Source of the DNA: Candidatus Methylomirabilis limnetica
GTDB lineage: Bacteria > Methylomirabilota > Methylomirabilia > Methylomirabilales > Methylomirabilaceae
Assembly (NCBI RefSeq): GCF_003044035.1
Contig: NZ_NVQC01000022.1
Coordinates: forward strand, 342,092 to 374,091
DNA length: 32,000 bases
Direction of reading: 5' to 3'
Part shown: positions 1-32,000 of the stretch, in pieces
Position numbering within the stretch: position 1 is the first letter of the stretch
How the letters are laid out: the number at the start of each line of letters is the position of its first letter
Translations under genes and position numbers: made by a program
The notes under the pieces: model-generated
What the model was told of the DNA's origin: nothing
Databases searched by the model: none
The model's input: only the letters and a program-made list of their open reading frames with translations

Positions 1-1488
1 ATCAAGCGGCAGGGTCTTCAGGCGAAGCGCCGTGGTGAGGGCCTGCTCCGCTCCGTCCCAATTCCCCTGCTCAAGCAGCATCACACCCAGGTTATTCCAG
101 GTCGCCGCATCGTCCGGCATAATCCGGAGAGCCTCCCGAAACTCCCGGGCGGCCTCTTGGCGACGTCCTCGGATCATATACAGCCGGCCCAGGTTTCGGC
201 GCGCCCTCGCCGATGCCGGGGCGGTCTGGACCGTCTTGGTCCAGAGTGTCAGGTCATCCTTCCAATCGCGGGTCCGAATGACCGTCCTGAATCCGAGCAG
301 AAGCACCACAAGCGCGAAGACGGCCAAGACAACCCGGCGCTGTCGGACACGCTCAAGCAGCCCTTCCACCAGCATGGCGGCTGCAAGACACAAGCCGATC
401 GACGGCAAGTACAGATAGTGCTCGGCTACGATCTCATGATGGGGGATGATCTGGGCGACGGGCAGCAGTGTCATAAAGACCCAGAGGCCCCCGAATGCCG
501 CCCACCGGTGGGAAGCCAGGAGCTGCCAGATCGCCCACCAGCTCCCGCCCACCACTGCGATTGCCATCAGGACCCGGCCATCCAAGAGGGTACCCGGCAC
601 CGGAAAGGCGTTGAAGGAGTAATCCGCGTTCAGGGTAACGGGCCAGAGCAGCAGTGTCAGGTAGTGACCCATGATCGTGACGCTGGTGAGCACTGTCGGC
701 CAGAGTCCGCCGCCCCACAGGTCAAACCGTTGTGTGACGCGGAAGAGCACCACGAAGTAGTAGGCCACCGCGGAAAAGATCGCCCCGATCACCAGATAGA
801 GGCACCTGTGCTCCCGCCAGAGCCGCCGTCCCGCCTCCCTGAGGGCCATCCAGGAACTCCATCCTCCCTCTCCGCCCTCGGGCATGGAGCGGACCAGATC
901 ATACCCGAGACAGAGCAACGGGAGGGTGATCGCCATCTCCTTCGAGAGGAGGCCGAGACAGTACGAGATCCCGGTCAGGCACAGGAACCGCACCTTGCCG
1001 GTCGCCCGGTATCGGACGAATCCATAGAACCCCATCAGATAGAACAGGGTGAACAGGACATCCCGCCGGCCGGATATGTAGGCGACGGCCTCGGTCTGGA
1101 CTGGGTGGACGATAAAGAGCAGCGTCGCCAGGAAGGCGGGCCGGGTGATCCCCAGGATGGTCCGCAGCACGGTGAAAACCAGGACCCCGTTCAGGGCATG
1201 GTAGAGGATGTTGAACGCCCGGAAACCCGACGGGTTGAGCCCGAACAGGGCATAGTCGATCGCGTACGAGGCGGTGCGAAGCGGGCGATACGAAAGCCAT
1301 CCGCCGGACCTGAATAACTGCGTGAGCCCCTCGATCGAGCGAAACCGGAGATCGGTCGCGACCAGTGGATGGTCGTCGAAGACAAAGCCGTTGAAAAGTG
1401 AACCGGCGTACAGGAGTCCGGCCACCCCCACGATTACCAGACAAACCGCCACCGGGCGGGACCAGAATGAAAGCGGGCGATCAGGCAC
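1..1488 (-). CDS. TPR-containing GT-C type membrane glycosyltransferase (PMT/TMTC-like, DUF1736-type); 3' end lies outside the window
   Basis: Absent from the ORF track because it runs off the left edge. My minus-strand translation from GTG 1488 gives LVIVGVAGLLYAGSLFNGFVFDDHPLVATDL..., then about 10 hydrophobic helices. The tail is TPR-like: ...NLGRLYMIRGRRQEAAREFREALRIMPDDAATWNNLGVMLLEQGNWDGAEQAL. The frame stays open to base 1. The in-frame ATG at 1542 lies within or upstream of the preceding terminator, so GTG 1488 is preferred. Confidence 0.75.
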   Translation of the reverse strand, partial: MPDRPLSFWSRPVAVCLVIVGVAGLLYAGSLFNGFVFDDHPLVATDLRFRSIEGLTQLFRSGGWLSYRPLRTASYAIDYALFGLNPSGFRAFNILYHALNGVLVFTVLRTILGITRPAFLATLLFIVHPVQTEAVAYISGRRDVLFTLFYLMGFYGFVRYRATGKVRFLCLTGISYCLGLLSKEMAITLPLLCLGYDLVRSMPEGGEGGWSSWMALREAGRRLWREHRCLYLVIGAIFSAVAYYFVVLFRVTQRFDLWGGGLWPTVLTSVTIMGHYLTLLLWPVTLNADYSFNAFPVPGTLLDGRVLMAIAVVGGSWWAIWQLLASHRWAAFGGLWVFMTLLPVAQIIPHHEIVAEHYLYLPSIGLCLAAAMLVEGLLERVRQRRVVLAVFALVVLLLGFRTVIRTRDWKDDLTLWTKTVQTAPASARARRNLGRLYMIRGRRQEAAREFREALRIMPDDAATWNNLGVMLLEQGNWDGAEQALTTALRLKTLPLD

Positions 1489-1495
1489 AGGCGCT

Positions 1496-1530
1496 AAAAA
1501 AAGACCCCCCTGGCCGGACGACCAGGGGGG
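1496..1530 (-). terminator. Rho-independent terminator after the collagen-like gene
   Basis: Perfect 9-bp GC stem CCCCCCTGG/CCAGGGGGG (1505-1513 / 1522-1530) with an 8-nt loop. On the minus strand it is followed by TC plus T7 (1496-1502). It lies 19 nt past the stop at 1549. Confidence 0.85.
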
Positions 1531-1548
1531 TGGAGTGTACATAGACGG

Positions 1549-2625
1549 CTAGGGCACCGTAGTCAGCAGGGACCAGGATCCTGGCGACACGGCCGGCGTT
1601 GTGCCAAGGGCCGTGTGTTCCACCGCTATCAAATCGGCTGCGGCAAACGTCACGTTGCTTGAGACGAGGCAGTTATCGACAGTATCAGAAATCGTACAGG
1701 TCAGCGTGGTAGCAGCCCCACCATTCCGGACAGTGAACTTACGACTCTGACTAGCACCAGGGCCAACTTTTAGCTTCACCCGCATGACGCTGACGGTGCT
1801 CGCAGGTACAGGGACCGAGACGTCAGTCGATGCCACAGTACTATTGCCATTACCTGGACCCATCCAGCGAAGAGCGGTACCAAGGTCGGCTCCACCTGAC
1901 CCGCCGGTCAGGAGACTCCTGACATTCGGTCCTGCTGGGCCAGTTGCACCTGTGGCGCCCGTGGCACCAGTTGCACCCGTGGCGCCTGTGGCGCCTGTTG
2001 AGCCTGTGGCACCTGTGCCACCTGCGGCACCTGTGGCGCCCGTGGCACCAGTTGCACCCGTGGCGCCTGTTGAGCCTGTTGAGCCTGTTGAGCCTGTGGC
2101 ACCTGTTGAGCCTGTCGGTCCGGCTGGTCCTGTTGGTCCTGTTGCGCCAGTTGGTCCTGTCGGTCCGGCTGGTCCGGCTGGTCCGGCGGCGTCAAGGTTC
2201 TCACTCGCCGCTACCCCTGCCATGACAAGACTGCCGCTGAAGGCCCCCACAAAGGGGAAGAGACGCGCCGGGCTGCCCTGTAGCGCCACCTGCCCCTGGA
2301 TGTTGATCCCCTCTACGGTGCTGGTCGTCAGGTGCCCGGTGCTGTCTACTGAGTAGCTACCGGTGATGTTAAAAGGCGTCGTCGCCCCCCCAACCTCTTT
2401 CATGGACCCTACTATCGCCACCGTACCCGGATTGGCGCAGGGACTTCCGGGAGTAAAAGTCAACGTCCCGAGAGCCTGGGTAGGGATTCCGGGCTCCACC
2501 ATGGTGCTGAAGGAATAGATCCCCGAGAGACTGCAGGAATCGGCTGTCCAGCCGGGTGTAGGCAGGATCAGCACGGCCGCGGTGAGCAGGCCGGCTAGGA
2601 CCGTACTCTTGGTTCGTGTACGCAT
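1549..2625 (-). CDS. Secreted collagen-like (Gly-X-Thr triple-helix repeat) protein
   Basis: The ORF track gives 1549..2718. I prefer the internal ATG at 2625, which has an AAAGGGGG SD just upstream and yields the signal peptide [28 protein letters not shown]. There are about 28 uninterrupted G-X-Y triplets ([16 protein letters not shown]...[11 protein letters not shown]) flanked by non-repetitive domains. Confidence 0.85.
1927..2184 (-). repeat. Coding tandem repeat (9-nt periodic GXT/GXA collagen triplets)
   Basis: Residues 179-264 of the 389-aa ORF. Mostly GAT/GST/GPT/GPA triplets, with nucleotide-level reiteration of gtggc(a/g)cc(t/c)gt units. Confidence 0.85.
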
Positions 2626-2805
2626 AAAGCGCCCCCTTTTCTGTCTACGGTTTACTGGCTCCCTCTTCGCGAAGGAGACACCAACAGAGGATCGTGAAAC
2701 TACGCTTTGAATTATCAACCAACAACCCTGATAAAAAGAGTACTCAGGTCACCACACTGCCTGAATGTAACAGACTACGAGCAGGAAAAGAAGATCAGGA
2801 GAGTC

Positions 2806-2833
2806 AGTATCACAGTCCATCACTTGGTGTCAA
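2806..2833 (-). promoter_or_regulatory. Candidate sigma70 promoter for the collagen-like gene
   Basis: Minus strand reads TTGACA (2833-2828), a 16-nt spacer, then GATACT (2811-2806). This implies a ~175-nt leader. Confidence 0.35.
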
Positions 2834-2852
2834 GTAAAATACGGGCCGGCAC

Positions 2853-3039
2853 GTAACCATTCAGTGAGAGGGGGGAAATCATTAAATAAAATGTGGTATG
2901 TTTTTATAAAATCCCCCTTAATCCCCCTTTTTCAAAGGGGGAAACGGGTAGTCCCCCTCTTTGGAAAAGAGGGGTTAGAGCCTGCCCCGGCATGTATTAA
3001 GCCGGGGGGAGATTTTTCCACCCGTAACTGAATGGTTAC
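2853..3039. mobile_element. MITE (187 bp) with 13-bp terminal inverted repeats and an 8-bp target-site duplication
   Basis: TIRs are GTAACCATTCAGT (2853-2865) and ACTGAATGGTTAC (3027-3039). They are flanked by the direct repeat GCCGGCAC (2845-2852 and 3040-3047). The interior is made of GC hairpins (CCCCCTCTTTGGAAAAGAGGGG, CCCCGGC..GCCGGGG). Confidence 0.6.
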
Positions 3040-3078
3040 GCCGGCACTGTCTTCATTTCGTTCGCGAACCGCTGCCTG

Positions 3079-3221
3079 GTCATTGCGAGCGACCAACGGG
3101 AGCGTGGCAATCCAACCGTTCTGCCTTCCTGGTCTTGAAGAACGGTGAGATTGCTTCGCCTACGGCTCGCAACGACACCGTGTGTCGGATTGCCACGCAC
3201 CCTACGGGTGCTCGCAATGAC
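3079..3221. repeat. Long palindromic REP/MITE-like element (GTCATTGCGAGC...GCGTGGCAATCC family)
   Basis: Two 12-bp perfect inverted pairs: GTCATTGCGAGC (3079-3090) with GCTCGCAATGAC (3210-3221), and GCGTGGCAATCC (3102-3113) with GGATTGCCACGC (3187-3198). A second family member lies at 17371-17447. Confidence 0.6.
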
Positions 3222-3314
3222 GGGAAGAATCGAGCGATTTCGAAGTCTATTGCTGTTCTTGGGCTGGAAATGGCGCTTGAGGGGTCAGGGGCGACCTGTT
3301 ATACTGCCACCGCA

Positions 3315-4277
3315 ATGAACTATCCGCCGCATCTGTCCGTCATCATCCCCCTCTTGAACGAGGCCGACGGTCTGCCGGAACTCTACCGGGAGCTCCAGGA
3401 GGCCCTCCGCCCATGGGCCAATCGCCATGAGCTGATCTTTGTGGATGACGGCAGCACGGACGGCTCATTTGCCGCGCTCGAAAAGCTCCACGCAGAAGAC
3501 CCACGGGTGGTCGTCCTTCGCTTTCGCCGGAATCAGGGAAAGGCGAGCGCGTTGATGGCGGGGTTTCGCCGGGCGAGAGGAGAAATCCTGGTTACGCTCG
3601 ACGCCGACCTGCAGGATGATCCGCGGGAAATCCCGCGATTTCTCGACAAGCTGGACGAGGGGTTCGATCTGGTGTCGGGATGGAAAGTCAAACGCCAGGA
3701 CCCCATCATCAGGCGGGTGCTCTCGCGGGTCTTCAACAGCGTCACGTCGCTGTTCACGGGACTCACGCTCCACGATTTTAATTGCGGCTTCAAATGCTAT
3801 CGGAGGGGTGTGATCCAGGAGATCAGGCTCCACGGGGAGCTGCACCGGTTCATTCCGGCGTTGGCGAGTTGGCGGGGTTTCAGGATAGCGGAGATCGAGG
3901 TCGCACACCGGCCGCGGAAATACGGCCAGTCAAAATACGGCTCCGAACGGATCCCTCGCGGCTTCTTCGACCTGCTGACCGTCTTGATTCTGACCCGCTA
4001 CCATCTGAGGCCACTTCACCTTTTCGGGGCCTTAGGAGCCCTGCTCAGTCTGGCAGGTTCCATCGGTCTAGCGTATCTGGTTTTCGGCTGGTTCTTCGGA
4101 CAATGGATCGGTGACCGCCCCCTCCTCAGCCTCAGCATTCTGACGATGATCATCGGCCTACAGTTCATCTTTTTCGGACTCCTGGCCGAGATCATCGTCT
4201 ACTCCAGCAGGCAAACCGACATCCCCCCGCTTGCCGCTGTCCTCGACCAGGACGACTCTCGCAAGGACATCGATTAA
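3315..4277 (+). CDS. GT2 polyprenyl-phosphate glycosyltransferase (ArnC/GtrB/Dpm1-like) with C-terminal 2-TM anchor
   Basis: MNYPPHLSVIIPLLNEADGL..., FVDDGSTDGS, the DADLQDDP motif, and two C-terminal hydrophobic helices (LFGALGALLSLAGSIGLAYLVF, LLSLSILTMIIGLQFIFFGLLAEIIVY). The ORF-track start at 3135 only translates the upstream palindromic repeat. ATG 3315 is preferred; 3270 is possible. Confidence 0.85.
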   Translation: MNYPPHLSVIIPLLNEADGLPELYRELQEALRPWANRHELIFVDDGSTDGSFAALEKLHAEDPRVVVLRFRRNQGKASALMAGFRRARGEILVTLDADLQDDPREIPRFLDKLDEGFDLVSGWKVKRQDPIIRRVLSRVFNSVTSLFTGLTLHDFNCGFKCYRRGVIQEIRLHGELHRFIPALASWRGFRIAEIEVAHRPRKYGQSKYGSERIPRGFFDLLTVLILTRYHLRPLHLFGALGALLSLAGSIGLAYLVFGWFFGQWIGDRPLLSLSILTMIIGLQFIFFGLLAEIIVYSSRQTDIPPLAAVLDQDDSRKDID

Positions 4278-4280
4278 GAA

Positions 4281-4350
4281 AATCTCCCCCTACCCCTCTT
4301 TTCCAAAGAGGGGTACATCCTCCCTTTGGCAAAGGGAGGTCAGGAGGGAT
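4281..4350. repeat. Double-hairpin intergenic repeat, likely a bidirectional terminator between convergent genes
   Basis: CCCCTCTTT-tcc-AAAGAGGGG (4293-4313) and CCTCCCTTT-ggc-AAAGGGAGG (4319-4339), followed by TCAGGAGGGATT. Near-identical copy at 12234-12297 (+13597-13607). A diverged inverted copy sits inside the MITE at 2853-3039. Confidence 0.6.
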
Positions 4351-4359
4351 TCGTCGATT

Positions 4360-5034
4360 TCACGGTGCGCGATGCGTCTTGCGCCTCCCGCTCGTTTTTC
4401 CTCTCCATCCGGGAGTGCTCCCCTCGTCAGCGGCACGCACCTCCTCTGGAATTCCACCGAAAAACCAATACAGGGCCATCCAGATCAACACCGGTAAAAG
4501 CTGACTCGCCATCGACAGGTAGAAGTTCGTCCCCCAGACAGAGAGGCGACCGGCAACGCTCTGAAAGGCTTCAAGTTCAGGCTGCTGAAAGAATTTCATG
4601 CCGATCACAAGGTACAGTATGTGTGTCAAAAACAGAACACCCAACGCGATCGTCAGACTTACACACCGGCGCCTCCAAGCAACGTGCCGCTGGGCCAATA
4701 CAAGGCCAGTCATGAGAACGAGATTGAAGTGAGTCAAATAGCCTGTGAATCCCTGGATCTTCATCCCTTCCGTAAAAGGGCGATCCGAGCGCATAATTAA
4801 AATATTGCCCTTCCAACCCACGAGGCTATGAACACGAGGGGCCTCTGTGACGGCAAGCAGGACATTGGCGCCGGAGGCGAGAAGGCGGTTGTAGCCGGGG
4901 GTGATGACGAACCACAGGGGGAGGATGAGGCAGAAGACCAGGAGAAACCGGCCGGCAAACGCCAGCAGCGCTTTAGTGTCGGGGAGCACCGACAAACCGC
5001 TCCGTCCAGTAGATCCAGGCCAGAAGGGCGGCAA
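4360..5034 (-). CDS. Polytopic membrane protein co-transcribed with the exosortase (exosortase-associated partner)
   Basis: 224-aa ORF with 5-6 hydrophobic helices. From ATG 5034 it overlaps the exosortase stop by 62 nt. In-frame TTG 4995 or GTG 4989 would shorten the overlap to 17-23 nt. No recognisable soluble domain. Confidence 0.6.
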   Translation of the reverse strand: MPPFWPGSTGRSGLSVLPDTKALLAFAGRFLLVFCLILPLWFVITPGYNRLLASGANVLLAVTEAPRVHSLVGWKGNILIMRSDRPFTEGMKIQGFTGYLTHFNLVLMTGLVLAQRHVAWRRRCVSLTIALGVLFLTHILYLVIGMKFFQQPELEAFQSVAGRLSVWGTNFYLSMASQLLPVLIWMALYWFFGGIPEEVRAADEGSTPGWRGKTSGRRKTHRAP

Positions 5035-5485
5035 AGATGATCAACGATTGCCAAATCAGTAGATGGGCAGTCTCGAAGAATGACGGAAAATAGCGGCCGA
5101 TATACATGAGACTGACCACTCTAATGAGGTTTAAAGAGAGGATCACTGATGCCCCCAGCAGAACCCCCTTGAGTTTCTCTGTCGCCCGACTTGGATAGGC
5201 CAGGACTGCTGACACGTAGATCGCCACGACAAAGATGCCGGTGCACACATCGTCGATCCGAGCCGCAAACCCCTCAACCTGGAGGATAGTTCCCGAAGTC
5301 GTGGCCTTGAGGGACAGGAGGTTCAGGACGAACCCGCTGACTGCGGCAAACGCCAGCGCCAGCGGCTGCCCGACAAGCTCCCGCATGATGCTTGTTCGTA
5401 GGAGCGTGTAAAACACGATGATGCACACCAGGAAGGTGATACATGCCCTGACCACTGGCTTATTTAGACTAAGTCGTTGCTCCAT
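4973..5485 (-). CDS. xrtH: Small exosortase/archaeosortase-family transpeptidase (XrtH-like)
   Basis: 170 aa, all-helical membrane protein. It has the ordered Cys/Arg/His signature of the family: IDDVCTGIF, LNLIRVVSL, ETAHLLIWQ. A protein with an IPTL-CTERM-like tail is encoded at 15847-16746. Confidence 0.7.
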   Translation of the reverse strand: MEQRLSLNKPVVRACITFLVCIIVFYTLLRTSIMRELVGQPLALAFAAVSGFVLNLLSLKATTSGTILQVEGFAARIDDVCTGIFVVAIYVSAVLAYPSRATEKLKGVLLGASVILSLNLIRVVSLMYIGRYFPSFFETAHLLIWQSLIIFAALLAWIYWTERFVGAPRH

Positions 5486-5785
5486 CGATTCCCTTTTGCA
5501 CCTTCAAGGAGTGAGGAAAAGAAAGAGTGCGGTTAGCATTCTACATACAACAGCACTACACCCATTGTCACTACCTACACATACCATCCGACCCAGGCAT
5601 ACTCATCAGACCGCATGCGGCGGCTCAAGTGATCGCTGACCGAGTCGCCGGACGCGCCGCCGCGTGGGCAGCAAAACAGCGGTCAATATCAGCTCACTGC
5701 GGTCAGCTTGCACACATTGAAGTTGTCTGGATCAGAGGTGAGGGTGCGCCCCCAAACCTTTTCACTCTTGCCTGCTTCTACCGGA

Positions 5786-6292
5786 TCACGGGATGGTTAC
5801 CCGGTACACGGTCAAGCTGATTTGTGCAATACTGCCTGCAACACCAGCGAAGGTCCCATCGCCACCAAGAATAATGCCGCGCGCCGTATTCGGAGAGTCA
5901 GCAAAGTTCCGGACTATCTTGTAATAGACATTCCCTCCCGGCAGGACCGCAGCCCCATCGGTGTAGTTGAATGTTCCGGCGGACCCATTATAGCGCGGGA
6001 TGGTCTCAAAATAACTCCCAAACGTTGCTGTGCCGTCAGCAGATTTAATCAAGCCTCCTGAATACGCCACATCGAACCCTGCAGCGGACGGATTCAGGCC
6101 GCTAATGGCGCCATCGCTCTGCACGAATTGCACATCAACAATAGTGGCAGCCTTGACGAGACTGGGCAGCAAGATCAGAACAAAGGCAAGCGCCACACAG
6201 CCTCCCCATGATCGCCCCGATCCTCGCCTATGGCGAGTCGTGCTGAGACTCACATGATGCCAGGACAAAATAGCCTCGATGGTTCTTCGCAT
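5786..6292 (-). CDS. Small secreted protein of unknown function
   Basis: 168-aa ORF. A strong SD (AAAAAGGGGGGGGAGGCC) sits directly upstream of ATG 6292. Hydrophobic signal-like segment CVALAFVLILLPSLVKA|ATIVD. No recognisable domain. Confidence 0.6.
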   Translation of the reverse strand: MRRTIEAILSWHHVSLSTTRHRRGSGRSWGGCVALAFVLILLPSLVKAATIVDVQFVQSDGAISGLNPSAAGFDVAYSGGLIKSADGTATFGSYFETIPRYNGSAGTFNYTDGAAVLPGGNVYYKIVRNFADSPNTARGIILGGDGTFAGVAGSIAQISLTVYRVTIP

Positions 6293-6645
6293 GGCCTCCC
6301 CCCCCTTTTTGATGGGTGCGAGCGGAGTCGATCCGTTCGCCCTCCTGTTCGCTTACCACGCAACGCCCCAGCACACCACTTCTTCTGTAGTCCCTCGGTG
6401 CGATAGTTTCTCTTTCACCAGAACTGTCGTTTATTCCAACACGCCATACAGCGGTTGTCAATCTCAATTGTTCACCCCAGTATCAGTATAGATTGGGATG
6501 CGTCATCGCGAGACACCCATCCCACATTCTCCCGCAAAGAGGGAATGGAGCATGTTGCCAATAGGACGGGCATGGGGAGGGTCGTGAGATCAACCGATTC
6601 CCCGTCCGGGTTGTTTTGGTGAGGATTGCACCTCACTGAATCCAT

Positions 6646-7404
6646 TCACCGTAGGGGTGTTGCGCGTTGCGGGGGTTCGGTGGCGAGCCTTTGTCGGATA
6701 CGCCAAAGGTCCACCAACATCTGCACGGGGTGACGCAGCAGGCTCACCTGACTGCTCGGATCATTGATCCAGCGCACCGGCATCTCACATACGGCATATC
6801 CCAACTGCATCGCGATAAGGATAGCCTCGACGTCGAAGGCAAAGCCGTCGATACGCGCGTATTGGAAGACCGCGTGCGCCGCCTCGCGCCGAAACAGCTT
6901 GAAACCGCACTGCGTATCCCGAAAAGGGATCGAGAGGTAGACCCGCAGGAGGCGATTGAACAGCTTCCCCATCAATTCCCGCAGGCGAGTCTGACGCACC
7001 AGTATCTGCGATCCTACCAGCGCGCGTGAACCGATCACAAGATCGCTACCCTCCGAAAGGAGCTTCAAGGCTCCATCTACCTCCTCAATGGGTGTGGAGA
7101 GATCCGCATCCGAGAACAGCACGACCGCTCCCGTGGCCGCCATCATACCGGCCCGAATGGCGGCGCCCTTGCCCCGGTTCTGTGAGAAGCGAATCAGCCT
7201 CAACTCCGGCGCGCGCGCCATGAATTGTTCCACGACGGCGACCGTGCTATCGCGCGATCCGTCATCCACTACAATCATCTCGAACCCGCCCGCCCCGTAT
7301 CGGGACCGCAAATAGCCCCACACCCGCTGGAGCGATGGGCCGATCCGACTCGCCTCATTGTACGTGGGAATCACTACGCTTAATTGAATCGCCTCTTGCC
7401 CCAT
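6646..7404 (-). CDS. GT2 glycosyltransferase (dolichyl/polyprenyl-phosphate beta-glucosyltransferase-like)
   Basis: LSVVIPTYNEASRI, VVDDGSRDST, NRGKGAAIRAG, SDADLSTPIEE. No TM segment. Confidence 0.85.
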   Translation of the reverse strand: MGQEAIQLSVVIPTYNEASRIGPSLQRVWGYLRSRYGAGGFEMIVVDDGSRDSTVAVVEQFMARAPELRLIRFSQNRGKGAAIRAGMMAATGAVVLFSDADLSTPIEEVDGALKLLSEGSDLVIGSRALVGSQILVRQTRLRELMGKLFNRLLRVYLSIPFRDTQCGFKLFRREAAHAVFQYARIDGFAFDVEAILIAMQLGYAVCEMPVRWINDPSSQVSLLRHPVQMLVDLWRIRQRLATEPPQRATPLR

Positions 7405-9970
7405 ATATGTCCCGTTGAAACGCTCGCGGACGACGCACGCTGAGTTTCAGGCGACCGTCACCAATACTATTGAAATAGTCCAGTCGAAAATCGTACACGC
7501 CGGCGTTCAGATGTAGGGCGGCGTTCTTCTCTCGATACGTATGGCTTCCACCATTATCGAGCACGATCGCGCCATCGAGGTACAGAAGACTTCCGTCATC
7601 TGAACCAAGGTCGAATCGGTACATCCCGGACTCAACAATGCGCATCCGCCCTTCAAGGCGTAAGGAGAAAGGCGGATCCCAAGGATGCGCCGACAACCCG
7701 GGTGTCCGTATCCAATGGGCTTCAACCGATTCCCCTACCCGAATTTCCCGCCCTGCCTCTGTGTTCTCGCCGCTCCAGTTGACGGCGTGATAGTACCGGC
7801 TTCTCAGCCCCTCAGGAAAGAACCGGGCAATAGGAAGGGTCTCAAAGCAACTGCCCTGCGGGTTCTGAAGCGCCTCATCACCAACCGGATAGACATCCGC
7901 AAGCAGACGTCCCATACGTCCTTCATCTGCATACGAGAGGTGAAACCGGTGGCTACCCTTTTTTAACATCAGTGAGCATTGCATGAGCTGGAAAGGATGC
8001 GTGCCACTGTTGTCCAAGAGGGTATGACCGTCCAGCGTGAGTACGGCGCCATCGTATGAGCCGAGTAGAAAGTTGTACGCGCCTTGCCTCATGATGTGGA
8101 GGGTACCGGAAAGTTCCAAAGAAAACGGCCCCCTACCCCAAGGTCTCTTGGCCAGATATGCAGTTGCTTCCATCGGATCTTCAACCCAGAGAAGATCGAG
8201 CGGGACGCCTCGCCAAGAGAACGGTCTGTTGTGAATGATACCATCCGCGTGCCGTTCGTACTTACTCACGCCGGTCTCGAGGACAAAACCTGGAGAGGGC
8301 GAACCCTTTAAAAATCTATTCGCAATCTTGAGCCGCATAAATCTGGATTCTTTTGGGGACTCCAGCCGTATCGTGAATCGTTTGCGAATCTCAGCAAAGA
8401 TCCTGACCGATTCCAATTCGTAGATCGATTTGTCTGCTACACGCCGGTACATAGGGTGAAAATCCTGAAGGTAATAGACCGTGAATGCCTCTGGAGGCGT
8501 CGGACTGCCCGGATGAATGCTGTCCAGGAACGCTTCCAGCGTTGCCAACGGGCGAATTGGAAGGCATGAGTAGCGGCATTGGGTCGAACCAAACACAAAG
8601 ACGGAGTCCACAAAACGTTTGTGACCGAGGCTTAAGTACAGTCGCTCTAGCGCACCCGCGGGATCAGTGGTGTTCTCGGGGTAGGCAGAGAAGTTATAAA
8701 CAAGCAGCAGCTTTTCTCCCGCGTTGACTCTTGAGCGGGCCTCCAAATACCAATTTACTTCCGACGCGGGCACGAGATAGTCCGCCTGAGAATAGGTAAA
8801 GGGCATCGGGTAGCGCCGCTCATCAACGGGTAGCTTCATGTAATTGACGAGATCTGCCATCTGCCAGATATTACCCAAGCACAGCAACGCAATGAGTACG
8901 ACCTTCGGCCTCTCCCCAAATCGCGACATCCCGGCGGATTCGCAGAACATGCCGACGACCGCCACGATGCAATAGAACTCAACCAGCAGAAATCGTCTCG
9001 GACGCAGCCAATCGGCGCCTTGCATCCCCAGCACAACGACTAACCCGATCTGAAACATGAGGAGGCTCAGGAAGAACCACCGATTGCGTTTGAGAAAGAA
9101 GAGGCTAAATAGTCCCAGTACAAACAGGACCGGGCTGTCGAGTAACTGATCATAGAAAAGCGCTTTGGCAAGATTCGCAATACTTGCGCTGATCGCATCA
9201 ATCGTCACCGAACCGGAATGAACGACGGCTCCTACGTTCCCTCCCGGATATGAGAGGATCGTAGCAAGTTGAACCGTAGCGCCCAGAAGCCATATAATGC
9301 GTGTGCGAAGAGGGACATGTCGATGGAGGACAGCCGCCGCGATAAAGACTACAAACAATGATTTGCCGAGTTCGTACAGGTGCCATGACAGTTCGTTGGC
9401 AACCAGACACAGAACGAGGCTTAATATCCAGTTGCGGCGAACCCGATTGTCTAAGGTAATCCACAGCGCAAGTGCGTGAGGTAGTAAGCCCGTAACATAT
9501 GGATAGCCCGCAACAGAGAAGGAAAGCAGAGCCGGCGACGCGCCCCATGCGAGAAGCAGAATCCAGAATTGACGGATTGGAAGACCGATGAGCCGTATAA
9601 CGAGCCACAGTGTCAGGACGAAGAGGGCGAAGGTAAGCAGGTGCGCCCAATACTCCCATGGCCATAGCGACCCTAGGTAGCCAGGAATCAACGTGTAGAG
9701 AAGGCTGTTGGTGTGATTCCAATATTGGAAGTGCCGTGTGGAATGGACTACGGATATGACGGCGTCCCAAAACGATCGAGTAGATACCAGAAACAGCCCA
9801 TGGGCCGGGCCGAGCACATCCCAACCCGGATAGTAAGGGCCTCGGTACACCACACGCATCCACAACGAAAAGCTAATGCTGAATACGGCGAAGGAGGAGA
9901 AGGCGAGAAAGGCTGCGCGGCTTGAAAGCGGCGCGTTCTGCGGGTCACGTGCGTCATCCTTGTTCAGCAT
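7355..9970 (-). CDS. Large polytopic membrane protein (GT-C-like N-terminal ~560 aa) fused to two C-terminal PA14 domains
   Basis: 871 aa, with GGAG 8 nt upstream of ATG 9970 and 12 or more hydrophobic helices. PA14 signatures: GAYNFLLGSYDGAVLTLDGHTLLDNSGTH (about 7890-8221) and GMYRFDLGSDDGSLLYLDGAIVLDNGGSH...GVYDFRLDYFNSIGDGRLKL (about 7427-7810). Its 3' end overlaps the next GT2 gene by 50 nt. Confidence 0.8.
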   Translation of the reverse strand: MLNKDDARDPQNAPLSSRAAFLAFSSFAVFSISFSLWMRVVYRGPYYPGWDVLGPAHGLFLVSTRSFWDAVISVVHSTRHFQYWNHTNSLLYTLIPGYLGSLWPWEYWAHLLTFALFVLTLWLVIRLIGLPIRQFWILLLAWGASPALLSFSVAGYPYVTGLLPHALALWITLDNRVRRNWILSLVLCLVANELSWHLYELGKSLFVVFIAAAVLHRHVPLRTRIIWLLGATVQLATILSYPGGNVGAVVHSGSVTIDAISASIANLAKALFYDQLLDSPVLFVLGLFSLFFLKRNRWFFLSLLMFQIGLVVVLGMQGADWLRPRRFLLVEFYCIVAVVGMFCESAGMSRFGERPKVVLIALLCLGNIWQMADLVNYMKLPVDERRYPMPFTYSQADYLVPASEVNWYLEARSRVNAGEKLLLVYNFSAYPENTTDPAGALERLYLSLGHKRFVDSVFVFGSTQCRYSCLPIRPLATLEAFLDSIHPGSPTPPEAFTVYYLQDFHPMYRRVADKSIYELESVRIFAEIRKRFTIRLESPKESRFMRLKIANRFLKGSPSPGFVLETGVSKYERHADGIIHNRPFSWRGVPLDLLWVEDPMEATAYLAKRPWGRGPFSLELSGTLHIMRQGAYNFLLGSYDGAVLTLDGHTLLDNSGTHPFQLMQCSLMLKKGSHRFHLSYADEGRMGRLLADVYPVGDEALQNPQGSCFETLPIARFFPEGLRSRYYHAVNWSGENTEAGREIRVGESVEAHWIRTPGLSAHPWDPPFSLRLEGRMRIVESGMYRFDLGSDDGSLLYLDGAIVLDNGGSHTYREKNAALHLNAGVYDFRLDYFNSIGDGRLKLSVRRPRAFQRDIYGARGDSIKRSDSHVQ

Positions 9971-10073
9971 ACCACATCTCCGATGGTTCTATTTTCCAAG
10001 CCGGACATGCATGGTGACAGGAGAGATTCAACGCGGCTGTACGTGCGTAAACAGTCGGGTTGCTTCGCTGCAG

Positions 10074-10823
10074 TCACCTCCTGGTCGCCTGGCGGCCCTT
10101 TATGCACACCTGCAACCACAGTAGAAACAGGCTGCCGAAGCGATAGAGGCCCTCGTGGAGAAGGTTGAACCGGCTCTTTCGCCGATCGTCGCACCAGACC
10201 GGCACCTCAACAATGACGGCGCCATCGCGTTGACCCCAAGCGATGAGTTGCAGGATATAGGCGCTCTGGTCGGCCAAATACGGGAGATATGGCCGTATGG
10301 AGTCGATCCGAAATGCCTTGGCGCCGATCGAGTAGTCCGTAAACTCGAGGTGAAGCAATCGGCGCGTGCAGGCGATGAATGCCGCGCTCGCCATGTGTCG
10401 GATCCGCGAGCGCTGCTGCCCCCCGGTCTGCTTGGAGCCGATGACGATGTCCGCCGTGTCGAGTGTTGCCGCTGCGGCCGTGATGAAGTCGAGATCGATG
10501 GTGAGGTCGAGATCGAGACACACCACCCGGTCATACTGCGCGCGCGTAATCCCGGCCTTGAATGCGCGGCCCACCCCGCGCTGCGGTAATTCAATCACTG
10601 TGAGGTCCGTACACCCCACCGCACATGCCCTGGCGATCTCGACGGTCCGGTCGGTCGAGCCATTGCTTATCAGGAGCAGTTCATACGCCGTAATCTCTCG
10701 GTCCTTCAGGCAGCGCCTGAGGCGGTCGACGTTGGCGGCAAGAATGGCTTCTTCGTTATACGCCGGGAGGATGAATGTCAGTGGAGCTCGGCGTTGGTGA
10801 GCATCACGCGAGTCTTGGGGCAT
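10074..10823 (-). CDS. GT2 glycosyltransferase
   Basis: LTFILPAYNEEAIL, LISNGSTDRT, and an LDLDLTIDLDF acidic motif. Starts 10 nt after the radical SAM stop, indicating operonic arrangement. Confidence 0.8.
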   Translation of the reverse strand: MPQDSRDAHQRRAPLTFILPAYNEEAILAANVDRLRRCLKDREITAYELLLISNGSTDRTVEIARACAVGCTDLTVIELPQRGVGRAFKAGITRAQYDRVVCLDLDLTIDLDFITAAAATLDTADIVIGSKQTGGQQRSRIRHMASAAFIACTRRLLHLEFTDYSIGAKAFRIDSIRPYLPYLADQSAYILQLIAWGQRDGAVIVEVPVWCDDRRKSRFNLLHEGLYRFGSLFLLWLQVCIKGRQATRR

Positions 10824-10832
10824 GGCGGGGGC

Positions 10833-12191
10833 CTAGGAGAAGGCCGGTCGCACGTAGTCCCAGAACAGTGCGGCCTGTCGGCGCCAAAGGTGAAGGTCTA
10901 CCCGGCGAATCCTGGACCAGAGCACCGCCGGTCGCAGGTAGAACTCGCGGAAGGCCCGGTCGGCGACGGCCTGAAGGAGACGGGGATCGTGCTCCTTGCT
11001 CAGCACGTCGGGGAACAGTTCCGAGGCGCCGCTCATCTCGTACAGCGTCGTGCCCAGGTAGGGAGTCACGGCATGAAACGACGCATAGGTTGGGTTCAGT
11101 CGCTTGGCAAATGCGATTGTCGCCTCCATATCCTCGGCGGTCTCTCCCGGAAAGCCGAACATGAAGAAACAGACCTGATCGATTCCTGACTGCTTCGTCT
11201 CTGCAATTCCCCGTTCGATCTGCTCAAGAGTAATCCGCTTGTTAGTTTCGGCAAGAATTCTGGCTGAACCGCTTTCCACGCCGAAGTGGATGAGCCGACA
11301 GCCGGCCCGCTTCATCAATTGCAGAAGCGGCCCGTCCACATAATCGGCCCTGGTCTGGCACGCCCACTCGAAGGATAACTTCGCTGACGCCAGTCGTTCA
11401 CAGAGATCCCAGACGTCGTCGCGGACCGCAGTAAACTCGAGATCGATGAAGTAGCCTGTCTCGGCTCCTGCCTCTCGAACCAGATACGTCACCTCACGGA
11501 TAACCTGCTCAGGATCTTTCTTACGGTAGCCTTTGCCGTACATCTTGAGGAGGCAGAAAGAACATCGATAGTGACAACCGCGCGTCGCTTCAAGTAGGGC
11601 AAACCTGCCGCCGAGGACTTCGTAACGGTAGTTGCGGAGGTCGAGGAGATGAAAAGCGGGCAGTGGCAGGGTTGTCAGATCTATGGGGTTTCCTTCCGGG
11701 GTATTGATGAGCGTGCCCCCTTGCAGATAGCTAATACCCGGCACCTCGGAAGGATCTTTGCCATCACAGAGCGCTCGGACCGCCAGTTCAGGCTCACCAC
11801 GGATCACGGCCCGCGCCCGCGTCATGTTGAGAAGTTCGCCAGGCGCAACGGTCCCATGTGTCCCCATGACGTACAGCTTGTCGGGTTCTACCAGATGTGT
11901 AACGGCCAGGAATGGGCTGAGATCAAGGTTGGGGCATTGCCACCGATCAATCGGCGCTGAGGTGATAAACACCAGATCGTGCTGCGTCGCGGCGTCTCGA
12001 ATCGCATCGAGTGGGGTGGGCGTGGCGCGGGCATCGATGATGCTGGCGCTATGTCCATCCTGTTCCAGCAGTGCCGCGCAGTTCAGCAGGTCAAGGGGAG
12101 GCCATGTCCGATTGAACCGGCGTCCTTTTCGGCTTACCAGCCCGTCCCAGCTCGGATTGACCAGCAGGACTTTCAGTCGCCTTCCCGCCAT
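10833..12191 (-). CDS. B12-binding-domain radical SAM protein (class B rSAM)
   Basis: N-terminal LKVLLVNPSW... Rossmann-like cobalamin-binding region, followed by the CxxxCxxC cluster EATRGCHYRCSFC. Confidence 0.85.
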   Translation of the reverse strand: MAGRRLKVLLVNPSWDGLVSRKGRRFNRTWPPLDLLNCAALLEQDGHSASIIDARATPTPLDAIRDAATQHDLVFITSAPIDRWQCPNLDLSPFLAVTHLVEPDKLYVMGTHGTVAPGELLNMTRARAVIRGEPELAVRALCDGKDPSEVPGISYLQGGTLINTPEGNPIDLTTLPLPAFHLLDLRNYRYEVLGGRFALLEATRGCHYRCSFCLLKMYGKGYRKKDPEQVIREVTYLVREAGAETGYFIDLEFTAVRDDVWDLCERLASAKLSFEWACQTRADYVDGPLLQLMKRAGCRLIHFGVESGSARILAETNKRITLEQIERGIAETKQSGIDQVCFFMFGFPGETAEDMEATIAFAKRLNPTYASFHAVTPYLGTTLYEMSGASELFPDVLSKEHDPRLLQAVADRAFREFYLRPAVLWSRIRRVDLHLWRRQAALFWDYVRPAFS

Positions 12192-12233
12192 ACTGAGATC
12201 ACCTTATCCCATCATGCTAATAATTTATTCTGA

Positions 12234-12297
12234 AATCTCCCTTTACCCCTCTTTGCCAAAGAGGGGATTTATTCCTCCCTTTGGAAAAGGGAGGTTA
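12234..12297. repeat. Double-hairpin intergenic repeat, interrupted at its 3' side by the IS
   Basis: CCCCTCTTT-gcc-AAAGAGGGG (12246-12266) and CCTCCCTTT-gga-AAAGGGAGG (12274-12294). The rest of the repeat (GGAGGGATT) resumes at 13597, on the other side of the IS. Confidence 0.6.
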
Positions 12298-13593
12298 GGC
12301 AGTGTAAATAAATAAAGGTATCAACTTCGCTCTGTAGCTTTTGGTCTTATGACGTAGTTCCAGTCGCCATGAAACTTATTACGTTCCACATTGATGCGCT
12401 TCATCTCTTCATCGCTAACCTTGCGTCCGGTTGGATATTTCCGGCGATCCAATCTACACGTCACTTTCAGCCCCTTCGCCGTGGTCGTCCTGGCGATGAG
12501 ATTGACGATCGTTTCGTAATCCCGCAACGGTTCACCACGCCAATTTGACGTGATAAAGGAAAACAGCCGGTGTTCGATCTTGTTCCATTTGCTGGTGCCG
12601 GGAGGAAAATGACAGACGGAAAGGCACATGCCGGTTTGATCAGCAAACTTCTGCAACTCCAACTTCCAAAGCCGCAACCGCGACCCATTGCTCCCCCCGC
12701 CGTCGGCAGTGATCAGAAGCGTTGCCGTATCCGGATACAGCCGTCGTCCTTCAAAATGCCACCACCCGCGAATCGAGGCCACGGCAAATTCTCCAGTGTC
12801 ATGGTCGGTCCCCACATTGACAAAACCGGCGTTGCGTCCGAGGTCGTAAATACCATACGGATAGGCGCGTGGCACTTCTGGGCTGGGGAAGTCGTGACCT
12901 TGAACTTTTTTGGGCTGCTTTGCCGGAAGCCATTGCTGACCGGCATTGTTGTAGTTGCCGATGAGTTCCTTCTTTTTTGTGTCCACCGAAATCACAGGAA
13001 TGCCTTGCGCCAGGCGTCTCTTTACCGCAGCATTGATGTGCCGAAATTGCGCATCGCGGTCGGGGTGGTCTGTGCCCTCCTCGGTCTTCCGATTGCTCTG
13101 CAGACTATAGTTCAGATCGTGAAGAATCTGCGCGACCTTTGCATGGCTGACCGGGTGCTTGTTCCTGCCAAGCTGCCTGGCAATCGCCCGCGTGCTTTTA
13201 CAAATCCATCGCAGGGGGGACTGTGGATCGCCTCGCGTTTGGCCATCAATCATCTCTTCCAATGCATCCAACAGACGTGGGTCGGAAACGGTGATGGACT
13301 TGCGCCCTGCTCCGGGACAACGGATGCGACCTTCCGATGGCACTATCCCTTCTTGAATTTCGCGGACTCCTTTGGCGATGGCCCGTCGCGACAATCCACA
13401 CGCGCGATGCACCACAGAGATTCCACCAAAGCCCAAACTCACGGCTTCATTAGCAGCCATGATGCGGCGCGTGCGCTCGTCCAAAAGCGGCCACACAGAA
13501 CGAAACTTCCGTCTCAACTCGGGCAGGGTGTTCATGCTCAAGAAGCATACCACCACAACTCATAGATTGATACCTTTATTTATTTACACTGCC
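12298..13593 (-). mobile_element. Intact ISAzo13-family insertion sequence (1296 bp)
   Basis: Perfect 27-bp terminal inverted repeats GGCAGTGTAAATAAATAAAGGTATCAA (12298-12324) and the reverse complement (13567-13593). Flanked by the direct repeat TTA (12295-12297 and 13594-13596). Single full-length transposase ORF. Confidence 0.9.
12321..13556 (-). CDS. ISAzo13-family DDE transposase
   Basis: Characteristic blocks: DPQSPLRW, HPDRDAQFRHIN, PVISVDTKKKELIGNY, PYGIYD, ITADGGGSNGSRLRLWK, HFPPGTSKWNKIEHRLFS, NWRGEPL. The likely true start is ATG 13535 (MNTLPELRRKF). The stop codon lies inside the left IR. Confidence 0.9.
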   Translation of the reverse strand: MVVCFLSMNTLPELRRKFRSVWPLLDERTRRIMAANEAVSLGFGGISVVHRACGLSRRAIAKGVREIQEGIVPSEGRIRCPGAGRKSITVSDPRLLDALEEMIDGQTRGDPQSPLRWICKSTRAIARQLGRNKHPVSHAKVAQILHDLNYSLQSNRKTEEGTDHPDRDAQFRHINAAVKRRLAQGIPVISVDTKKKELIGNYNNAGQQWLPAKQPKKVQGHDFPSPEVPRAYPYGIYDLGRNAGFVNVGTDHDTGEFAVASIRGWWHFEGRRLYPDTATLLITADGGGSNGSRLRLWKLELQKFADQTGMCLSVCHFPPGTSKWNKIEHRLFSFITSNWRGEPLRDYETIVNLIARTTTAKGLKVTCRLDRRKYPTGRKVSDEEMKRINVERNKFHGDWNYVIRPKATERS

Positions 13594-15768
13594 TTAGGAG
13601 GGATTTTCTAAGGAACTGTATCTTTTCCTCGAAAGAAATACAAGCGTTTCAGCGAGGAGCAACGCGATTCCGGCCGCTGTGGCAACCCGTCCAACATAAT
13701 CAGGCCAGCGATTGCCGAAGACGAGCCGGACCTGCTTGGCCGTGGGATAGACCAGCATGAATGATGGTGACACCAGATAGATCCGATCGGCGCCCTCAAC
13801 GCGCCATTTCGGGTGATACGAGACCTTGATCAGGTGCGGGCGACCAGGGCACTCGGTCTCAAACCGAACCTCCTCATTGCCCAAGGCGTCTTTCACGTGG
13901 CATTCGGGCGAAAGGACCTGTTTAACGGGCTCCTCCATTAAGTCACGAAACGGCACGACTCCCGGCGGTACCGGATCGCCGGGTCGTGGGAAAAGGAGCG
14001 GTACCTCCAGCCATTCCGGTTTTTGGAACCAGTCATAAGCGAGTCGTTTCCAGTCGCCATCGGTCACGAGGGCAGGCTGGTATCGAAGCGGTACAACATA
14101 CTGGCCGTTGCCTTGACGGACCTGGAAGATCTTGTAGGGTCCGATTTCCCCCTCCTCGCGGTACCCAGGATTCGACCCCAGGGCAGCCTTCACCCTATCC
14201 GTGACGGCAATCACCTCTTTGACGTTGAACAGCTCCAAATGGGCGAGTGCCCGCTCCGGGTCGAATGGCGAACATTTGTAGGGAACGAAGGGACAAGAAG
14301 GAGTGTCCGTTAGTTCAGACTGGATGTAGAACACGAACGGGGAGGTCGGAGAGGACTGCATGTAGGCCCCTTCGAGCGTTGGGCGGCCCGATATAAGGGG
14401 GAGAGCCTCAAAAGCCCTGATCGTACCGGCCTTATCATGGAGAACCGAATGTTGGTACACGACTCTGGGACTGTGGGGGCCGCCTGGTAGCGCAATAGAA
14501 TTCACGACAATAAAGTATCGCCACCACGGTGTCTGCTCCATTCCGGAAAAATTCCACTGGATCCATTTGGGGATAAACGACACCTGAGGCATGACCCAGG
14601 CGATAGTCATCACGGCGATGACGACAGGCGCCGCTCGCCAGAGTGAACGCGGTAGCCGCATCAGAAGTCCACCGAGACCGGCTGCGGCCAAGAGGACGAG
14701 AAAAAACTGCGCAAAGGCCAGGAACCTGACATCTACAAGGTTCAGCCAGGGTGAAACAAAATACAGGGTGACCGATAGCACCACAGGGTAGGTCAGGTAG
14801 TAGATCATCCGAAGCCATCCCTTGTCGCTAAATTTCCCCCGCAGTGTCAAGGCTACTGTGACCGCCGCAATGACGATGATGGGCCATAGCACGACCGGAA
14901 CGATCTCCAGGATAGATGTAAACTCCCAGGTAATGGAGAACCCGGTAGTGTAAGGAAGGTACCAGACGAGCGGAATCAACCAGAATCCCAGCAGCAGCCC
15001 GCCCACAGCATACACCCGCACCAGGTACAGGAGCGTCATCCGGAACTCCGAGGTCACAGCAAGGAAGTACAGCCCCATACCCGCCGCCATCACCATCCCG
15101 TATCCGTGCGCTAATCCGGTAAGGGCGAAGAGTACGGCACACCAGCCTGCGTACCGCCGCTCAAGGACGCCTCGGTACAGTGCACCCATGAATAATACGA
15201 GGAGCGTAAGTGAGAGGCTGTGAGAAAACTCGCCGGCCAGCGTGCTCGGAATGTTTCCACCCCACATGCTGTTGCCTGCGTTCAGCAGGAATGGAAGGGT
15301 CAGAACGGCGCCAAGCGCAGGAATGGGGAACGGACATCCGATCCAGCGGAGCGCAACGAGGGAGGCGATCGGGAGCCCGAAGGTTCCGGCGATAGTCCCC
15401 AGCTTAAATGCAATAGGGAATGAGACGACAAGACTGAACCCGGCGATCAGCAGGAAGGCAAGGGGAAAATAGAAAAGGAAGAGGGGATAGCCGGCGAGGT
15501 TGCCCGGCATCCAGCCAATAAGCTTTCCATTAGGCAAGAGGTAATCCCGCAGATATCTTGCCGCGACATAGTGTGCGATGGTGTCGCCACCGCCAGTGAT
15601 AGTCGGCTTGAAAAGGAGGGAGGGTTTAAGGTACCAGAGAAGGAGTCCGTAGGTCAGCAGGAGGGCCAAGAGCGTGCTCACTCTCTCAACCCATCCGGGA
15701 TATCTTCCCGTTGGAACTGCGTCGGGTTCGGCGGAGGCTGTACGTACAGATTCGCGAACGTCCAGCAT
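13594..15768 (-). CDS. Very large polytopic membrane protein (candidate GT-C-like enzyme; resembles the PTPS-related/COG5617-type membrane family) with a ~300-aa C-terminal extracytoplasmic domain
   Basis: The ORF track starts at TTG 15786, which lies inside the upstream terminator. ATG 15768 is preceded by GGAGCGGTC. N-terminal motif GGDTIAHYVAARYLRDYLLPNGKLIGWMPGNLAGYPLFLFYFPLAF, then about 13 helices, a soluble domain and a final TM. The stop TAA coincides with the TTA duplicated by the IS. Confidence 0.7.
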   Translation of the reverse strand: MLDVRESVRTASAEPDAVPTGRYPGWVERVSTLLALLLTYGLLLWYLKPSLLFKPTITGGGDTIAHYVAARYLRDYLLPNGKLIGWMPGNLAGYPLFLFYFPLAFLLIAGFSLVVSFPIAFKLGTIAGTFGLPIASLVALRWIGCPFPIPALGAVLTLPFLLNAGNSMWGGNIPSTLAGEFSHSLSLTLLVLFMGALYRGVLERRYAGWCAVLFALTGLAHGYGMVMAAGMGLYFLAVTSEFRMTLLYLVRVYAVGGLLLGFWLIPLVWYLPYTTGFSITWEFTSILEIVPVVLWPIIVIAAVTVALTLRGKFSDKGWLRMIYYLTYPVVLSVTLYFVSPWLNLVDVRFLAFAQFFLVLLAAAGLGGLLMRLPRSLWRAAPVVIAVMTIAWVMPQVSFIPKWIQWNFSGMEQTPWWRYFIVVNSIALPGGPHSPRVVYQHSVLHDKAGTIRAFEALPLISGRPTLEGAYMQSSPTSPFVFYIQSELTDTPSCPFVPYKCSPFDPERALAHLELFNVKEVIAVTDRVKAALGSNPGYREEGEIGPYKIFQVRQGNGQYVVPLRYQPALVTDGDWKRLAYDWFQKPEWLEVPLLFPRPGDPVPPGVVPFRDLMEEPVKQVLSPECHVKDALGNEEVRFETECPGRPHLIKVSYHPKWRVEGADRIYLVSPSFMLVYPTAKQVRLVFGNRWPDYVGRVATAAGIALLLAETLVFLSRKRYSSLENPS

Positions 15769-15777
15769 GACCGCTCC

Positions 15778-15812
15778 AAAAAGCAAGAACGGGGCTTAAC
15801 GCCCCGTTCTTG
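15778..15812 (-). terminator. Rho-independent terminator after the IPTL-CTERM cargo gene
   Basis: 12-bp stem CAAGAACGGGGC/GCCCCGTTCTTG (15801-15812 / 15784-15795) with a 5-nt loop. On the minus strand it is followed by C plus T5 (15778-15782). Confidence 0.7.
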
Positions 15813-15846
15813 CGATTATCACGTAACCTGCGTATTCAGTTGTCGA

Positions 15847-16746
15847 TTACTGCAGGTGATTTCTTCGAGCTCTCACCATCCAAGCCATCGCACCCAGGAA
15901 CGCCGCTCCCAACACCATCATTCCCCAGTTACCGACCGTCGGGACCACCGGAATCGTCGTCGTGGTGGTCGTCGTGGTCGTCGTGGTCGTCGTGGTGGTG
16001 GTTACCGTAACGCTGGTGGTATCAGAATCGCCTGTGGCGTTATCAACAAGGCTGCCAGCTGCGACGTCGAAGCCCGCGCCGCCGCCGGATACGTTCAGCG
16101 TCCCTGCGGTGTTCGGGGTGATGAACGAATTCCCATTATAGACAAAGAGGATGCCCTGGTTCAGACTCAAGCTGATCCCGTCGACAGGCTGTGCGGCAGC
16201 ATCAGCAATCGAACACGTGGCGGTTCCCCCAAACCCATACACGCTGTCGCCACAATTCACGTTGTTCGTGATGCTGGCGACAGGGGCGAGCGCGCTGATC
16301 AGTGTCAGGCCGGCATCACCGAATCCAGCCACCGTGGTGGCGCCAGAGGCCCATGACCCGGCACCAGTGGCAGAGAAGGTCACGGCGGGCGTGCAGGCGG
16401 CCAGCGACAGGGTCCCGGTCCGCTTCCCCTGAGCCAGAGCGGTAAGAGGGGTCGCCGGTACCTTGGCAATCAGGGTAGTCCCGCTGCTGACGGTTTGAAC
16501 CACCGTCGCCGCAGAATTGAAGGCGATAGACATTGAGACGTTGGTCAGACGGTCATGATCGGTCCCAGCCGGCTGTGCATCCGAACAGAGGTACTGATAG
16601 ACGGTTCCATCGCTGGCAATGTCGATGCGCTGCTGCACCCGTGCATCGACACTCATCGGGGCGATAACCGTTCCCGCAAGGATCGCGGGGGCCAGCAGAG
16701 ACAGAGCCAACTTCTTGCTGAAAGCAACTCTTGCTCTAGAACTCAT
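15847..16746 (-). CDS. Secreted protein with Thr16 linker and IPTL-CTERM-like exosortase sorting signal
   Basis: AAGGAGGAG SD upstream of ATG 16746. Signal peptide MSSRARVAFSKKLALSLLAPAILAGTVIAPMSVDA. C-terminus ...TVTTTTTTTTTTTTTTTTIPVVPTVGNWGMMVLGAAFLGAMAWMVRARRNHLQ, i.e. motif, TM helix and basic cluster. Confidence 0.8.
   Translation of the reverse strand: MSSRARVAFSKKLALSLLAPAILAGTVIAPMSVDARVQQRIDIASDGTVYQYLCSDAQPAGTDHDRLTNVSMSIAFNSAATVVQTVSSGTTLIAKVPATPLTALAQGKRTGTLSLAACTPAVTFSATGAGSWASGATTVAGFGDAGLTLISALAPVASITNNVNCGDSVYGFGGTATCSIADAAAQPVDGISLSLNQGILFVYNGNSFITPNTAGTLNVSGGGAGFDVAAGSLVDNATGDSDTTSVTVTTTTTTTTTTTTTTTTIPVVPTVGNWGMMVLGAAFLGAMAWMVRARRNHLQ
15955..16002 (-). repeat. Homopolymeric Thr tract (16 consecutive ACG/ACC codons)
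   Basis: The plus strand reads cgtcgtcgtggtggtcgtcgtggtcgtcgtggtcgtcgtggtggtggt. In frame, immediately before the IPVVPTVGNWG sorting motif. Confidence 0.9.
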
Positions 16747-17030
16747 CCTTGCTCCTCCTTGCCCCCAACCTACAGGGCATAGCCTTCAACGTTGAGTACC
16801 ACTAAGACCACGAACCTAACATATAATCGAATGCATCATCAAGCGGCGCAGAAGCTGTACCGAAATTCTCCGATCTCTCGCCTCCCTTCGCCCCCAACAC
16901 ATGGAGTACTATTGCCGTGCAACGCAAGTAGATCAATCCTGGAGCCTAAACCCGCTGCCTTGATACCATGCCTCCTTTTCGCCTGTCAAGTTTTTTATTT
17001 CTCTGCGAAAGCTCTGGTATTCTGTCAGGG

Positions 17031-17197
17031 ATGAACTACCCCGCAGCAAGCTGCGAGGTATCGTCTTATGTTCTGGCCCGTCATTCCGTGCTTGACACGC
17101 CTGCCCCGTACTTGATACGGGGGAATCCAGTCGGGCCCTCTGGATACCGGCTTCCGCCGGTATGACGAACTCGCGGCAAGCCGCGGGGTATCAACCC
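17031..17197. mobile_element. MITE-like repeat (…ACCCCGCAGCAAGCTGCGAGG… family)
   Basis: Imperfect terminal inverted repeats (gaactaccccgcagc / gccgcggggtatcaa). An inverted, slightly longer copy lies at 24871-25067, with about 85% identity over the shared parts. Confidence 0.55.
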
Positions 17198-17370
17198 TCA
17201 ACGAAAATGAATAGCCAAGCCGACCGAGAAGCCTGCCGATACGGAGGGGATCCGAGTCTCACGGGAAACCGTGCGCCGACTCCTCCGGGCCGAGAGGCTC
17301 GCGTCCCCGAACACGCCCCGCGCGCCCTGACATTTTCATGGATAGACTTCGTAATCGCTCGATTCCTCCC

Positions 17371-17447
17371 GTCATTGCGAGTACCCGTAGGGTGCGTGGC
17401 AATCTCAGCACAGGAATGCGAGATTGCTTCACTTCGTTCGCAATGAC
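17371..17447. repeat. Palindromic REP-like element, same family as 3079-3221
   Basis: GTCATTGCGAgtacccgtagggtGCGTGGCAATCtc...GAGATTGCttcacttcgtTCGCAATGAC. Confidence 0.6.
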
Positions 17448-17595
17448 AGCTTTCTATCGCTGTGCTGGGATCTGTCGTTGCCCTTGACCGGGACGCAACG
17501 GCATTTCTATGGTATTATTCCTCCGGCGGCACACAGCTCCGTGAACCGGTTGAACACGTAAGGTTGGCTGGAATGGTGGAGGCGTTGTCGAGATA

Positions 17596-18501
17596 ATGAT
17601 GCGTCGCGGTGCCATTATCGTCATCCTCTTGGGTGCGATCATCGCCTTTGCGTTCTCGCGGGCGGTCGACGCGGCCACTAATGCTGAGCTTGTTCCAGGA
17701 TCGAGGATCGTCTTCCCCTACTATGACCTGCGACCTGGATTCGCGACCTTCCTGTTCCTGACCAACATCAGCTCAGCCCCCGTATCTGTGGCCTTGGAGC
17801 TTTACGATACGTCGGGCGCCCGCCAGGGCACCAACATAGACCTTTCAGCGCGCGACATCGATTCGCTCGACCTGTCCGAGATGATCTCCGGTAACGCATC
17901 CGATGGCTTTTTGCAGGGCTTCGTCGATGTCACCACGAGCGCGGACGTCCTGATAGGCACAGCGGTTGTCGTCAATATGGATGACGACTGGGCGATCACG
18001 TATAATGGGGCGTCGGCTCGCCGGCAAACGGCCGGCACGACACCCTTCGAACCGTACCCGACAGGTCTCTTGTTACCCGCGTTCCTGACCCCTGGACAAC
18101 TTGGCGGTGGTACGCTGGCCGATGGCCTGCTGATCGTCGCCGCACCCCACCCAACCCGTCCCGGCGGCAAGCTACCGGATAAACCTATTCGGGCTTCGGC
18201 CGAGATCTTTCTGCGGCAGGAGCTCACCGCCGTGAGCAGCGACCAGCAAAGCACTCACGAGATAATCCAAAGCTCTTCCAGATTCAGCGGACGCCACATC
18301 ATCCTGCCGATAGGGACAGTTGTCGGCACCTTCCCCTCTCCGACGTTGGGATGGCTGTCTCTTAGGAATCATGTGGTGGACAAAAATGGCATCCCTTTCG
18401 GGCTGGTTGGTCTGTACATTCAGACATTGATCGGGCCGAGTAGCGCCTCCGGGATGGCCATTCGGCTCTCCGGTGATCCGTCCGCTGACACAACTCAATA
18501 G
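17596..18501 (+). CDS. Secreted protein of unknown function
   Basis: 301-aa ORF with signal peptide MMRRGAIIVILLGAIIAFAFSRAVDA|ATNAE. No recognisable domain. Confidence 0.65.
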   Translation: MMRRGAIIVILLGAIIAFAFSRAVDAATNAELVPGSRIVFPYYDLRPGFATFLFLTNISSAPVSVALELYDTSGARQGTNIDLSARDIDSLDLSEMISGNASDGFLQGFVDVTTSADVLIGTAVVVNMDDDWAITYNGASARRQTAGTTPFEPYPTGLLLPAFLTPGQLGGGTLADGLLIVAAPHPTRPGGKLPDKPIRASAEIFLRQELTAVSSDQQSTHEIIQSSSRFSGRHIILPIGTVVGTFPSPTLGWLSLRNHVVDKNGIPFGLVGLYIQTLIGPSSASGMAIRLSGDPSADTTQ

Positions 18502-18555
18502 CAGCGTGCGCAACGATACGCCTAATCCCATACACCCCTGCGGCGTCAGGTCTCT

Positions 18556-19683
18556 ATGAAGATCTGCCTCGTCGGCCCCTTCCCCCCTTTACGAGGGGGG
18601 ATCGCCCATTATAACGCCCAGCTCGGGCTGGAGCTGATGACGCGTCACGAGATCGCGGTGATCTCCTTTTCGCGCCAGTATCCGGCCATACTGTTTCCTG
18701 GGCGAACGCAGTTCGACACGGGCTCCCCGCCTGTGGGGCTCACTAGTGAAGCGATCCTCGACTCAATTAATCCTCTGAGCTGGCTCCGTACCGGCCGCCG
18801 GATCGCTGAGATCGCTCCCGACTTGGTTATTGTTCACTGGTGGCACCCTTTCTTCGGCCTGTGCCTCGGGACGACAGTGAGCCTGGCCAGAAGGCGATCT
18901 CGCGCCAGCGTCATCTTCATCTGCCACAATGTTGTTCCGCACGAACCGTTTCCCTTGGCGAGCGGACTGACAAGGTTCGCGCTGGCCTCAGGCGATGCGT
19001 GGCTCGTCCACTCCGAGACCGACCGACAAGATCTGGAGTCGCTCAATCTGCGAGGCCACACACTTCTGGTCCCTCAACCTCCGGGGCAAGGGTTCGGAGC
19101 ACCGATCGACAAAGAGGAGGCGAAGAGTCGTCTCGGCCTTTCCGGAAATACCCTTCTCTTCTTCGGCCTGATCCGTAGCTACAAGGGGCTTCCAGGATTG
19201 CTCGAGGCGATGCCCCTCGTGCTCCAAAAGGTGAACTGTACCCTCCTCGTGGTCGGAGAGTTCTACGAGGGGAAGGACCGCTGCCTGAGCCTCATCAGCG
19301 ACTTGGGCCTCGCGTCGCACGTCCGGGTCATCGATCGCTTCGTTCCGGACAACGAGGTCAGCCTCTACTTTTCCGCAGCCGACCTGGTCGTGCTCCCCTA
19401 CGAATCGGCCACACAGAGCGCCATCGTCCCGATCGCCTTTGCCTTCGAGCGGCCCGTGGTGGCCACTCGCGTGGGCGGGCTGCCGGAGGCGGTCCGTGAC
19501 GGCGAAACCGGCCTTCTGGTAGAGCCGCGCAACCCAACCGCGTTGGCGGAGGCGATCATCCGCTTCTACGAGGAAGACATGGGGGGCATATTTCGCCGGC
19601 ATATCCTGAAGCAGCAGCGCTTTTCCTGGGGCGAACTGGCCGCCACGCTGGAGACTGCGGCGATCAGCCGTACTTCGCAGTGA
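18556..19683 (+). CDS. GT4 (group 1) glycosyltransferase
   Basis: MKICLVGPFPPLRGGIAHYN at the N-terminus. C-terminal GT-B block PYESATQSAIVPIAFAFERPVVATRVGGLPEAVRDGETGLLVEP. Confidence 0.85.
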   Translation: MKICLVGPFPPLRGGIAHYNAQLGLELMTRHEIAVISFSRQYPAILFPGRTQFDTGSPPVGLTSEAILDSINPLSWLRTGRRIAEIAPDLVIVHWWHPFFGLCLGTTVSLARRRSRASVIFICHNVVPHEPFPLASGLTRFALASGDAWLVHSETDRQDLESLNLRGHTLLVPQPPGQGFGAPIDKEEAKSRLGLSGNTLLFFGLIRSYKGLPGLLEAMPLVLQKVNCTLLVVGEFYEGKDRCLSLISDLGLASHVRVIDRFVPDNEVSLYFSAADLVVLPYESATQSAIVPIAFAFERPVVATRVGGLPEAVRDGETGLLVEPRNPTALAEAIIRFYEEDMGGIFRRHILKQQRFSWGELAATLETAAISRTSQ

Positions 19684-19702
19684 GGCGTGTGAGCCAGTCG
19701 CA

Positions 19703-19719
19703 GGGAACGTCCCGTTTTT
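19703..19719 (+). terminator. Weak candidate terminator after the GT4 gene
   Basis: GGGA-acg-TCCC stem followed by GTTTTT. The stem is only 4 bp. Confidence 0.3.
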
Positions 19720-19770
19720 CACGCCCTATATCCAGTCGTGCGACCCCTTGCGGCGTACACAAGAAACATG

Positions 19771-19800
19771 TTGACGTCATGCCCGTACAGTGAATAGTAT
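19771..19800 (+). promoter_or_regulatory. Candidate sigma70 promoter for HExxH lipoprotein copy 1
   Basis: TTGACG (19771-19776), an 18-nt spacer, then TAGTAT (19795-19800). Confidence 0.4.
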
Positions 19801-19893
19801 GCAAGGCATCTGCGCGTAAACGGCACGTTCTGAAAAGGAGCGGTCATCATATTTGCCGCGAGGAAGTCACGACGGCTGGTCGCTTTTTCCCTG

Positions 19894-20343
19894 TTGCTGC
19901 TACCCATTCTGCTCCAGGGCTGCCTGGGCGGCACCGGGTACCGGGCCTACCCGCGCGCTCGAACCAGTGTCTATACTGACATCTGGAACTTCAGTGACCA
20001 TGAGATTGCCGCTGACCAGGTGGACGTACTCTATCGTCGAGTCGCCCGTCTGATGGCGATCACTCCGAATAATTCCACACCCAGGCCACAGGTGCTGGTG
20101 GTGTCCCCTGCCTACATTCAGGAGAAGTATCTCACTATTCACCCCTTAGCCGCAGCACGGAATGGTACCGCGCTCGCCGTCTACATTCCTCATCAGAACC
20201 AGATCCTGATCCCGGATTTTGACCGCACGCTGCTGACCCATGAGCTGGCTCACTATTTTACCTTCCACTACCTCTCGATCCCCCGATCCGGCTGGGAAGC
20301 GATCGCCGATCAGGTCGTGGATGCTGAAGAGGCGGGAGGCTGA
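19894..20343 (+). CDS. Small HExxH lipoprotein, paralog 1 (5' end probably extends to 19846/19849)
   Basis: The ORF track starts at TTG 19894, which has no SD. The frame is open upstream, and GAAAAGGAGCGG (19831-19842) is followed by ATC ATA (19846-19851). Starting there gives (I)FAARKSRRLVAFSLLLLPILLQGC, a complete lipoprotein signal with lipobox LLQGC. C-terminal THELAHYFTFHY...GWEAIAD motif. Confidence 0.65.
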   Translation: MLLPILLQGCLGGTGYRAYPRARTSVYTDIWNFSDHEIAADQVDVLYRRVARLMAITPNNSTPRPQVLVVSPAYIQEKYLTIHPLAAARNGTALAVYIPHQNQILIPDFDRTLLTHELAHYFTFHYLSIPRSGWEAIADQVVDAEEAGG

Positions 20344-20375
20344 CGGCTGGGCCACCCTTGCCGGCCCAGGATCTG

Positions 20376-20786
20376 CTACGGCGTATAAACAGGAAGCCTG
20401 ACATGGCGGGCCAGCAGATCAAAGTGGTTATCACAGTGAAGAAGACTGCATGAGTAGTGTAAAGCAACAGCAGCGATGAGCTGATCCGTCGCCGGAATGG
20501 ACAAACCCTTACGTCGCAGGGTGTAAGTCATCCGATAGGCCGATCTCCAGACCGATTCCGTAATCGGACATTGCTGGAGCGCCTCCAGGTCTTCGCAGAG
20601 TTCGCGATACTCGCTCTCCGAGCGCGTGCCGCCGACAAGCTCCAGGACGACCATTTCGCACGTGGCCGCGCGCCCCTCACTGAGCAACGCGTGGACTTGT
20701 TGTCTGACAAGAGGATCGCCTGCCGGCCTCAACGCGTGGATCCAAGCCGAGGTATCGATCAGGACCCATCCATCAGCCATCGGCAC
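20376..20786 (-). CDS. vapC: PIN-domain toxin VapC
   Basis: VLIDTSAWIHAL, VVLELVGG, ATDQLIAAVAL and HCDNHFD supply the four acidic PIN positions. Overlaps the antitoxin by 14 nt. Confidence 0.85.
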   Translation of the reverse strand: MPMADGWVLIDTSAWIHALRPAGDPLVRQQVHALLSEGRAATCEMVVLELVGGTRSESEYRELCEDLEALQQCPITESVWRSAYRMTYTLRRKGLSIPATDQLIAAVALHYSCSLLHCDNHFDLLARHVRLPVYTP

Positions 20787-20976
20787 GAAGCCTGGTCAGC
20801 CCTTTTGGGGTGAGCTGAAGAGGGAAACATCCCAGCCTTCCAATCAGACGCTTGACCCGCTGCTGGCGAATAAGCGCCTCCAGAGAGCGATGGATGAGTT
20901 CCTTCTTCGTCTTGGCCTTGCTGAGCGCCTGGGCCTGCTTCATGAGCCTCTCATCAATCTCCAATGTGGTTCTCAT
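20773..20976 (-). CDS. vapB: VapB-type antitoxin (short DUF2191-like)
   Basis: MRTTLEIDERLMKQAQALSKAKTKKELIHRSLEALI... The internal ATG at 20976 has the SD AAAGGAGGA 6 nt upstream, whereas the ORF-track start at 21027 lies inside the promoter. Confidence 0.8.
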   Translation of the reverse strand: MRTTLEIDERLMKQAQALSKAKTKKELIHRSLEALIRQQRVKRLIGRLGCFPLQLTPKGLTRLRADG

Positions 20977-20992
20977 TGAGGGTCCTCCTTTA

Positions 20993-21027
20993 GGCATAAA
21001 AATAGCATAATTTTTATGCCACGACAA
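20993..21027 (-). promoter_or_regulatory. vapBC promoter with palindromic operator
   Basis: Minus strand reads TTGTCG (21027-21022), 17 nt, then TATTTT (21004-20999). An 11-bp perfect inverted repeat, GGCATAAAAAT (20993-21003) and ATTTTTATGCC (21010-21020), overlaps the -10. Confidence 0.5.
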
Positions 21028-21082
21028 GGCCTTGGAGTTCTTTTGAGCTTCAGCGATACGGTACCAGACAGGCCAGAAAGAA

Positions 21083-21424
21083 AGGGAACCTCAGCGCGCC
21101 CCTCTGATCGTGGATACGCGGAACACCTCAAAAGGGGCTCCCTTCCGATCACGTCGTAAAGGCGTAACGGGAGCGCAGACGACGGGTAATTTGTTCGCCC
21201 GAGCGATGTAGTTCCTTCCCGTACGTCGGCGCATCAGCCGATCCCTCACCCCTCTTCAGTCCAGCCTTCTTCTCACAACTCGTTGATACGACAGCGTCCG
21301 CGACTATCCCCAGTCGGACGACTAGCCCTCCGATATCCCTGGTACAGCACTTGCGTAGCCTTCCACCGACGCCCCTCAGCAGCGCCGACACCTCGTGGTG
21401 CCTCGGTGACACTTTTTTTCACCG
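21083..21424. repeat. Conserved non-coding module X, copy A
   Basis: About 85-90% nucleotide identity to 28360-28690 and, for its 3' two thirds, to 26812-27030. Stop codons occur in all three plus-strand frames. The minus-strand ORFs are not frame-conserved between copies. Confidence 0.7.
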
Positions 21425-21557
21425 GAAAGCTGCCCCTCTGTCCTTGATGAGGCGTTGGACAAGTCAGTCAGGCTCCAGCGTCCTGCAGTTGTTTGCTAAC
21501 GTTTTGAAATTGCTGGGCATAATAATGAGTTCGCCAAATGTGTCTTCGAGTACTTGC

Positions 21558-21573
21558 TGGCATGAATCTCGCA
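21558..21573 (+). promoter_or_regulatory. Candidate sigma54 (RpoN) -24/-12 promoter
   Basis: TGGCATGAATCTCGCA compared with the consensus TGGCACGrNNNTTGCW. The GG (21559-60) and GC (21571-72) are at exact consensus spacing. It is identical in the second copy (28927-28942). The predicted start at about 21584 is 11 nt before riboswitch P1. Confidence 0.55.
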
Positions 21574-21594
21574 TTATGTCAGTGGCGTAGAAGG

Positions 21595-21688
21595 TTCCTT
21601 TCCGATAAAGGTAAACCAGTCGTGAGGCTGGGACACAAAGTCGCGGGTCCCAAAAGGGTTGGGACAGCCGGGCTGCCGAAGAAAGGAA
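21595..21688 (+). promoter_or_regulatory. c-di-GMP-I (GEMM-I) riboswitch aptamer
   Basis: P1 is UUCCUUUC (21595-21602) paired with GAAAGGAA (21681-21688). Core: AAAGGUAAACC-AGUC-GUGA-GGCU-GGGACACAAAGUC...GUCCC-aaaaggguu-GGGAC-AGCCGGGCUGCCGAAG. This aligns motif for motif with the Vc2-type consensus GGCAAACC..GNRA..GGGACGCAAAGCC...AGCGGGGUUACCGA. Confidence 0.8.
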
Positions 21689-21741
21689 GAGCGACAATCG
21701 CTCTTTCACGGAAAGTAATCTTCCTGAAAGGAGCGATTGTC

Positions 21742-22239
21742 ATGTTTTCAGCCAAGTCTAAATACTGCCTCGCTGTTCTTCCACTGCTTCTGCTCCCCCT
21801 TCTCCTCCTTCAGGGATGCCTCGGTGGCGTTCAGTATCTCGCCAACCCAGGCCTCCAAACCGGGCTTCACACCGACATCCTCAACTTCAGCGACAGCGAG
21901 ATCGCCCCGGACGCGGTGGACGCACTGTATCTCAAGGTTGCCCGCCTCATGGGCGTCACCCCAGATAGCTCCAAGCCCCGTCCACAGGTGCTCGTCGTTT
22001 CTCCTAACCACATTCATCAAAAGTATCTGATGCTTCGGCCTTCCGCCAAGACACAGAACGGGGTCGCGGTGGCCCTCTATGTCCCCCACGAGAACAGAAT
22101 CCTGATCCCGCATTTTGATCGCGCCCTTTTGACCCATGAGCTGGCTCACTATTTCACGTTCCACTATCTCTCTGCTCCCCGATCTCAGTGGGAAGCAATC
22201 GCGGATAGGGTCGTGGATGCTGAAGAGGCTGGGCATTGA
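21742..22239 (+). CDS. Small HExxH lipoprotein, paralog 2 (intact, riboswitch-controlled)
   Basis: AAAGGAGCG SD, then ATG 21742. MFSAKSKYCLAVLPLLLLPLLLLQGC with a lipobox. C-terminal LLTHELAHYFTFHYLSAPRSQWEAIADRVVDAEEAGH. The ORF-track start at 21538 only translates the riboswitch leader. Confidence 0.75.
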   Translation: MFSAKSKYCLAVLPLLLLPLLLLQGCLGGVQYLANPGLQTGLHTDILNFSDSEIAPDAVDALYLKVARLMGVTPDSSKPRPQVLVVSPNHIHQKYLMLRPSAKTQNGVAVALYVPHENRILIPHFDRALLTHELAHYFTFHYLSAPRSQWEAIADRVVDAEEAGH

Positions 22240-22480
22240 TGCAAGCCACTGAAAATCTCTGCAGGGTGGAATAATGGTGGGAGGGTGGCGGAAGACCAGG
22301 TGGGAGGCTTTCGAATCAATGATAAGATGCGGGGTTCAGGCGTTCATGCCTAACTTGTGGTGATCGAAGCTCCTGTGGGGTATACACTCAGGATGTCCAG
22401 GGACACGAGTCGGTCTGACAGGATCTGATCCACCTCAATCCGTCGCTCACGCGGGACTTAGTCGATCTCCCCACACCTCA

Positions 22481-22918
22481 CTATTCCCCTATCTCGTGGG
22501 GTAGGACCCGGAACCCTTCGCCTTGTGCGGCATCCCGCAGCCGGTGATCAAGACACACAAATTCGCGCCCCTCCGGACGACCCTGAACCCATACAAGCGC
22601 CGAGCCTCACTGAAGAGAGTCCACTGCATGGAGCGGATGAAGCAGGAGCGCCCGCATGGCCTGCTCCCGGACTGCCTGGCTCGGCGCGATCTCTGTCCAG
22701 TCGGCGGCAAGCGCCATGAGGATCGTGCGCGCCTGCGCTTCTGACCGTCTGGACAGGATGCCCTCGCGTCTGAGCCTGGCTAAGGCGGAGCAACACTCGA
22801 TCGGCGTGCCCCACCATGCGGCAATAGCACCATCCTCCTCGGTAAGCCGCATCAGTAAGGGGGTTTGGGGCTCTTCGAGACAGAGTGGGATGATGGCAGA
22901 GGTATCCCAGAACCTCAT
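22481..22918 (-). pseudogene. vapC: vapC (PIN toxin) interrupted by an in-frame TGA at codon 104
   Basis: The ORF stops at 22607-22609 after ...LLHPLHAVDSLQ. The same frame then continues for 41 codons, GSALVWVQGRPEGREFVCLDHRLRDAAQGEGFRVLPHEIGE, to TAG at 22481-22483. That segment is the normal PIN C-terminus and includes the last conserved Asp. Confidence 0.7.
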
Positions 22919-23217
22919 CGCCCCTCTGCCCGTTCTTCCAAGACCGCAGTGATCCCGGCGCCTTGAGGATCAGCGGGGCGCGGCATGTCCCGGAACCCGT
23001 CCGGCAGGTGGAGCGAGCCGATGCGAATGAGCCCGGCGCGGACCATCTCGATCAGGTGGGACGGCAGAAGAGAGTGGTCAGGAGAAAAAGGGATGAGTTT
23101 AGCGATCGGCTTGCCCCGCTCCGTCACAATAATCTCTTCCCCCGCCTTCACCTGGGCGAGGCATGCGCTGAGCGTCGCCTTGAGCTTCGAGACGGCTGTG
23201 CTTTTCGTAATGGACAT
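22915..23217 (-). CDS. Phd/YefM-type antitoxin
   Basis: MSITKSTAVSKLKATLSACLAQVKAGEEIIVTERGKPIAKLIP. Its stop overlaps the vapC start in ATGA (22915-22918). Confidence 0.8.
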   Translation of the reverse strand: MSITKSTAVSKLKATLSACLAQVKAGEEIIVTERGKPIAKLIPFSPDHSLLPSHLIEMVRAGLIRIGSLHLPDGFRDMPRPADPQGAGITAVLEERAEGR

Positions 23218-23239
23218 CCATAGTCACATGTATGCGACT

Positions 23240-23267
23240 GATATAGTCCAATCTTTGACAGAGTCAA
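23240..23267 (-). promoter_or_regulatory. Promoter of the phd-vapC(TGA) operon
   Basis: Minus strand reads TTGACT (23267-23262), 16 nt, then TATATC (23245-23240). A near-palindrome AGTCaCATgtATGcGACT lies between the -10 and the start codon. Confidence 0.5.
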
Positions 23268-23461
23268 GTCCTCCACTTCCCCTCCTGGTTTTTCCAGGTT
23301 TTCCGTGGGCACCCTGACCTTCCAGCATCCCCTCCCCCCACCGAGAGGGAGGGCGCGGGTGGGGGGGTCGTCATTGCCATGCACGATGTCAGCGGATGTC
23401 AAGCACACGCCCATACAGCCCAAGAGCAGCCAGAGGTAACGCTCCGAAACCCTCTGTCACT

Positions 23462-23727
23462 ATATCTCGATCGCACCCTTTTGACCCATGAGCTGGCTCA
23501 CTATTTCACGTTCCACTATGAGCCTGTCCTGCAAACCCTCATGGACCCTTCGACAAGCTCAGGGTGAACGGAATGGGCATTGAAAACATTGACCTTTTTC
23601 CGTTCGTGCTGAGCCTGTCGAAGCATGAACAGGGGTTTGCTGGACAGGCTCCTATCTGCCTGCTCCCCGATCCCAGTGGGAAGTCATCGCCGATAAGGTC
23701 GTCGATGCTGAAGAGTCTGCAAGTTGA
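23462..23727 (+). pseudogene. HExxH lipoprotein paralog 4: 3' fragment split by a MITE
   Basis: LDRTLLTHELAHYFTFHY is followed by a 132-bp insertion, then LPAPRSQWEVIADKVVDAEES. No 5' half, SD or start codon is present. Confidence 0.75.
23520..23651. mobile_element. MITE (132 bp) inserted in the lipoprotein gene fragment
   Basis: 19-bp TIRs with one mismatch: GAGCCTGTCCtGCAAACCC and GGGTTTGCtGGACAGGCTC. Flanking CTAT duplication at 23516-23519 and 23652-23655. Intact paralogs read ...CACTATCT... at this site, with a single CTAT. Confidence 0.75.
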
Positions 23728-23979
23728 GAACGAGAAAAGCTCGGACAAGTTCTTCTGAGATGTCTCGAGTGATCGTGGCGAGATGACGCTCCAGGTTTGT
23801 GCAAACAGCAAGTTATAAGTCTGATTTACACAACTTGGGCGTGGCATGGTACAGACTAAACAATGCGGGGCAGAGCCTGCTATTCCGGCGGGTGGCGTCT
23901 TGACTCACTCAACTCGTAGGATGATCACAAGTCCTTTATTACGGGGAGCACGACACCGGGCTATAATATCGCGACCGTT

Positions 23980-24399
23980 TTATTGATGAACGATCGTAAC
24001 ACCCGCCGCTTCCGCCGCCGTGATGAGACGGCGGTCCAGGGTTGCAAGGGCCAGACCCCTCCGCTCAGCCAGTTCCAGGTAAGCAGCATCATAGGCAGAC
24101 AAGGTGAACCCTTCCGCGAGGCGAGCGAAGCGCCATACCGCATCCGGGTTCAGGTGTACATCGGTCCGAATGGGGAGCATGCCGTAGAGTTCAGCTAAGC
24201 GCATAGCATCAGCCTCAGACAACCTATGTCGGCGTTGCGCAACAGTGACGGCGTTGGCGAGTTCATACCACCACAACGCGGGGACCCACAGAACAGTCTC
24301 CGGAGTAAGCTGGGCGAAGAATCGATCGGCCCGTCTTGACGTCTCATCAGGAAGCCCCCAGGCCAGCGCCATGGAACAGTCGAGTACCGAGTCCATCAA
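23980..24399 (-). CDS. vapC: PIN-domain toxin VapC
   Basis: VLDCSMALAW, WWYELANAV, SAYDAAYLELA, LATLDRRL. Confidence 0.85.
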   Translation of the reverse strand: MMDSVLDCSMALAWGLPDETSRRADRFFAQLTPETVLWVPALWWYELANAVTVAQRRHRLSEADAMRLAELYGMLPIRTDVHLNPDAVWRFARLAEGFTLSAYDAAYLELAERRGLALATLDRRLITAAEAAGVTIVHQ

Positions 24400-24650
24400 G
24401 CGCGGCGGCCCTCCTCGATCAACTCACGAACCTTCAGTACGCCAGGGACCCGCTGACGGATCTCACGGAAGGAGGTCAAGAGCTTGGGCAGATCCAGCAA
24501 CTCCTCCTCTCTCGTGGGAGGAACTAAATGTGCTACCACCTTCCCACGCCGTCGGATGACAAAAGATCTTCCGCGTTCCGTCTCGCGCAGCAACTCGGAA
24601 AGATGGGTTTTTGCCTGAAACGCGCTAACCTCAGTGACCTCACTCGCCAT
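24396..24650 (-). CDS. Phd/YefM-type antitoxin
   Basis: MASEVTEVSAFQAKTHLSELLRETERGRSFVIRRRGKVVAHLVP. ATG 24650 is preceded by GAGGAGG with a 6-nt gap. The ORF-track start at 24668 provides that SD, so it is probably not the start. ATGA overlap with vapC. Confidence 0.8.
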   Translation of the reverse strand: MASEVTEVSAFQAKTHLSELLRETERGRSFVIRRRGKVVAHLVPPTREEELLDLPKLLTSFREIRQRVPGVLKVRELIEEGRRA

Positions 24651-24672
24651 AGAGCACCTCCTCGCCATCTAT

Positions 24673-24708
24673 TTAAACTAGTTTAATCAACTAGTAGGAT
24701 AATCGCAA
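24673..24708 (-). promoter_or_regulatory. Promoter and operator of the phd-vapC operon
   Basis: Minus strand reads TTGCGA (24708-24703), 17 nt, then TAAACT (24685-24680). A perfect 14-bp palindrome TTAAACTAGTTTAA (24673-24686) covers the -10. Confidence 0.5.
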
Positions 24709-24775
24709 GCCTTTTATTTGGCTACACTGAACCACTGCAAAGCTGTGCCCCCTCATCCGCGTCCAAAGTGTCTTA

Positions 24776-25143
24776 GTAACTACTCAGGTAGATAGGCTGA
24801 AGGCTGAAGGCTTTTAGGGGTAAGTCATGCGTGATCATACAAAACTCCGAAAAGGTCTTGAATCTACTGGGGGTTCATTCCCCGCAGCGTGCCGCGAGTG
24901 CGTCATACCGGTGAAAGCCGGTATCCAGAGGGCCAGACTGGATTCCCCCGTATCAAGTACGGGGCATGCGTGTCAAGCACCTGTCTGCGTGCGGAGACGC
25001 ACAGGCAGGCGGAATGACGGGCCAGAACAGGAGACGATACCCAGCAGCTTGCTGCGGGGTAGTTCATTGGCTCGATTCGCGCCTTGCGAGATAATTTAGA
25101 ACCTTCAGTCTTCAGCCTTCAGTCTAAACACCTGAGTAGTTAC
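24776..25143. mobile_element. Composite MITE: outer element with 14-bp TIRs carrying a nested MITE (24871-25067)
   Basis: Outer TIRs GTAACTACTCAGGT (24776-24789) and ACCTGAGTAGTTAC (25130-25143), with subterminal (CTGAAGG)n repeats. The 8-bp flanks are GTGTCTTA (24768-24775) and GTGTCCTA (25144-25151). The inner element is the inverted homolog of 17031-17197. Confidence 0.65.
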
Positions 25144-25326
25144 GTGTCCTATTACGGGGAGCATAAAATAGATTGCACTATCGCACAACATCTCCAGCAA
25201 CTTCCCCCTTTGCTAAATGCTACATGGAACATCTACGATCGCTGTGTCCTATGGCATCGTGGGTTCCCCCATTGTCTGACCTGATCCAGGTCGTCGCGTT
25301 ACTATCGTCTACAACGGGAGGAAGAC

Positions 25327-25602
25327 ATGACTAAGACCGAACTCGCAGAACAGATGGCCCAGGATACCGGTATCAGCAAGGCCATCGCTGAAACCGCACT
25401 TCGTAGCTGTATCGACCGCATCACCAACAGCTTAAAGAATGGGCAGGAGGTGGCAATCGTGGGATTCGGGACCTTCAGCGTGGCGAGTCGAGCTGCCCGG
25501 ACCGGTCGCAATCCGCAAACCGGAGAGCCGATCACGATCAAGGCGTCTCGGGTGCCACGCTTCAAGCCGGGGAAGACCCTGAAGGATGCGGTGAACAGCT
25601 AA
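25327..25602 (+). CDS. hup: HU-family DNA-binding protein
   Basis: MTKTELAEQMAQDTGISKAIAETAL...VAIVGFGTFSVASRAARTGRNPQTGEPITIKASRVPRFKPGKTLKDAVN. GGGAGGAAG SD. Confidence 0.9.
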   Translation: MTKTELAEQMAQDTGISKAIAETALRSCIDRITNSLKNGQEVAIVGFGTFSVASRAARTGRNPQTGEPITIKASRVPRFKPGKTLKDAVNS

Positions 25603-25685
25603 AGGGCATCCCGGGAGCGTTTCGGGAAGTGGCGATCCGTCCGGCCAGCCTGCTCGCCTCCTCTTGAGTTGTGAGGCTTCACAAG

Positions 25686-26060
25686 TTAGGGTTCTTCGTC
25701 CAGTCCCAGGAGATCGAGAAACTCCAAATGACGAAGGACCTTCTCGGCCACCTCGCGACGCAGCTGGCGGTCCGTTAAGCGGCCACAGAGGCGGTGGATG
25801 CGATGGGCGGCGATCGTTCGGATCTGGTGCGGCAGGAGAATCGAATCCAGAGGGTTTCCAGCAGCTCCCGCCGGAAGGAACACCTCAAAAGGGTGCGGCT
25901 GGCGATCCGGCTTGAGCGAGGTGACAGGAAGGACGGTCAGAAGACCAGAGGCACTGTTGAAGGCCTCATTGCTGATCACAAGTACCGGTCGGAGGAAGCC
26001 CTGCTCATGACCGAGGGGGTGCCCCAGGTCCGCTTCCAGCACGGCCCATCGTCGCCGCAT
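25686..26060 (-). CDS. mazF: MazF/PemK-family toxin (endoribonuclease)
   Basis: MRRRWAVLEADLGHPLGHEQGFLRPVLVISNEAFN...LTVLPVTS...DSILLPHQIRTIAAHRI. ATG 26060 lies 5 nt after the antitoxin stop. The longer ORF-track N-terminus overlaps the antitoxin and is unlikely. Confidence 0.8.
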   Translation of the reverse strand: MRRRWAVLEADLGHPLGHEQGFLRPVLVISNEAFNSASGLLTVLPVTSLKPDRQPHPFEVFLPAGAAGNPLDSILLPHQIRTIAAHRIHRLCGRLTDRQLRREVAEKVLRHLEFLDLLGLDEEP

Positions 26061-26065
26061 CGCGG

Positions 26066-26350
26066 TTACACGATCTGTGCGGCGGTCTCGGCATCCGCCC
26101 GGGCGAAGTCCTCGGCGATCGCATCCTGCTCGGTTCGATAGCAAGGATCACTAAAGGCCGCCTGATACTGTCTGAAGGCCTCGGCTTCACGCTGATGTTG
26201 CTGATGGCGCCGGCGAGCCTGCTCCACGAGTCGTTCGATGAGTGCAGCCTTGCTCGGAGCTACACCGTCTTTGACAAGTTCATCGATGCTCTCAACAGTT
26301 GGCTGGTGAAGACGAAAGGTCATTCGTTTGGCGATAATAGGCATATTCAT
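26066..26350 (-). CDS. Ribbon-helix-helix (CopG/MazE-like) antitoxin
   Basis: RMTFRLHQPTVESIDELVKDGVAPSKAALIERLVEQ is an RHH fold signature. AGGAGGGC SD. Sits upstream of mazF. Confidence 0.7.
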   Translation of the reverse strand: MNMPIIAKRMTFRLHQPTVESIDELVKDGVAPSKAALIERLVEQARRRHQQHQREAEAFRQYQAAFSDPCYRTEQDAIAEDFARADAETAAQIV

Positions 26351-26364
26351 GCCCTCCTGCTACC

Positions 26365-26392
26365 AATATAGCACGCTATGAAGGCGTGTCAA
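26365..26392 (-). promoter_or_regulatory. Promoter of the RHH-mazF operon
   Basis: Minus strand reads TTGACA (26392-26387), 16 nt, then TATATT (26370-26365). Confidence 0.55.
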
Positions 26393-26811
26393 GAGTGAAC
26401 GTCATCCCAAAAACAGAGATAGCCATTGCTGAGATACCGCTGTACGCCAATCACCGCCATTTTATGACCCTGTAACCGGTATGCTCAGCCTGGGATGAGG
26501 ATCATGGCTGAGGTTCGCCCGCTCTTCCGGCCTCCTGCGGTCCGCATGCCCTGCTCTGAGGCAGACGCCTCCCATTACGTCATGCGCTGCCCCTCCTCTC
26601 GCTCCCTGGGAGCGTCAGGTCGCCCCCGTCATCGCCCAGCACCGGTGACGGACGCCACGCAAGAGAGCGAGCCGCTCAGCCTCGACCACGAGCCTCAGCA
26701 CCACCTGCCCGAGGCCGTGGAAGCCGGTCTGCCCTGTCTCAGAGTCAGCCAGTCACCCACCGTGTCAGCCTAAAGGCCGAGGCTTTACGCGTCGGAGGGG
26801 TAAGTTTTACA

Positions 26812-27030
26812 AACTGAGCGATGCAGTTCCTTCTCGTGCTTCGACGCATCAGCCAATCCCTCACCCCTCTTCAGTCCAGCCTTCTTCTCGCAACTCGTTG
26901 AGACGAAAGCCTCCGTCACCATCCCCAGTCGGACGACCGGCCCCCTGACATCCATGGTACAGCAATTGCGTAGCTTTCCACCGGCGCACCTCACACCTGC
27001 GTGATGAGCAACGATCGATGACATCTCTCC
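26812..27030. repeat. Conserved non-coding module X, copy B (5'-truncated)
   Basis: Aligns to 28486-28690 and to 21200-21380. Confidence 0.7.
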
Positions 27031-27045
27031 CCCCCCCCATCCCTA

Positions 27046-27137
27046 CCTTCCCCCACCAGGGGGGAAGGAGTGTCAGTTCTCCTCCCCCCATCGTGGGGGA
27101 GGGTGTGTAAGCTCTCCTCCCCCCGTCGCGGGGGAGG
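27046..27137. repeat. Cluster of three GC hairpin repeats (CCTCCCCC-n5/6-GGGGGAGG type)
   Basis: CCTTCCCCC-acca-GGGGGAAGG, CCTCCCCC-catcgt-GGGGGAGG, CCTCCCCCC-gtcgc-GGGGGAGG. The same units occur at 28691-28752, and a related one at about 23327-23370. Confidence 0.6.
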
Positions 27138-27193
27138 ATGAAGGTGGGGGGGATGTTCCGAGCACCGTCACCTTCTAGAAAGGAGCGGTCGTC

Positions 27194-27515
27194 ATCGTCG
27201 CATCCCGCAGGTCACGATCTCTGGTCGCTCTTCACCTGATTCCGCTCCCCGTTCTGCTCCAGGGGTGCCTCGGTAGCGTTCAGTATCTGGCCAGCCCAGG
27301 GGTTCGGACGGGGCTCCACGCCGACATCCTCAACTTCAGCAACCGCGAGATCGCCCCCGAGAAGGTGGACCCAGACCCTGATCCCATATTTCGATCGCAC
27401 CCTTTTGACCCATGAGCTGGCGCACTATTTCACGTTCCACTATCTGTCTGCTCCCCGATCCCAGTGGGAAGCCATAGCGGATAGGGTCGTGGATGCTGAA
27501 GGGTCTGGGCATTGA
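27194..27515 (+). pseudogene. HExxH lipoprotein paralog 3: ATG replaced by ATC, ~200-nt internal deletion causing a frameshift
   Basis: GGAGCGGTCGTC-ATC stands where paralog 2 has GGAGCGATTGTC-ATG. The lipobox LLQGC is retained. Homology jumps at 27370/27371 from ...EKVD to the ...PDPIF region, out of frame. The downstream THELAHYFTFHY-coding sequence is present but not in frame. Confidence 0.75.
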
Positions 27516-27705
27516 TGCAAGCCACTGAAAACCTCTGCGGGATGGAACGGTGGGAGGGTGGCCGAAGATCAGGTGGGCGGCTTTCGAATCAATGACAACG
27601 CGCAAGCGTTCGGGCTGTTCGCTCTGGTATGCAGTTCTCTCGGGTGTGTGCAGGCGAACTCAGGGCATAAGGATCGTGGTGCGTCACGTAAAGATTACGG
27701 TATGA

Positions 27706-27954
27706 CTATCTGTAGATTTCTCGCCGGTGCCCAATGCGGAGGATGAACACCTCGTCCTCGGCGATGTCGTACCGTATGCGATAGGGACCAACTCGCAGGC
27801 GCCATTGGCCGACATGAACTTCCCGGAGCTTCTGGCCCCGGTAGGGATTCTCTTTCAGCGCCTCAATGGCTTCCAATATGCGGCGATGCATTGAAGCATC
27901 GAGCCGGGCGAGGACCTTTCGGACCTCAGGGTGGTAGCGGATCTCGTAGGGCAT
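27706..27954 (-). CDS. RelE/ParE-family toxin
   Basis: MPYEIRYHPEVRKVLARLDASMHRRILEAIEALKENPYRGQKLR...WRLRVGPYRIRYDIAEDEVFILRIGHRREIY. Confidence 0.85.
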   Translation of the reverse strand: MPYEIRYHPEVRKVLARLDASMHRRILEAIEALKENPYRGQKLREVHVGQWRLRVGPYRIRYDIAEDEVFILRIGHRREIYR

Positions 27955-27958
27955 CAGC

Positions 27959-28297
27959 CTAACGGACTACCTTGGCAGCTTGTGGTCTAGCCTTCGCTTC
28001 CTTATTGATAAGGTCCCGCCACATGTCTTCGTCGCGAATATACCGTCCGGCCTCGATCTCTTTTCTGGCCTGCTTGAGGCTCTTCTGGTATTCAGAATCA
28101 AGCTGCTCAAGAGCGGTCTGCGCAAGATCGTCGAGGTCTTCATAATCCTGGATGCTGAGGAGCACGGCTGTCGGGATTCCCGCTTTCTTGATCACGAAGC
28201 GATCACGTTGATTGGCGACGCGACTCAGGATTTCTCCGAGGTGCTGGCGTACCGCTAGCGCCGATATTTCTTTTAAAGCGGTCAGTGTTTTTGCCAT
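27959..28297 (-). CDS. Phd/YefM-type antitoxin
   Basis: LTALKEISALAVRQHLGEILSRVANQRDRFVIKKAGIPTAVLLSIQDYEDL. TAGGAGGA SD. Ends 4 nt before the toxin start. Confidence 0.8.
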   Translation of the reverse strand: MAKTLTALKEISALAVRQHLGEILSRVANQRDRFVIKKAGIPTAVLLSIQDYEDLDDLAQTALEQLDSEYQKSLKQARKEIEAGRYIRDEDMWRDLINKEAKARPQAAKVVR

Positions 28298-28332
28298 ACG
28301 TCCTCCTATGTGTTTAATGGTGATATAGTACT

Positions 28333-28360
28333 ATGCTAGCATGTAGGACACCGATGTCAA
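28333..28360 (-). promoter_or_regulatory. Promoter and operator of the phd-relE/parE operon
   Basis: Minus strand reads TTGACA (28360-28355), 16 nt, then TAGCAT (28338-28333). Palindromes ATGCTAGCAT and TAGTACTA overlap or follow the -10. Confidence 0.5.
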
Positions 28361-28765
28361 GGGAACAACCGTATCCCTCAGCACGCCCTTCTGATCGTAG
28401 AGACGCGGAACGCCTTCAATGGGCCCCCTTCCGACAACGTCCTGAAAGCATAACTGGCGCGCGGACGACGAGTAATTTGTTCGCTCGGGCGATGTAGTTC
28501 CTTCTCGTGCTTCGGCGCATCAGCCGATCCCTCAGTCCTGTTCAGTCCAGCCTTCTTCTCACAACTCGTTGATACGAAAGCCTCTGTCGCCATCCCCAGT
28601 CGGACGACCGCCCCCCGACATCCCTGGTACAGCGCTTGCGTAAGCTTCCACCGGTACGCCTGACACAACTACGCGATGAGCAACGATCAATGACATCTCT
28701 CCTTCCCCCACAAGGGGGGAAGGAGTTTAAGTTCTCCTCCCCCCATCGTGGGGGAGACACCCATT
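28360..28765. repeat. Conserved non-coding module X, copy C (plus GC hairpin repeats 28691-28752)
   Basis: Full-length homolog of 21083-21424. Carries an 11-nt insertion near its 5' end and the hairpin repeat block before the terminator. Confidence 0.7.
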
Positions 28766-28788
28766 GTCACTTCTGTGACATTTTTTTT
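28766..28788 (+). terminator. Candidate intrinsic terminator at the 3' end of module X (plus strand)
   Basis: GTCAC-ttct-GTGAC followed by A plus T8 (28781-28788). Copy A keeps the T7 run (21407-21413) but has a degenerate stem. Confidence 0.45.
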
Positions 28789-28926
28789 CACCTCAAGTCT
28801 GCCCGCTTTTCCTTGAGGAGGCATCAGGTCGTCCAGTCAGTCTGCAGCTATCGGCGGTGATTTTCTAACTTATTGAAAACACAGGGCACACAAATGAGTT
28901 CGCCAAATGTGTCTTCGAGTACTTGC

Positions 28927-28942
28927 TGGCATGAATCTCGCA
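28927..28942 (+). promoter_or_regulatory. Candidate sigma54 (RpoN) -24/-12 promoter, second copy
   Basis: TGGCATGAATCTCGCA, identical to 21558-21573. The flanking sequence is conserved. Confidence 0.55.
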
Positions 28943-28963
28943 CTATGTCAGTGGCGTAGAAGG

Positions 28964-29057
28964 TTCCTTTCCGATAAAGGCAAACCAGTCGTAAGGCTGG
29001 GACGCAACGCCGCGGATCCCAAATGGGTTGGGACAGCCGGGCTACCGAAGAAAGGAA
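28964..29057 (+). promoter_or_regulatory. c-di-GMP-I (GEMM-I) riboswitch aptamer, second copy
   Basis: UUCCUUUC...AAAGGCAAACC-AGUC-GUAA-GGCU-GGGACGCAACGCC...AUCCC-aaauggguu-GGGAC-AGCCGGGCUACCGAAG-GAAAGGAA. The GNRA loop changes GUGA to GUAA relative to copy 1. Confidence 0.8.
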
Positions 29058-29110
29058 GAGCGACACCCGCTCTTTCACGGAAAGCAATCTTCCTGAGAGG
29101 AGCGGTTGTC

Positions 29111-31006
29111 ATGTTTTCAGTCCAGTCGAAATCCTGCCTCAATGTTCTTCCCCTGGCTCTGCTTCGGGTCGCGTTCACCCTAGCCCTCGCGTTTGTCTTT
29201 ACTGGAGTCGTTGGAACTTACGCCGAGGCTGCCACCAGGTTGCCGGACCTCATCGTCTCGGCCGTCAGCGCCCCGTCGACAGCCCAGCCTGGGCAGAGTT
29301 TCGTTCTCTCCGCGTCGATCAAGAATCAGGGTAGGGCCTCTGCTAGCACGGTTCAGGCGGCGTTTTACCTGACGAAGAGCGCTTCAAGCATCACTGGAGC
29401 GACTCTGTTGGGTACTCAGAATGTGGGTTCCCTCTCAGCGGGGGCTGTCCTGGCCCTCACCACAACCCTCTCCATCCCTTCCTCGACTTCGCCGGGAACG
29501 TTCTATGTGGCGACGGTGGCGGATCCAACAAAGATAATAAAAGAGAGCAAAGAAACGAATAACACCCGCGCCTCCAGCGCCATCGCCGTCAAGGACTTAA
29601 CCCCACCTACGATTAGCGGCGTGAATGCTACTGGAATAACTGCCAACAATGCCACCATCACCTGGACGACAGATAAGACGAGCACCTCGCAGGCAGACTA
29701 TGGAACCACCGCTGCCTACGGCAGCGCGACAGCGCCCAACAGTTCCCTTGTGACAAGCCACGCCGTCACATTGAGTGGGTTGACCGCAGGCAAGGCATAT
29801 CACTTCCGAGCACAGTCCAAGGATGCCGCCGGGAATGCGGCGCTATCGAGTGACTATACATTCACAACTGCAACCGCTACGACTACAACTGCAACCGCAG
29901 GAAATACCTACTACGTCGCCACCACCGGCAACGACGGCTACCCCGGCACCGAGACTCAGCCCTTCCGCACGCTCTCACGCGGCGTCAGTGTGCTGATCCC
30001 AGGGGATACGCTCTATGTCATGAGCGGGACCTATGCGGAGTCGCTCATGCACAACATTCCCGCCGGTACCTCCTGGAGTGCTCCGATAACGGTAGCTGCC
30101 GCTCCAGGTCACACCGTGACCCTCAAGCCCGATCTCGGAGCTGAGTTTGTCCTGCACTTCCAGGGCCCCCAGCAGTACATCGTCATCGATGGGCTGATCC
30201 TCGACGGGGCCAATGCCACCTACGGCGTCGTGAAAATTACCTGGTCGGTGTCAGGTGATCCGACGACAGCAGCCCACCATATCCGGCTTCAAAATAGTGA
30301 AGTACGTAACGCCTCGGCACTGGGGGGGCAGGCTTCCGGACAAGGGGTGCTGGTGGCGGGACAGGCCGACTGGAATGAATTCATCAACCTCAACGTCCAT
30401 CATAATGGTCTAACCTCTTTTGACCACGGCTTCTACATCCAGTCCAGTCACAATGTAGTGGAACACTGCTCAGTCCACGACAACGCAGGCTACGGCGTAC
30501 ATCTCTACAATGAGTACGGTCGGCGAACTGACAGCAATGTTGTGAGAAACAATGCGGTCTTCAACAACGGCTGGCGAGGAATCCTCCTCGGTTCAGGCGA
30601 TGGGAACATCGCGTACAATAATGTTGTTTGGGGTAATAGGGGAGGCATCCGCGTCAGCTTTGGTAACCCCACGAACAGTAAGGTCTACAACAATACAACA
30701 TACAACAACACGGACTACGGCATCTTAGTGGAGACTGGTACCGGAGCTATAGCGCAGAACAACATTGCATACATGAATGGCACTCCAGAGATTCAGGATA
30801 CCGCGACCAGCTCCGTCATTGGCCACAATCTCGTAGGCATCGACCCGCAGTTCGTCAATGCGGCAGCGGCCGATTTTCGCCTCCAACCAGGTAGTCTGGC
30901 GATTGATGCCGGCATTGCCGTCAGCCTAGTGACTACGGACATTGCGGGTACTCTGCGCCCGCAGGGGAGAGGCGACGATATTGGGGCCTTTGAGATGATC
31001 CCCTGA
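29111..31006 (+). CDS. Secreted CARDB - fibronectin type III - right-handed beta-helix protein (riboswitch-controlled)
   Basis: GAGAGGAGCGG SD, then ATG 29111. Signal peptide MFSVQSKSCLNVLPLALLRVAFTLALAFVFTGVVGTYAEA|A. CARDB-like PDLIVSAVSAPSTAQPGQSFVLSASIKNQG. FN3-like PPTISGVNATGITANNATITWTTDKTSTSQADYG...YHFRAQSKDAAGN. Parallel beta-helix repeats NNAVFNNGWRGILLGSGDGNIAYNNVVWGNRGGIRVS...YNNTTYNNTDYGILVE. Confidence 0.8.
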   Translation: MFSVQSKSCLNVLPLALLRVAFTLALAFVFTGVVGTYAEAATRLPDLIVSAVSAPSTAQPGQSFVLSASIKNQGRASASTVQAAFYLTKSASSITGATLLGTQNVGSLSAGAVLALTTTLSIPSSTSPGTFYVATVADPTKIIKESKETNNTRASSAIAVKDLTPPTISGVNATGITANNATITWTTDKTSTSQADYGTTAAYGSATAPNSSLVTSHAVTLSGLTAGKAYHFRAQSKDAAGNAALSSDYTFTTATATTTTATAGNTYYVATTGNDGYPGTETQPFRTLSRGVSVLIPGDTLYVMSGTYAESLMHNIPAGTSWSAPITVAAAPGHTVTLKPDLGAEFVLHFQGPQQYIVIDGLILDGANATYGVVKITWSVSGDPTTAAHHIRLQNSEVRNASALGGQASGQGVLVAGQADWNEFINLNVHHNGLTSFDHGFYIQSSHNVVEHCSVHDNAGYGVHLYNEYGRRTDSNVVRNNAVFNNGWRGILLGSGDGNIAYNNVVWGNRGGIRVSFGNPTNSKVYNNTTYNNTDYGILVETGTGAIAQNNIAYMNGTPEIQDTATSSVIGHNLVGIDPQFVNAAAADFRLQPGSLAIDAGIAVSLVTTDIAGTLRPQGRGDDIGAFEMIP

Positions 31007-31045
31007 TCGCGTCGCGTCCTCGTCGGAGTACAGGAGCTTAAAACT

Positions 31046-31073
31046 GGAGGCCACCGATGTGGCCTCCTTTCTC
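31046..31073 (+). terminator. Rho-independent terminator after the beta-helix gene
   Basis: GGAGGCCAC-cgat-GTGGCCTCC (9 bp) followed by TTTCTCC. Confidence 0.6.
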
Positions 31074-31219
31074 CTGCAAGTGGTCCCTTTTATTCCGCGT
31101 CTGGCCCGCATTCGCTTAGGGGCTGTCTGAGGCAGTCACCACTGGCGCTTCATCAGGCTCCGCGTCGGGAGACGAGACTCTCCTCCCGCAGGGGTGCACG
31201 ACAGATTTTTGAGATAAGG

Positions 31220-32000
31220 TCATCCGGCAGCCGCCGCCGCTGACCGCCGTTCCCAGAAGTCCTCGAAGCGGCCGCTGAGTTTGGCGCAACGCAGGGCGAT
31301 GATGGCATTGGCCCCGCGGACGGTCCAGTGCATGCCGGCGCGCTTGAGGCGGGTGCCTATGGCTACCTTGCAGCCCGCTTCTACGACACCGGTCGACGTG
31401 CAAAGCCCATGGGCCAGAAACTCGGGGTAGCGCATGCGGTCTCGATTCCGCTCGACGTAATCCACGCACTTCCTGGCCTCGTCGTGCGTTGCAGTGTGGG
31501 TGCGCAGCGCTTGGAGCAGCGCGTCGAGCCGACCTTCGTCGAGTTCGTCGCAGCGTTGCCGCCTCCACTGTCCGGCTAACTCGCTCGTCGGTCCGTAGAT
31601 CGCCTTGCCTACGTCGCTCAGATGCTGCTTGGCATGGAAGCGATCGACGATCTGGACGGCGTCGGGGAAATACTCGTCGGCCATGTTCCAAATCCAGGGA
31701 GCCCCATCACCGAGAACGGCCTGCCGGCCGGCCCGTTCGAAGCCGCGTCGCGTCGCTTCACGCTCGACCCGCGCCGCAAACGCGCTGGGCTGCTCGTCGA
31801 CATCCCGTTGCGCCGCACTCTCGATCGCCGCTGAGTACGTGACCGATCCCTTATCCCGCATCGGGGTTCCATCGGCGGCCCGTCCTTCGGCGCTCCAGAC
31901 CGTACAGAGTTTGACCTCCCGTGTCTTCGCCGACCCTTCGGCCTGCTTGCCGGCACGTCCCACCAGTTCCTGTCGGCGTATCGGGACACCCGTACCGTCC
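31220..32000 (-). CDS. ISKra4-family transposase, C-terminal part (5' end outside the window)
   Basis: The frame is open to the window edge: DGTGVPIRRQELVGRAGKQAEGSAKTREVKLCTVWSAE...AVLGDGAPWIWNMADEYFPDAVQIVDRFHAKQHL...RMRYPEFLAHGLCTSTGVVEAGCK. The GTG at 31963 in the ORF track is internal. Confidence 0.75.
   Translation of the reverse strand, partial: DGTGVPIRRQELVGRAGKQAEGSAKTREVKLCTVWSAEGRAADGTPMRDKGSVTYSAAIESAAQRDVDEQPSAFAARVEREATRRGFERAGRQAVLGDGAPWIWNMADEYFPDAVQIVDRFHAKQHLSDVGKAIYGPTSELAGQWRRQRCDELDEGRLDALLQALRTHTATHDEARKCVDYVERNRDRMRYPEFLAHGLCTSTGVVEAGCKVAIGTRLKRAGMHWTVRGANAIIALRCAKLSGRFEDFWERRSAAAAAG

Follow-up and report, generated by a model that had tools for sequence, protein, structure and literature searches.

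The 32,000-nt window analysed here, from Candidatus Methylomirabilis limnetica (NC10 phylum), is on balance probably an S-layer protein maturation locus, which sorts the protein and glycosylates its stalk. In our best reading, the poly-Thr stalk would be glycosylated on the periplasmic side of the membrane from lipid-linked donors, and perhaps a GXT collagen-like repeat as well. The gene identities, the GT-C fold predicted for a PTPS_related protein, the S-layer orthology, the conserved gene order and a conserved gene trio are what the analysis establishes. Family matches were significant for every gene that the original prediction had listed, at or near the positions it gave. The features are as follows (coordinates, strand, description):

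1–1488, minus: TMTC-like GT-C enzyme (PMT_2 membrane domain and TPR), N-terminal 496 aa, with the C-terminus beyond the window
1504–1531, minus: terminator-like hairpin between the collagen-like and PMT_2-TPR genes (12-bp stem, 9 GC pairs, then a T-run)
1549–2625, minus: secreted collagen-like protein with GXT repeat, candidate substrate (Collagen PF01391, 5e-12)
3315–4277, plus: GT2#1, ArnC/GtrB-type polyprenyl-phosphate glycosyltransferase with two-TM tail (Glycos_transf_2, 3.6e-34; DADLQDD motif)
4360–4989, minus: 209-aa membrane protein without known family, just downstream of the XrtH gene and overlapping its end
4973–5485, minus: exosortase H (XrtH; TIGR04177, TIGR04178, Exosortase_EpsH)
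5786–6196, minus: small secreted protein (ORF with signal-like N-terminus; a 136-aa gene in locus L001)
6646–7404, minus: GT2#2, soluble DPM1/PgfS-like GT2 (Glycos_transf_2 family, 5e-32; structure matches)
7355–9970, minus: 871-aa protein with about 12–13 TM helices, an alpha/beta domain and a tandem PA14 pair (PA14, 1e-22)
10074–10823, minus: GT2#3, GT2 partner in the trio (Glycos_transf_2 family, 3.2e-21; structure matches)
10833–12191, minus: B12-binding radical SAM enzyme, third member of the trio (Radical_SAM, 6e-25; weak B12-binding match; CHYRCSFC motif)
12297–13594, minus: ISAzo13-family IS between the PTPS_related and radical SAM genes (DDE_Tnp_ISAZ013, 1.5e-136)
13594–15768, minus: PTPS_related GT-C glycosyltransferase (PF10131, 121.7 bits; predicted fold)
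15783–15813, minus: strong terminator-like hairpin between the S-layer and PTPS_related genes (13-bp stem, 9 GC pairs, then TTTTT)
15847–16746, minus: S-layer protein ortholog with signal peptide, S-layer domain, Thr16 stalk and IPTL-CTERM tail (TIGR04174; alignment)
17596–18501, plus: secreted 301-aa protein (ORF with signal peptide; weak DUF5719 match only)
18556–19683, plus: cytoplasmic GT4 glycosyltransferase (Glyco_trans_1_4, 1.5e-28)

S-layer protein and exosortase H

The IPTL-tailed protein scores 25.5 bits against TIGR04174 (cut-off 20.5) and aligns over its full length with a 316-aa protein of M. lanthanidiphila (locus L013; 39% identity); identity is 41% to a protein of M. oxyfera and 64% to that of locus L010. 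The 316-aa protein was identified as mela_00855, which it matches in length, in the position of its tail and in its GT4 and dehydrogenase neighbours, and mela_00855 is the immunogold-verified S-layer protein of M. lanthanidiphila. As judged from the alignments, the Thr16 protein is thus the ortholog of a proven S-layer protein (PMC8671808). All four species aligned share the poly-Thr tract and the IPTL-CTERM tail. At each of the Methylomirabilis loci examined (the window, L010, L013, L014 and L015–L017), the gene immediately upstream of PTPS_related encodes the S-layer protein. A 375-aa GT4 gene likewise stands beside the S-layer gene in M. lanthanidiphila.

XrtH is well matched to TIGR04177 (91.5 bits, cut-off 86), TIGR04178 (54.6 bits, cut-off 23) and Exosortase_EpsH (2.4e-9), and is the sortase expected to process the IPTL-CTERM tail. 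Its gene is about 10 kb from the S-layer gene, and it adjoins the cluster in some Methylomirabilis genomes only, which counts against a maturation locus. The 209-aa membrane protein beside it has no match in Pfam or NCBIfam, nor has the small secreted protein at 5786–6196; at locus L015 the gene for this membrane protein again adjoins that for XrtH.

The original prediction had pointed to secreted neighbours with Thr-rich tracts, and both the GXT collagen repeat and the Thr16 run are indeed there. It had recognised neither the S-layer protein nor XrtH, and the ISAzo13-family IS is likewise an addition. Tracts of this kind are glycosylated by pairs of GT2 and GT-C enzymes in streptococci (PMC12041528).

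[quoted passage not shown] This negative is not decisive, because the stalk was not covered and a 1-nt frameshift splits the PTPS_related gene in the assembly of that species. It is the only available experiment.

The PTPS_related, GT2#3 and radical SAM trio

The model of the PTPS_related protein (pLDDT 85.7) points to a GT-C enzyme: its best 14 Foldseek matches in the PDB are all GT-C enzymes with probability 1.0, and the predicted fold matches STT3, PglB, ArnT, AftA and Pmt4. The acidic residue predicted in the first outer loop is D62 of a GGDT motif after TM1, conserved in at least 90% of sequences. GT2#3 best matches the structures of ArnC and GtrB (3.5e-7), and the radical SAM enzyme is closest among NCBIfam models to HpnJ and BchE, both under cut-off. 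Homologs of GT2#3 (150–230 bits) adjoin PTPS_related genes in many phyla, and homologs of the radical SAM enzyme (340–470 bits) are found beside PTPS_related genes as well.

A survey of 45 PTPS_related loci with complete flanks, both bacterial and archaeal (DPANN and Altiarchaeota), found a GT2 gene within 400 bp in 29 and a B12 radical SAM homolog within 3.5 kb in 21, one or the other being present at 39. The conserved unit is the trio of PTPS_related protein, GT2#3 and B12 radical SAM enzyme, which recurs in many bacterial and archaeal genomes. The original prediction of three GT2s paired with three giant membrane proteins gives way to this trio. About 60% of PTPS_related ORFs are longer than 830 aa, and TPR domains, which the protein O-mannosyltransferases TMTC1-4 also have, occur in many of the longer homologs. 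ORFs with poly-Thr lie within 1 kb of PTPS_related genes more often than expected (10 observed against 3.9 expected, p = 0.003; without Methylomirabilis, 7 against 3.4, p = 0.04), although the sample is small and the density per Mb in a crude control was similar.

In the window the trio is interrupted by the ISAzo13-family IS, which has perfect 28-bp inverted repeats at its ends (12297–12324 and 13567–13594) and is absent from the relatives at L010 and L013. Its position between the PTPS_related and downstream genes could disturb expression of the latter.

Other glycosyltransferases and the 871-aa protein

All three GT2s have their best matches among polyprenyl-phosphate sugar synthases (ArnC, GtrB, DPMS) rather than polysaccharide synthases, in line with the original prediction. 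GT2#1, with two C-terminal TM helices, matches ArnC structures at 4e-56 (residues 6–294), GtrB at 1e-32 and NF007986 at 1.3e-60, the last still under the equivalog cut-off. GT2#2 best matches DPMS (5mlz, 4.7e-16), followed by ArnC and GtrB; PgfS is its top NCBIfam match and the second best of GT2#1. The cytoplasmic GT4 and the B12 radical SAM enzyme predicted at the outset were both found by family match.

Three giant membrane proteins had been proposed as GT-C enzymes, and for two of them this is borne out by their families, in the PTPS_related case also by the predicted fold, and by the acidic first-loop residue. The 1–1488 product is a GT-C enzyme with an acidic residue conserved in its first outer loop, the FDD motif just after TM1. 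It matches PMT_2 (33.7 bits, cut-off 26.1), TMTC_DUF1736 weakly and several TPR families, and its homologs carry PF02366, PF08409 and PF13231; the full-length gene encodes 672 aa in locus L001. The collagen-like gene upstream contains tandem repeats of 9, 27 and 81 nt, and a collagen-like gene likewise precedes the PMT-TPR gene in M. oxyfera (L014).

The third giant, the 871-aa protein (model pLDDT 91.4), is 100% identical to a protein named from M. limnetica. It belongs to a small family of 253 representatives without annotation, and for it a GT-C assignment was not supported. It is a candidate GT-C-like enzyme or glycan-binding protein. It may quite possibly, if somewhat short of probably, be a glycan-binding anchor, sensor or S-layer assembly factor instead of a glycosyltransferase, leaving two GT-C enzymes at the locus. 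As a whole it matches no Pfam or NCBIfam family and no GT-C family significantly, and there is no GT-C structure among the 50 Foldseek PDB matches listed (down to E = 1.2e-3), against 12 below 1e-3 for the PTPS_related model; PA14 matches may, however, have crowded GT-C matches off this list. Its PA14 pair resembles that of RsgI3, a polysaccharide-sensing anti-sigma factor. Against a purely binding role stands a helix layout compatible with GT-C (TM1, a long first loop with two short helices, about 12–13 TM helices), as does a large C-terminal domain that its PA14 domains place outside. Position 51, after TM1, is acidic in 67 of 67 sequences, an Arg-Arg pair does not vary, and in M. lanthanidiphila a PMT_2 GT-C enzyme fills the same operon position. 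The first 50 nt of GT2#2 are shared with the end of the 871-aa gene. GT2 neighbours of the 871-aa family are confined to the Methylomirabilis clade; distant members lack them, and some of these lie in sugar loci or next to PMT_2 genes.

Proposed pathway, alternatives and known systems

We infer which sugars are donated and to what acceptor, what the radical SAM enzyme does and in which order the steps occur, as follows. The S-layer protein would be exported with its C-terminal IPTL-CTERM helix as a temporary inner-membrane anchor, so that the poly-Thr stalk next to this helix would stay at the surface of the membrane, level with the GT-C active sites. On the cytoplasmic side, the ArnC/GtrB/DPM1-like GT2s would charge polyprenyl phosphate with single sugars, and the B12 radical SAM enzyme would probably modify the lipid-linked sugar from GT2#3, C-methylation and rearrangement being two examples. 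After flipping, the PTPS_related enzyme would move the sugar onto Thr residues of the stalk; the TMTC-like PMT_2-TPR enzyme would likewise glycosylate the GXT collagen-like protein encoded just upstream. The 871-aa PA14 protein and GT2#2 may add or bind a further sugar. Finally, exosortase H would cut off the IPTL-CTERM helix and pass the S-layer protein on to surface display.

It is possible, and we think unlikely, that the GT2 and GT-C enzymes decorate a non-protein target, such as lipid A or LPS core (ArnC/ArnT-like), O-antigen (GtrB/GtrC-like), another envelope glycan or a membrane lipid, adjacency to the S-layer gene then reflecting a shared cell-envelope island. ArnC is closest to GT2#1, the PTPS_related model reaches its highest target-normalised TM-scores with ArnT (0.50) and AftA (0.47), and the best match of the radical SAM enzyme is HpnJ, whose substrate is a hopanoid-linked sugar. 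To our knowledge, no PF10131 protein has a demonstrated acceptor. [quoted passage not shown] What argues for a protein acceptor is that the S-layer gene immediately precedes the PTPS_related gene in all Methylomirabilis loci examined, that poly-Thr ORFs cluster beside PTPS_related genes, and that protein-binding TPR domains occur in many PTPS_related homologs and in the PMT_2 enzyme of this locus. The trio moreover occurs not only in several bacterial phyla but also in DPANN and Altiarchaeota archaea, which have no LPS, peptidoglycan or hopanoids.

A conventional exosortase-linked exopolysaccharide locus, in which the glycosyltransferases would make a polysaccharide for secretion and the secreted proteins would belong to its matrix, is very improbable. 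An exosortase-family gene does lie amid glycosyltransferase genes, there are weak matches to the glycosyltransferases stp2/stp3 of the XrtA system and to EpsD/EpsE, and the PA14 domains suggest glycan binding. Yet no Wzx flippase, Wzy polymerase, Wza/Wzc export protein or priming phosphoglycosyl transferase was matched in the ORFs scanned (1–20.3 kb), the GT2s are like single-sugar polyprenyl-phosphate synthases rather than polymerising ones, and the sortase is XrtH, with its cognate tail on the S-layer protein itself.

Stalk glycosylation of a sorted S-layer protein, the reading we prefer, can be set beside several known systems. One is the locus mela_00851 to mela_00857 of M. lanthanidiphila, with orthologous GT4, S-layer protein, PTPS_related, radical SAM and GT2 genes; it differs in the frameshifted PTPS_related gene of the assembly and in a PMT_2 protein that replaces the 871-aa PA14 protein. 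The combination had been thought undescribed, but Gambelli et al. (2021; PMC8671808) had already noted glycosyltransferase genes around this S-layer gene, though without identifying XrtH, the GT-C enzymes or the radical SAM partner.

ArnC aligns with GT2#1 over its full length, including the two-TM tail, and the PTPS_related model counts ArnT among its best structural matches. However, GT2#1 scores 205 bits against an ArnC equivalog cut-off of 529, the window has no other arn gene, and the GT-C enzymes here carry TPR or large periplasmic domains atypical of ArnT. In eukaryotic and actinobacterial O-mannosylation, DPM1 or Ppm1, a GT2 polyprenyl-phosphate-mannose synthase, works with PMT or TMTC, GT-C enzymes with a conserved acidic motif in the first outer loop, and TMTC enzymes carry TPR domains (PMC7801869). 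The 1–1488 product shares this build (PMT_2, weak DUF1736, TPR, FDD motif), whereas its candidate substrate is a bacterial GXT collagen-like protein.

Haloarchaeal S-layer glycoproteins (PGF-CTERM, ArtA) similarly combine Ser/Thr-rich O-glycosylated clusters with a sorting helix that is cut off by an enzyme of the exosortase/archaeosortase family (PMC6098224), in another domain of life, with a PGF instead of an IPTL motif and with O-glycosylation that is known there and proposed here. Since the enzymes of archaeal O-glycosylation were not identified as of 2018 (PMC6098224), the comparison cannot be carried to the enzyme level.

In streptococci, GtrB with PgtC2 and PgfS with PgfM1 glycosylate poly-Ser/Thr tracts outside the membrane (PMC12041528). 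There a GtrB/PgfS-type GT2 makes the polyprenyl-phosphate sugar, as predicted here, and a GT-C enzyme then attaches it, on the outer side of the membrane, to poly-Ser/Thr in proteins that are membrane-tethered or at the surface, as proposed here; in the pgf cluster, substrate and enzyme genes are also neighbours. In streptococci the GT-C enzymes are of YfhO type, in contrast to the PTPS_related and TMTC-like PMT_2-TPR enzymes of this diderm NC10 host, whose module includes a B12 radical SAM enzyme and whose main candidate substrate is an exosortase-sorted S-layer protein rather than a sortase A substrate.

Gene content and soluble enzymes

The genes on which the original prediction was built are all present in the window, every entry with a family match, and an exosortase gene and an insertion sequence (IS) that it had not mentioned lie among them.

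Genes and elements of the locus (window coordinates, strand where assigned, product and best support)
1-1488 (-), PMT_2 and TPR protein, cut by the window edge; PMT_2 33.7 bits (cut-off 26.1), FDD motif after TM1
1549-2625 (-), GXT collagen-like protein; Collagen 5e-12
3315-4277 (+), GT2#1; Glycos_transf_2 3.6e-34, two C-terminal TM helices
4973-5485, exosortase H (XrtH), 170 aa; TIGR04177 91.5 bits (cut-off 86)
6646-7404 (-), GT2#2; Glycos_transf_2 5e-32
7355-9970 (-), 871-aa protein with two PA14 domains; PA14 1e-22
10074-10823 (-), GT2#3; Glycos_transf_2 3.2e-21
10833-12191 (-), B12 radical SAM enzyme; Radical_SAM 6e-25
12297-13594, ISAzo13-family IS; perfect 28-bp inverted repeats
13594-15768 (-), PTPS_related protein; PF10131 121.7 bits (cut-off 26.4)
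15847-16746 (-), IPTL-tailed protein with a Thr16 run; TIGR04174 25.5 bits (cut-off 20.5)
18556-19683 (+), GT4; Glyco_trans_1_4 1.5e-28

It had been proposed that three GT2 enzymes are paired with three GT-C membrane proteins which O-glycosylate locally encoded Thr-rich secreted proteins. This interpretation is supported in part: the type of the GT2s and the GT-C nature of the PTPS_related protein were borne out, whereas the three-to-three pairing was not. Compared with solved structures, GT2#1, together with its two-TM tail, matches ArnC (4e-56) and GtrB (1e-32) from end to end, GT2#2 resembles a Pyrococcus dolichol-phosphate mannose synthase (DPMS; 4.7e-16), and GT2#3 matches ArnC and GtrB more weakly than the other two match their counterparts (about 4e-7). 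With ArnC, GtrB and DPMS as the best structure matches, the enzymes are of the polyprenyl-phosphate type as predicted, not polysaccharide synthases. None of the three reaches an NCBIfam equivalog cut-off, and judged from these comparisons they are polyprenyl-phosphate glycosyltransferases yet not the named enzymes. Direct assignment of GT2#1 to the ArnC/ArnT system was dropped because its score is far too low for the equivalog and the remaining arn genes are missing. The radical SAM enzyme scores 168 bits against the HpnJ equivalog (cut-off 577.6), and its sequence places it in the B12 radical SAM family but not as HpnJ. A role in hopanoid modification was rejected, since the trio of PTPS_related, GT2#3 and B12 radical SAM genes also occurs in archaea.

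The ISAzo13-family element adjoins the PTPS_related stop codon, with the radical SAM gene on its other side. It is not present in the related loci of Methylomirabilis lanthanidiphila (L013) and another relative (L010), so the insertion looks recent, and it could lower the expression of downstream genes. Strong terminator-like hairpins stand in the window between each candidate substrate gene and the following GT-C gene.

Several features lie to the right of this gene set. Two c-di-GMP-I-GGC riboswitch aptamers above the Rfam gathering threshold, at 21601-21681 (+; 69.8 bits) and 28970-29050 (+; 62.6 bits), are located within near-identical duplicated leaders. The former precedes a lipoprotein with an HExxH motif, whose true start is likely near 21742, and the latter a secreted CARDB, fibronectin-like, beta-helix protein with a choice-of-anchor Q domain, which likely starts near 29111; the long ORFs from 21538 and 28907 therefore probably start too early. 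Paralogous small lipoproteins at 19894-20343 (+) and about 21742-22239 (+) each carry a HELAH (HExxH-type) motif, which suggests zinc metalloproteases; neither has a Pfam or NCBIfam match. At 27046-27137 a 35-nt unit with many C and G runs (consensus CCTCCCCCCATCGCGGGGGAGGGAGTGTAAGCTCT) is repeated 2.6 times in tandem, and close to the window's right edge an ORF at 31220-31963 (-) matches UPF0236 (PF06782) and, less strongly, an ISL3 transposase. Type II toxin-antitoxin genes are clustered in 20376-28668.

Toxin-antitoxin genes
20376-20786 and 23980-24399, PIN toxins
22915-23217, 24396-24668 and 27959-28297, Phd/YefM antitoxins
25686-26144, PemK/MazF toxin

The three large membrane proteins

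The PTPS_related protein is the clearest GT-C member. Its predicted structure (pLDDT 85.7) was compared with the PDB by Foldseek, and the best 14 matches are all GT-C proteins (STT3, AftA, PglB, ArnT, AglB and Pmt4), with a probability of 1.0 and TM-scores of 0.32-0.50. An acidic residue, D62 in a GGDT motif, follows TM1 (helix 25-47) in the first loop and is shared by at least 90% of 35 homologs, and HHpred ties PF10131 to TMTC, PMT and STT3 (PMC7801869). Together with the PF10131 score, these properties confirm the proposed GT-C assignment. In the M. lanthanidiphila assembly (CABIKM010000014.1; L013 about 11640-11700), a 1-base deletion splits the gene into ORFs of 566 and 206 aa, the latter aligning at 77% identity with the window protein's residues 516-718; this frameshift may be a genuine inactivation, leaving a pseudogene, or a sequencing or assembly error.

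The product of 1-1488, predicted to be PMT/TMTC-like, proved to be so. It passes the PMT_2 cut-off, matches TPR families strongly and carries the acidic motif FVFDDHPL directly after TM1, in the first loop; DUF1736 stays at 23.3 bits in this truncated copy, below the cut-off of 27. Homologs carry PF08409 and PF02366, and the bacterial family includes members with PMT, PMT_2, TMTC_DUF1736 and TPR domains, the same domain build as that of the TMTC O-mannosyltransferases (PMC7801869).

The 871-aa protein matches one from Candidatus Methylomirabilis limnetica with 100% identity. It is a candidate GT-C-like enzyme, the proposal having partial support: an acidic first-loop residue and an outside C-terminal domain were found, but membership of a GT-C sequence family was not. 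The protein has no Pfam or NCBIfam family, and the closest approach to a GT-C sequence family is a sub-threshold DUF6056 match (20.2 vs 27 bits), which recurs weakly in 5 of 71 family members; 10 distant members have no relevant Pfam match. The full-length model (pLDDT 91.4) gave no GT-C protein among the 50 Foldseek PDB matches listed (to E = 1.2e-3), all of which cover the beta-rich C-terminal part and are PA14, further carbohydrate-binding or beta-sandwich proteins. Matches in a viral structure library were likewise confined to this region and mainly to PA14, and the family profile found nothing but PA14 proteins among PDB sequences. An exhaustive profile search of 1.84 billion representative proteins recovered a small family of 253 and reached no annotated family. 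Comparison by hhalign with the PTPS_related or PMT_2 profiles gave no match, but this negative carries no weight because PMT_2 and PTPS_related, a GT-C pair serving as positive control, were not matched to each other either (P = 0.11).

Other properties count in favour of a GT-C-like enzyme. All 67 sequences have D or E at position 51, directly after TM1, and the family has an invariant Arg-Arg pair. In the model, TM1 is followed by a long first loop with two short helices, about 12-13 TM helices by our own judgement of the helix pattern, and a large C-terminal outside domain. In M. lanthanidiphila, the operon slot of the 871-aa gene is taken by a PMT_2 protein. A side observation concerns the locus L011, where the PA14 membrane protein has an 850-aa homolog: some 4 kb downstream, a gene at 16671-19913 encodes a 1081-aa protein with a 13-Thr run, and glycosyltransferase genes are absent nearby.

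Gene neighbourhoods across genomes

Eighty genomic loci with PTPS_related orthologs were fetched from Desulfobacterales, Acidobacteriota, Planctomycetota including Brocadiaceae, Gammaproteobacteria, and archaea including Aenigmatarchaeota and Altiarchaeota, and their ORFs were searched using the window proteins. Neighbours were counted in the 45 loci having at least 3.5 kb on each side of the PTPS_related gene.

Neighbours of PTPS_related genes (45 loci)
GT2 homolog within 400 bp, 29/45 (mostly GT2#3-type, 150-230 bits)
GT2 homolog within 3.5 kb, 34/45
B12 radical SAM homolog within 3.5 kb, 21/45 (340-470 bits)
GT2 or B12 radical SAM homolog nearby, 39/45

These counts define PTPS_related, GT2#3 and the B12 radical SAM enzyme as the conserved unit in place of the three pairs originally proposed. 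GT2#3-type genes adjoin PTPS_related genes in many phyla, whereas the pair of GT2#2 and the 871-aa gene is restricted to the Methylomirabilis-like clade; distant members of the 871-aa family lie in mixed contexts, and GT2 pairing was therefore rejected as a property of that family. The adjacency of a GT2 gene in 29 of the 45 loci indirectly supports the use of a polyprenyl-phosphate-linked sugar donor by the PTPS_related enzyme. The conserved B12 radical SAM partner suggests that the lipid-linked sugar is altered; such modification is not known for pathways combining GT2 and GT-C enzymes.

In Methylomirabilis, the S-layer gene is directly upstream of PTPS_related in all loci examined, and the collagen-like gene precedes the PMT-TPR gene in M. 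limnetica and M. oxyfera. In two MAGs, L008 and L012, large sugar loci contain an 871-aa-family homolog together with an overlapping pair of a GT2 gene and a PTPS_related-TPR gene, and both include genes for a sugar epimerase, oxidoreductases, a sulfotransferase and a split transketolase; L012 has in addition another PTPS_related gene as well as one for a PMT_2 protein, and L008 has aminotransferase, acetyltransferase and methyltransferase genes. In three anammox loci (L048, L058 and L064; Brocadiaceae/Jettenia), a B12 radical SAM homolog follows the PTPS_related gene by 40-290 bp. The S-layer O-glycan of Kuenenia is reported to have a methylated reducing-end HexNAc (PMC5088730), and a link between the two is a matter of speculation.

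The S-layer protein as candidate acceptor

Which protein would receive the sugar? Gambelli et al. 2021 (PMC8671808) showed that mela_00855 forms the S-layer of M. lanthanidiphila; this protein of 316 aa begins with a signal peptide and ends in an IPTL-CTERM domain. L013 encodes a 316-aa protein flanked on one side by genes for a 375-aa GT4 and a UDP-sugar dehydrogenase and on the other by PTPS_related, radical SAM and 249-aa GT2 genes, a layout that fits the published account of mela_00856, mela_00857 and mela_00851 (PMC8671808). The IPTL-tailed protein of the window is 39% identical to it over the full length with the same domain order; for the counterparts in M. oxyfera and another relative the identity is 41% and 64%, respectively. 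GT4, PTPS_related, radical SAM and GT2 neighbours are common to the window and L013. In all four aligned orthologs, a poly-Thr tract, hereafter the stalk, is immediately N-terminal to the IPTL-CTERM helix. Thus, from its full-length alignment and the shared layout of poly-Thr and IPTL-CTERM, the 15847-16746 product is assigned as an ortholog of the verified S-layer protein mela_00855. It bears the sole TIGR04174 tail within the window, and the 4973-5485 product passes the curated exosortase H cut-off; according to a 2018 review, exosortases had seen no experimental analysis (PMC6098224).

Periplasmic glycosylation from lipid-linked donors is the best-supported reading of the locus. The GT2 enzymes would put single sugars on polyprenyl phosphate, and the radical SAM enzyme would probably change the GT2#3 product. 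The GT-C enzymes would attach these sugars to Thr in the S-layer stalk and may modify the GXT repeat as well, and XrtH would afterwards cut off the IPTL-CTERM helix. Lying beside a membrane helix, the stalk would be kept at the membrane surface, where the GT-C active sites are situated.

A conventional exopolysaccharide locus, Wzy-dependent or exosortase-linked, is unlikely, as none of the ORFs scanned in 1-20.3 kb matches a priming phosphoglycosyl transferase, flippase, polymerase or export protein. A non-protein acceptor, such as lipid A or other glycans or lipids, is possible, and against it speak the archaeal distribution of the trio and its TPR fusions: about 60% of PTPS_related ORFs are more than 830 aa long, and TPR domains occur in many homologs of greater length. 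The published proteomic study of the M. lanthanidiphila S-layer reported no glycans (PMC8671808), a result that is limited by the split PTPS_related gene in that assembly and by its coverage, the uncovered part of the protein being the stalk and sorting helix.

Returning to glycosylation of the stalk, poly-Thr ORFs are present in 22 of the 80 PTPS_related loci; 10 lie within 1 kb of PTPS_related, where flank lengths would predict 3.9 (p = 0.003), and without the three Methylomirabilis loci there are 7 against a predicted 3.4 (p = 0.04). Overall enrichment was not seen, poly-Ser/Thr ORFs having a density of 24/Mb near PTPS_related and 17/Mb at a small set of other loci, and with so crude a density control the clustering stays a suggestive hint of the acceptor. 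Since the S-layer gene is directly upstream of PTPS_related and the stalk went unobserved in the sole proteomic study, the stalk is a specific acceptor to consider.

The most interesting part of the locus is thus the trio beside the S-layer gene, with its putative function. It is conceivable, if on balance doubtful, that the trio constitutes a widespread uncharacterised system of protein O-glycosylation in bacteria and archaea, in which a radical-SAM-modified (for example C-methylated) sugar is carried on polyprenyl phosphate to Thr-rich surface or S-layer stalks. In the literature searched, PF10131 is named, by accession or by either form of its Pfam name, in just two papers, one of which (PMC7801869) lists it as a TMTC relative. 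The enzymes of archaeal O-glycosylation had not been identified as of 2018 (PMC6098224); if the proposal is true, the trio would be a candidate for those missing from archaeal S-layer O-glycosylation and might explain methylated reducing-end sugars such as that of the Kuenenia S-layer protein. Confirmation would provide a candidate system for glycosylating Ser/Thr clusters in S-layer proteins, help the annotation of many bacterial and archaeal genomes, and give insight into the building of the rigid S-layer sheets that shape Methylomirabilis cells.

The combination had not been recognised as a described system, but its kind is known. In streptococci, GtrB with PgtC2 and PgfS with PgfM1 glycosylate poly-Ser/Thr tracts (PMC12041528), and in haloarchaea the S-layer glycoproteins have both O-glycosylated Ser/Thr clusters and a tail that is processed by an archaeosortase (PMC6098224). 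What is distinctive here is the trio of PTPS_related, GT2 and radical SAM enzymes, so far uncharacterised.

Follow-up and report, generated by a model that had tools for sequence, protein, structure and literature searches.

An exosortase H, its membrane partner and a putative S-layer substrate in one locus of Candidatus Methylomirabilis limnetica

We argue that two overlapping genes of Candidatus Methylomirabilis limnetica, at 4360-5485 of a 32,000-nt stretch of its genome (the window), encode an exosortase H (XrtH) and its cognate partner. The best explanation for the locus, and the one we hold to be probable, is that this XrtH processes the S-layer protein orthologue encoded at 15847-16746. 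The type of system is known. The link of XrtH to S-layer biogenesis is useful and apparently unpublished. To our knowledge bacterial exosortases are common in genomes and their biochemistry is almost absent. A literature search found no paper on XrtH and no characterised bacterial XrtH.

The xrtH gene (4973-5485) lies on the minus strand, has an ATG start and encodes 170 aa. An earlier note on this DNA had seen the ORF and its three motifs without stating the strand, and all three are there. DDVCTGIF holds Cys81 (codon 5243-5245), LNLIRVV holds Arg122 (5120-5122) and ETAHLLIW holds His141 (5063-5065). A profile search bears out the subtype the note had proposed. TIGR04177, the NCBIfam model for exosortase H, ranks first among 17 exosortase and archaeosortase models with 91.5 bits (cutoff 86). 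Behind it come archaeosortase B (72 bits, cutoff 150) and XrtX (65 bits, cutoff 170). TIGR04178, the exo_archaeo signature model, scores 54.6 bits (cutoff 23), and PF09721 gives 37.4 bits over its positions 110-252 of 254. The protein has the short polytopic architecture (~160-170 aa) of the XrtH family. Since the ORF passes the curated cutoff it is not a chance ORF. These matches identify it as a genuine exosortase H, and one already catalogued at NCBI, where the identical sequence PTL35872.1 / WP_107562763.1 is named 'exosortase H [Ca. Methylomirabilis limnetica]'. It must be noted that relatives in other phyla score 96-240 bits on TIGR04177, and by this measure the protein is a peripheral family member, barely over the cutoff.

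Conservation of the Cys, Arg and His in homologues, which the earlier reading depended on, is complete. C81, T82, G83, N119, R122 and H141 are invariant in an alignment of 32 XrtH sequences that reaches down to 37% identity, and the Cys (CTG), the Arg (NLxR) and the His are also invariant in an alignment of 16. C81, R122 and H141 are the catalytic candidates. The AF2 model (pLDDT 90.2, pTM 0.82) has helices at 9-30, 32-56, 84-96, 101-132 and 134-165 and strands at 62-76. It predicts five transmembrane helices and a short three-stranded sheet, in agreement with hydropathy. The description of the protein as all-helical therefore has to be dropped. A profile search of PDB sequences gave no match for XrtH, and Foldseek of the model against the PDB gave nothing better than E 0.6 and TM 0.4.

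The partner gene was first seen as a 224-aa ORF overlapping the xrtH stop. The ORF and the overlap are real, but the start most likely lies elsewhere. The mechanical ORF (4360-5034, minus strand) begins with TTG at 5034 and overlaps xrtH by 62 nt. On six independent contigs gene callers chose GTG 4989 as the start, all 21 homologues start at that position with MLPNTK, and a GGAG lies ~10 nt upstream of it. With this start the gene spans 4360-4989, encodes 209 aa and overlaps xrtH by 17 nt, and the two genes are probably translationally coupled through this overlap. There are >120 homologues at E <= 5e-67, so the ORF is not chance. NCBI annotates it as 'hypothetical protein CLG94_08970'.

The earlier note called the role of the partner unknown. 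Any role given to it here is putative, but the protein is no orphan. NF041730, the model for XrtH-associated membrane proteins, covers it over positions 3-180 of 184 and fails its cutoff (12.5-13 bits against 35, E 0.06-0.09). The same weak, full-length match is found in 20 of the 22 members of the partner's clade, the best of them at E 2.7e-6. When the clade was aligned by hhalign with canonical NF041730 members (103-170 bits) the probability was 95.9% (E 5.9e-9, 189 columns), and a broad partner profile matches canonical members at E 5.7e-6 to 1e-4. The Pfam family PF28117 (XrtH_assoc) matches the M. lanthanidiphila orthologue weakly and has precomputed matches on clade members. On this profile evidence the partner is a divergent member of NF041730 / PF28117, and the family is wider than its curated model can detect. 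Position agrees. A family member is present in 65 of 74 XrtH-like loci and sits immediately downstream on the same strand in 63 of the 74, which span Acidobacteriota, Proteobacteria, Nitrospinota, Chloroflexota and others. Behind proteobacterial xrtH genes this position is taken by canonical NF041730 proteins (103-170 bits). We also considered that the partner is a degenerate XrtH paralogue, and rejected this at an hhalign probability of 0.24%.

The partner has about four transmembrane helices and a ~40-aa beta-hairpin loop between TM1 and TM2. Its AF2 model (pLDDT 56.9) comes from a shallow alignment of 22 sequences at >=57% identity and was used for secondary structure alone. A profile search of PDB sequences returned a chance match alone (E 0.025). 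Some lineages carry the partner domain as a fusion with a C-terminal TPR domain, and no polar residue is invariant across both the divergent and the canonical clades. These two observations favour a scaffold role.

The putative substrate (15847-16746, minus strand) is a secreted protein of 299 aa with an S-layer-type body. Its N-terminus resembles a signal peptide (MSSRARVAFSKKLALSLLAPAILAGTVIAPMSVDA). A poly-Thr stretch (~15955-16005) precedes the tail (~15850-15945), which consists of VPTVGNWG, a TM helix and RARR. The C-terminus reads TTTTIPVVPTVGNWGMMVLGAAFLGAMAWMVRARRNHLQ, which is the motif, the hydrophobic helix and a basic cluster at the extreme end. The pairing with an IPTL-type tail, proposed earlier without a strand, is borne out by TIGR04174 (25.5 bits, cutoff 20.5), and PF18203 (IPTL-CTERM) scores 20.2 bits, marginally under its 20.8 threshold. 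A plus-strand reading of this interval is ruled out by stop codons. This is the sole ORF with an IPTL-type tail in the window. In the orthologues of L087, L089 and L007 the poly-Thr, V[IV]PTVGxWG, TM and ARR elements are almost invariant and the body has 35-39% identity. A homologue search with the substrate was swamped by poly-Thr words and returned 9 proteins, none of them named. IPTL-type tails within 6 kb of XrtH were found at seven genome loci of other phyla and in one Methylomirabilis MAG.

The S-layer argument comes from M. lanthanidiphila (L087). There the protein mela_00855 was shown to be the S-layer protein by immunogold labelling and cryo-ET, in that species only, and it forms a polygonal surface layer outside the outer membrane (Gambelli et al. 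2021, PMC8671808). In BLASTP our substrate matches the protein of L087:2462-3412 over its full length (E 3e-21, 35% identity), and the two have the same neighbours. That protein has 316 aa, 31,621 Da and pI 8.42, which are the published values of mela_00855 (PMC8671808); the equation of the two is judged by length, mass, pI and gene neighbourhood, not by exact sequence. The two proteins share the signal peptide, the poly-Thr stretch, the tail and the neighbouring genes, but the body is strongly diverged. By sequence and gene order the substrate is thus the positional orthologue of an experimentally identified S-layer protein. Beside mela_00855 lies a glycosyltransferase, mela_00856 (so named in PMC8671808). 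The GT4 glycosyltransferase that flanks our substrate gene (18556-19683, plus strand; PF13692 100.2 bits, PF00534 89.3 bits) is the counterpart of the glycosyltransferase beside mela_00855, and L087 and L089 have the same arrangement. The S-layer gene is absent from the xrtH contig of the published M. lanthanidiphila assembly because that contig begins 444 nt upstream of xrtH.

The published data on mela_00855 are worth considering here. Its peptides cover all of the mature protein except the C-terminal tail, which mass spectrometry did not detect, and the immunoblot band is at ~90 kDa against a predicted 31.6 kDa (PMC8671808). Both observations fit removal of the tail and/or modification. The proteomics detected no glycans on the part of the protein that it covered, and a preliminary stain for glycans was negative (PMC8671808), which leaves glycosylation of the poly-Thr stretch putative. 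The paper notes the IPTL-CTERM domain of mela_00855 and never mentions an exosortase (PMC8671808).

The genes between substrate and sortase make the locus distinctive. Directly downstream of the substrate gene is a polytopic GT-C-type membrane glycosyltransferase candidate of the PTPS_related family (13594-15786, minus strand; PF10131 121.7 bits), found at the same position in L087, L089, L090 and L007. A B12-binding radical SAM protein, HpnJ/BchE-like, is encoded at 10833-12191 (minus strand; PF04055 88.7 bits). Its best NCBIfam match is HpnJ (168 bits, under cutoff), and it is conserved in L087 and L089. Upstream of xrtH is a 249-aa GT2 glycosyltransferase (10074-10823, minus strand; PF00535 76.4 bits), also present in L087, L089 and L090. 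The next position, 7355-9970 (minus strand), is a variable slot. Here it holds an 871-aa polytopic protein with a C-terminal PA14 domain (PF07691 80.9 bits; the GT-C-like DUF6056, PF19528, at 20.2 bits is under cutoff), and in M. lanthanidiphila it holds a 502-aa PMT_2 GT-C. A second GT2, of 252 aa, lies at 6646-7404 (minus strand; PF00535 111.6 bits). Beyond the partner lies an ArnC/PgfS/AglJ-like GT2 with C-terminal TM helices (3270-4277, plus strand; PF00535 118.1 bits). The mechanical ORF starts at 3135 and gene callers give 335 aa (gene call in L001). It matches NF007986 at 204 bits over the full length, PgfS at 135 and AglJ at 78, all under the equivalog cutoffs. It is likely a polyprenyl-phosphate sugar synthase that gives the GT-C enzymes their lipid-linked donors.

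The locus is interrupted in Ca. M. limnetica. An IS element with an ISAZ013-type DDE transposase (12297-13594, minus strand; ORF 12321-13556, PF07592 454.9 bits) has perfect 28-nt terminal inverted repeats at 12297-12324 and 13567-13594. It sits at the 3' end of the GT-C gene, where its junction abuts the stop codon, and parts the substrate and GT-C genes from the radical SAM, GT2 and xrtH genes. L087 and L089 have no transposase gene at this position. The element is an interruption and not a functional part of the locus. The element lies between the substrate gene and xrtH, which are 10 kb apart in this genome, and this makes their co-transcription unlikely. Four Methylomirabilota lineages share the gene order substrate, GT-C, radical SAM, GT2, XrtH, partner, with XrtH at only 76-84% identity and the substrate at only 35-75%. 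Outside Methylomirabilota, relatives of the glycosylation genes of the locus are found within 6 kb of XrtH at 0 of 76 loci. The remark in the earlier note that a GT-C glycosylation locus is an unusual place for an exosortase therefore holds relative to other XrtH loci, and within Methylomirabilota the arrangement is conserved.

One of the closest known systems is the canonical XrtH / IPTL-CTERM system (TIGR04177, TIGR04174, NF041730, PF28117) of Burkholderiales, Usitatibacter, Lysobacter and Thiotrichaceae. It has the same three components in the same order; the partner gene directly follows xrtH and in many cases overlaps it, as here. The sortase is equally short (~160-170 aa) and carries the same Cys / N-x-x-R / His signature, and the tail is of the same type, [IV]PT-x-x-x-WG followed by a TM helix and a basic cluster. 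XrtH scores 91.5 bits here against 190-240 for the proteobacterial proteins, the partner 13 bits against 103-170, and the motif reads VPTVGNWG in place of IPTLSEWG. In addition, the locus here includes the substrate and the GT-C, GT2 and radical SAM genes, which other XrtH loci do not have.

Archaeosortase A (ArtA) offers a functional parallel. It belongs to a homologous superfamily, and archaeosortase models match XrtH. Its substrate in Haloferax volcanii is the S-layer glycoprotein, in which a motif, TM and basic tail (PGF-CTERM) follow a Thr-rich region, as they do here. For ArtA, with its Cys-173, the mechanism put forward is a Cys acyl-enzyme and transfer to a lipid amine (PMC7157517). 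ArtA is longer than XrtH, lacks a partner of the XrtH_assoc type and has the lipid enzymes PssA and PssD as functional partners instead. Haloferax is a monoderm, and lipid anchoring in the cytoplasmic membrane for this reason places its S-layer directly. Methylomirabilis, in contrast, is a diderm with its S-layer outside the outer membrane. The ArtA substrate is a glycoprotein, whereas glycosylation of the Methylomirabilis protein is putative. XrtA / PEP-CTERM (EpsH) belongs to the same superfamily and follows the same tripartite logic of the C-terminal sorting signal. It differs in its 8-TM core (of the 254 positions in the Pfam domain, XrtH covers just about the final 140), in its PEP rather than IPTL motif, and in being typically tied to exopolysaccharide loci with many substrates.

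We propose the following scenario. Sec would export the S-layer precursor, which its C-terminal helix would keep anchored in the inner membrane. At the outer face of that membrane XrtH would recognise the V-P-T-V-G-x-W-G motif, and Cys81 would attack the motif, giving an acyl-enzyme like the one proposed for archaeosortase A. The tail, TM helix and basic cluster together, would be cut off and the new C-terminus passed to an acceptor, a lipid head group or other envelope component. The processed protein would then have to pass from the inner membrane to the outside of the outer membrane, a difficulty for the scheme, and be built into the S-layer there. The poly-Thr stretch before the motif would be the likely target of periplasmic GT-C enzymes fed by the ArnC/PgfS-like polyprenyl-phosphate GT2. 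The partner would most likely be a non-catalytic subunit or adaptor of this minimal five-helix sortase. Put together, a two-protein sortase of XrtH and a four-helix partner would mature the shape-giving polygonal S-layer protein of diderm Methylomirabilota, with its IPTL tail cut, its C-terminus joined to an envelope anchor and its poly-Thr stalk glycosylated by the GT-C of the locus. In this full form the scheme is tentative, and we consider it possible rather than probable.

The same genes could be read as a general sortase and its partner that serve many scattered IPTL-CTERM proteins, in which case the S-layer and glycosylation neighbourhood would be an accident of this clade without functional coupling. 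Two related metagenome proteins, P0258 and P0259, have other passenger domains (DUF3494-type in P0259) and a near-identical poly-Thr plus VPTVGNWG tail, which means XrtH is not dedicated to the S-layer protein alone. The XrtH loci of other phyla that do without the glycosylation genes argue in the same direction, as do the several tailed proteins at some of them (three in tandem in L011) and the IS element that already parts the genes in Ca. M. limnetica. Against an accident, the order from substrate through GT-C, radical SAM, GT2 and XrtH to the partner has been kept in four Methylomirabilota lineages despite their divergence. We consider this reading as a whole unlikely. Even if the sortase is general this is compatible with S-layer processing, and only exclusivity is denied.

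The partner could also be a piece of the enzyme itself, providing the TM helices that this minimal XrtH lacks relative to 8-TM exosortases. XrtH does align solely to the C-terminal part of the long models (110-252 of 254 in PF09721, 101-204 of 271 in archaeosortase A, 127-236 of 256 in XrtQ), and the L011 relative covers positions 89-206 of 241 of 8TM_EpsH. The partner, with its four or so TM helices, nearly always adjoins xrtH. But when the 22 partner sequences were compared with the exosortase and archaeosortase models, there was no match at E <= 1. The hhalign comparison of partner and XrtH (0.24% probability) does not join them either, and the ~40-aa beta-hairpin loop and the TPR fusions of some lineages are not known in exosortase N-termini. 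A split core is improbable on this evidence. It is more improbable still, to the point that we give it very little weight, that the partner is a glycosylation-pathway protein, for example a flippase or an acceptor-handling protein, that is merely co-transcribed with xrtH. Its gene does lie between xrtH and the ArnC-like GT2 in a glycosylation-rich locus, but in 63 of 74 loci, from several phyla, a family member directly follows XrtH, and those loci have no relatives of these glycosylation genes.

Our preferred reading remains an XrtH with its cognate partner that processes the S-layer protein. Were the full scheme to hold, with glycosylation of the stalk included, bacteria would have a pathway that parallels the one of ArtA and the S-layer glycoprotein in archaea, and this XrtH would be the first exosortase whose substrate has been characterised by experiment. 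For the orthologous protein of the sister species, purification, cryo-tomographic images and a mass-spectrometric map already exist. Exosortase processing, possibly with glycosylation of the stalk, would predict both the undetected tail and the ~90 kDa band. The locus offers a concrete hypothesis on the processing and anchoring of the Methylomirabilis S-layer, and its S-layer protein would be a natural model substrate for XrtH.

The ORF at 4973-5485 (minus strand, ATG start) encodes a 170-aa protein, and the three exosortase motifs that an earlier note claimed for it are all present: DDVCTGIF (Cys81), LNLIRVV (Arg122) and ETAHLLIW (His141). The proposed XrtH type also holds. TIGR04177 is the top hit among 17 exosortase/archaeosortase models, with 91.5 bits against the NCBIfam cutoff of 86 over model positions 1-152 of 158. 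The protein passes the exo_archaeo signature (54.6 bits vs a cutoff of 23) and Pfam Exosortase_EpsH (37.4 bits vs 25.7). The claimed residues are conserved, since alignments of 16 and 32 homologues, extending to 37% identity, show no variation at C81-T82-G83, N119, R122 or H141. The AlphaFold2 model is confident (pLDDT 90.2, pTM 0.82) and has five long helices plus a small three-stranded sheet just ahead of the Cys. No solved structure resembling XrtH was found by sequence search or by fold search. This is exosortase H, by score a peripheral member of its family; TIGR04177 scores are 190-240 bits for proteobacterial XrtH and 96-131 bits in Acidobacteriota, Nitrospinota and others. Its exact sequence is deposited as PTL35872.1 / WP_107562763.1, "exosortase H [Candidatus Methylomirabilis limnetica]", and the gene is correctly annotated at NCBI already.

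The overlapping membrane protein downstream is real and forms a minus-strand pair with XrtH, but the overlap is 17 nt rather than 62 nt and the protein 209 aa rather than 224 aa. The longer version is a mechanical ORF (4360-5034, minus strand) with a TTG start. The true start is most likely later. Gene callers put it at GTG 4989 on six independent contigs with an identical XrtH, MLPNTK at this GTG is the N-terminus in all 21 aligned homologues, and GGAG lies ~10 nt upstream, hence the shorter overlap. The arrangement looks like translational coupling. From hydropathy and a low-confidence model (pLDDT 57), the suggested layout is a long N-terminal TM helix, a ~40-residue beta-hairpin loop and three further helices.

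NCBI names the partner only as a hypothetical protein. It scores 12.5-13 bits on NF041730, under the cutoff of 35, but the weak alignment still spans model positions 3-180 of 184. NF041730 is matched, essentially alone, by 20 of the 22 members of the partner clade, and some have precomputed matches to Pfam PF28117 (XrtH_assoc). Among 80 genome loci, drawn from many phyla, that encode relatives of XrtH, most have an ORF directly downstream of XrtH that a partner-clade profile detects. The clade and canonical profiles combined find a family member in 65 of the 74 loci whose downstream sequence is long enough, and in 63 it is directly downstream on the same strand. In proteobacterial loci the downstream proteins are bona fide NF041730 members (103-170 bits). 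A broad partner-clade alignment matches the canonical members end to end in hhalign (95.9% probability, E 5.9e-9, 189 columns). The clade matches, the adjacency, the canonical proteins in the same slot and the profile alignment together place the partner in the catalogued family, as a divergent, sub-threshold XrtH-associated membrane protein. The family is small: of 1.84 billion cluster representatives at 50% identity, 180 match at E <= 0.001.

What the partner does must be argued indirectly. A paralogue of XrtH was considered, and the hhalign comparison with XrtH rules it out. The partner matches none of the exosortase models, and no polar residue is invariant across both the divergent and the canonical clade. 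Some lineages have the four-helix domain joined to a ~200-aa TPR domain at the C-terminus, as in six of the ten proteins over 360 aa that were examined (P0303, P0339, P0370, P0377, P0390 and P0393), which hints that the family works through protein-protein contacts. These four observations favour a non-catalytic subunit or adaptor. Nine loci from Planctomycetota, Bacteroidota and Myxococcota (L044, L050, L057, L058, L059, L075, L078, L081, L085) have XrtH-like sortases. Those of L044 and L059, the two that were scored, reach 72-77 bits, under the TIGR04177 cutoff. In each a different membrane protein of ~200-270 aa follows the sortase, and neither partner profile detects any of them. They may represent another, more diverged partner family. 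Of the nine loci, three encode IPT[LVM]SxWG-tailed proteins.

The protein that the earlier note took to be the substrate is there, on the minus strand like the XrtH pair (15847-16746). This 299-aa ORF ends in ...TTTTTTTTTTIPVVPTVGNWGMMVLGAAFLGAMAWMVRARRNHLQ and is the only one in the window with an IPTL-type tail. It passes TIGR04174 IPTL-CTERM (25.5 bits vs 20.5) and falls marginally under the Pfam IPTL-CTERM model (20.2 vs 20.8). The general pairing of XrtH with such tails is supported too, since seven loci from other phyla, and that of a M. oxygeniifera MAG (L007), have them within 6 kb of XrtH.

It is worth considering M. lanthanidiphila's S-layer protein, mela_00855. This is a highly transcribed 316-aa protein (31.6 kDa, pI 8.42). 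It has a signal peptide, residues 285-312 form an IPTL-CTERM domain, glycosylation genes flank it, and immunogold labelling and cryo-tomography confirmed where it sits (Gambelli et al. 2021, PMC8671808). [quoted passage not shown] The word exosortase is absent from that paper. A M. lanthanidiphila locus with that species' XrtH sequence (L087, GCA_019912285.1) has a gene at 2462-3412 for a 316-aa protein of calculated mass 31,621 Da and pI 8.42, with genes for a GT4 and a UDP-sugar dehydrogenase beside it. Length, mass, pI and neighbours agree with the published description, so this gene is mela_00855. By position the window substrate is its orthologue (35% identity, E 3e-21). The body of the protein falls to 35-39% identity across four Methylomirabilota lineages, but its poly-Thr stretch, V[IV]PTVGxWG, helix and ARR hardly vary. 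In L087 a single contig carries the S-layer gene and xrtH, 6.6 kb apart. In the published assembly GCA_902196205.1 they are on different contigs, and that of xrtH (CABIKM010000031.1) starts 444 nt upstream of the gene, which may be why the link was overlooked.

Two metagenome proteins, P0258 and P0259, have unrelated passenger domains (precomputed PF11999 on one of them) and almost the same tail: poly-Thr, VPTVGNWG/AAGNWG, a helix and ARK/ARR. The tail thus behaves like a cassette that can move, and in this clade XrtH probably acts on several substrates rather than being dedicated to one. P0254 has an S-layer-type body 48% identical to the window substrate, fused to a C-terminal HYR-domain region. 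It has neither poly-Thr stretch nor IPTL tail, and would therefore be an XrtH-independent variant.

One gene order is shared by M. limnetica (the window and L001), M. lanthanidiphila (L087), a Methylomirabilota MAG (L089, L090; XrtH 76% identical) and the M. oxygeniifera MAG. It runs GT4, a ~300-aa secreted protein, the tailed S-layer protein, a PTPS_related polytopic GT-C-type protein, a B12/radical-SAM protein, GT2, a variable GT-C slot (PMT_2 in L087, a DUF6056-like plus PA14 protein in the window, nothing in L089), XrtH, the partner, and further GT2, PMT_2-TPR and BNR genes. Polyprenyl-phosphate sugar synthases are the kind of enzyme that supplies GT-C transferases, and the GT2 at 3270-4277 (plus strand) aligns full length to ArnC and also matches PgfS and AglJ-type synthases of this kind. 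A glycosylation context had been called unusual for an exosortase, and it is: relatives of these genes went undetected within 6 kb of XrtH in 76 of 76 loci outside Methylomirabilota. It is a conserved feature of the clade, not an oddity of the window. Between the ArnC-like gene and an uncharacterised 386-aa ORF is a gene (1549-2718, minus strand) whose 389-aa product has collagen triple-helix repeats (PF01391, 45 bits) and resembles Scl-type adhesins. Directly upstream of xrtH, 5786-6196 (minus strand) encodes a small secreted protein (136 aa by gene callers, 168 aa as mechanical ORF) without a family match; it was found only on contigs with the exact window XrtH sequence and not in other Methylomirabilota loci.

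Further along is an accessory stretch rich in toxin-antitoxin genes (19894-28300), with PIN toxins (20376-20786 and 23980-24399), a MazF/PemK toxin (25686-26144), a Phd/YefM antitoxin (27959-28297) and an HU gene (25327-25602). Two c-di-GMP-I-GGC riboswitch aptamers (Rfam RF03167, gathering score 59) lie on the plus strand at 21601-21681 (69.8 bits) and 28970-29050 (62.6 bits). They are in near-duplicate leaders, and the mechanical ORFs 21538-22239 and 28907-31006 have identical first 32 residues. The first aptamer precedes a small lipoprotein with a HELAH motif, which has a riboswitch-less paralogue at 19894-20343. The second precedes a ~630-aa secreted protein with CARDB, FN3 and right-handed beta-helix domains.

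A mechanism for XrtH can be modelled on archaeosortase A, whose active-site residue is Cys-173; in anchoring of the Haloferax S-layer glycoprotein, a thioester intermediate is proposed to be resolved by the amine of a lipid ethanolamine (PMC7157517). By analogy, the Sec-exported precursor would be held in the membrane by its C-terminal helix, and at the inner membrane's outer face XrtH would recognise the motif. Cys81 would cleave it, assisted by Arg122 and His141, and the new C-terminus would be handed to an acceptor. The poly-Thr directly upstream would be an obvious O-glycosylation candidate for the GT-C enzymes of the locus. Tail cleavage and poly-Thr glycosylation would account for the lack of C-terminal peptides from mela_00855 and for its anomalous gel mobility. 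Against glycosylation, no glycans were found on the covered part of that protein and preliminary glycan staining was negative (PMC8671808). The model also needs a route for an inner-membrane product across the outer membrane. The occurrence of the tail on other passenger domains (P0258, P0259) counts against the model as well, as does an ISAZ013-family IS element (12297-13594, transposase ORF 12321-13556, perfect 28-nt inverted repeats at its termini) that lies in the window genome between the substrate and GT-C genes on one side and rSAM, GT2 and xrtH on the other. Its insertion point is exactly the stop codon of the PTPS_related gene, and it may have a polar effect on the genes downstream. 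At the corresponding place in the orthologous loci L087 and L089 there is no transposase gene.

The observations of the earlier note are confirmed for both ORFs and the motifs, and its reading of XrtH, tail and context is supported. The type of system is already known. The literature searched holds no published link between the XrtH/partner pair and an S-layer protein. What the analysis adds is a link from this sortase pair to a bacterial S-layer protein already characterised by experiment, within a glycosylation locus that is conserved.

Follow-up and report, generated by a model that had tools for sequence, protein, structure and literature searches.

The cargo gene and its surroundings

The window, by which we mean the whole stretch of 32,000 nucleotides analysed here, carries on its minus strand an open reading frame (positions 15847..16746, ATG start, 299 aa plus stop) that we annotate as the precursor gene of an S-layer protein and as the cargo of an exosortase H. 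The mass computed from the translation is about 30 kDa, and the sequence lacks Glu altogether. As the sequence-only reading had proposed, the protein begins with a Sec signal peptide (aa 1-35, 16642..16746): by inspection only, MSSRARVAFSKKLALSLLAPAILAGTVIAPMSVDA, followed across the predicted cleavage site after SVDA by RV, has the n-, h- and AxA-type c-regions, and a hydropathy scan places a hydrophobic segment at aa 12-35. The mature part that follows is a predicted all-beta lattice domain (aa 36 to about 245, 16012..16641), which measures about 210 aa and not the ~230 first given.

The domain leads to a poly-Thr stalk (aa 249-264, 15955..16002), a candidate O-glycosylation site and a length-variable spacer. 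The earlier count of 16 consecutive Thr codons is exact; they are 7 ACC and 9 ACG in an uninterrupted run, in which TRF recognizes a period-9 sub-repeat (4.8 copies, 91% matches). Next come the sorting motif IPVVPTVGNWG (aa 265-275, 15922..15954), which bears the IPTL-CTERM signature [IV]PT[LV]xxWG, the transmembrane helix MMVLGAAFLGAMAWMV (aa 276-291, 15874..15921), kept in all relatives, and the basic cluster RARR (aa 292-295, 15862..15873), with an invariant R294, which from its sequence would be a cytoplasmic stop-transfer signal. Only four residues, NHLQ, lie beyond it. VPTVGNWG (268-275), the 16-residue helix and RARR stand in this order at the very C-terminal end, and the N-terminus of the protein is signal-peptide-like; all elements of the tail described earlier are found in the translation. 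The helix itself had been given 17 residues, a length it reaches only if G275 is counted. Stalk and tail together are a real feature and not a product of chance, and they recur both in relatives and in unrelated cargo families.

The gene is framed by well-defined expression signals. A conserved promoter (16960..16989, minus strand), revealed by the alignment of seven upstream regions, combines an A-tract, a -35 element TTGACA (16984-16989) and a -10 element TATCAA (16960-16965), with a 17-nt spacer and an extended TG; TTGACA and TGnTA are invariant across the seven. The 5' UTR is ~207 nt long and closes with the Shine-Dalgarno sequence GGAGG. At the other end, 34 nt past the stop codon, lies an intrinsic terminator (15783..15813, minus strand) with a 13-bp stem (9 GC pairs), a 5-nt loop and a T-run, and an equivalent hairpin stands 3' of the gene in 15/15 loci examined. 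While these signals are seen directly, the level of expression is deduced from them: the promoter, the long leader and the tight terminator suggest a highly expressed single-gene unit.

The family is small. Full-length homologues number seven among 5.8 billion proteins, and a HMMER search of 1.84 billion representatives gave 15 matches below 1e-10, with one family only showing this architecture; in genome collections, the sole relative belongs to a MAG of 'Ca. Methylomirabilis oxygeniifera'. The members fall into two clades that share about 40% identity, have one architecture and keep the same neighbours; the identity of the cargo falls as low as 33%. A further search with a profile of the N-terminal domain found no new homologue and no protein of 316 aa that could be mela_00855. 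Searching with the tail alone retrieved only short gene-call fragments, which give no basis for counting cargo. Stalk and tail of the same kind are also borne by ice-binding-like and P0008-type families, and remote relatives of the lattice domain occur in large proteins secreted by other bacteria.

The mature part matches no Pfam domain. When its structure was modelled with AF2 from an alignment of 27 sequences that included the remote homologues, the model reached a pLDDT of 87.2 and a pTM of 0.86, against a pLDDT of 50 in an earlier run on 8 sequences. Foldseek found nothing in the PDB at E<=0.001, with TM values of at most 0.32; matches to the folds of alpha-hemolysin and Cnm were rejected (TM 0.3 or less). 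The domain is thus confidently predicted to adopt an all-beta fold without a solved relative.

The sorting tail, exosortase H and the glycosyltransferase genes

Against the NCBIfam IPTL-CTERM model, TIGR04174, the tail scores 25.5 bits (cutoff 20.5), matching positions 1-27 of 27 with aa 268-294, and against Pfam PF18203 it scores 20.2 bits, 0.6 bits short of the gathering cutoff of 20.8. The IPTL-CTERM assignment made by the sequence-only reading is upheld by the first of these models and narrowly missed by the second. TIGR04174 is also matched by 21 of the 28 related cargo tails at E<=0.01, while P269, W274 and G275 are invariant in 28/28 cargo proteins, whose domains belong to three or more unrelated families. 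Such invariance across unrelated domains implies that a recognition enzyme common to them all exerts the selection. The IPTL-CTERM consensus is IPTLxxWG, from which VPTVxxWG departs by two conservative substitutions, so that calling the tail a variant was an overstatement. Tails of this type are described mainly from Betaproteobacteria, and the present one is found in NC10. A six-frame motif scan detected no second tail of the IPTL-CTERM kind in the window, in agreement with the view that the window holds a single cargo.

A sortase 10 kb away had been suggested as the cognate enzyme. It lies 10.4 kb from the cargo stop codon (4973..5485, minus strand, 170 aa) and is an exosortase H (XrtH), which we take to be the exosortase specific for IPTL-CTERM. 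Its score against the exception-level model TIGR04177 is 91.5 bits (cutoff 86), and the next-best models, ArtB (72) and XrtX (65), both fall short of their own cutoffs. The conserved residues are C81 in DDVCTG, R122 in NLIRV and H141 in ETAH, hydropathy indicates about five hydrophobic segments, and the protein is 84-90% identical among related clusters. The cargo gene and xrtH share one cluster in six contigs (L001, L003, L004, L005, L036 and the ERZ4201064 contig that matches the window); in L005 they are co-oriented and only 4.7 kb apart. The end of xrtH is overlapped by a gene for a membrane protein without known family (4360..4989, minus strand, 209 aa as called), which in related contigs is always directly 3' of xrtH. 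The NCBIfam model 'midcut-by-XrtH protein' gave weak matches in 3 of the 28 cargo proteins scanned (E down to 4e-4). We know of no experimental study of XrtH, and among the searchable open-access papers and preprints we found no relevant paper on it. Models and linkage support the reading of the tail as an IPTL-CTERM sorting signal paired with the nearby XrtH; what XrtH would do to the cargo is deduced.

Directly downstream of the cargo gene, in every related locus with enough flanking sequence, is a gene for a polytopic membrane protein of family PF10131 (PTPS_related; 13594..15768, minus strand, 121.7 bits, likely start ATG 15768). This family belongs to the GT-C clan CL0111 (PMC7801869), and we consider the protein a candidate O-glycosyltransferase of the stalk. 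It is 69-83% identical across loci, against 33-75% for the cargo, and it still directly follows the cargo gene in two loci (L016, L021) where the cargo has diverged past ordinary sequence recognition. D68 and D81, located after TM1, are invariant in 11 sequences. Neither phmmer nor a profile search matched the protein to any PDB sequence, so the candidate catalytic role rests on clan membership.

The other glycosyltransferase genes are spread over the cluster. The one next to xrtH, also in L005, L036 and L037, encodes an ArnC/GtrB/PgfS-like GT2 (3270..4277 within the ORF 3135-4277, plus strand), a candidate polyprenyl-phosphate-sugar synthase with two C-terminal transmembrane helices (aa 294-322 and 328-358). 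Its matches to NF007986 (ArnC; 2.1e-60, 204 bits) and PgfS (2.9e-39, 135 bits) denote family-level similarity only, as the equivalog cutoffs, 529 and 500, are not reached. A GT2 (10074-10823) and a B12-binding radical SAM protein (10833-12191), both on the minus strand and without an assigned role, have counterparts directly 3' of the GT-C gene in L005-L007. On the plus strand, divergent from the cargo gene, a GT4 glycosyltransferase (18556..19683) is conserved upstream of the cargo in L001, L007 and L036; the neighbourhood in L001 includes a UDP-sugar dehydrogenase. The window further holds another membrane protein, which has PA14 domains and matches DUF6056 weakly, and an additional GT2, and both are missing from the compact L005 cluster. 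An rRNA operon had been considered for the ORF-poor stretch at 22-29 kb, and this was rejected, the stretch being a toxin-antitoxin island.

Every tail-bearing full-length relative, and the unrelated cargo families as well, has a stalk of hydroxy amino acids followed by the same tail, and in the relatives its length ranges from T7 to T22+S+T7 or (ST)~18. The tract had been proposed as a site of length variation, and it does differ among lineages; in one pair of alleles the sole difference is one ST unit. Phase variation was rejected, because the tract is in-frame and its codons are mixed, because a separately assembled genome of the same strain (ERZ4201064) shows the identical tract, and because five contigs out of four assemblies agree exactly on the P0002 allele. 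The window matches one contig of ENA assembly ERZ4201064, NODE_66, at 100% identity over 7.1 kb.

Relation to the Methylomirabilis S-layer protein

What is this protein? The point missed by the sequence-only reading is its identity: by architecture, context and taxon, the cargo is most probably the S-layer protein precursor of Methylomirabilis (NC10), the counterpart of mela_00855. The latter (VUZ84482.1) is the experimentally identified S-layer protein of M. lanthanidiphila (Gambelli et al. 2021, PMC8671808), and both the S-layer family and its IPTL-CTERM tail have been known since that work (PMC8671808). It has 316 aa, ~31 kDa, a cleaved signal peptide at aa 1-34, a C-terminal IPTL-CTERM domain and glycosyltransferase neighbours, and its single BLAST match is CBE67388 of M. 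oxyfera, at 40.88% identity (PMC8671808). The protein is located beyond the outer membrane of the diderm cell, its transcript level is comparable to that of PmoB, and the S-layer that it forms is extremely resistant to disassembly (PMC8671808). Mass spectrometry covered the whole protein save the C-terminal tail, and the band on immunoblots is at ~90 kDa instead of 31.6 kDa (PMC8671808). In that study the tail was not linked with exosortase H or the GT-C gene next to the cargo gene, nor with variation in stalk length (PMC8671808).

The resemblance covers the taxon (at genus level), the size of about 30 kDa, the ~34-aa signal peptide, the glycosyltransferase neighbours, an IPTL-CTERM domain that ends 4 residues from the C-terminus and a very hydrophilic region ahead of the tail. 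As with mela_00855 and its M. oxyfera homologue, databases offer no further homologues. Homology to mela_00855 rests on the description in the paper and not on an alignment with VUZ84482.1 or CBE67388; indirect support for the identity comes from the match between our two clades at about 40% identity and the reported 40.88%. The window does not come from M. lanthanidiphila: its protein has 299 aa instead of 316, the frame allows at most 312 codons, and the signal-peptide cleavage position fits the other clade, which differs from mela_00855 in cleavage after residue 35 and in the motif VPTVGNWG.

A proposed pathway and its alternatives

How could such a protein reach the cell surface? Sec would export it, and the C-terminal helix and RARR would keep it fixed to the inner membrane while the poly-Thr stalk extends into the periplasm. 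The GT-C-clan enzyme encoded downstream may then O-glycosylate the stalk, using as donor a polyprenyl-phosphate sugar made by the ArnC/GtrB-like GT2; given the synteny and the precedents discussed below, we see about an even chance for this step. XrtH would cut at or near VPTVGNWG, so that the helix is removed, and would attach the C-terminus thus created to an acceptor molecule, which is probably a lipid or a glycolipid. The lattice domain would finally lie outside the outer membrane on a flexible stalk of variable length. The absence of the tail of mela_00855 from the mass spectra agrees with loss of the helix and modification of the stalk, and the ~90 kDa immunoblot band is counted in favour of glycosylation. 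In our judgement this account as a whole, from S-layer identity and Sec export to stalk O-glycosylation and XrtH-mediated cleavage and anchoring, is likely. Its most specific form, where XrtH joins the cargo to an outer-membrane lipid or glycolipid and the stalk is the only glycosylated segment, modified by a dedicated PF10131 enzyme, is put forward tentatively, with somewhat less than an even chance.

Stalk glycosylation is a prediction from gene context, and the strongest alternative concerns precisely this step. The protein could be an S-layer subunit and XrtH substrate with a stalk that is simply an unmodified hydrophilic spacer, while the GT-C, GT2, GT4 and radical-SAM genes serve another glycan, either a glycolipid, LPS or polysaccharide acceptor of XrtH or an unrelated envelope glycan. 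Exosortase systems typically sit within polysaccharide-biosynthesis clusters, and several GT2 and GT4 genes of the window weakly match models of XrtA-, XrtG- or XrtP-associated glycosyltransferases. The PA14/DUF6056 membrane protein and the extra GT2 that the compact cluster lacks point the same way. Besides, neither N- nor O-glycans were found in the covered sequence of mela_00855, and for its tail a preliminary gel staining 'seems to exclude' glycosylation (PMC8671808). Against this, the stalk is just what the published mass spectrometry left uncovered (PMC8671808), the GT-C gene goes with the cargo gene rather than with xrtH, even where the cargo has diverged beyond ordinary sequence recognition, and every tail-bearing relative, although evolution here is very fast, retains a stalk of only Ser and Thr. 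We consider an unmodified stalk the less likely reading.

The identity itself could be questioned: instead of being its host's S-layer subunit, the protein might be a generic exosortase cargo, either a minor surface protein or one of the matrix. The comparison with mela_00855 draws on a description in place of a direct alignment, the same stalk and tail serve ice-binding-like and P0008-type proteins, and the lattice domain has its remote relatives in large secreted proteins. Nevertheless, only one family among the 1.84 billion representatives has this architecture, its two clades fit the one reported homologue of mela_00855 (M. oxyfera, 41%), and size, signal peptide, tail position and glycosyltransferase neighbours all agree, as do a promoter, leader and terminator that suit a very highly expressed gene; a generic cargo is accordingly improbable. 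Least credible of all, indeed hardly tenable, is a permanent, uncleaved inner-membrane anchor whose IPTL-CTERM resemblance has no functional meaning, for although the Pfam score is just short of the cutoff, such an anchor cannot account for a family member located outside a diderm outer membrane, and the tail residues conserved in unrelated families and the linkage of xrtH to the cargo gene speak against it.

The preferred reading, an S-layer protein with a glycosylated stalk processed by XrtH, can be set beside three known systems. One is the S-layer glycoprotein of Haloferax volcanii with its archaeosortase A (PGF-CTERM), likewise an S-layer subunit with a C-terminal motif, a transmembrane helix and a basic tail; it is cut by a member of the exosortase family, receives a lipid anchor and has an O-glycosylated Thr cluster just before the anchor (PMC4245038). 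One relative of our cargo weakly matches the NCBIfam model of ArtA-dependent S-layer glycoproteins. The differences are these: an archaeal monoderm, a PGF motif and ArtA in Haloferax, a bacterial diderm, [IV]PT[LV]xxWG and XrtH here, and unrelated lattice domains. The diderm envelope also means that the cargo, unlike its counterpart in Haloferax, must cross the outer membrane or attach at it.

PEP-CTERM with exosortase A (XrtA), and other exosortase systems, share the three-part C-terminal signal and the small polytopic Cys/Arg/His enzyme amid glycosyltransferase genes (Haft et al. 2012). They differ in the signature motif, and the enzyme of the window is a dedicated minimal XrtH subtype of 170 aa. 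To our knowledge, no PEP-CTERM cargo acts as an S-layer subunit.

For the stalk, the precedent is streptococcal. In the Pgf and GtrB/PgtC2 systems, which act on Cnm, WapA and PrsA, a GT-A polyprenyl-phosphate-sugar synthase and a GT-C transferase glycosylate extracytoplasmic poly-Ser/Thr tracts, which protects them from proteolysis; Cnm and WapA are cell-wall-anchored adhesins (PMC12041528). GT2 genes of the window match the PgfS model. The hosts there are Gram-positive, the GT-C enzyme is of the YfhO/PgfM type and sortase A is involved, whereas here we find PF10131 and an exosortase, and glycosylation is predicted only. The anchoring of Cnm and WapA is sortase/LPXTG-dependent.

If the proposal is true, the NC10 S-layer would be the first in bacteria for which anchoring by an exosortase is demonstrated, and the GT-C family PF10131 would gain its first function. 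The proposal would also account for three observations on M. lanthanidiphila: that the C-terminal peptide is missing, that the band lies aberrantly at ~90 kDa and that the S-layer resists disassembly to an extreme degree. Exosortase H and PF10131 would each have a first concrete substrate, which would make both testable. For Methylomirabilis, which lives by nitrite-driven methane oxidation and whose unique polygonal shape is attributed to rigid S-layer sheets, XrtH, its membrane partner, the PF10131 GT-C protein, the ArnC/GtrB-like GT2 and the fast-changing Ser/Thr stalk would be the parts that bear on how this layer is attached and modified.

The cargo and its sorting signal

The minus-strand ORF 15847-16746, with an ATG start, encodes 299 amino acids and is assembled from recognizable parts. 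A basic n-region, a hydrophobic core (aa 12-35) and a cleavage-type site between SVDA and R make up its N-terminus. A scripted count gave exactly 16 consecutive Thr codons (15955-16002, aa 249-264; seven ACC and nine ACG), within which TRF found a period-9 sub-repeat. There follow the motif IPVVPTVGNWG, the hydrophobic stretch MMVLGAAFLGAMAWMV, the cluster RARR and four further residues. The sequence-only reading had placed the signal peptide, the Thr run, the motif, the helix and RARR correctly; only the mature domain, which it had put at ~230 aa, is shorter, about 210 aa.

That reading had also proposed a variant IPTL-CTERM tail, served by a sortase 10 kb away. The NCBIfam model TIGR04174 (IPTL_CTERM) matches the tail over all 27 model positions with 25.5 bits, above its curated cutoff of 20.5, while Pfam PF18203 gives 20.2 against 20.8. 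The sortase, ORF 4973-5485 (minus strand), scores 91.5 bits with the exosortase H (XrtH) model TIGR04177 (cutoff 86), every other exosortase/archaeosortase subtype model stays under its own cutoff, and a Cys/Arg/His set is present (C81, R122, H141). A six-frame scan, both for the motif and for C-termini of the "hydrophobic helix plus basic tail" type, returned no second cargo in the window, so that the claim of a single cargo also held. XrtH is the IPTL-specific exosortase, a pairing on record in the TIGRFAMs and NCBIfam descriptions. Three related cargo proteins weakly match an NCBIfam model named "midcut-by-XrtH protein" (E down to 4e-4). By analogy, XrtH is likely to process the cargo.

Another gene accompanies the exosortase: a 209-aa membrane protein without a family match (4360-4989, minus strand), whose start overlaps the end of xrtH. 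It comes after xrtH in every related contig, and may be an obligate XrtH partner.

A probable S-layer protein, apparently fast-evolving

The cargo belongs to a small family. Among 5.8 billion proteins there are only seven full-length homologues (37-78% identity), all unnamed, and searching 1.84 billion representatives with a profile gave 15 matches below 1e-10, mainly fragments of the same family. The sole relative in the species-representative genome collection comes from a MAG, "Candidatus Methylomirabilis oxygeniifera" (L005; 75% identity), which assigns the window to an NC10 (Methylomirabilis) bacterium. The family splits into two clades, ~40% identical to one another, and the cargo falls in the clade with the VPTVGNWG motif.

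The function of such proteins has been approached experimentally in M. lanthanidiphila, whose isolated S-layer sheets contained a single protein by LC-MS/MS, mela_00855, confirmed as the S-layer protein by immunogold labelling (PMC8671808). It has 316 aa (31.6 kDa), with a signal peptide at aa 1-34 and an IPTL-CTERM at aa 285-312; its gene neighbours glycosyltransferase and UDP-GlcNAc dehydrogenase genes, its transcript level is similar to that of PmoB, and its one database match was the M. oxyfera protein CBE67388, with 40.88% identity (PMC8671808). The cargo family shares its architecture and gene neighbourhood with mela_00855. Judged by architecture, context and taxon, not by alignment, the cargo is very probably a Methylomirabilis S-layer protein of this type. 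A publication of 2021 had already described the family, together with its S-layer role and IPTL-CTERM annotation. Should the window derive from M. oxyfera itself, the cargo would be identical with the putative S-layer protein that the supplement of PMC8671808 names.

With eight sequences, AF2 reached a pLDDT of 50 for the lattice domain. After the addition of remote homologues from a representative search (E 1e-12 to 1e-4), which are N-terminal or internal parts of large secreted proteins in other bacteria, it produced an all-beta model with a pLDDT of 87.2 and a pTM of 0.86. A Pfam search of the domain found no family, and Foldseek of the model against the PDB gave nothing at E<=0.001, with TM scores of 0.32 at most; consequently, the lattice fold is currently without assignment.

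Two sets of relatives deserve mention. P0004 (416 aa; a 7-member cluster) is homologous to the S-layer domain, has neither stalk nor sorting tail, and runs on into an HYR domain (PF02494) and another C-terminus. A ~300-aa "GIFTARGNNK" family, found at four metagenome loci (L016, L021, L023 and L024), shares stalk and tail with the cargo and likewise lies upstream of the GT-C gene. The cargo family HMM misses it, and hhalign recovers it as a remote homologue (L016, L021; 96% probability, E 3e-9).

The gene cluster and its expression

Cluster conservation was assessed by tblastn of the window proteins against 30 related loci, together with gene calls. Directly 3' of the cargo gene lies that of a polytopic membrane protein of ~720 aa (13594-15768, minus strand) matching PF10131 with 121.7 bits, a family of the GT-C glycosyltransferase clan (PMC7801869). 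This adjacency holds at 18 of the 18 loci with enough downstream flank, including loci where identity to the window's cargo drops to 33%; the membrane protein also adjoins a tail-bearing gene at L016 and L021, where the family HMM misses the cargo, and at L028, where a contig end cuts the gene. Its own identity remains at 69-83% throughout, and the S-layer subunit appears, from these sequences, to diverge much more quickly than the partner enzyme. GT-C enzymes carry a catalytic acid just after the first TM helix, and here D68 and D81, just past that helix, are invariant in an alignment of 11 sequences.

In L005 the cluster is compact, in the order cargo, GT-C, B12-radical-SAM, GT2, XrtH and the 209-aa membrane protein, with cargo and XrtH co-oriented and 4.7 kb apart, and an ArnC/GtrB/PgfS-like GT2 encoded on the other strand. 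The two hydrophobic segments at the C-terminus of the ArnC-like GT2 are typical of polyprenyl-phosphate-sugar synthases. In the window these genes are dispersed across 13 kb, owing to a transposase and an extra block. The transposase, of the ISAzo13 family (12321-13556, minus strand; 577 bits), lies between the GT-C and B12-radical-SAM genes, which are directly adjacent in L005, L006 and L007. The block (5786-9970, minus strand), missing from L005, contains the gene of a membrane protein of 871 aa that has two PA14 domains and matches DUF6056 weakly, as well as a GT2 (6646-7404) and a secreted ORF of 168 aa.

The cargo gene has its own expression signals. An alignment of seven upstream regions shows a promoter ~225 nt upstream of the ATG, with an invariant TTGACA, a 17-nt spacer, TGnTATCAA and a preceding A-tract; in the ~207-nt leader a G-rich element is conserved, and the Shine-Dalgarno sequence is strong. 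The stop codon is followed, 34 nt on, by a GC-rich hairpin of 13 bp with a T-run, and an equivalent hairpin occupies the same place at all 15 loci examined. Such an arrangement would suit a single-gene unit whose expression is very high and whose read-through into the GT-C gene is limited. Short intergenic repeats with 85-91% identity, a number of them inverted, are dispersed over the window (17088-17200 with 24868-24980; 21089-21368 with 28376-28653 and 26816-26993), one copy lying just upstream of the S-layer promoter.

The surroundings hold further features. Two c-di-GMP-I-GGC riboswitch aptamers (21601-21681, 69.8 bits, and 28970-29050, 62.6 bits, both plus strand; gathering score 59) lie in leaders of ~85% identical DNA (~21.4-21.8 and 28.8-29.2 kb) with an identical spurious N-terminal translation. 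A small lipoprotein-like ORF (to 22239) follows the first, and a CARDB-Fn3-beta-helix surface protein (to 31006) the second; homologues of CARDB/beta-helix genes also occur near the S-layer gene in the related locus L001. The region ~22400-28400, with few long ORFs, is a toxin-antitoxin island, in which several PIN/VapC-like toxins are accompanied by Phd-type antitoxins; it also has a RelE/ParE-like pair, a MazF-like ORF and an HU-like gene. A further VapBC pair lies at 20376-20990. Finally, the product of 1549-2718 (minus strand), 389 aa long, contains collagen triple-helix repeats (Pfam Collagen, 45 bits).

The stalk and a proposed route to anchoring

The Ser/Thr stalk differs in length and composition among loci: T16 in the window, T18 in L005, T17 in L006, T17+S+T3 in L007, T20 in L008, T11+S+T5 in the P0002 allele, T11 in P0001, T9 in P0005, T7 in P0006, T22+S+T7 in L013, and ~17-19 ST units in L010-L012, L014, L015 and L026. 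L010 and L011, from different samples, are identical in DNA over the whole gene save one 6-nt ST unit, which implies a change of repeat number on short timescales. The P0002 allele is identical across five contigs from four assemblies, and T16 recurs in the ENA assembly ERZ4201064 (130-kb contig, 383x coverage, 100% identity to the window over 7.1 kb); hence, the tract is not hypermutable.

Like stalks precede the same tail in unrelated cargo, for instance ice-binding-like proteins and the P0008 type, so that the stalk belongs to the sorting signal, not to the lattice domain. The ice-binding-like proteins (NF045625, E down to 1.5e-44; L017-L020, L025, L029, L032 and P0009) bear Thr-rich repeat stalks and an IPA[AV]GNWG tail, which makes them a second family of XrtH cargo in these metagenomes, probably also in NC10 bacteria. 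L018 and L020 appear to differ from L019 chiefly by one 21-aa stalk repeat unit.

How might the S-layer protein be anchored? Haloferax volcanii makes the glycoprotein of its S-layer, too, with a motif, a helix and a basic tail at the C-terminus; cleavage by archaeosortase A leads to a lipid-anchored product, and an O-glycosylated Thr cluster adjoins the anchor (PMC4245038). For the glycosylation step the closest precedent is in streptococci, where extracytoplasmic tracts of poly-Ser/Thr receive their glycans from a Und-P-sugar synthase of the GT-A type (GtrB or PgfS) together with a GT-C transferase (PgtC2 or PgfM1) and are thereby guarded from proteolysis (PMC12041528). By analogy, the cargo would be exported by Sec and retained by its C-terminal helix, the PF10131 enzyme would O-glycosylate the stalk, and XrtH would cleave the protein and transfer it to an acceptor.

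Whether the stalk is glycosylated is, on these analogies, about evenly balanced. The main evidence against it is that no glycans were seen on mela_00855 and that preliminary staining was negative (PMC8671808). This evidence is weakened by three points: MS covered all but the C-terminal tail, Gambelli et al. state explicitly that they could not exclude a modification there, and on the immunoblot the band appeared at ~90 kDa instead of 31.6 kDa (PMC8671808). The composition of the cargo is relevant to why MS missed the tail: its 299 residues include no Glu and just 13 Lys/Arg, with none from residue 110 up to the RARR cluster, so that trypsin would yield one C-terminal peptide of ~180 aa.

Neither Gambelli et al. 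nor the other papers retrieved report the S-layer gene's linkage with XrtH, its near-obligate pairing with the PF10131 GT-C gene, the rapid change in stalk length and composition, or the conserved promoter, leader and terminator. Collectively, these features offer a concrete and testable route to the anchoring of an unusual S-layer.

Follow-up and report, generated by a model that had tools for sequence, protein, structure and literature searches.

Toxin–antitoxin modules alternating with duplicated riboswitch cassettes in Candidatus Methylomirabilis limnetica: a conserved Methylomirabilota locus that has probably expanded in one lineage

Sedentary chromosomal integrons, of which the Vibrio superintegron is an example, are variable chromosomal arrays that carry several unrelated type II toxin–antitoxin (TA) modules among repeated units; their cassettes are promoterless, share one orientation and are read from Pc. 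Chromosomal hot spots and defence islets are recognised by conserved flanks and a content that varies by genome. c-di-GMP-I (GEMM-I) regulons comprise several homologous leaders per genome upstream of surface- or secreted-protein genes, and tandem duplication and gene conversion give rise to arrays of related units. The locus described here, from the methane-oxidising Candidatus Methylomirabilis limnetica (NC10, Methylomirabilota), has features of each of these systems. The window, i.e. the whole stretch of DNA analysed, is 32,000 nt long; the array occupies positions 20,344–29,110 and adjoins an exosortase/EPS gene cluster.

Five minus-strand type II TA pairs (in window order VapBC, Phd-PIN with a TGA, Phd-PIN, RHH-MazF and Phd-ParE/RelE) are interleaved with a single plus-strand unit of ~1.1 kb, present as copies or remnants, which consists of an element X, a sigma54 promoter, a c-di-GMP-I-GGC riboswitch and an HExxH lipoprotein gene; the final regulatory copy of the unit is joined to a CARDB/fn3/beta-helix gene. 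The element order proposed in a preliminary description of this DNA is reproduced by Pfam, NCBIfam, Rfam and repeat comparison, which locate all elements in the places claimed. Its observation that the TA operons are all on the minus and the cassette copies all on the plus strand also holds in the window; TA orientation differs in relatives. By our calculation, random ordering would place five TAs and four other items in strictly alternating positions in ~1 of 126 cases. One TA in each spacer has a ~4% chance if insertions are independent, which hints at an arrangement more ordered than random landing. A common minus strand for all five TAs has a probability of ~1/16 by chance, and this orientation is not retained in relatives.

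All five TA pairs are antitoxin-first and co-oriented, with overlaps of 4–8 bp in TA1–3 and gaps of 4–5 bp in TA4–5. TA1 comprises VapC (PIN; 20376–20786) and VapB (20773–20976, or to 21027), with a putative palindromic operator within 20977–21088; TA2 a PIN-like toxin (22481–22918) and Phd (22915–23217); TA3 a PIN toxin (23980–24399) and Phd (24396–24668); TA4 a PemK/MazF toxin (25686–26060) and an RHH antitoxin (26066–26350); and TA5 a ParE/RelE toxin (27706–27954) and a Phd antitoxin (27959–28297). Pfam and NCBIfam domains together with gene arrangement assign them to type II, and toxicity and neutralisation are predicted. Matches to the Pfam models PIN, VapB_antitoxin, PhdYeFM, PemK_toxin, RHH_1 and ParE_toxin exceed the gathering score, with the exceptions of the TA2 antitoxin Phd2 (29.7 versus a cut-off of 29.8) and the truncated TA2 toxin PIN2, which has no Pfam match. 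The latter is probably inactive because it carries a fresh in-frame nonsense codon (TGA at 22607–22609) that is TTA (Leu) in two relatives, L011 and L021; read through its TGA, PIN2 has the acidic PIN residues D5, E41, D99 and D123. Sequence matches include palindromes upstream of TA1, TA3 and TA5 and sigma70-like sites on the minus strand before TA4 (26392–26365) and TA5 (28360–28333). The five pairs have no nucleotide similarity to each other, and the only protein similarity, 33–34%, is among the Phd antitoxins; the earlier view that they belong to different families is borne out, and their mutual unrelatedness points to independent acquisition.

The plus-strand units are preserved to very different degrees. 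Lipoprotein paralog 1 (19894–20343; lipobox LLQGC, HExxH) has no aptamer; upstream lie a sigma70-like promoter (19771–19800) and a relic of the leader RBS in which ATA has taken the place of ATG. X copy 1 is made up of an X-extension (21089–21181) and an X-core (21182–21380) and includes a conserved box, GAGCGATGTAGTTCCTTC, and a promoter motif P1, TGGTACAGCACTTGC at 21340–21354. It is followed by the enhancer region and promoter motif P2 of cassette 1 (21381–21600), where a GACAC/GTGAC(A) repeat at ~21387–21425, in relatives TGTCAC-N4-GTGACA, is a putative enhancer-binding site. Aptamer 1 (21601–21681), a predicted hairpin that follows it within 21601–21741 and would sequester the Shine–Dalgarno sequence and start codon, and lipoprotein paralog 2 (21742–22239), with ~90 bp of duplicated downstream sequence to 22330, complete the unit. 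Further along, a lipoprotein 3′ fragment (23462–23519 and 23652–23719) is split by a MITE; X copy 2 (P1 at 26955–26969) and the GC-rich REP-like hairpins after it lie at 26816–27136, the enhancer region, P2 and aptamer being deleted; and repeat comparison identifies lipoprotein copy 3 (27203–27598) as a pseudogene with ATG changed to ATC, no aptamer and a 176-bp internal deletion equivalent to 21925–22100 in paralog 2. Cassette 3 (28376–29110) contains X with P1 (28625–28639), REP-like hairpins (28664–28756), an enhancer-like region, P2 (28927–28942), aptamer 2 (28970–29050) and an RBS hairpin, and precedes the plus-strand gene for a secreted CARDB/fn3/right-handed beta-helix protein (29111–31006), the first ~17 codons of which resemble the lipoprotein signal peptide. 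The three X copies, starting near 21089/21182, 26816 and 28376, are 84–87% identical, copies 2 and 3 having the REP insertion in common, and the leaders at 21465–21764 and 28834–29133 match at 88%.

Both aptamers match the whole RF03167 model (positions 1–80 of 80), scoring 69.8 and 62.6 bits against a gathering score of 59. Compensatory double changes at 10 of 18 pairs, seen across 15 aptamers of this locus family, indicate that the aptamers are under selection; ligand binding is predicted, and regulation would proceed through the RBS-sequestering hairpin. The P2 motif TGGCATGAATCTCGCA, at 21558–21573 and 28927–28942 (0.08 matches expected by chance), has the −24 GG and −12 GC elements at canonical spacing; in L003 and L005 the motif is the canonical TGGCAC-N5-TTGC itself. 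A second sigma54-type motif, the P1 sequence TGGTAC-N5-TTGC, is conserved, being present in each of the three X copies as well as in six relatives, and P1 and P2 are both predicted to be sigma54-dependent promoters.

Between the units lie further insertions and remnants. MITE1 (23520–23651; 132 bp with 19-nt terminal inverted repeats), which interrupts the lipoprotein fragment, has copies in L003 and L006, and the MITE-like MITE2 (24776–25143; 37-nt terminal inverted repeats) has a second copy at 17031–17197; as is typical of MITEs, they have no ORF, occur in several copies and are inserted in other sequence. A plus-strand gene for an HU-family DNA-binding protein is located at 25327–25602, and 23741–23901 is what is left of the upstream/5′ part of a gene for AAA_14/DUF4143 (PDC-S01), a gene still whole in L003. 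A decayed copy of a TA promoter region had been reported nearby. The match is real (27 of 32 positions identical between 23909–23940 and 24687–24718, a value reached in none of 500 shuffles), but its two copies are direct repeats on either side of TA3 (23909–23950 versus 24687–24718 plus 25146–25163, the second split by 427 bp including MITE2). Part of this repeat belongs to a dispersed repeat also present in L006, and TA3 is the only TA with direct repeats at its flanks.

The comparison covered ~20 related loci (L numbers), mostly short metagenome contigs, many of them ending in repeats and none containing a complete second array; some of their junctions might in principle be chimeric assemblies, as L028 probably is. 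The lipoprotein gene's stop and the CARDB gene's start overlap in L014, L015 and L016, and in L009 a CARDB-like match starts ~20–60 bp 3′ of the lipoprotein, each with one aptamer upstream; in these distant relatives, lipoprotein and beta-helix genes form one translationally coupled operon behind a single riboswitch. L003 and L005 have the split state, one aptamer ahead of each gene; the arrangement with two riboswitches goes back further than the preliminary description implied. An order of operon first and split later is proposed on grounds of parsimony, the comparison being unrooted. The promoter regions of L003 and L005 group by gene (70% versus 52% within genome); between the two cassettes of the window, identity is 76% in the enhancer/P2 part and 86% in X, and the X-to-leader cassette before the beta-helix gene is a more recent copy or conversion in this lineage.

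The idea of a hot spot where duplications and deletions recur, put forward from the window sequence, gains support from the related genomes (L013, L011, L006, L021 and L003) because the cargo at the junctions differs from genome to genome: individual cassettes and TAs are present in some and absent from others, and the region is not invariant. In L013, the lipoprotein-1 stop abuts the X-core, with no vapBC and no TA at the junction. L011 (95% identical) has an X copy directly after TA2, where the window has only the lipoprotein fragment. In L006, the sequence 3′ of lipoprotein-2 matches that 3′ of the window's lipoprotein fragment, and TA2 is therefore absent. A different, plus-strand PIN TA replaces the bulk of TA1, cassette 1 and the 5′ end of lipoprotein-2 in L021. 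The L003 spacer contains other TAs, a Fic protein that matches PADLOC PDC-S24 (E 1.5e-187) and an AAA_14/DUF4143 ATPase that matches PDC-S01 (E 1.6e-98), plus lipoprotein and X fragments, and a plus-strand VapBC is inserted exactly between its X-extension and X-core. Plus-strand TAs of other families occupy unit junctions in L003, L010, L012 and L021, and VapC1 remnants persist in L003, L012 and L021. At least four TA modules of relatives lie on the plus strand, and an array with every TA on the minus strand is peculiar to this genome. A hot spot is defined by flanks that are conserved and cargo that varies among genomes; the array illustrates this known kind of site neatly and is not a new system.

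On balance, we favour the view, which we consider fairly likely, that a conserved Methylomirabilota locus has expanded in this lineage and that its junctions were colonised by TA and candidate defence cargo that turns over. In this locus, a sigma54 promoter and a c-di-GMP-I-GGC riboswitch would control the small HExxH lipoprotein and the CARDB/fn3/beta-helix exoprotein. The ~1.1-kb unit (X with P1, enhancer palindrome, P2, aptamer, RBS hairpin and lipoprotein) would then have been tandemly duplicated several times, likely by unequal homologous recombination, and homology shows that one copy of its regulatory part was placed ahead of the beta-helix gene. The unit junctions would be the sole sites where insertions are harmless; presence and absence among genomes shows that they became landing sites for unrelated type II TAs and, in relatives, for candidate defence genes. 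The cargo turns over by replacement and decays in place, with inter-unit recombination, MITE insertion and point mutation eroding some copies, as illustrated by the PIN2 nonsense codon, the VapC1 remnants, the lipoprotein-3 pseudogene and the orphan lipoprotein fragment. The repeated cassettes probably provide homology for exchange between strains, and the TAs probably behave mainly as selfish passengers and may slow deletions.

Other explanations have to be weighed against this expansion. Collapse or duplication of repeats during assembly was an obvious concern, and numerous related contigs are indeed short and end in repeats. However, collinear contigs with 97.8–100% identity to the array come from at least seven samples, a 130-kb ENA contig has the same order at 99.9% identity, and JGI, ENA and Logan contigs of other samples that span several junctions keep it; an artefact is ruled out because independent assemblies give the same array. 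The repeat copies, moreover, are only 66–92% identical to each other and are therefore readily resolved. The array is fixed within the species, and this collinearity would also suit a role of the TAs in addiction, whereby they are retained since a deletion via recombination of flanking repeats kills the cell, and the duplicated cassettes are actively preserved. TA modules are known to stabilise cassette arrays in chromosomal integrons, and those in the window sit between direct repeats of 0.2–1.2 kb that would otherwise recombine. Yet the TAs have not prevented large deletions within the array; beside intact TAs, parts of cassette 2, of lipoprotein-3 and of the lipoprotein fragment are deleted; PIN2 is probably already inactive; relatives show TA remnants and junctions without TAs; and the TAs are the most variable component of the locus, so that active preservation is a rather unlikely explanation. 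We are equally doubtful of a conserved slot for anti-phage systems, with the TAs as abortive-infection modules and turnover driven by phages. It would account for the variable content between conserved flanking genes, for the Fic protein and ATPase in the equivalent spacer of L003 and for the remnant of that ATPase's upstream region in the window, but PADLOC models match none of the four intact window toxins (TGA-interrupted PIN2 left out), nor HU or the lipoprotein, the PDC families are candidate defence systems only, and the window has no visible phage or integrase remnants.

Site-specific capture, in which an integron-like or other recombinase inserts TA cassettes at a set site such as the left edge of the X-core, seems very improbable to us, even though the X-extension/X-core junction (~21181/21182) recurs as a boundary in the window, L003 and L013, each spacer holds a single TA, and direct repeats of 32–42 bp flank TA3. 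As already pointed out in the preliminary description, neither an integrase nor attC-type sites were found in the 32 kb: the ORFs scanned include DDE transposases only, and the TA borders have no common sequence or attC-like hairpin, the TA3 direct repeat being the sole significant pair. The TAs, furthermore, have putative promoters of their own and lie in both orientations in relatives, and insertions often come with deletions of differing extent. Little credence can likewise be given to functional coupling, in which riboswitch transcripts would read through the lipoprotein genes into convergent toxins and antisense RNA would tie the TAs to the second messenger. All five TA operons do converge on, or sit 3′ of, plus-strand cassette units, and for TA1, TA2 and TA5 no canonical terminator was found between the convergent toxin gene and these units; against this, orientation is not conserved among relatives, cassette 2 no longer has a P2 promoter or an aptamer, and TA3 and TA4 are not 3′ of a live cassette.

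Among the known systems, the lineage-specific expansion favoured here resembles sedentary chromosomal integrons in its several unrelated type II TAs among repeated units in a variable array, for which a stabilising role has been proposed there. It differs in that the window has neither IntI nor attC, its TAs have putative promoters of their own and point against the repeated units (either way round in relatives), and what is repeated is a promoter/riboswitch/paralog unit in place of a promoterless cassette. Like hot spots and defence islets, the locus has conserved flanks (EPS genes/lipoprotein at one end and the beta-helix gene at the other) around content that varies by genome (TAs, PDC-S24 Fic, PDC-S01 AAA_14 ATPase, MITEs and IS elements); unlike them, the flanking unit is itself duplicated inside the hot spot, the site falls inside what other lineages have as an operon, and no known complete defence system was detected within the window. 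RF03167 aptamers upstream of surface- or secreted-protein genes recall GEMM-I regulons, but here the aptamer stands behind sigma54-type promoters, and the entire promoter-to-leader cassette, beyond the aptamer alone, has been locally duplicated. Head-to-tail units (L013), hybrid junctions in deletion products (L006) and a regulatory part more alike between copies within a genome than between orthologs are shared with arrays shaped by tandem duplication and gene conversion. What sets this locus apart from plain paralog arrays is that selfish modules appear to have colonised the inter-unit junctions, giving rise to the alternating pattern.

All elements of the array at 20344-29110 were found where the preliminary description had placed them, with the toxin and antitoxin domains recovered by Pfam and NCBIfam. 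Five type II toxin-antitoxin (TA) pairs lie on the minus strand: TA1, VapB with a VapC-PIN toxin (20376-21027); TA2, Phd with a PIN-like toxin that contains an in-frame TGA (22481-23217); TA3, Phd with a PIN toxin (23980-24668); TA4, RHH with PemK-MazF (25686-26350); and TA5, Phd with ParE-RelE (27706-28297). A repeat search bore out the reported repeats as well, that is, three copies of the X element, the leader, the lipoprotein copies, the lipoprotein fragment with its MITE and the deleted lipoprotein copy; the array also includes an HU gene (25327-25602) and a further MITE-like element (24776-25143). No nucleotide similarity was detected between the five TA pairs, and similarity at the protein level is limited to the Phd antitoxins (33-34%); the pairs are thus independent acquisitions rather than copies co-duplicated with the cassettes, as had been proposed. 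Their base composition (55-63% GC, against 57.7% for the window) is uninformative with regard to a foreign origin.

The array was compared with about twenty related loci, designated here by L numbers. A scan of a genome collection contributed three short loci and a metagenome scan 11, none of which is a second complete array. One short contig, L028, was considered as a variant downstream of ParE; its tail has a much higher GC content and matches nothing else that was fetched, and it was treated as chimeric. Contigs collinear with the array come from at least seven samples (97.8-100% identity), which rules out an assembly artefact. The sole structural difference over 12 kb between the window and L001, the ENA assembly of the same locus, is a 29-bp indel within MITE2 (24980-25010).

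Decay is visible at two TA modules. The independent assembly likewise has the TGA of the TA2 toxin (22607-22609). In L011 and L021 the codon reads TTA (Leu), which corresponds to a single T-to-G nonsense change; the mutation is recent and the TA2 antitoxin is intact. Direct repeats of about 32-42 bp lie on either side of TA3 (23909-23950 versus 24687-24718 plus 25146-25163); the upstream one is interrupted by 427 bp including MITE2. A dispersed REP-like element (25150-25217), which recurs at both ends of the L006 contig, accounts for part of this repeat.

Between the TA modules lie the repeated plus-strand cassettes, and their most upstream component, X, is best understood from an alignment of nine copies from the window and its relatives. 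Two blocks are strongly conserved, the box GAGCGATGTAGTTCCTTC and, about 135 nt downstream, a sigma54-type motif, TGGTAC-N5-TTGC. Both are present in the X copies at 21182-21380, 26816-26990 and 28469-28654, where the motif (at 21340, 26955 and 28625) has its only matches in the window (three, against 0.08 expected); the motif is also kept in L003, L005, L006, L008, L011 and L013, and in the second X copy it is retained though everything downstream has degraded. Given these two blocks, the simplest reading of X is that of an entire upstream sigma54 promoter region (P1). A search of Rfam at E<=1 returned nothing credible that would make X a known RNA, and the minus-strand ORFs that run through X are conserved no further than the DNA itself, which speaks against a protein gene. 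A second sigma54-type -24/-12 motif, TGGCATGAATCTCGCA, lies 28 nt upstream of each aptamer (P2; two occurrences in the window, 0.08 expected), so that each live cassette would have two tandem sigma54-type promoters in front of its riboswitch. TGTCAC-N4-GTGACA palindromes between P1 and the proximal P2 are candidate sites for an enhancer-binding protein.

The 300-nt leader is 88% identical between the two live cassettes and contains in each an aptamer of the c-di-GMP-I-GGC family (Rfam RF03167; 21601-21681 and 28970-29050). Compensatory changes at 10 of the 18 pairs among 15 aptamers of the locus family show that the RNA is under selection. The aptamer at 28970-29050, which precedes the beta-helix gene, scores 62.6 bits against a gathering score of 59 and has two non-standard pairs marked by cmscan, one of which is C-U where the other copies in the 15-aptamer alignment have A-U; possibly this copy is weaker or is drifting. 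Downstream of the aptamer a long hairpin is predicted in which GACAATCGCTC pairs with the Shine-Dalgarno/start region (z = -4.3), a fold that suggests translational control. A further RF03167 aptamer, on the minus strand of L009 (1492-1573), lies about 5 kb from the lipoprotein locus, near a tRNA gene and upstream of an unrelated 477-aa gene; the regulon of the GGC variant in this phylum is therefore wider than the lipoprotein and beta-helix genes. Cassettes 2 and 3, unlike cassette 1, carry an insertion of GC-rich hairpin repeats (CCTTCCCCCACCAGGGGGGAAGG type; 27046-27136 and 28699-28756) that separates X from the enhancer region; this common REP-hairpin insertion makes cassettes 2 and 3 sister copies. 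L003 and L006 have hairpins of a similar kind (CCCCCTTT...AAAGGGGG).

The lipoprotein encoded by the cassettes has 62 homologs, all with at least 55% identity, and those that are named come from NC10/Methylomirabilota metagenome-assembled genomes; on these matches the family is restricted to that phylum. It has no Pfam family. The protein has the lipobox LLQGC and the invariant residues H132, E133, H136 and E151 (HExxH plus a downstream Glu); the structure predicted for it by AlphaFold (pLDDT 82.8) weakly resembles gluzincin peptidase domains (M9 collagenases, E 0.014, TM 0.4). Copies 1 and 2 lie at 19894-20343 and 21742-22239. The third has no start codon, promoter or aptamer and carries an internal 176-bp deletion, and a 3' fragment of the gene is interrupted by a 132-bp MITE. 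Upstream of lipoprotein-1 (19771-19893) a relic of the ribosome-binding-site part of the riboswitch leader persists (AAAGGAGCGGTCATCATA), with its ATG changed to ATA; the aptamer is missing, and further upstream there is a sigma70-like promoter. The same region in L006 has a MITE1 insertion and a new start codon.

In this stretch of a Methylomirabilota (candidate division NC10) genome, the array adjoins on its 5' side a polysaccharide/exosortase gene cluster (1-19.7 kb), which encodes GT2 and GT4 glycosyltransferases, a PA14 protein, a radical-SAM enzyme, a PTPS-related membrane protein and, at 1549-2718, a collagen-repeat protein. Only the C-terminal half of the EpsH exosortase profile is matched, by a 170-aa ORF (4973-5485) that is overlapped by a 224-aa ORF without a family (4360-5034); the exosortase gene at 4360-5485 may be split or frameshifted. 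An intact ISAZ013-type DDE transposase interrupts the cluster at 12321-13556. The 3' end of the window (31116-32000) is a fragmentary, frameshifted UPF0236/ISL3-like transposase, at which an independent 130-kb ENA contig of the locus stops exactly.

Comparison with relatives places the array within what was probably once an operon. In the more distant loci L014, L015 and L016 a single aptamer precedes the lipoprotein gene, whose stop overlaps the start of a CARDB-domain gene, an arrangement that identifies the two as an operon; L009 has the same order with a short gap instead of the overlap. The lipoprotein and beta-helix genes of L003 and L005 lie apart, each with its own aptamer and a perfect TGGCAC-N5-TTGC promoter. 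Between these two loci, promoter regions of the same gene are more alike (70%) than those of the same genome (52%), which makes the split in these loci old. Identity between the two window cassettes is 76% (enhancer/P2) and 86% (X), against about 40-48% to either L003 type, which points to a subsequent duplication or conversion within their own lineage. The N-terminus of the beta-helix protein is lipoprotein-like in the window (MFSVQSK) and L003 (MYSAKFT), and not in L005 (MKTTVAF) or the operon-type loci.

The sequence between the separated units varies from locus to locus. In L013 the X-core follows within about 10 bp of the lipoprotein-1 stop, vapBC is absent and the units abut head to tail. 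L006 (92% identical) shares lipoprotein-1, vapCB and the cassette with lipoprotein-2; downstream of these it has the sequence that follows the lipoprotein fragment in the window, so TA2 is either absent or was lost by recombination between copies. In L011 (95%) an X copy comes straight after lipoprotein-2 and TA2, where the window has only the 3' lipoprotein fragment. L021 retains the 3' end of VapC1, and in place of the remainder of TA1, of cassette 1 and of most of lipoprotein-2 it has a plus-strand module of a 57-aa antitoxin and a 143-aa PIN protein; the same module also lies beside a lipoprotein fragment in L010. L003 has a plus-strand VapBC inserted exactly between X-extension and X-core, and its spacer holds a VapC1 remnant, an orphan RHH gene, a lipoprotein fragment, MITE1 and another X. 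The same spacer encodes, at 12451-15538, a 526-aa Fic protein (PADLOC PDC-S24, E 1.5e-187) and a 396-aa AAA_14/DUF4143 ATPase (PDC-S01, E 1.6e-98), both candidate single-gene phage-defence systems, and a remnant of the region upstream of this ATPase gene persists in the window (23741-23901, 83% identity). The L005 spacer has just two small ORFs; a family search detected none for these or for ORF 26495-26773 of the window.

Overall, the sequence data support the view that the locus is a recombination-prone hot spot, and the duplication and deletion postulated earlier are borne out by cargo and units that are gained, replaced, shortened and lost across relatives. In such a scheme a regulatory-plus-gene unit of about 1.1 kb would have been duplicated in tandem, unrelated TA modules would have settled at its junctions, joined in relatives by candidate defence genes, and both units and cargo would since have undergone gain, replacement, truncation and loss. 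That addiction modules hold the array in place fits imperfectly, since no part of the array varies more than the TAs, one toxin is probably inactive and deletions lie beside intact TAs. An integron-type mechanism is unlikely: as previously noted, no integrase is visible among the scanned ORFs of the 32-kb window, and no attC-like repeats were found at any of the ten TA borders by repeat search, pairwise local alignments with shuffles, and folding. The shared minus-strand orientation of the TA pairs is not kept in relatives and may be a historical accident (about 1 in 16). By our own calculation the strict pattern of one TA per spacer is mildly non-random (about 4% for independent insertions); it would be compatible with in-place replacement of an ancestral module, with the repeated cassettes as homology arms.

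The locus offers a clear comparative case of selfish TA modules that colonise and turn over at the junctions of tandem regulatory units, and of an operon split in which duplication of the promoter-to-leader cassette kept riboswitch control on both halves. It also gives a defined genetic context to the little-studied GGC variant of the c-di-GMP-I riboswitch, with tandem sigma54-type promoters, an NC10-restricted HExxH lipoprotein, a beta-helix exoprotein and an adjoining exosortase/EPS cluster. A literature search found nothing on the ligand of this variant or on TA arrays in Methylomirabilis, which is hard to study genetically, and the context could guide tests of ligand and function there.

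The accumulation of TA modules in variable chromosomal spots is well known, and all components of the locus come from known families; it is not a new type of system. Particular to it are the position of the hot spot within a former operon, the identity of the duplicated repeat as the flanking regulatory cassette, with its tandem sigma54 promoters and GGC-variant c-di-GMP-I riboswitch, and a comparative series that documents the replacement of one TA by another. It is conceivable, although we consider it rather improbable, that the cassettes serve as portable homology arms of an integrase-free, self-renewing landing pad, where Methylomirabilota strains would exchange TA and defence modules through homologous recombination, with a single module in each spacer, while the duplicated regulatory cassette keeps the downstream gene of the split operon under second-messenger control. 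Such a landing pad would be the functional counterpart of an integron array, based on recombination.

Follow-up and report, generated by a model that had tools for sequence, protein, structure and literature searches.

Two copies of a c-di-GMP-I riboswitch in Candidatus Methylomirabilis limnetica, with an expression platform predicted to hide the SD in the ligand-bound form

The 32,000-nucleotide stretch of Candidatus Methylomirabilis limnetica DNA analysed here (the window) encodes two copies of a leader RNA, each of which is probably, with a likelihood that we put at about 0.6, a c-di-GMP-I riboswitch transcribed from a sigma-54-type promoter and acting as a kinetically controlled translational OFF switch. 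An earlier note, prepared from the letters of this DNA, had proposed a translational c-di-GMP-I riboswitch and left its direction open; the class has held, and from the folding of the leaders we infer that ligand turns the switch OFF.

Layout and sampling of the leaders

By cmscan, the check that the earlier note had named, both aptamers exceed the Rfam gathering score: copy 1 reaches 69.8 bits (E = 9e-15) and copy 2 reaches 62.6 bits against RF03167, for which the gathering score is 59. Fourteen orthologous aptamers, from Methylomirabilota (NC10) and related metagenome contigs, score 60-76 bits with Rfam covariance models. Together with the two window copies they make up a set of 16 full-length leaders, all of which share one layout, a sigma-54-type promoter followed by the aptamer, the expression platform, the SD and the start codon. 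Two weaker matches, to families of clan CL00126 other than RF03167, were omitted by the scan at the gathering threshold. A hammerhead HH10 match was rejected as noise, since it reached 15.5 bits where the gathering score is 75. The principal elements in the window are the following.

21558..21572, + strand: sigma-54-type -24/-12 element TGGCATgaatcTCGC of copy 1; predicted transcription start near 21584
21601..21681, + strand: c-di-GMP-I aptamer, copy 1; P2 at 21611-21636 with GNRA loop GUGA, P3 at 21639-21674
21742..22239, + strand: regulated gene 1, a 165-aa lipoprotein with lipobox LLQGC and a HELAH motif, putative zinc metallopeptidase
28927..28941, + strand: sigma-54-type element of copy 2, a pattern match
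28970..29050, + strand: c-di-GMP-I aptamer, copy 2; G28979, A29006 and C29045 correspond to G20, A47 and C92
29111..31006, + strand: regulated gene 2; its product of 631 aa is a secreted protein with CARDB, fn3 and right-handed beta-helix (Pel9A/NosD-like) regions

The promoter element has the -24 GG and -12 GC of the sigma-54 type in exact spacing (TGGCAC-N5-TTGC), and dependence on RpoN is predicted. The pattern TGGCAYN5TYGC has just two matches in the 32-kb window, one per riboswitch copy, with 0.41 expected by chance. All 16 leaders have the motif, 15-23 nt (mode 17) upstream of a conserved GAAGG block, and its flanks diverge. No enhancer-binding protein gene was found in the 32-kb window. 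FleQ and VpsR are c-di-GMP-responsive enhancer-binding proteins. More speculatively, if the enhancer-binding protein serving these promoters were likewise c-di-GMP-responsive, both genes would come under a two-layer feed-forward loop, in which transcription and translation would both respond to c-di-GMP, either opposing or reinforcing each other.

From the promoter to codon 17 inclusive, the window copies share about 94% identity, a sign of concerted evolution, so that the copies should not be counted as independent. The alignment as a whole is shallow (13-16 leaders, mean identity 85-88%, gene conversion within genomes), and covariation in the platform therefore rests on few events. In leaders of a third paralogue group (L011, L013, L014 and L024:592-670), considered as distant homologues, P2 is broken and Rfam gives no match at E <= 0.1; these leaders were left out of the covariation analysis. 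The gene P0059 in L026 adjoins a DnaJ gene and is without a leader.

The SD-sequestering helix and the two exclusive folds

At the 3' end of the leader, the strand GACAATCGCTC (21693-21703) is perfectly complementary to GAGCGATTGTC (21731-21741), as the earlier note had it. The resulting 11-bp helix ends at C21741, directly 5' of the ATG at 21742-21744. The SD is GGAG 21730-21733, of which three bases lie inside the helix and the fourth, G21730, forms a bulge. A UUUC:GAAA extension across this bulge is present in only about half of the leaders; in L021, L022b and L025b, an inserted C supplies a partner for G21730, the bulged base of copy 1. The region 21689-21747 folds at -26.9 kcal/mol, compared with -11.0 +/- 2.8 kcal/mol for shuffled sequences (z = -5.6; 0 of 200 as good), and the folding z-score of the whole leader is -4.9.

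The compensatory change reported between the two copies is confirmed: T21698->C and A21736->G convert a U-A pair into C-G in copy 2 (offset +7369), and the added mismatch there is caused by A21697->C. The other leaders with this short hairpin loop all have C-G at the pair (11 C-G, 1 U-A, 1 unpaired; n = 13), which makes copy 1 the bearer of a recent double change. Orthologues add a second covarying pair, 21694:21740, found as A-U, G-U or G-C, so that two pairs of the SD helix are altered on both sides; several of the changes are G-U transitions. The leader contains no + strand terminator, hence translational control, which the earlier note had also favoured, is the best reading. Hairpin 1 (see below) followed by UUUC was considered as a terminator and rejected, having no + strand match and no U-tract in orthologues (the sequence is CUCCAAC in L005-L007 and L019); the sole terminator-like match lies on the - strand and corresponds to hairpin 1 read in reverse complement.

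By computation and comparison, the SD helix is coupled to P1 through exclusive pairings, and folding suggests two mutually exclusive architectures, state A with the SD paired and state B with the SD free. The parts involved are:

21590..21594, + strand: conserved 5'-terminal purine block GAAGG; unpaired in state A, partner CUUC(C) 21720-21723 in state B
21595..21604, + strand: P1 5' strand UUCCUUUCCG (extended P1), also the 5' strand of alt-P1; I3, a perfect 8-nt repeat with 21681-21688
21677..21688, + strand: P1 3' strand CG-aa-GAAAGGAA; its final GGAA (21685-88) is common to extended hairpin 1
21685..21707, + strand: extended hairpin 1 (anti-sequestrator) GGAAGAGCGA-caa-UCGCUCUUUC; repeat I4, an element of the state B MFE and the choice of RNAalifold
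21693..21707, + strand: anti-SD strand GACAAUCGCUC + UUUC; 11-bp complement of 21731-21741, with the UUUC:GAAA extension across bulged G21730
21709..21723, + strand: alt-P1 3' strand CGGAAAG-u-AAUCUUC; pairs with 21590-21604; I1, RNAalifold consensus
21726..21741, + strand: SD region GAAAGGAGCGAUUGUC, 3' strand of the sequestering helix; SD unpaired probability 0.13 with P1 enforced
29054..29110, + strand: expression platform of copy 2; hairpin 1 29054-29076, anti-SD 29062-29076, alt-P1 3' strand 29078-29092, SD strand 29095-29110

Several sequence blocks recur in the leader: four of purines (GAAGG 21590-94, GAAAGGAA 21681-88, GGAAAG 21710-15 and the SD block GAAAGGAG 21726-33), three of pyrimidines (UUCCUUUC 21595-602, UCUUUC 21702-07 and UCUUCC 21719-24), and a GAGCG / CGCUC / GAGCG triplet. 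In state A, 21595-604 pairs with 21677-88 to form P1, the SD is buried by the pairing of 21726-21741 with the anti-SD (21693-21707), and GGAAAG 21710-15 forms a small hairpin 2 with CUUCC 21720-24. In state B, 21709-21723 takes up the P1 5' strand (alt-P1), hairpin 1 is lengthened by the GGAA of the P1 3' strand (21685-94 with 21698-707) and holds the anti-SD, and the SD is single-stranded. Bases 21685-88 can go either to hairpin 1 or to P1, and 21698-21707 either to hairpin 1 or to pairing with the SD. The platform is unusually easy to read, with a definite partner for every block in either state, so this leader would be a good model for kinetic translational riboswitches.

Comparison of 13 leaders bears on these helices. 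Alt-P1 has 14 pairs and is 98.9% paired, with a single change on both sides: pair 21596:21717 is U-A in 11 leaders, U-G in one and C-G in one. In the last, L027, U21596->C is matched by A->G at 21717 and, in the register preferred by RNAfold, also by the same change in the P1 3' strand. GAAGG 21590-94, which lies within inverted repeat I1 and the alt-P1 helix, marks the exact start of sequence conservation. The local hairpin GAGCGA-caa-TCGCTC of the earlier note was recovered and extends to AAGAGCGA/TCGCTCTT; hairpin 1 is 84.6% paired, and its closing pair is A-U, G-C or a mismatch.

The two states are close in energy. With nearest-neighbour parameters, which leave out tertiary contacts of the aptamer and the ligand, ensemble free energies are -67.2 (copy 1) and -64.3 kcal/mol (copy 2) for state A, and -66.7 and -65.5 kcal/mol for state B, a gap of only -0.5 and +1.2 kcal/mol, respectively; in copy 2, state B is the MFE. 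State B is the unconstrained MFE in 5/9 leaders, as well as the RNAalifold consensus. With P1 enforced as a proxy for bound ligand, the SD has an unpaired probability of 0.00-0.16 in 15/15 leaders; with alt-P1 enforced, most leaders have higher values, but only of 0.3-0.5. The segment 21689-21725 contributes -23.3 kcal/mol when appended to the aptamer, and shuffled versions contribute -8.1 +/- 2.3 kcal/mol (0/400 as good). In silico, P1 is also lost with 40-58% of the shuffled platforms, so the loss of P1 is not special by itself. Stepwise folding gave the same order in 13/13 leaders: P1, then state B (truncation at 21725), then state A (full length).

The mechanism of the switch may be as follows. 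P1 would form first, while transcription is under way. Without ligand, the RNA would refold to state B once 21709-21724 has emerged, before the SD exists, and would then be trapped with the SD open, so that translation is ON. Binding of c-di-GMP would lock P1 and leave only the weak 5-6-bp hairpin 1 to form; the emerging SD strand would displace this hairpin, and translation would be OFF.

The principal competitor of this OFF switch, unlikely but to be taken seriously, is that the aptamer is real and the SD helix constitutive, the SD being hidden with or without ligand (for example, for low basal translation or mRNA stabilisation) and the output lying elsewhere, in Rho-dependent termination, RNase access or RNA stability. 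It agrees with the full-length MFE, which is state A in most leaders, and with the L021/L022/L025 clade, where the equilibrium favours state A by 3-10 kcal/mol and where the ON state of our mechanism would depend wholly on kinetic trapping; Vc2 is reported to act via RNA stability too (bioRxiv 10.1101/617340). A constitutive helix, however, leaves unexplained the conserved complementarity of GAAGG 21590-94 and CGGAAAG.AAUCUUC 21709-23 to the P1 5' strand, and gives no reason for hairpin 1 to overlap P1 by exactly four bases; the leader also has no terminator.

That the ligand frees the SD, making a translational ON switch, is improbable. There is precedent in Vc1 of Vibrio cholerae, a class I ON switch (PMC4744006), and the P1 5' strand UCCUUUC is complementary to the SD sequence GAAAGGA (I5), such that a free strand could in principle mask the SD. 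Yet the SD is paired in every leader with P1 enforced, and in the P1-formed state the only rival to the 11-16-bp anti-SD:SD helix is a hairpin of 5-6 bp.

There is equally little to commend GGAAGA 21685-90 with UCUUCC 21719-24, put forward in the earlier note, as the competitor of P1 in place of alt-P1 and extended hairpin 1. The full pairing, AGGAAGA 21684-90 with UCUUCCU 21719-25, is a perfect 7-nt inverted repeat (I7) and is 91% paired in 13 leaders, but its covariation is no better than in shuffles (263/500 as good) and neither MFE nor RNAalifold ever picks it. When enforced, it yields -57.4 and -56.6 kcal/mol, 9-10 kcal/mol worse than either state, and it does not account for the conserved GAAGG 21590-94. 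It is more likely that UCUUC pairs with GAAGG 21590-94 within the 14-bp alternative to P1.

The ligand pocket

The three-helix junction P1-P2-P3 is supported by covariation, the score being reached by 0/500 shuffles. In the 13 leaders P1 is 98.5% paired, P2 has changes on both sides at 5/6 pairs and P3 at 3/10 pairs; the P2 loops are GUGA, GUAA, GCGA, GCAA and GAGA, all GNRA. Contacts were placed on Vc2 numbering through the Rfam model and the Vc2 sequence.

G21610 (G20), A21637 (A47) and C21676 (C92), + strand: ligand contacts of copy 1, from the cmscan alignment
C21634-G21667, + strand: interhelical pair of copy 1, equivalent to C44-G83; both nucleotides invariant in 13/13 leaders

G20, A47 and C92 are established ligand contacts (PMC4744006, PMC5888326, PMC6140456). 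The top-scoring model for 16/16 aptamers is RF03167, the c-di-GMP-I-GGC variant, where "GGC", judging by the way such variants are named and by the consensus of the model, presumably stands for the residues at positions 20, 47 and 92; a definition of the variant is absent from the main text of Weinberg et al. 2017. At model position 37, equivalent to A47, the RF03167 consensus is G, whereas A stands there throughout the 16 full-length leaders, both window copies included; the region reads GACGCAAAGCC in all alignment rows, or GACACAAAGUC in copy 1. The higher score of RF03167 must therefore stem from other shared features. Position 20, which is A by definition in the GEMM-Ib 3',3'-cGAMP riboswitches (PMC6140456), is G in 15/16 leaders including both window copies, and C92 is kept in the leaders examined.

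With canonical G20/A47/C92 in both copies, and despite the GGC top model, these sequences are those of ordinary c-di-GMP-I aptamers, with c-di-GMP as the predicted ligand, and the plain class name given in the earlier note is vindicated by the missing G47. GGC-variant or cGAMP specificity of the window copies was rejected on the contact nucleotides. A response to 3',3'-cGAMP or to a GGC-class ligand, suggested by the best Rfam model and by the A at the G20 position of orthologue L008 (AAAAGC), is scarcely credible given the canonical pocket. The RNAs illustrate an annotation pitfall, in that the best Rfam match names an orphan GGC variant. What is known of the riboswitch class is unchanged: this is a well-built, ordinary member.

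Regulated genes and known systems

The 165-aa lipoprotein has no Pfam match, and its HELAH (HExxH) motif is invariant. Its AF2 model (pLDDT 83.8) finds only weak zincin matches with Foldseek against PDB (best E = 3e-3, TM about 0.4), among them collagenase, M1 peptidase and YbeY zincin domains; the protein is a putative zinc metallopeptidase. Orthologues of gene 2 in L025 and L022 have a riboswitch each. Both window genes lie within an exosortase and glycosyltransferase (exopolysaccharide) locus.

These assignments would place a c-di-GMP riboswitch regulon in Methylomirabilota (NC10); within the collection of papers searched in full text, none has "Methylomirabilis" together with "riboswitch". 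They would also tie c-di-GMP to two uncharacterised secreted proteins in an exosortase/exopolysaccharide locus, which gives a lead to their role, for example in matrix turnover or dispersal. As a speculation that we hold rather doubtful, the first ~17 codons, together with the promoter, the aptamer and the "musical chairs" platform, might form an NC10-specific cassette whose copies gene conversion keeps identical, upstream of two secreted enzymes, a minimal HExxH lipoprotein and a beta-helix protein, that jointly remodel exopolysaccharide or a collagen-like matrix, with a strictly co-transcriptional riboswitch.

Class I switches of Clostridioides difficile studied so far act mostly by transcription termination, whereas the present leaders have no terminator. 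The C. difficile zmpI mRNA, for the secreted PPEP-1 zinc metalloprotease, has a class I riboswitch with negative regulation, such that surface material is released and remodelled less when c-di-GMP is high (PMC6366702). The likeness lies in a class I riboswitch on a gene for a putative secreted zinc metallopeptidase; the zmpI product is unrelated to the 165-aa lipoprotein, whose peptidase function is predicted.

Vc2, upstream of tfoY in V. cholerae, belongs to the same aptamer class, with the same G20/A47/C92 contacts and a GNRA tetraloop on P2, and is reported to be an off-switch (bioRxiv 10.1101/617340; PMC4744006). It comes from Gammaproteobacteria rather than NC10/Methylomirabilota and regulates different genes. 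A sigma-54-type promoter also sets the present RNA apart, and its predicted P1 / alt-P1 / anti-sequestrator / anti-SD platform is not described for Vc2. Vc1, upstream of gbpA, is of the same class and exerts post-transcriptional control of a secreted/surface protein (PMC4744006); it is an ON switch, whereas folding here indicates that the SD is hidden in the P1-formed state. The GEMM-Ib riboswitches of Geobacter share the fold and also often precede genes for extracellular or surface proteins.

Aptamer identity and ligand pocket

Scanning of the window with cmscan at gathering thresholds found two RNAs and no more; two weaker hits from sister families in the clan were filtered out:

21601-21681 (+): c-di-GMP-I-type aptamer, copy 1 (RF03167, 69.8 bits)
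28970-29050 (+): c-di-GMP-I-type aptamer, copy 2 (RF03167, 62.6 bits)

Both copies exceed the gathering score of RF03167 (c-di-GMP-I-GGC), which is 59, and the covariance model thus upholds the class proposed in the earlier note. In the alignment, the conserved G at position 37 of RF03167 is absent from both copies, which read GAC(A/G)C-A-AAG, with A at the equivalent of A47 (Vc2 numbering); the equivalents of G20 (G21610) and C92 (C21676) are retained. The ligand-contact roles of these nucleotides, and G20A in cGAMP-sensing relatives, have been described (PMC4744006, PMC5888326, PMC6140456). Because all three contacts are kept, the pocket, as read from sequence, is of the canonical c-di-GMP type, and the "GGC" variant label is an artefact of scoring. 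P2 carries a GNRA loop, C21634-G21667 is an invariant interhelical pair, and the aptamer helices covary strongly in an alignment of 13 leaders. We put the probability of a c-di-GMP-I-type aptamer at about 0.95. The finding is correct and concerns a member of an already known riboswitch class, which will not surprise specialists; no report of a c-di-GMP riboswitch in this phylum was found in the literature searched.

Protein-guided retrieval gave 14 more complete leaders (L004-L008, L018, L019, L021, L022 twice, L023, L025 twice, L027; metagenome or NC10 contigs), along with two incomplete ones (L003, L028). All 14 complete leaders score above the Rfam threshold (60-76 bits), with a constant distance from aptamer to start codon. 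RF03167 outranks the parent c-di-GMP-I model for both copies and all orthologues despite the canonical A47, so that automatic annotation would mislabel the whole NC10 riboswitch group as an orphan variant.

One orthologous aptamer, at L008:166-245, carries A where G20 would lie (GAUAAAAGC), the distinguishing mark of GEMM-Ib RNAs that sense cGAMP or are bispecific. Its P1 is shortened, and it is barely over threshold at 59.9 bits. An aptamer-like sequence, picked up by nhmmer, precedes a third group of paralogues starting with MTSA... or MSLAK... (L011:389-518, L013:1007-1137, L014:1007-1137, L024:592-670); it keeps GGGACGCAACGCC and P3, has a broken P2, lacks the P1 5' strand, matches no Rfam family at E <= 0.1, and probably represents the remains of a riboswitch. 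The L024 example directly adjoins the Shine-Dalgarno (SD) sequence.

The Shine-Dalgarno helix and a competing architecture

On rechecking, the coordinates and sequences of the earlier note hold exactly: GACAATCGCTC at 21693-21703 is fully complementary to GAGCGATTGTC at 21731-21741, which ends immediately 5' of the ATG at 21742, with GGAG at 21730-33. Copy 2, offset by +7369, is about 94% identical in alignment from roughly 21522 through codon 17, and bears the compensatory change claimed: AAT becomes ACC in the 5' strand and A becomes G in the 3' strand, converting U-A to C-G and adding one mismatch. For the platform by itself (21689-21747), the folding energy is -26.9 kcal/mol versus -11.0 +/- 2.8 in shuffles (z = -5.6), and the 171-nt leader has z = -4.9 against shuffles. 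An unbiased inverted-repeat scan recovers P1 (I3), the SD helix (I2; 21 nt, 81%) and the local hairpin already noticed (I4), and adds a long repeat, 21590-21610 with 21703-21723 (I1), which was absent from the earlier list.

Unconstrained minimum-free-energy folding of nine leaders gives two recurring structures. In state A, an extended P1 (UUCCUUUC:GAAAGGAA plus CG:CG) coexists with the anti-SD:SD helix, inside which lies a small hairpin, GGAAAG/CUUCC. In state B, an alternative P1 forms between GAAGGUU.CUUUCCG (21590-604) and CGGAAAG.AAUCUUC (21709-23), enclosing P2, P3 and an extended hairpin 1, GGAAGAGCGA/UCGCUCUUUC (21685-707), that takes up the anti-SD and four bases from the 3' strand of P1; the SD is therefore left open. 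With an energy model that leaves out tertiary structure and ligand, ensembles with P1 or alternative P1 enforced differ by -0.5 kcal/mol in copy 1 and +1.2 kcal/mol in copy 2, and the gap is within about 2.3 kcal/mol in 10/15 leaders; the L021, L022 and L025 clade favours state A by 3-10 kcal/mol, and in these leaders the ON state would depend on kinetics alone. Enforcing P1 holds the unpaired probability of the SD at 0.00-0.16 in 15/15 leaders; enforcing alternative P1 gives 0.08-0.83, mostly 0.3-0.5. RNAalifold on the 13-leader alignment selects state B.

In the same alignment, two pairs of the SD helix core have both sides changed, a count that, like the others for the platform, reflects few independent events on a shallow phylogeny, since the leaders are close relatives and same-genome copies homogenise. 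These are 21698:21736 (C-G in 11 leaders, U-A in one, unpaired in one) and 21694:21740 (A-U in eight, G-U in two, G-C in two, unpaired in one); G-U transitions account for several of the remaining changes. G21730, a bulge in copy 1, finds a partner in L021, L022b and L025b, which have an additional C that pairs with it. The SD helix is very probably functional. Alternative P1 is 98.9% paired, with changes at 21596:21717 (U-A in 11, U-G and C-G in one each) and 21594:21719 (G-C in seven, G-U in six), and the closing pair of hairpin 1 appears as A-U, mismatch or G-C. In L027, where U21596 has become C, the 3' strand of P1 also offers a matching G if the register preferred by RNAfold is used, so this position appears in the predicted structures to be compensated in both alternative partners.

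The pairing AGGAAGA/TCTTCCT, whose core GGAAGA:UCUUCC was proposed earlier as an alternative to P1, does recur in the scan (I7); as a competitor it is disfavoured, since enforcing GGAAGA:UCUUCC costs 9-10 kcal/mol and the helix, though 91% paired in the 13 leaders, shows covariation not distinguishable from shuffles. The P1 5' strand UCCUUUC (21596-21602) can also pair without mismatch with GAAAGGA in the SD region (21726-21732; I5), and because the leader has four purine blocks resembling one another and three pyrimidine blocks, several further minor pairings are possible.

Order of folding and direction of switching

Transcripts were folded at four truncations (end of P1, end of hairpin 1, 21725, and the start codon), and 13/13 leaders pass through an identical series. 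P1 forms first, then P1 with short hairpin 1; arrival of 21709-21724 shifts the fold to state B (-45.6 to -59.9 kcal/mol in copy 1), and state A is regained only on adding the SD strand. Addition of 21689-21725 gains -23.3 kcal/mol in copy 1 and -22.5 kcal/mol in copy 2; the gain is about -8 +/- 2.3 kcal/mol for dinucleotide shuffles, of which 0/400 match the observed value. In these computed folds the series bears the hallmark of a kinetic switch. In the ligand-free case, the growing transcript would leave P1 for state B before the SD exists, and later reversion would have to break helices of 14 bp and 10 bp that topologically cross the SD helix; with ligand, P1 would be locked, and the SD strand need displace just a 5-6-bp hairpin. 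From this modelled folding, c-di-GMP would more likely than not turn translation OFF. Such a direction agrees with the repression of the zinc protease ZmpI by a class I switch in C. difficile (PMC6366702) and with Vc2, reported to work as an off-switch (bioRxiv 10.1101/617340).

The earlier interpretation as a translational switch is supported. Output may instead pass through Rho-dependent termination or mRNA stability; near the leader, the sole terminator-like match is on the minus strand, 21705-21687 (-), where the reverse complement of hairpin 1 is followed by a T-rich run, and no converging minus-strand gene is evident beside it. The translational platform is clearly readable, and is combined with a sigma-54-type promoter.

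Promoter, regulated genes and neighbourhood

The element TGGCAY-N5-TYGC occurs in 16/16 leaders, 15-23 nt 5' of a conserved GAAGG with variable intervening sequence, and within the window at the two riboswitches only. It is a predicted sigma-54-type promoter, with a transcription start expected near 21584; the window encodes no enhancer-binding protein gene. To our knowledge, a c-di-GMP riboswitch transcribed from a sigma-54 promoter has not been described before.

21558-21572 and 28927-28941 (+): sigma-54-type -24/-12 element TGGCATgaatcTCGC, conserved in 16/16 leaders
21742-22239 (+): regulated gene 1, 165-aa protein with lipobox LLQGC
3' of copy 2: regulated gene 2, 631-aa protein with CARDB, fn3 and right-handed beta-helix
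1549-2718, 4973-5485, 15847-16746 (all -), same locus: collagen-triple-helix repeat protein, exosortase (EpsH) fragment, IPTL-CTERM sorting-signal protein
12321-13556 (-): intact ISAZ013-family DDE transposase, within the glycosyltransferase/PA14 cluster
31220-31963 (-): transposase fragment (UPF0236/ISL3-like), end of window
about 20376-21000: further PIN/VapB pair
22915-23217, 24396-24668, 27959-28297: Phd/YefM, toxin-antitoxin island
23980-24399: PIN, same island
25686-26144: MazF, with RHH protein at 26066-26350, same island
27706-27954: ParE, same island

The lipoprotein has no Pfam match; its 62 homologues come nearly all from metagenomes, the named ones being "candidate division NC10" and "Candidatus Methylomirabilota", and HELAH with several flanking residues is invariant. 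Its AlphaFold model (pLDDT 83.8) finds with Foldseek weak matches only, to collagenase and M1 peptidase domains and YbeY (best E 3e-3, TM about 0.4), which fits a minimal zincin fold without proving it. The neighbourhood encodes GT2 and GT4 glycosyltransferases, a PA14 protein, a radical SAM enzyme and an IS element; the collagen-like protein deserves attention, given that collagenase peptidase domains are among the weak matches of the riboswitch-controlled lipoprotein. It is plausible that putative matrix-modifying enzymes would be shut off at high c-di-GMP.

In L025 and L022 the lipoprotein and beta-helix genes adjoin, each with its own riboswitch, and for this reason we regard them as a conserved small regulon. 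Since they are adjacent there, the 6.7 kb between them here (22240-28900; longest ORF <= 152 aa), an island of type II toxin-antitoxin pairs, looks inserted.

Copies within a genome (21522-21790 and 28891-29159; L025:90-340 and L025:980-1240) are more alike than orthologues between genomes, and this likeness reaches into the coding regions, through about codon 17, although the two proteins are otherwise unrelated. The pattern suggests that promoter, riboswitch and signal peptide evolve in concert as one cassette, through gene conversion. A lipoprotein paralogue (69% identity) lies 1.4 kb upstream at 19894-20343 (+), without aptamer; in its leader (about 19830-19860) just a relic of the SD block is left (CTGAAAAGGAGCGGTCATCATA), with ATA in place of ATG, and the same relic is present in L009 and L023.
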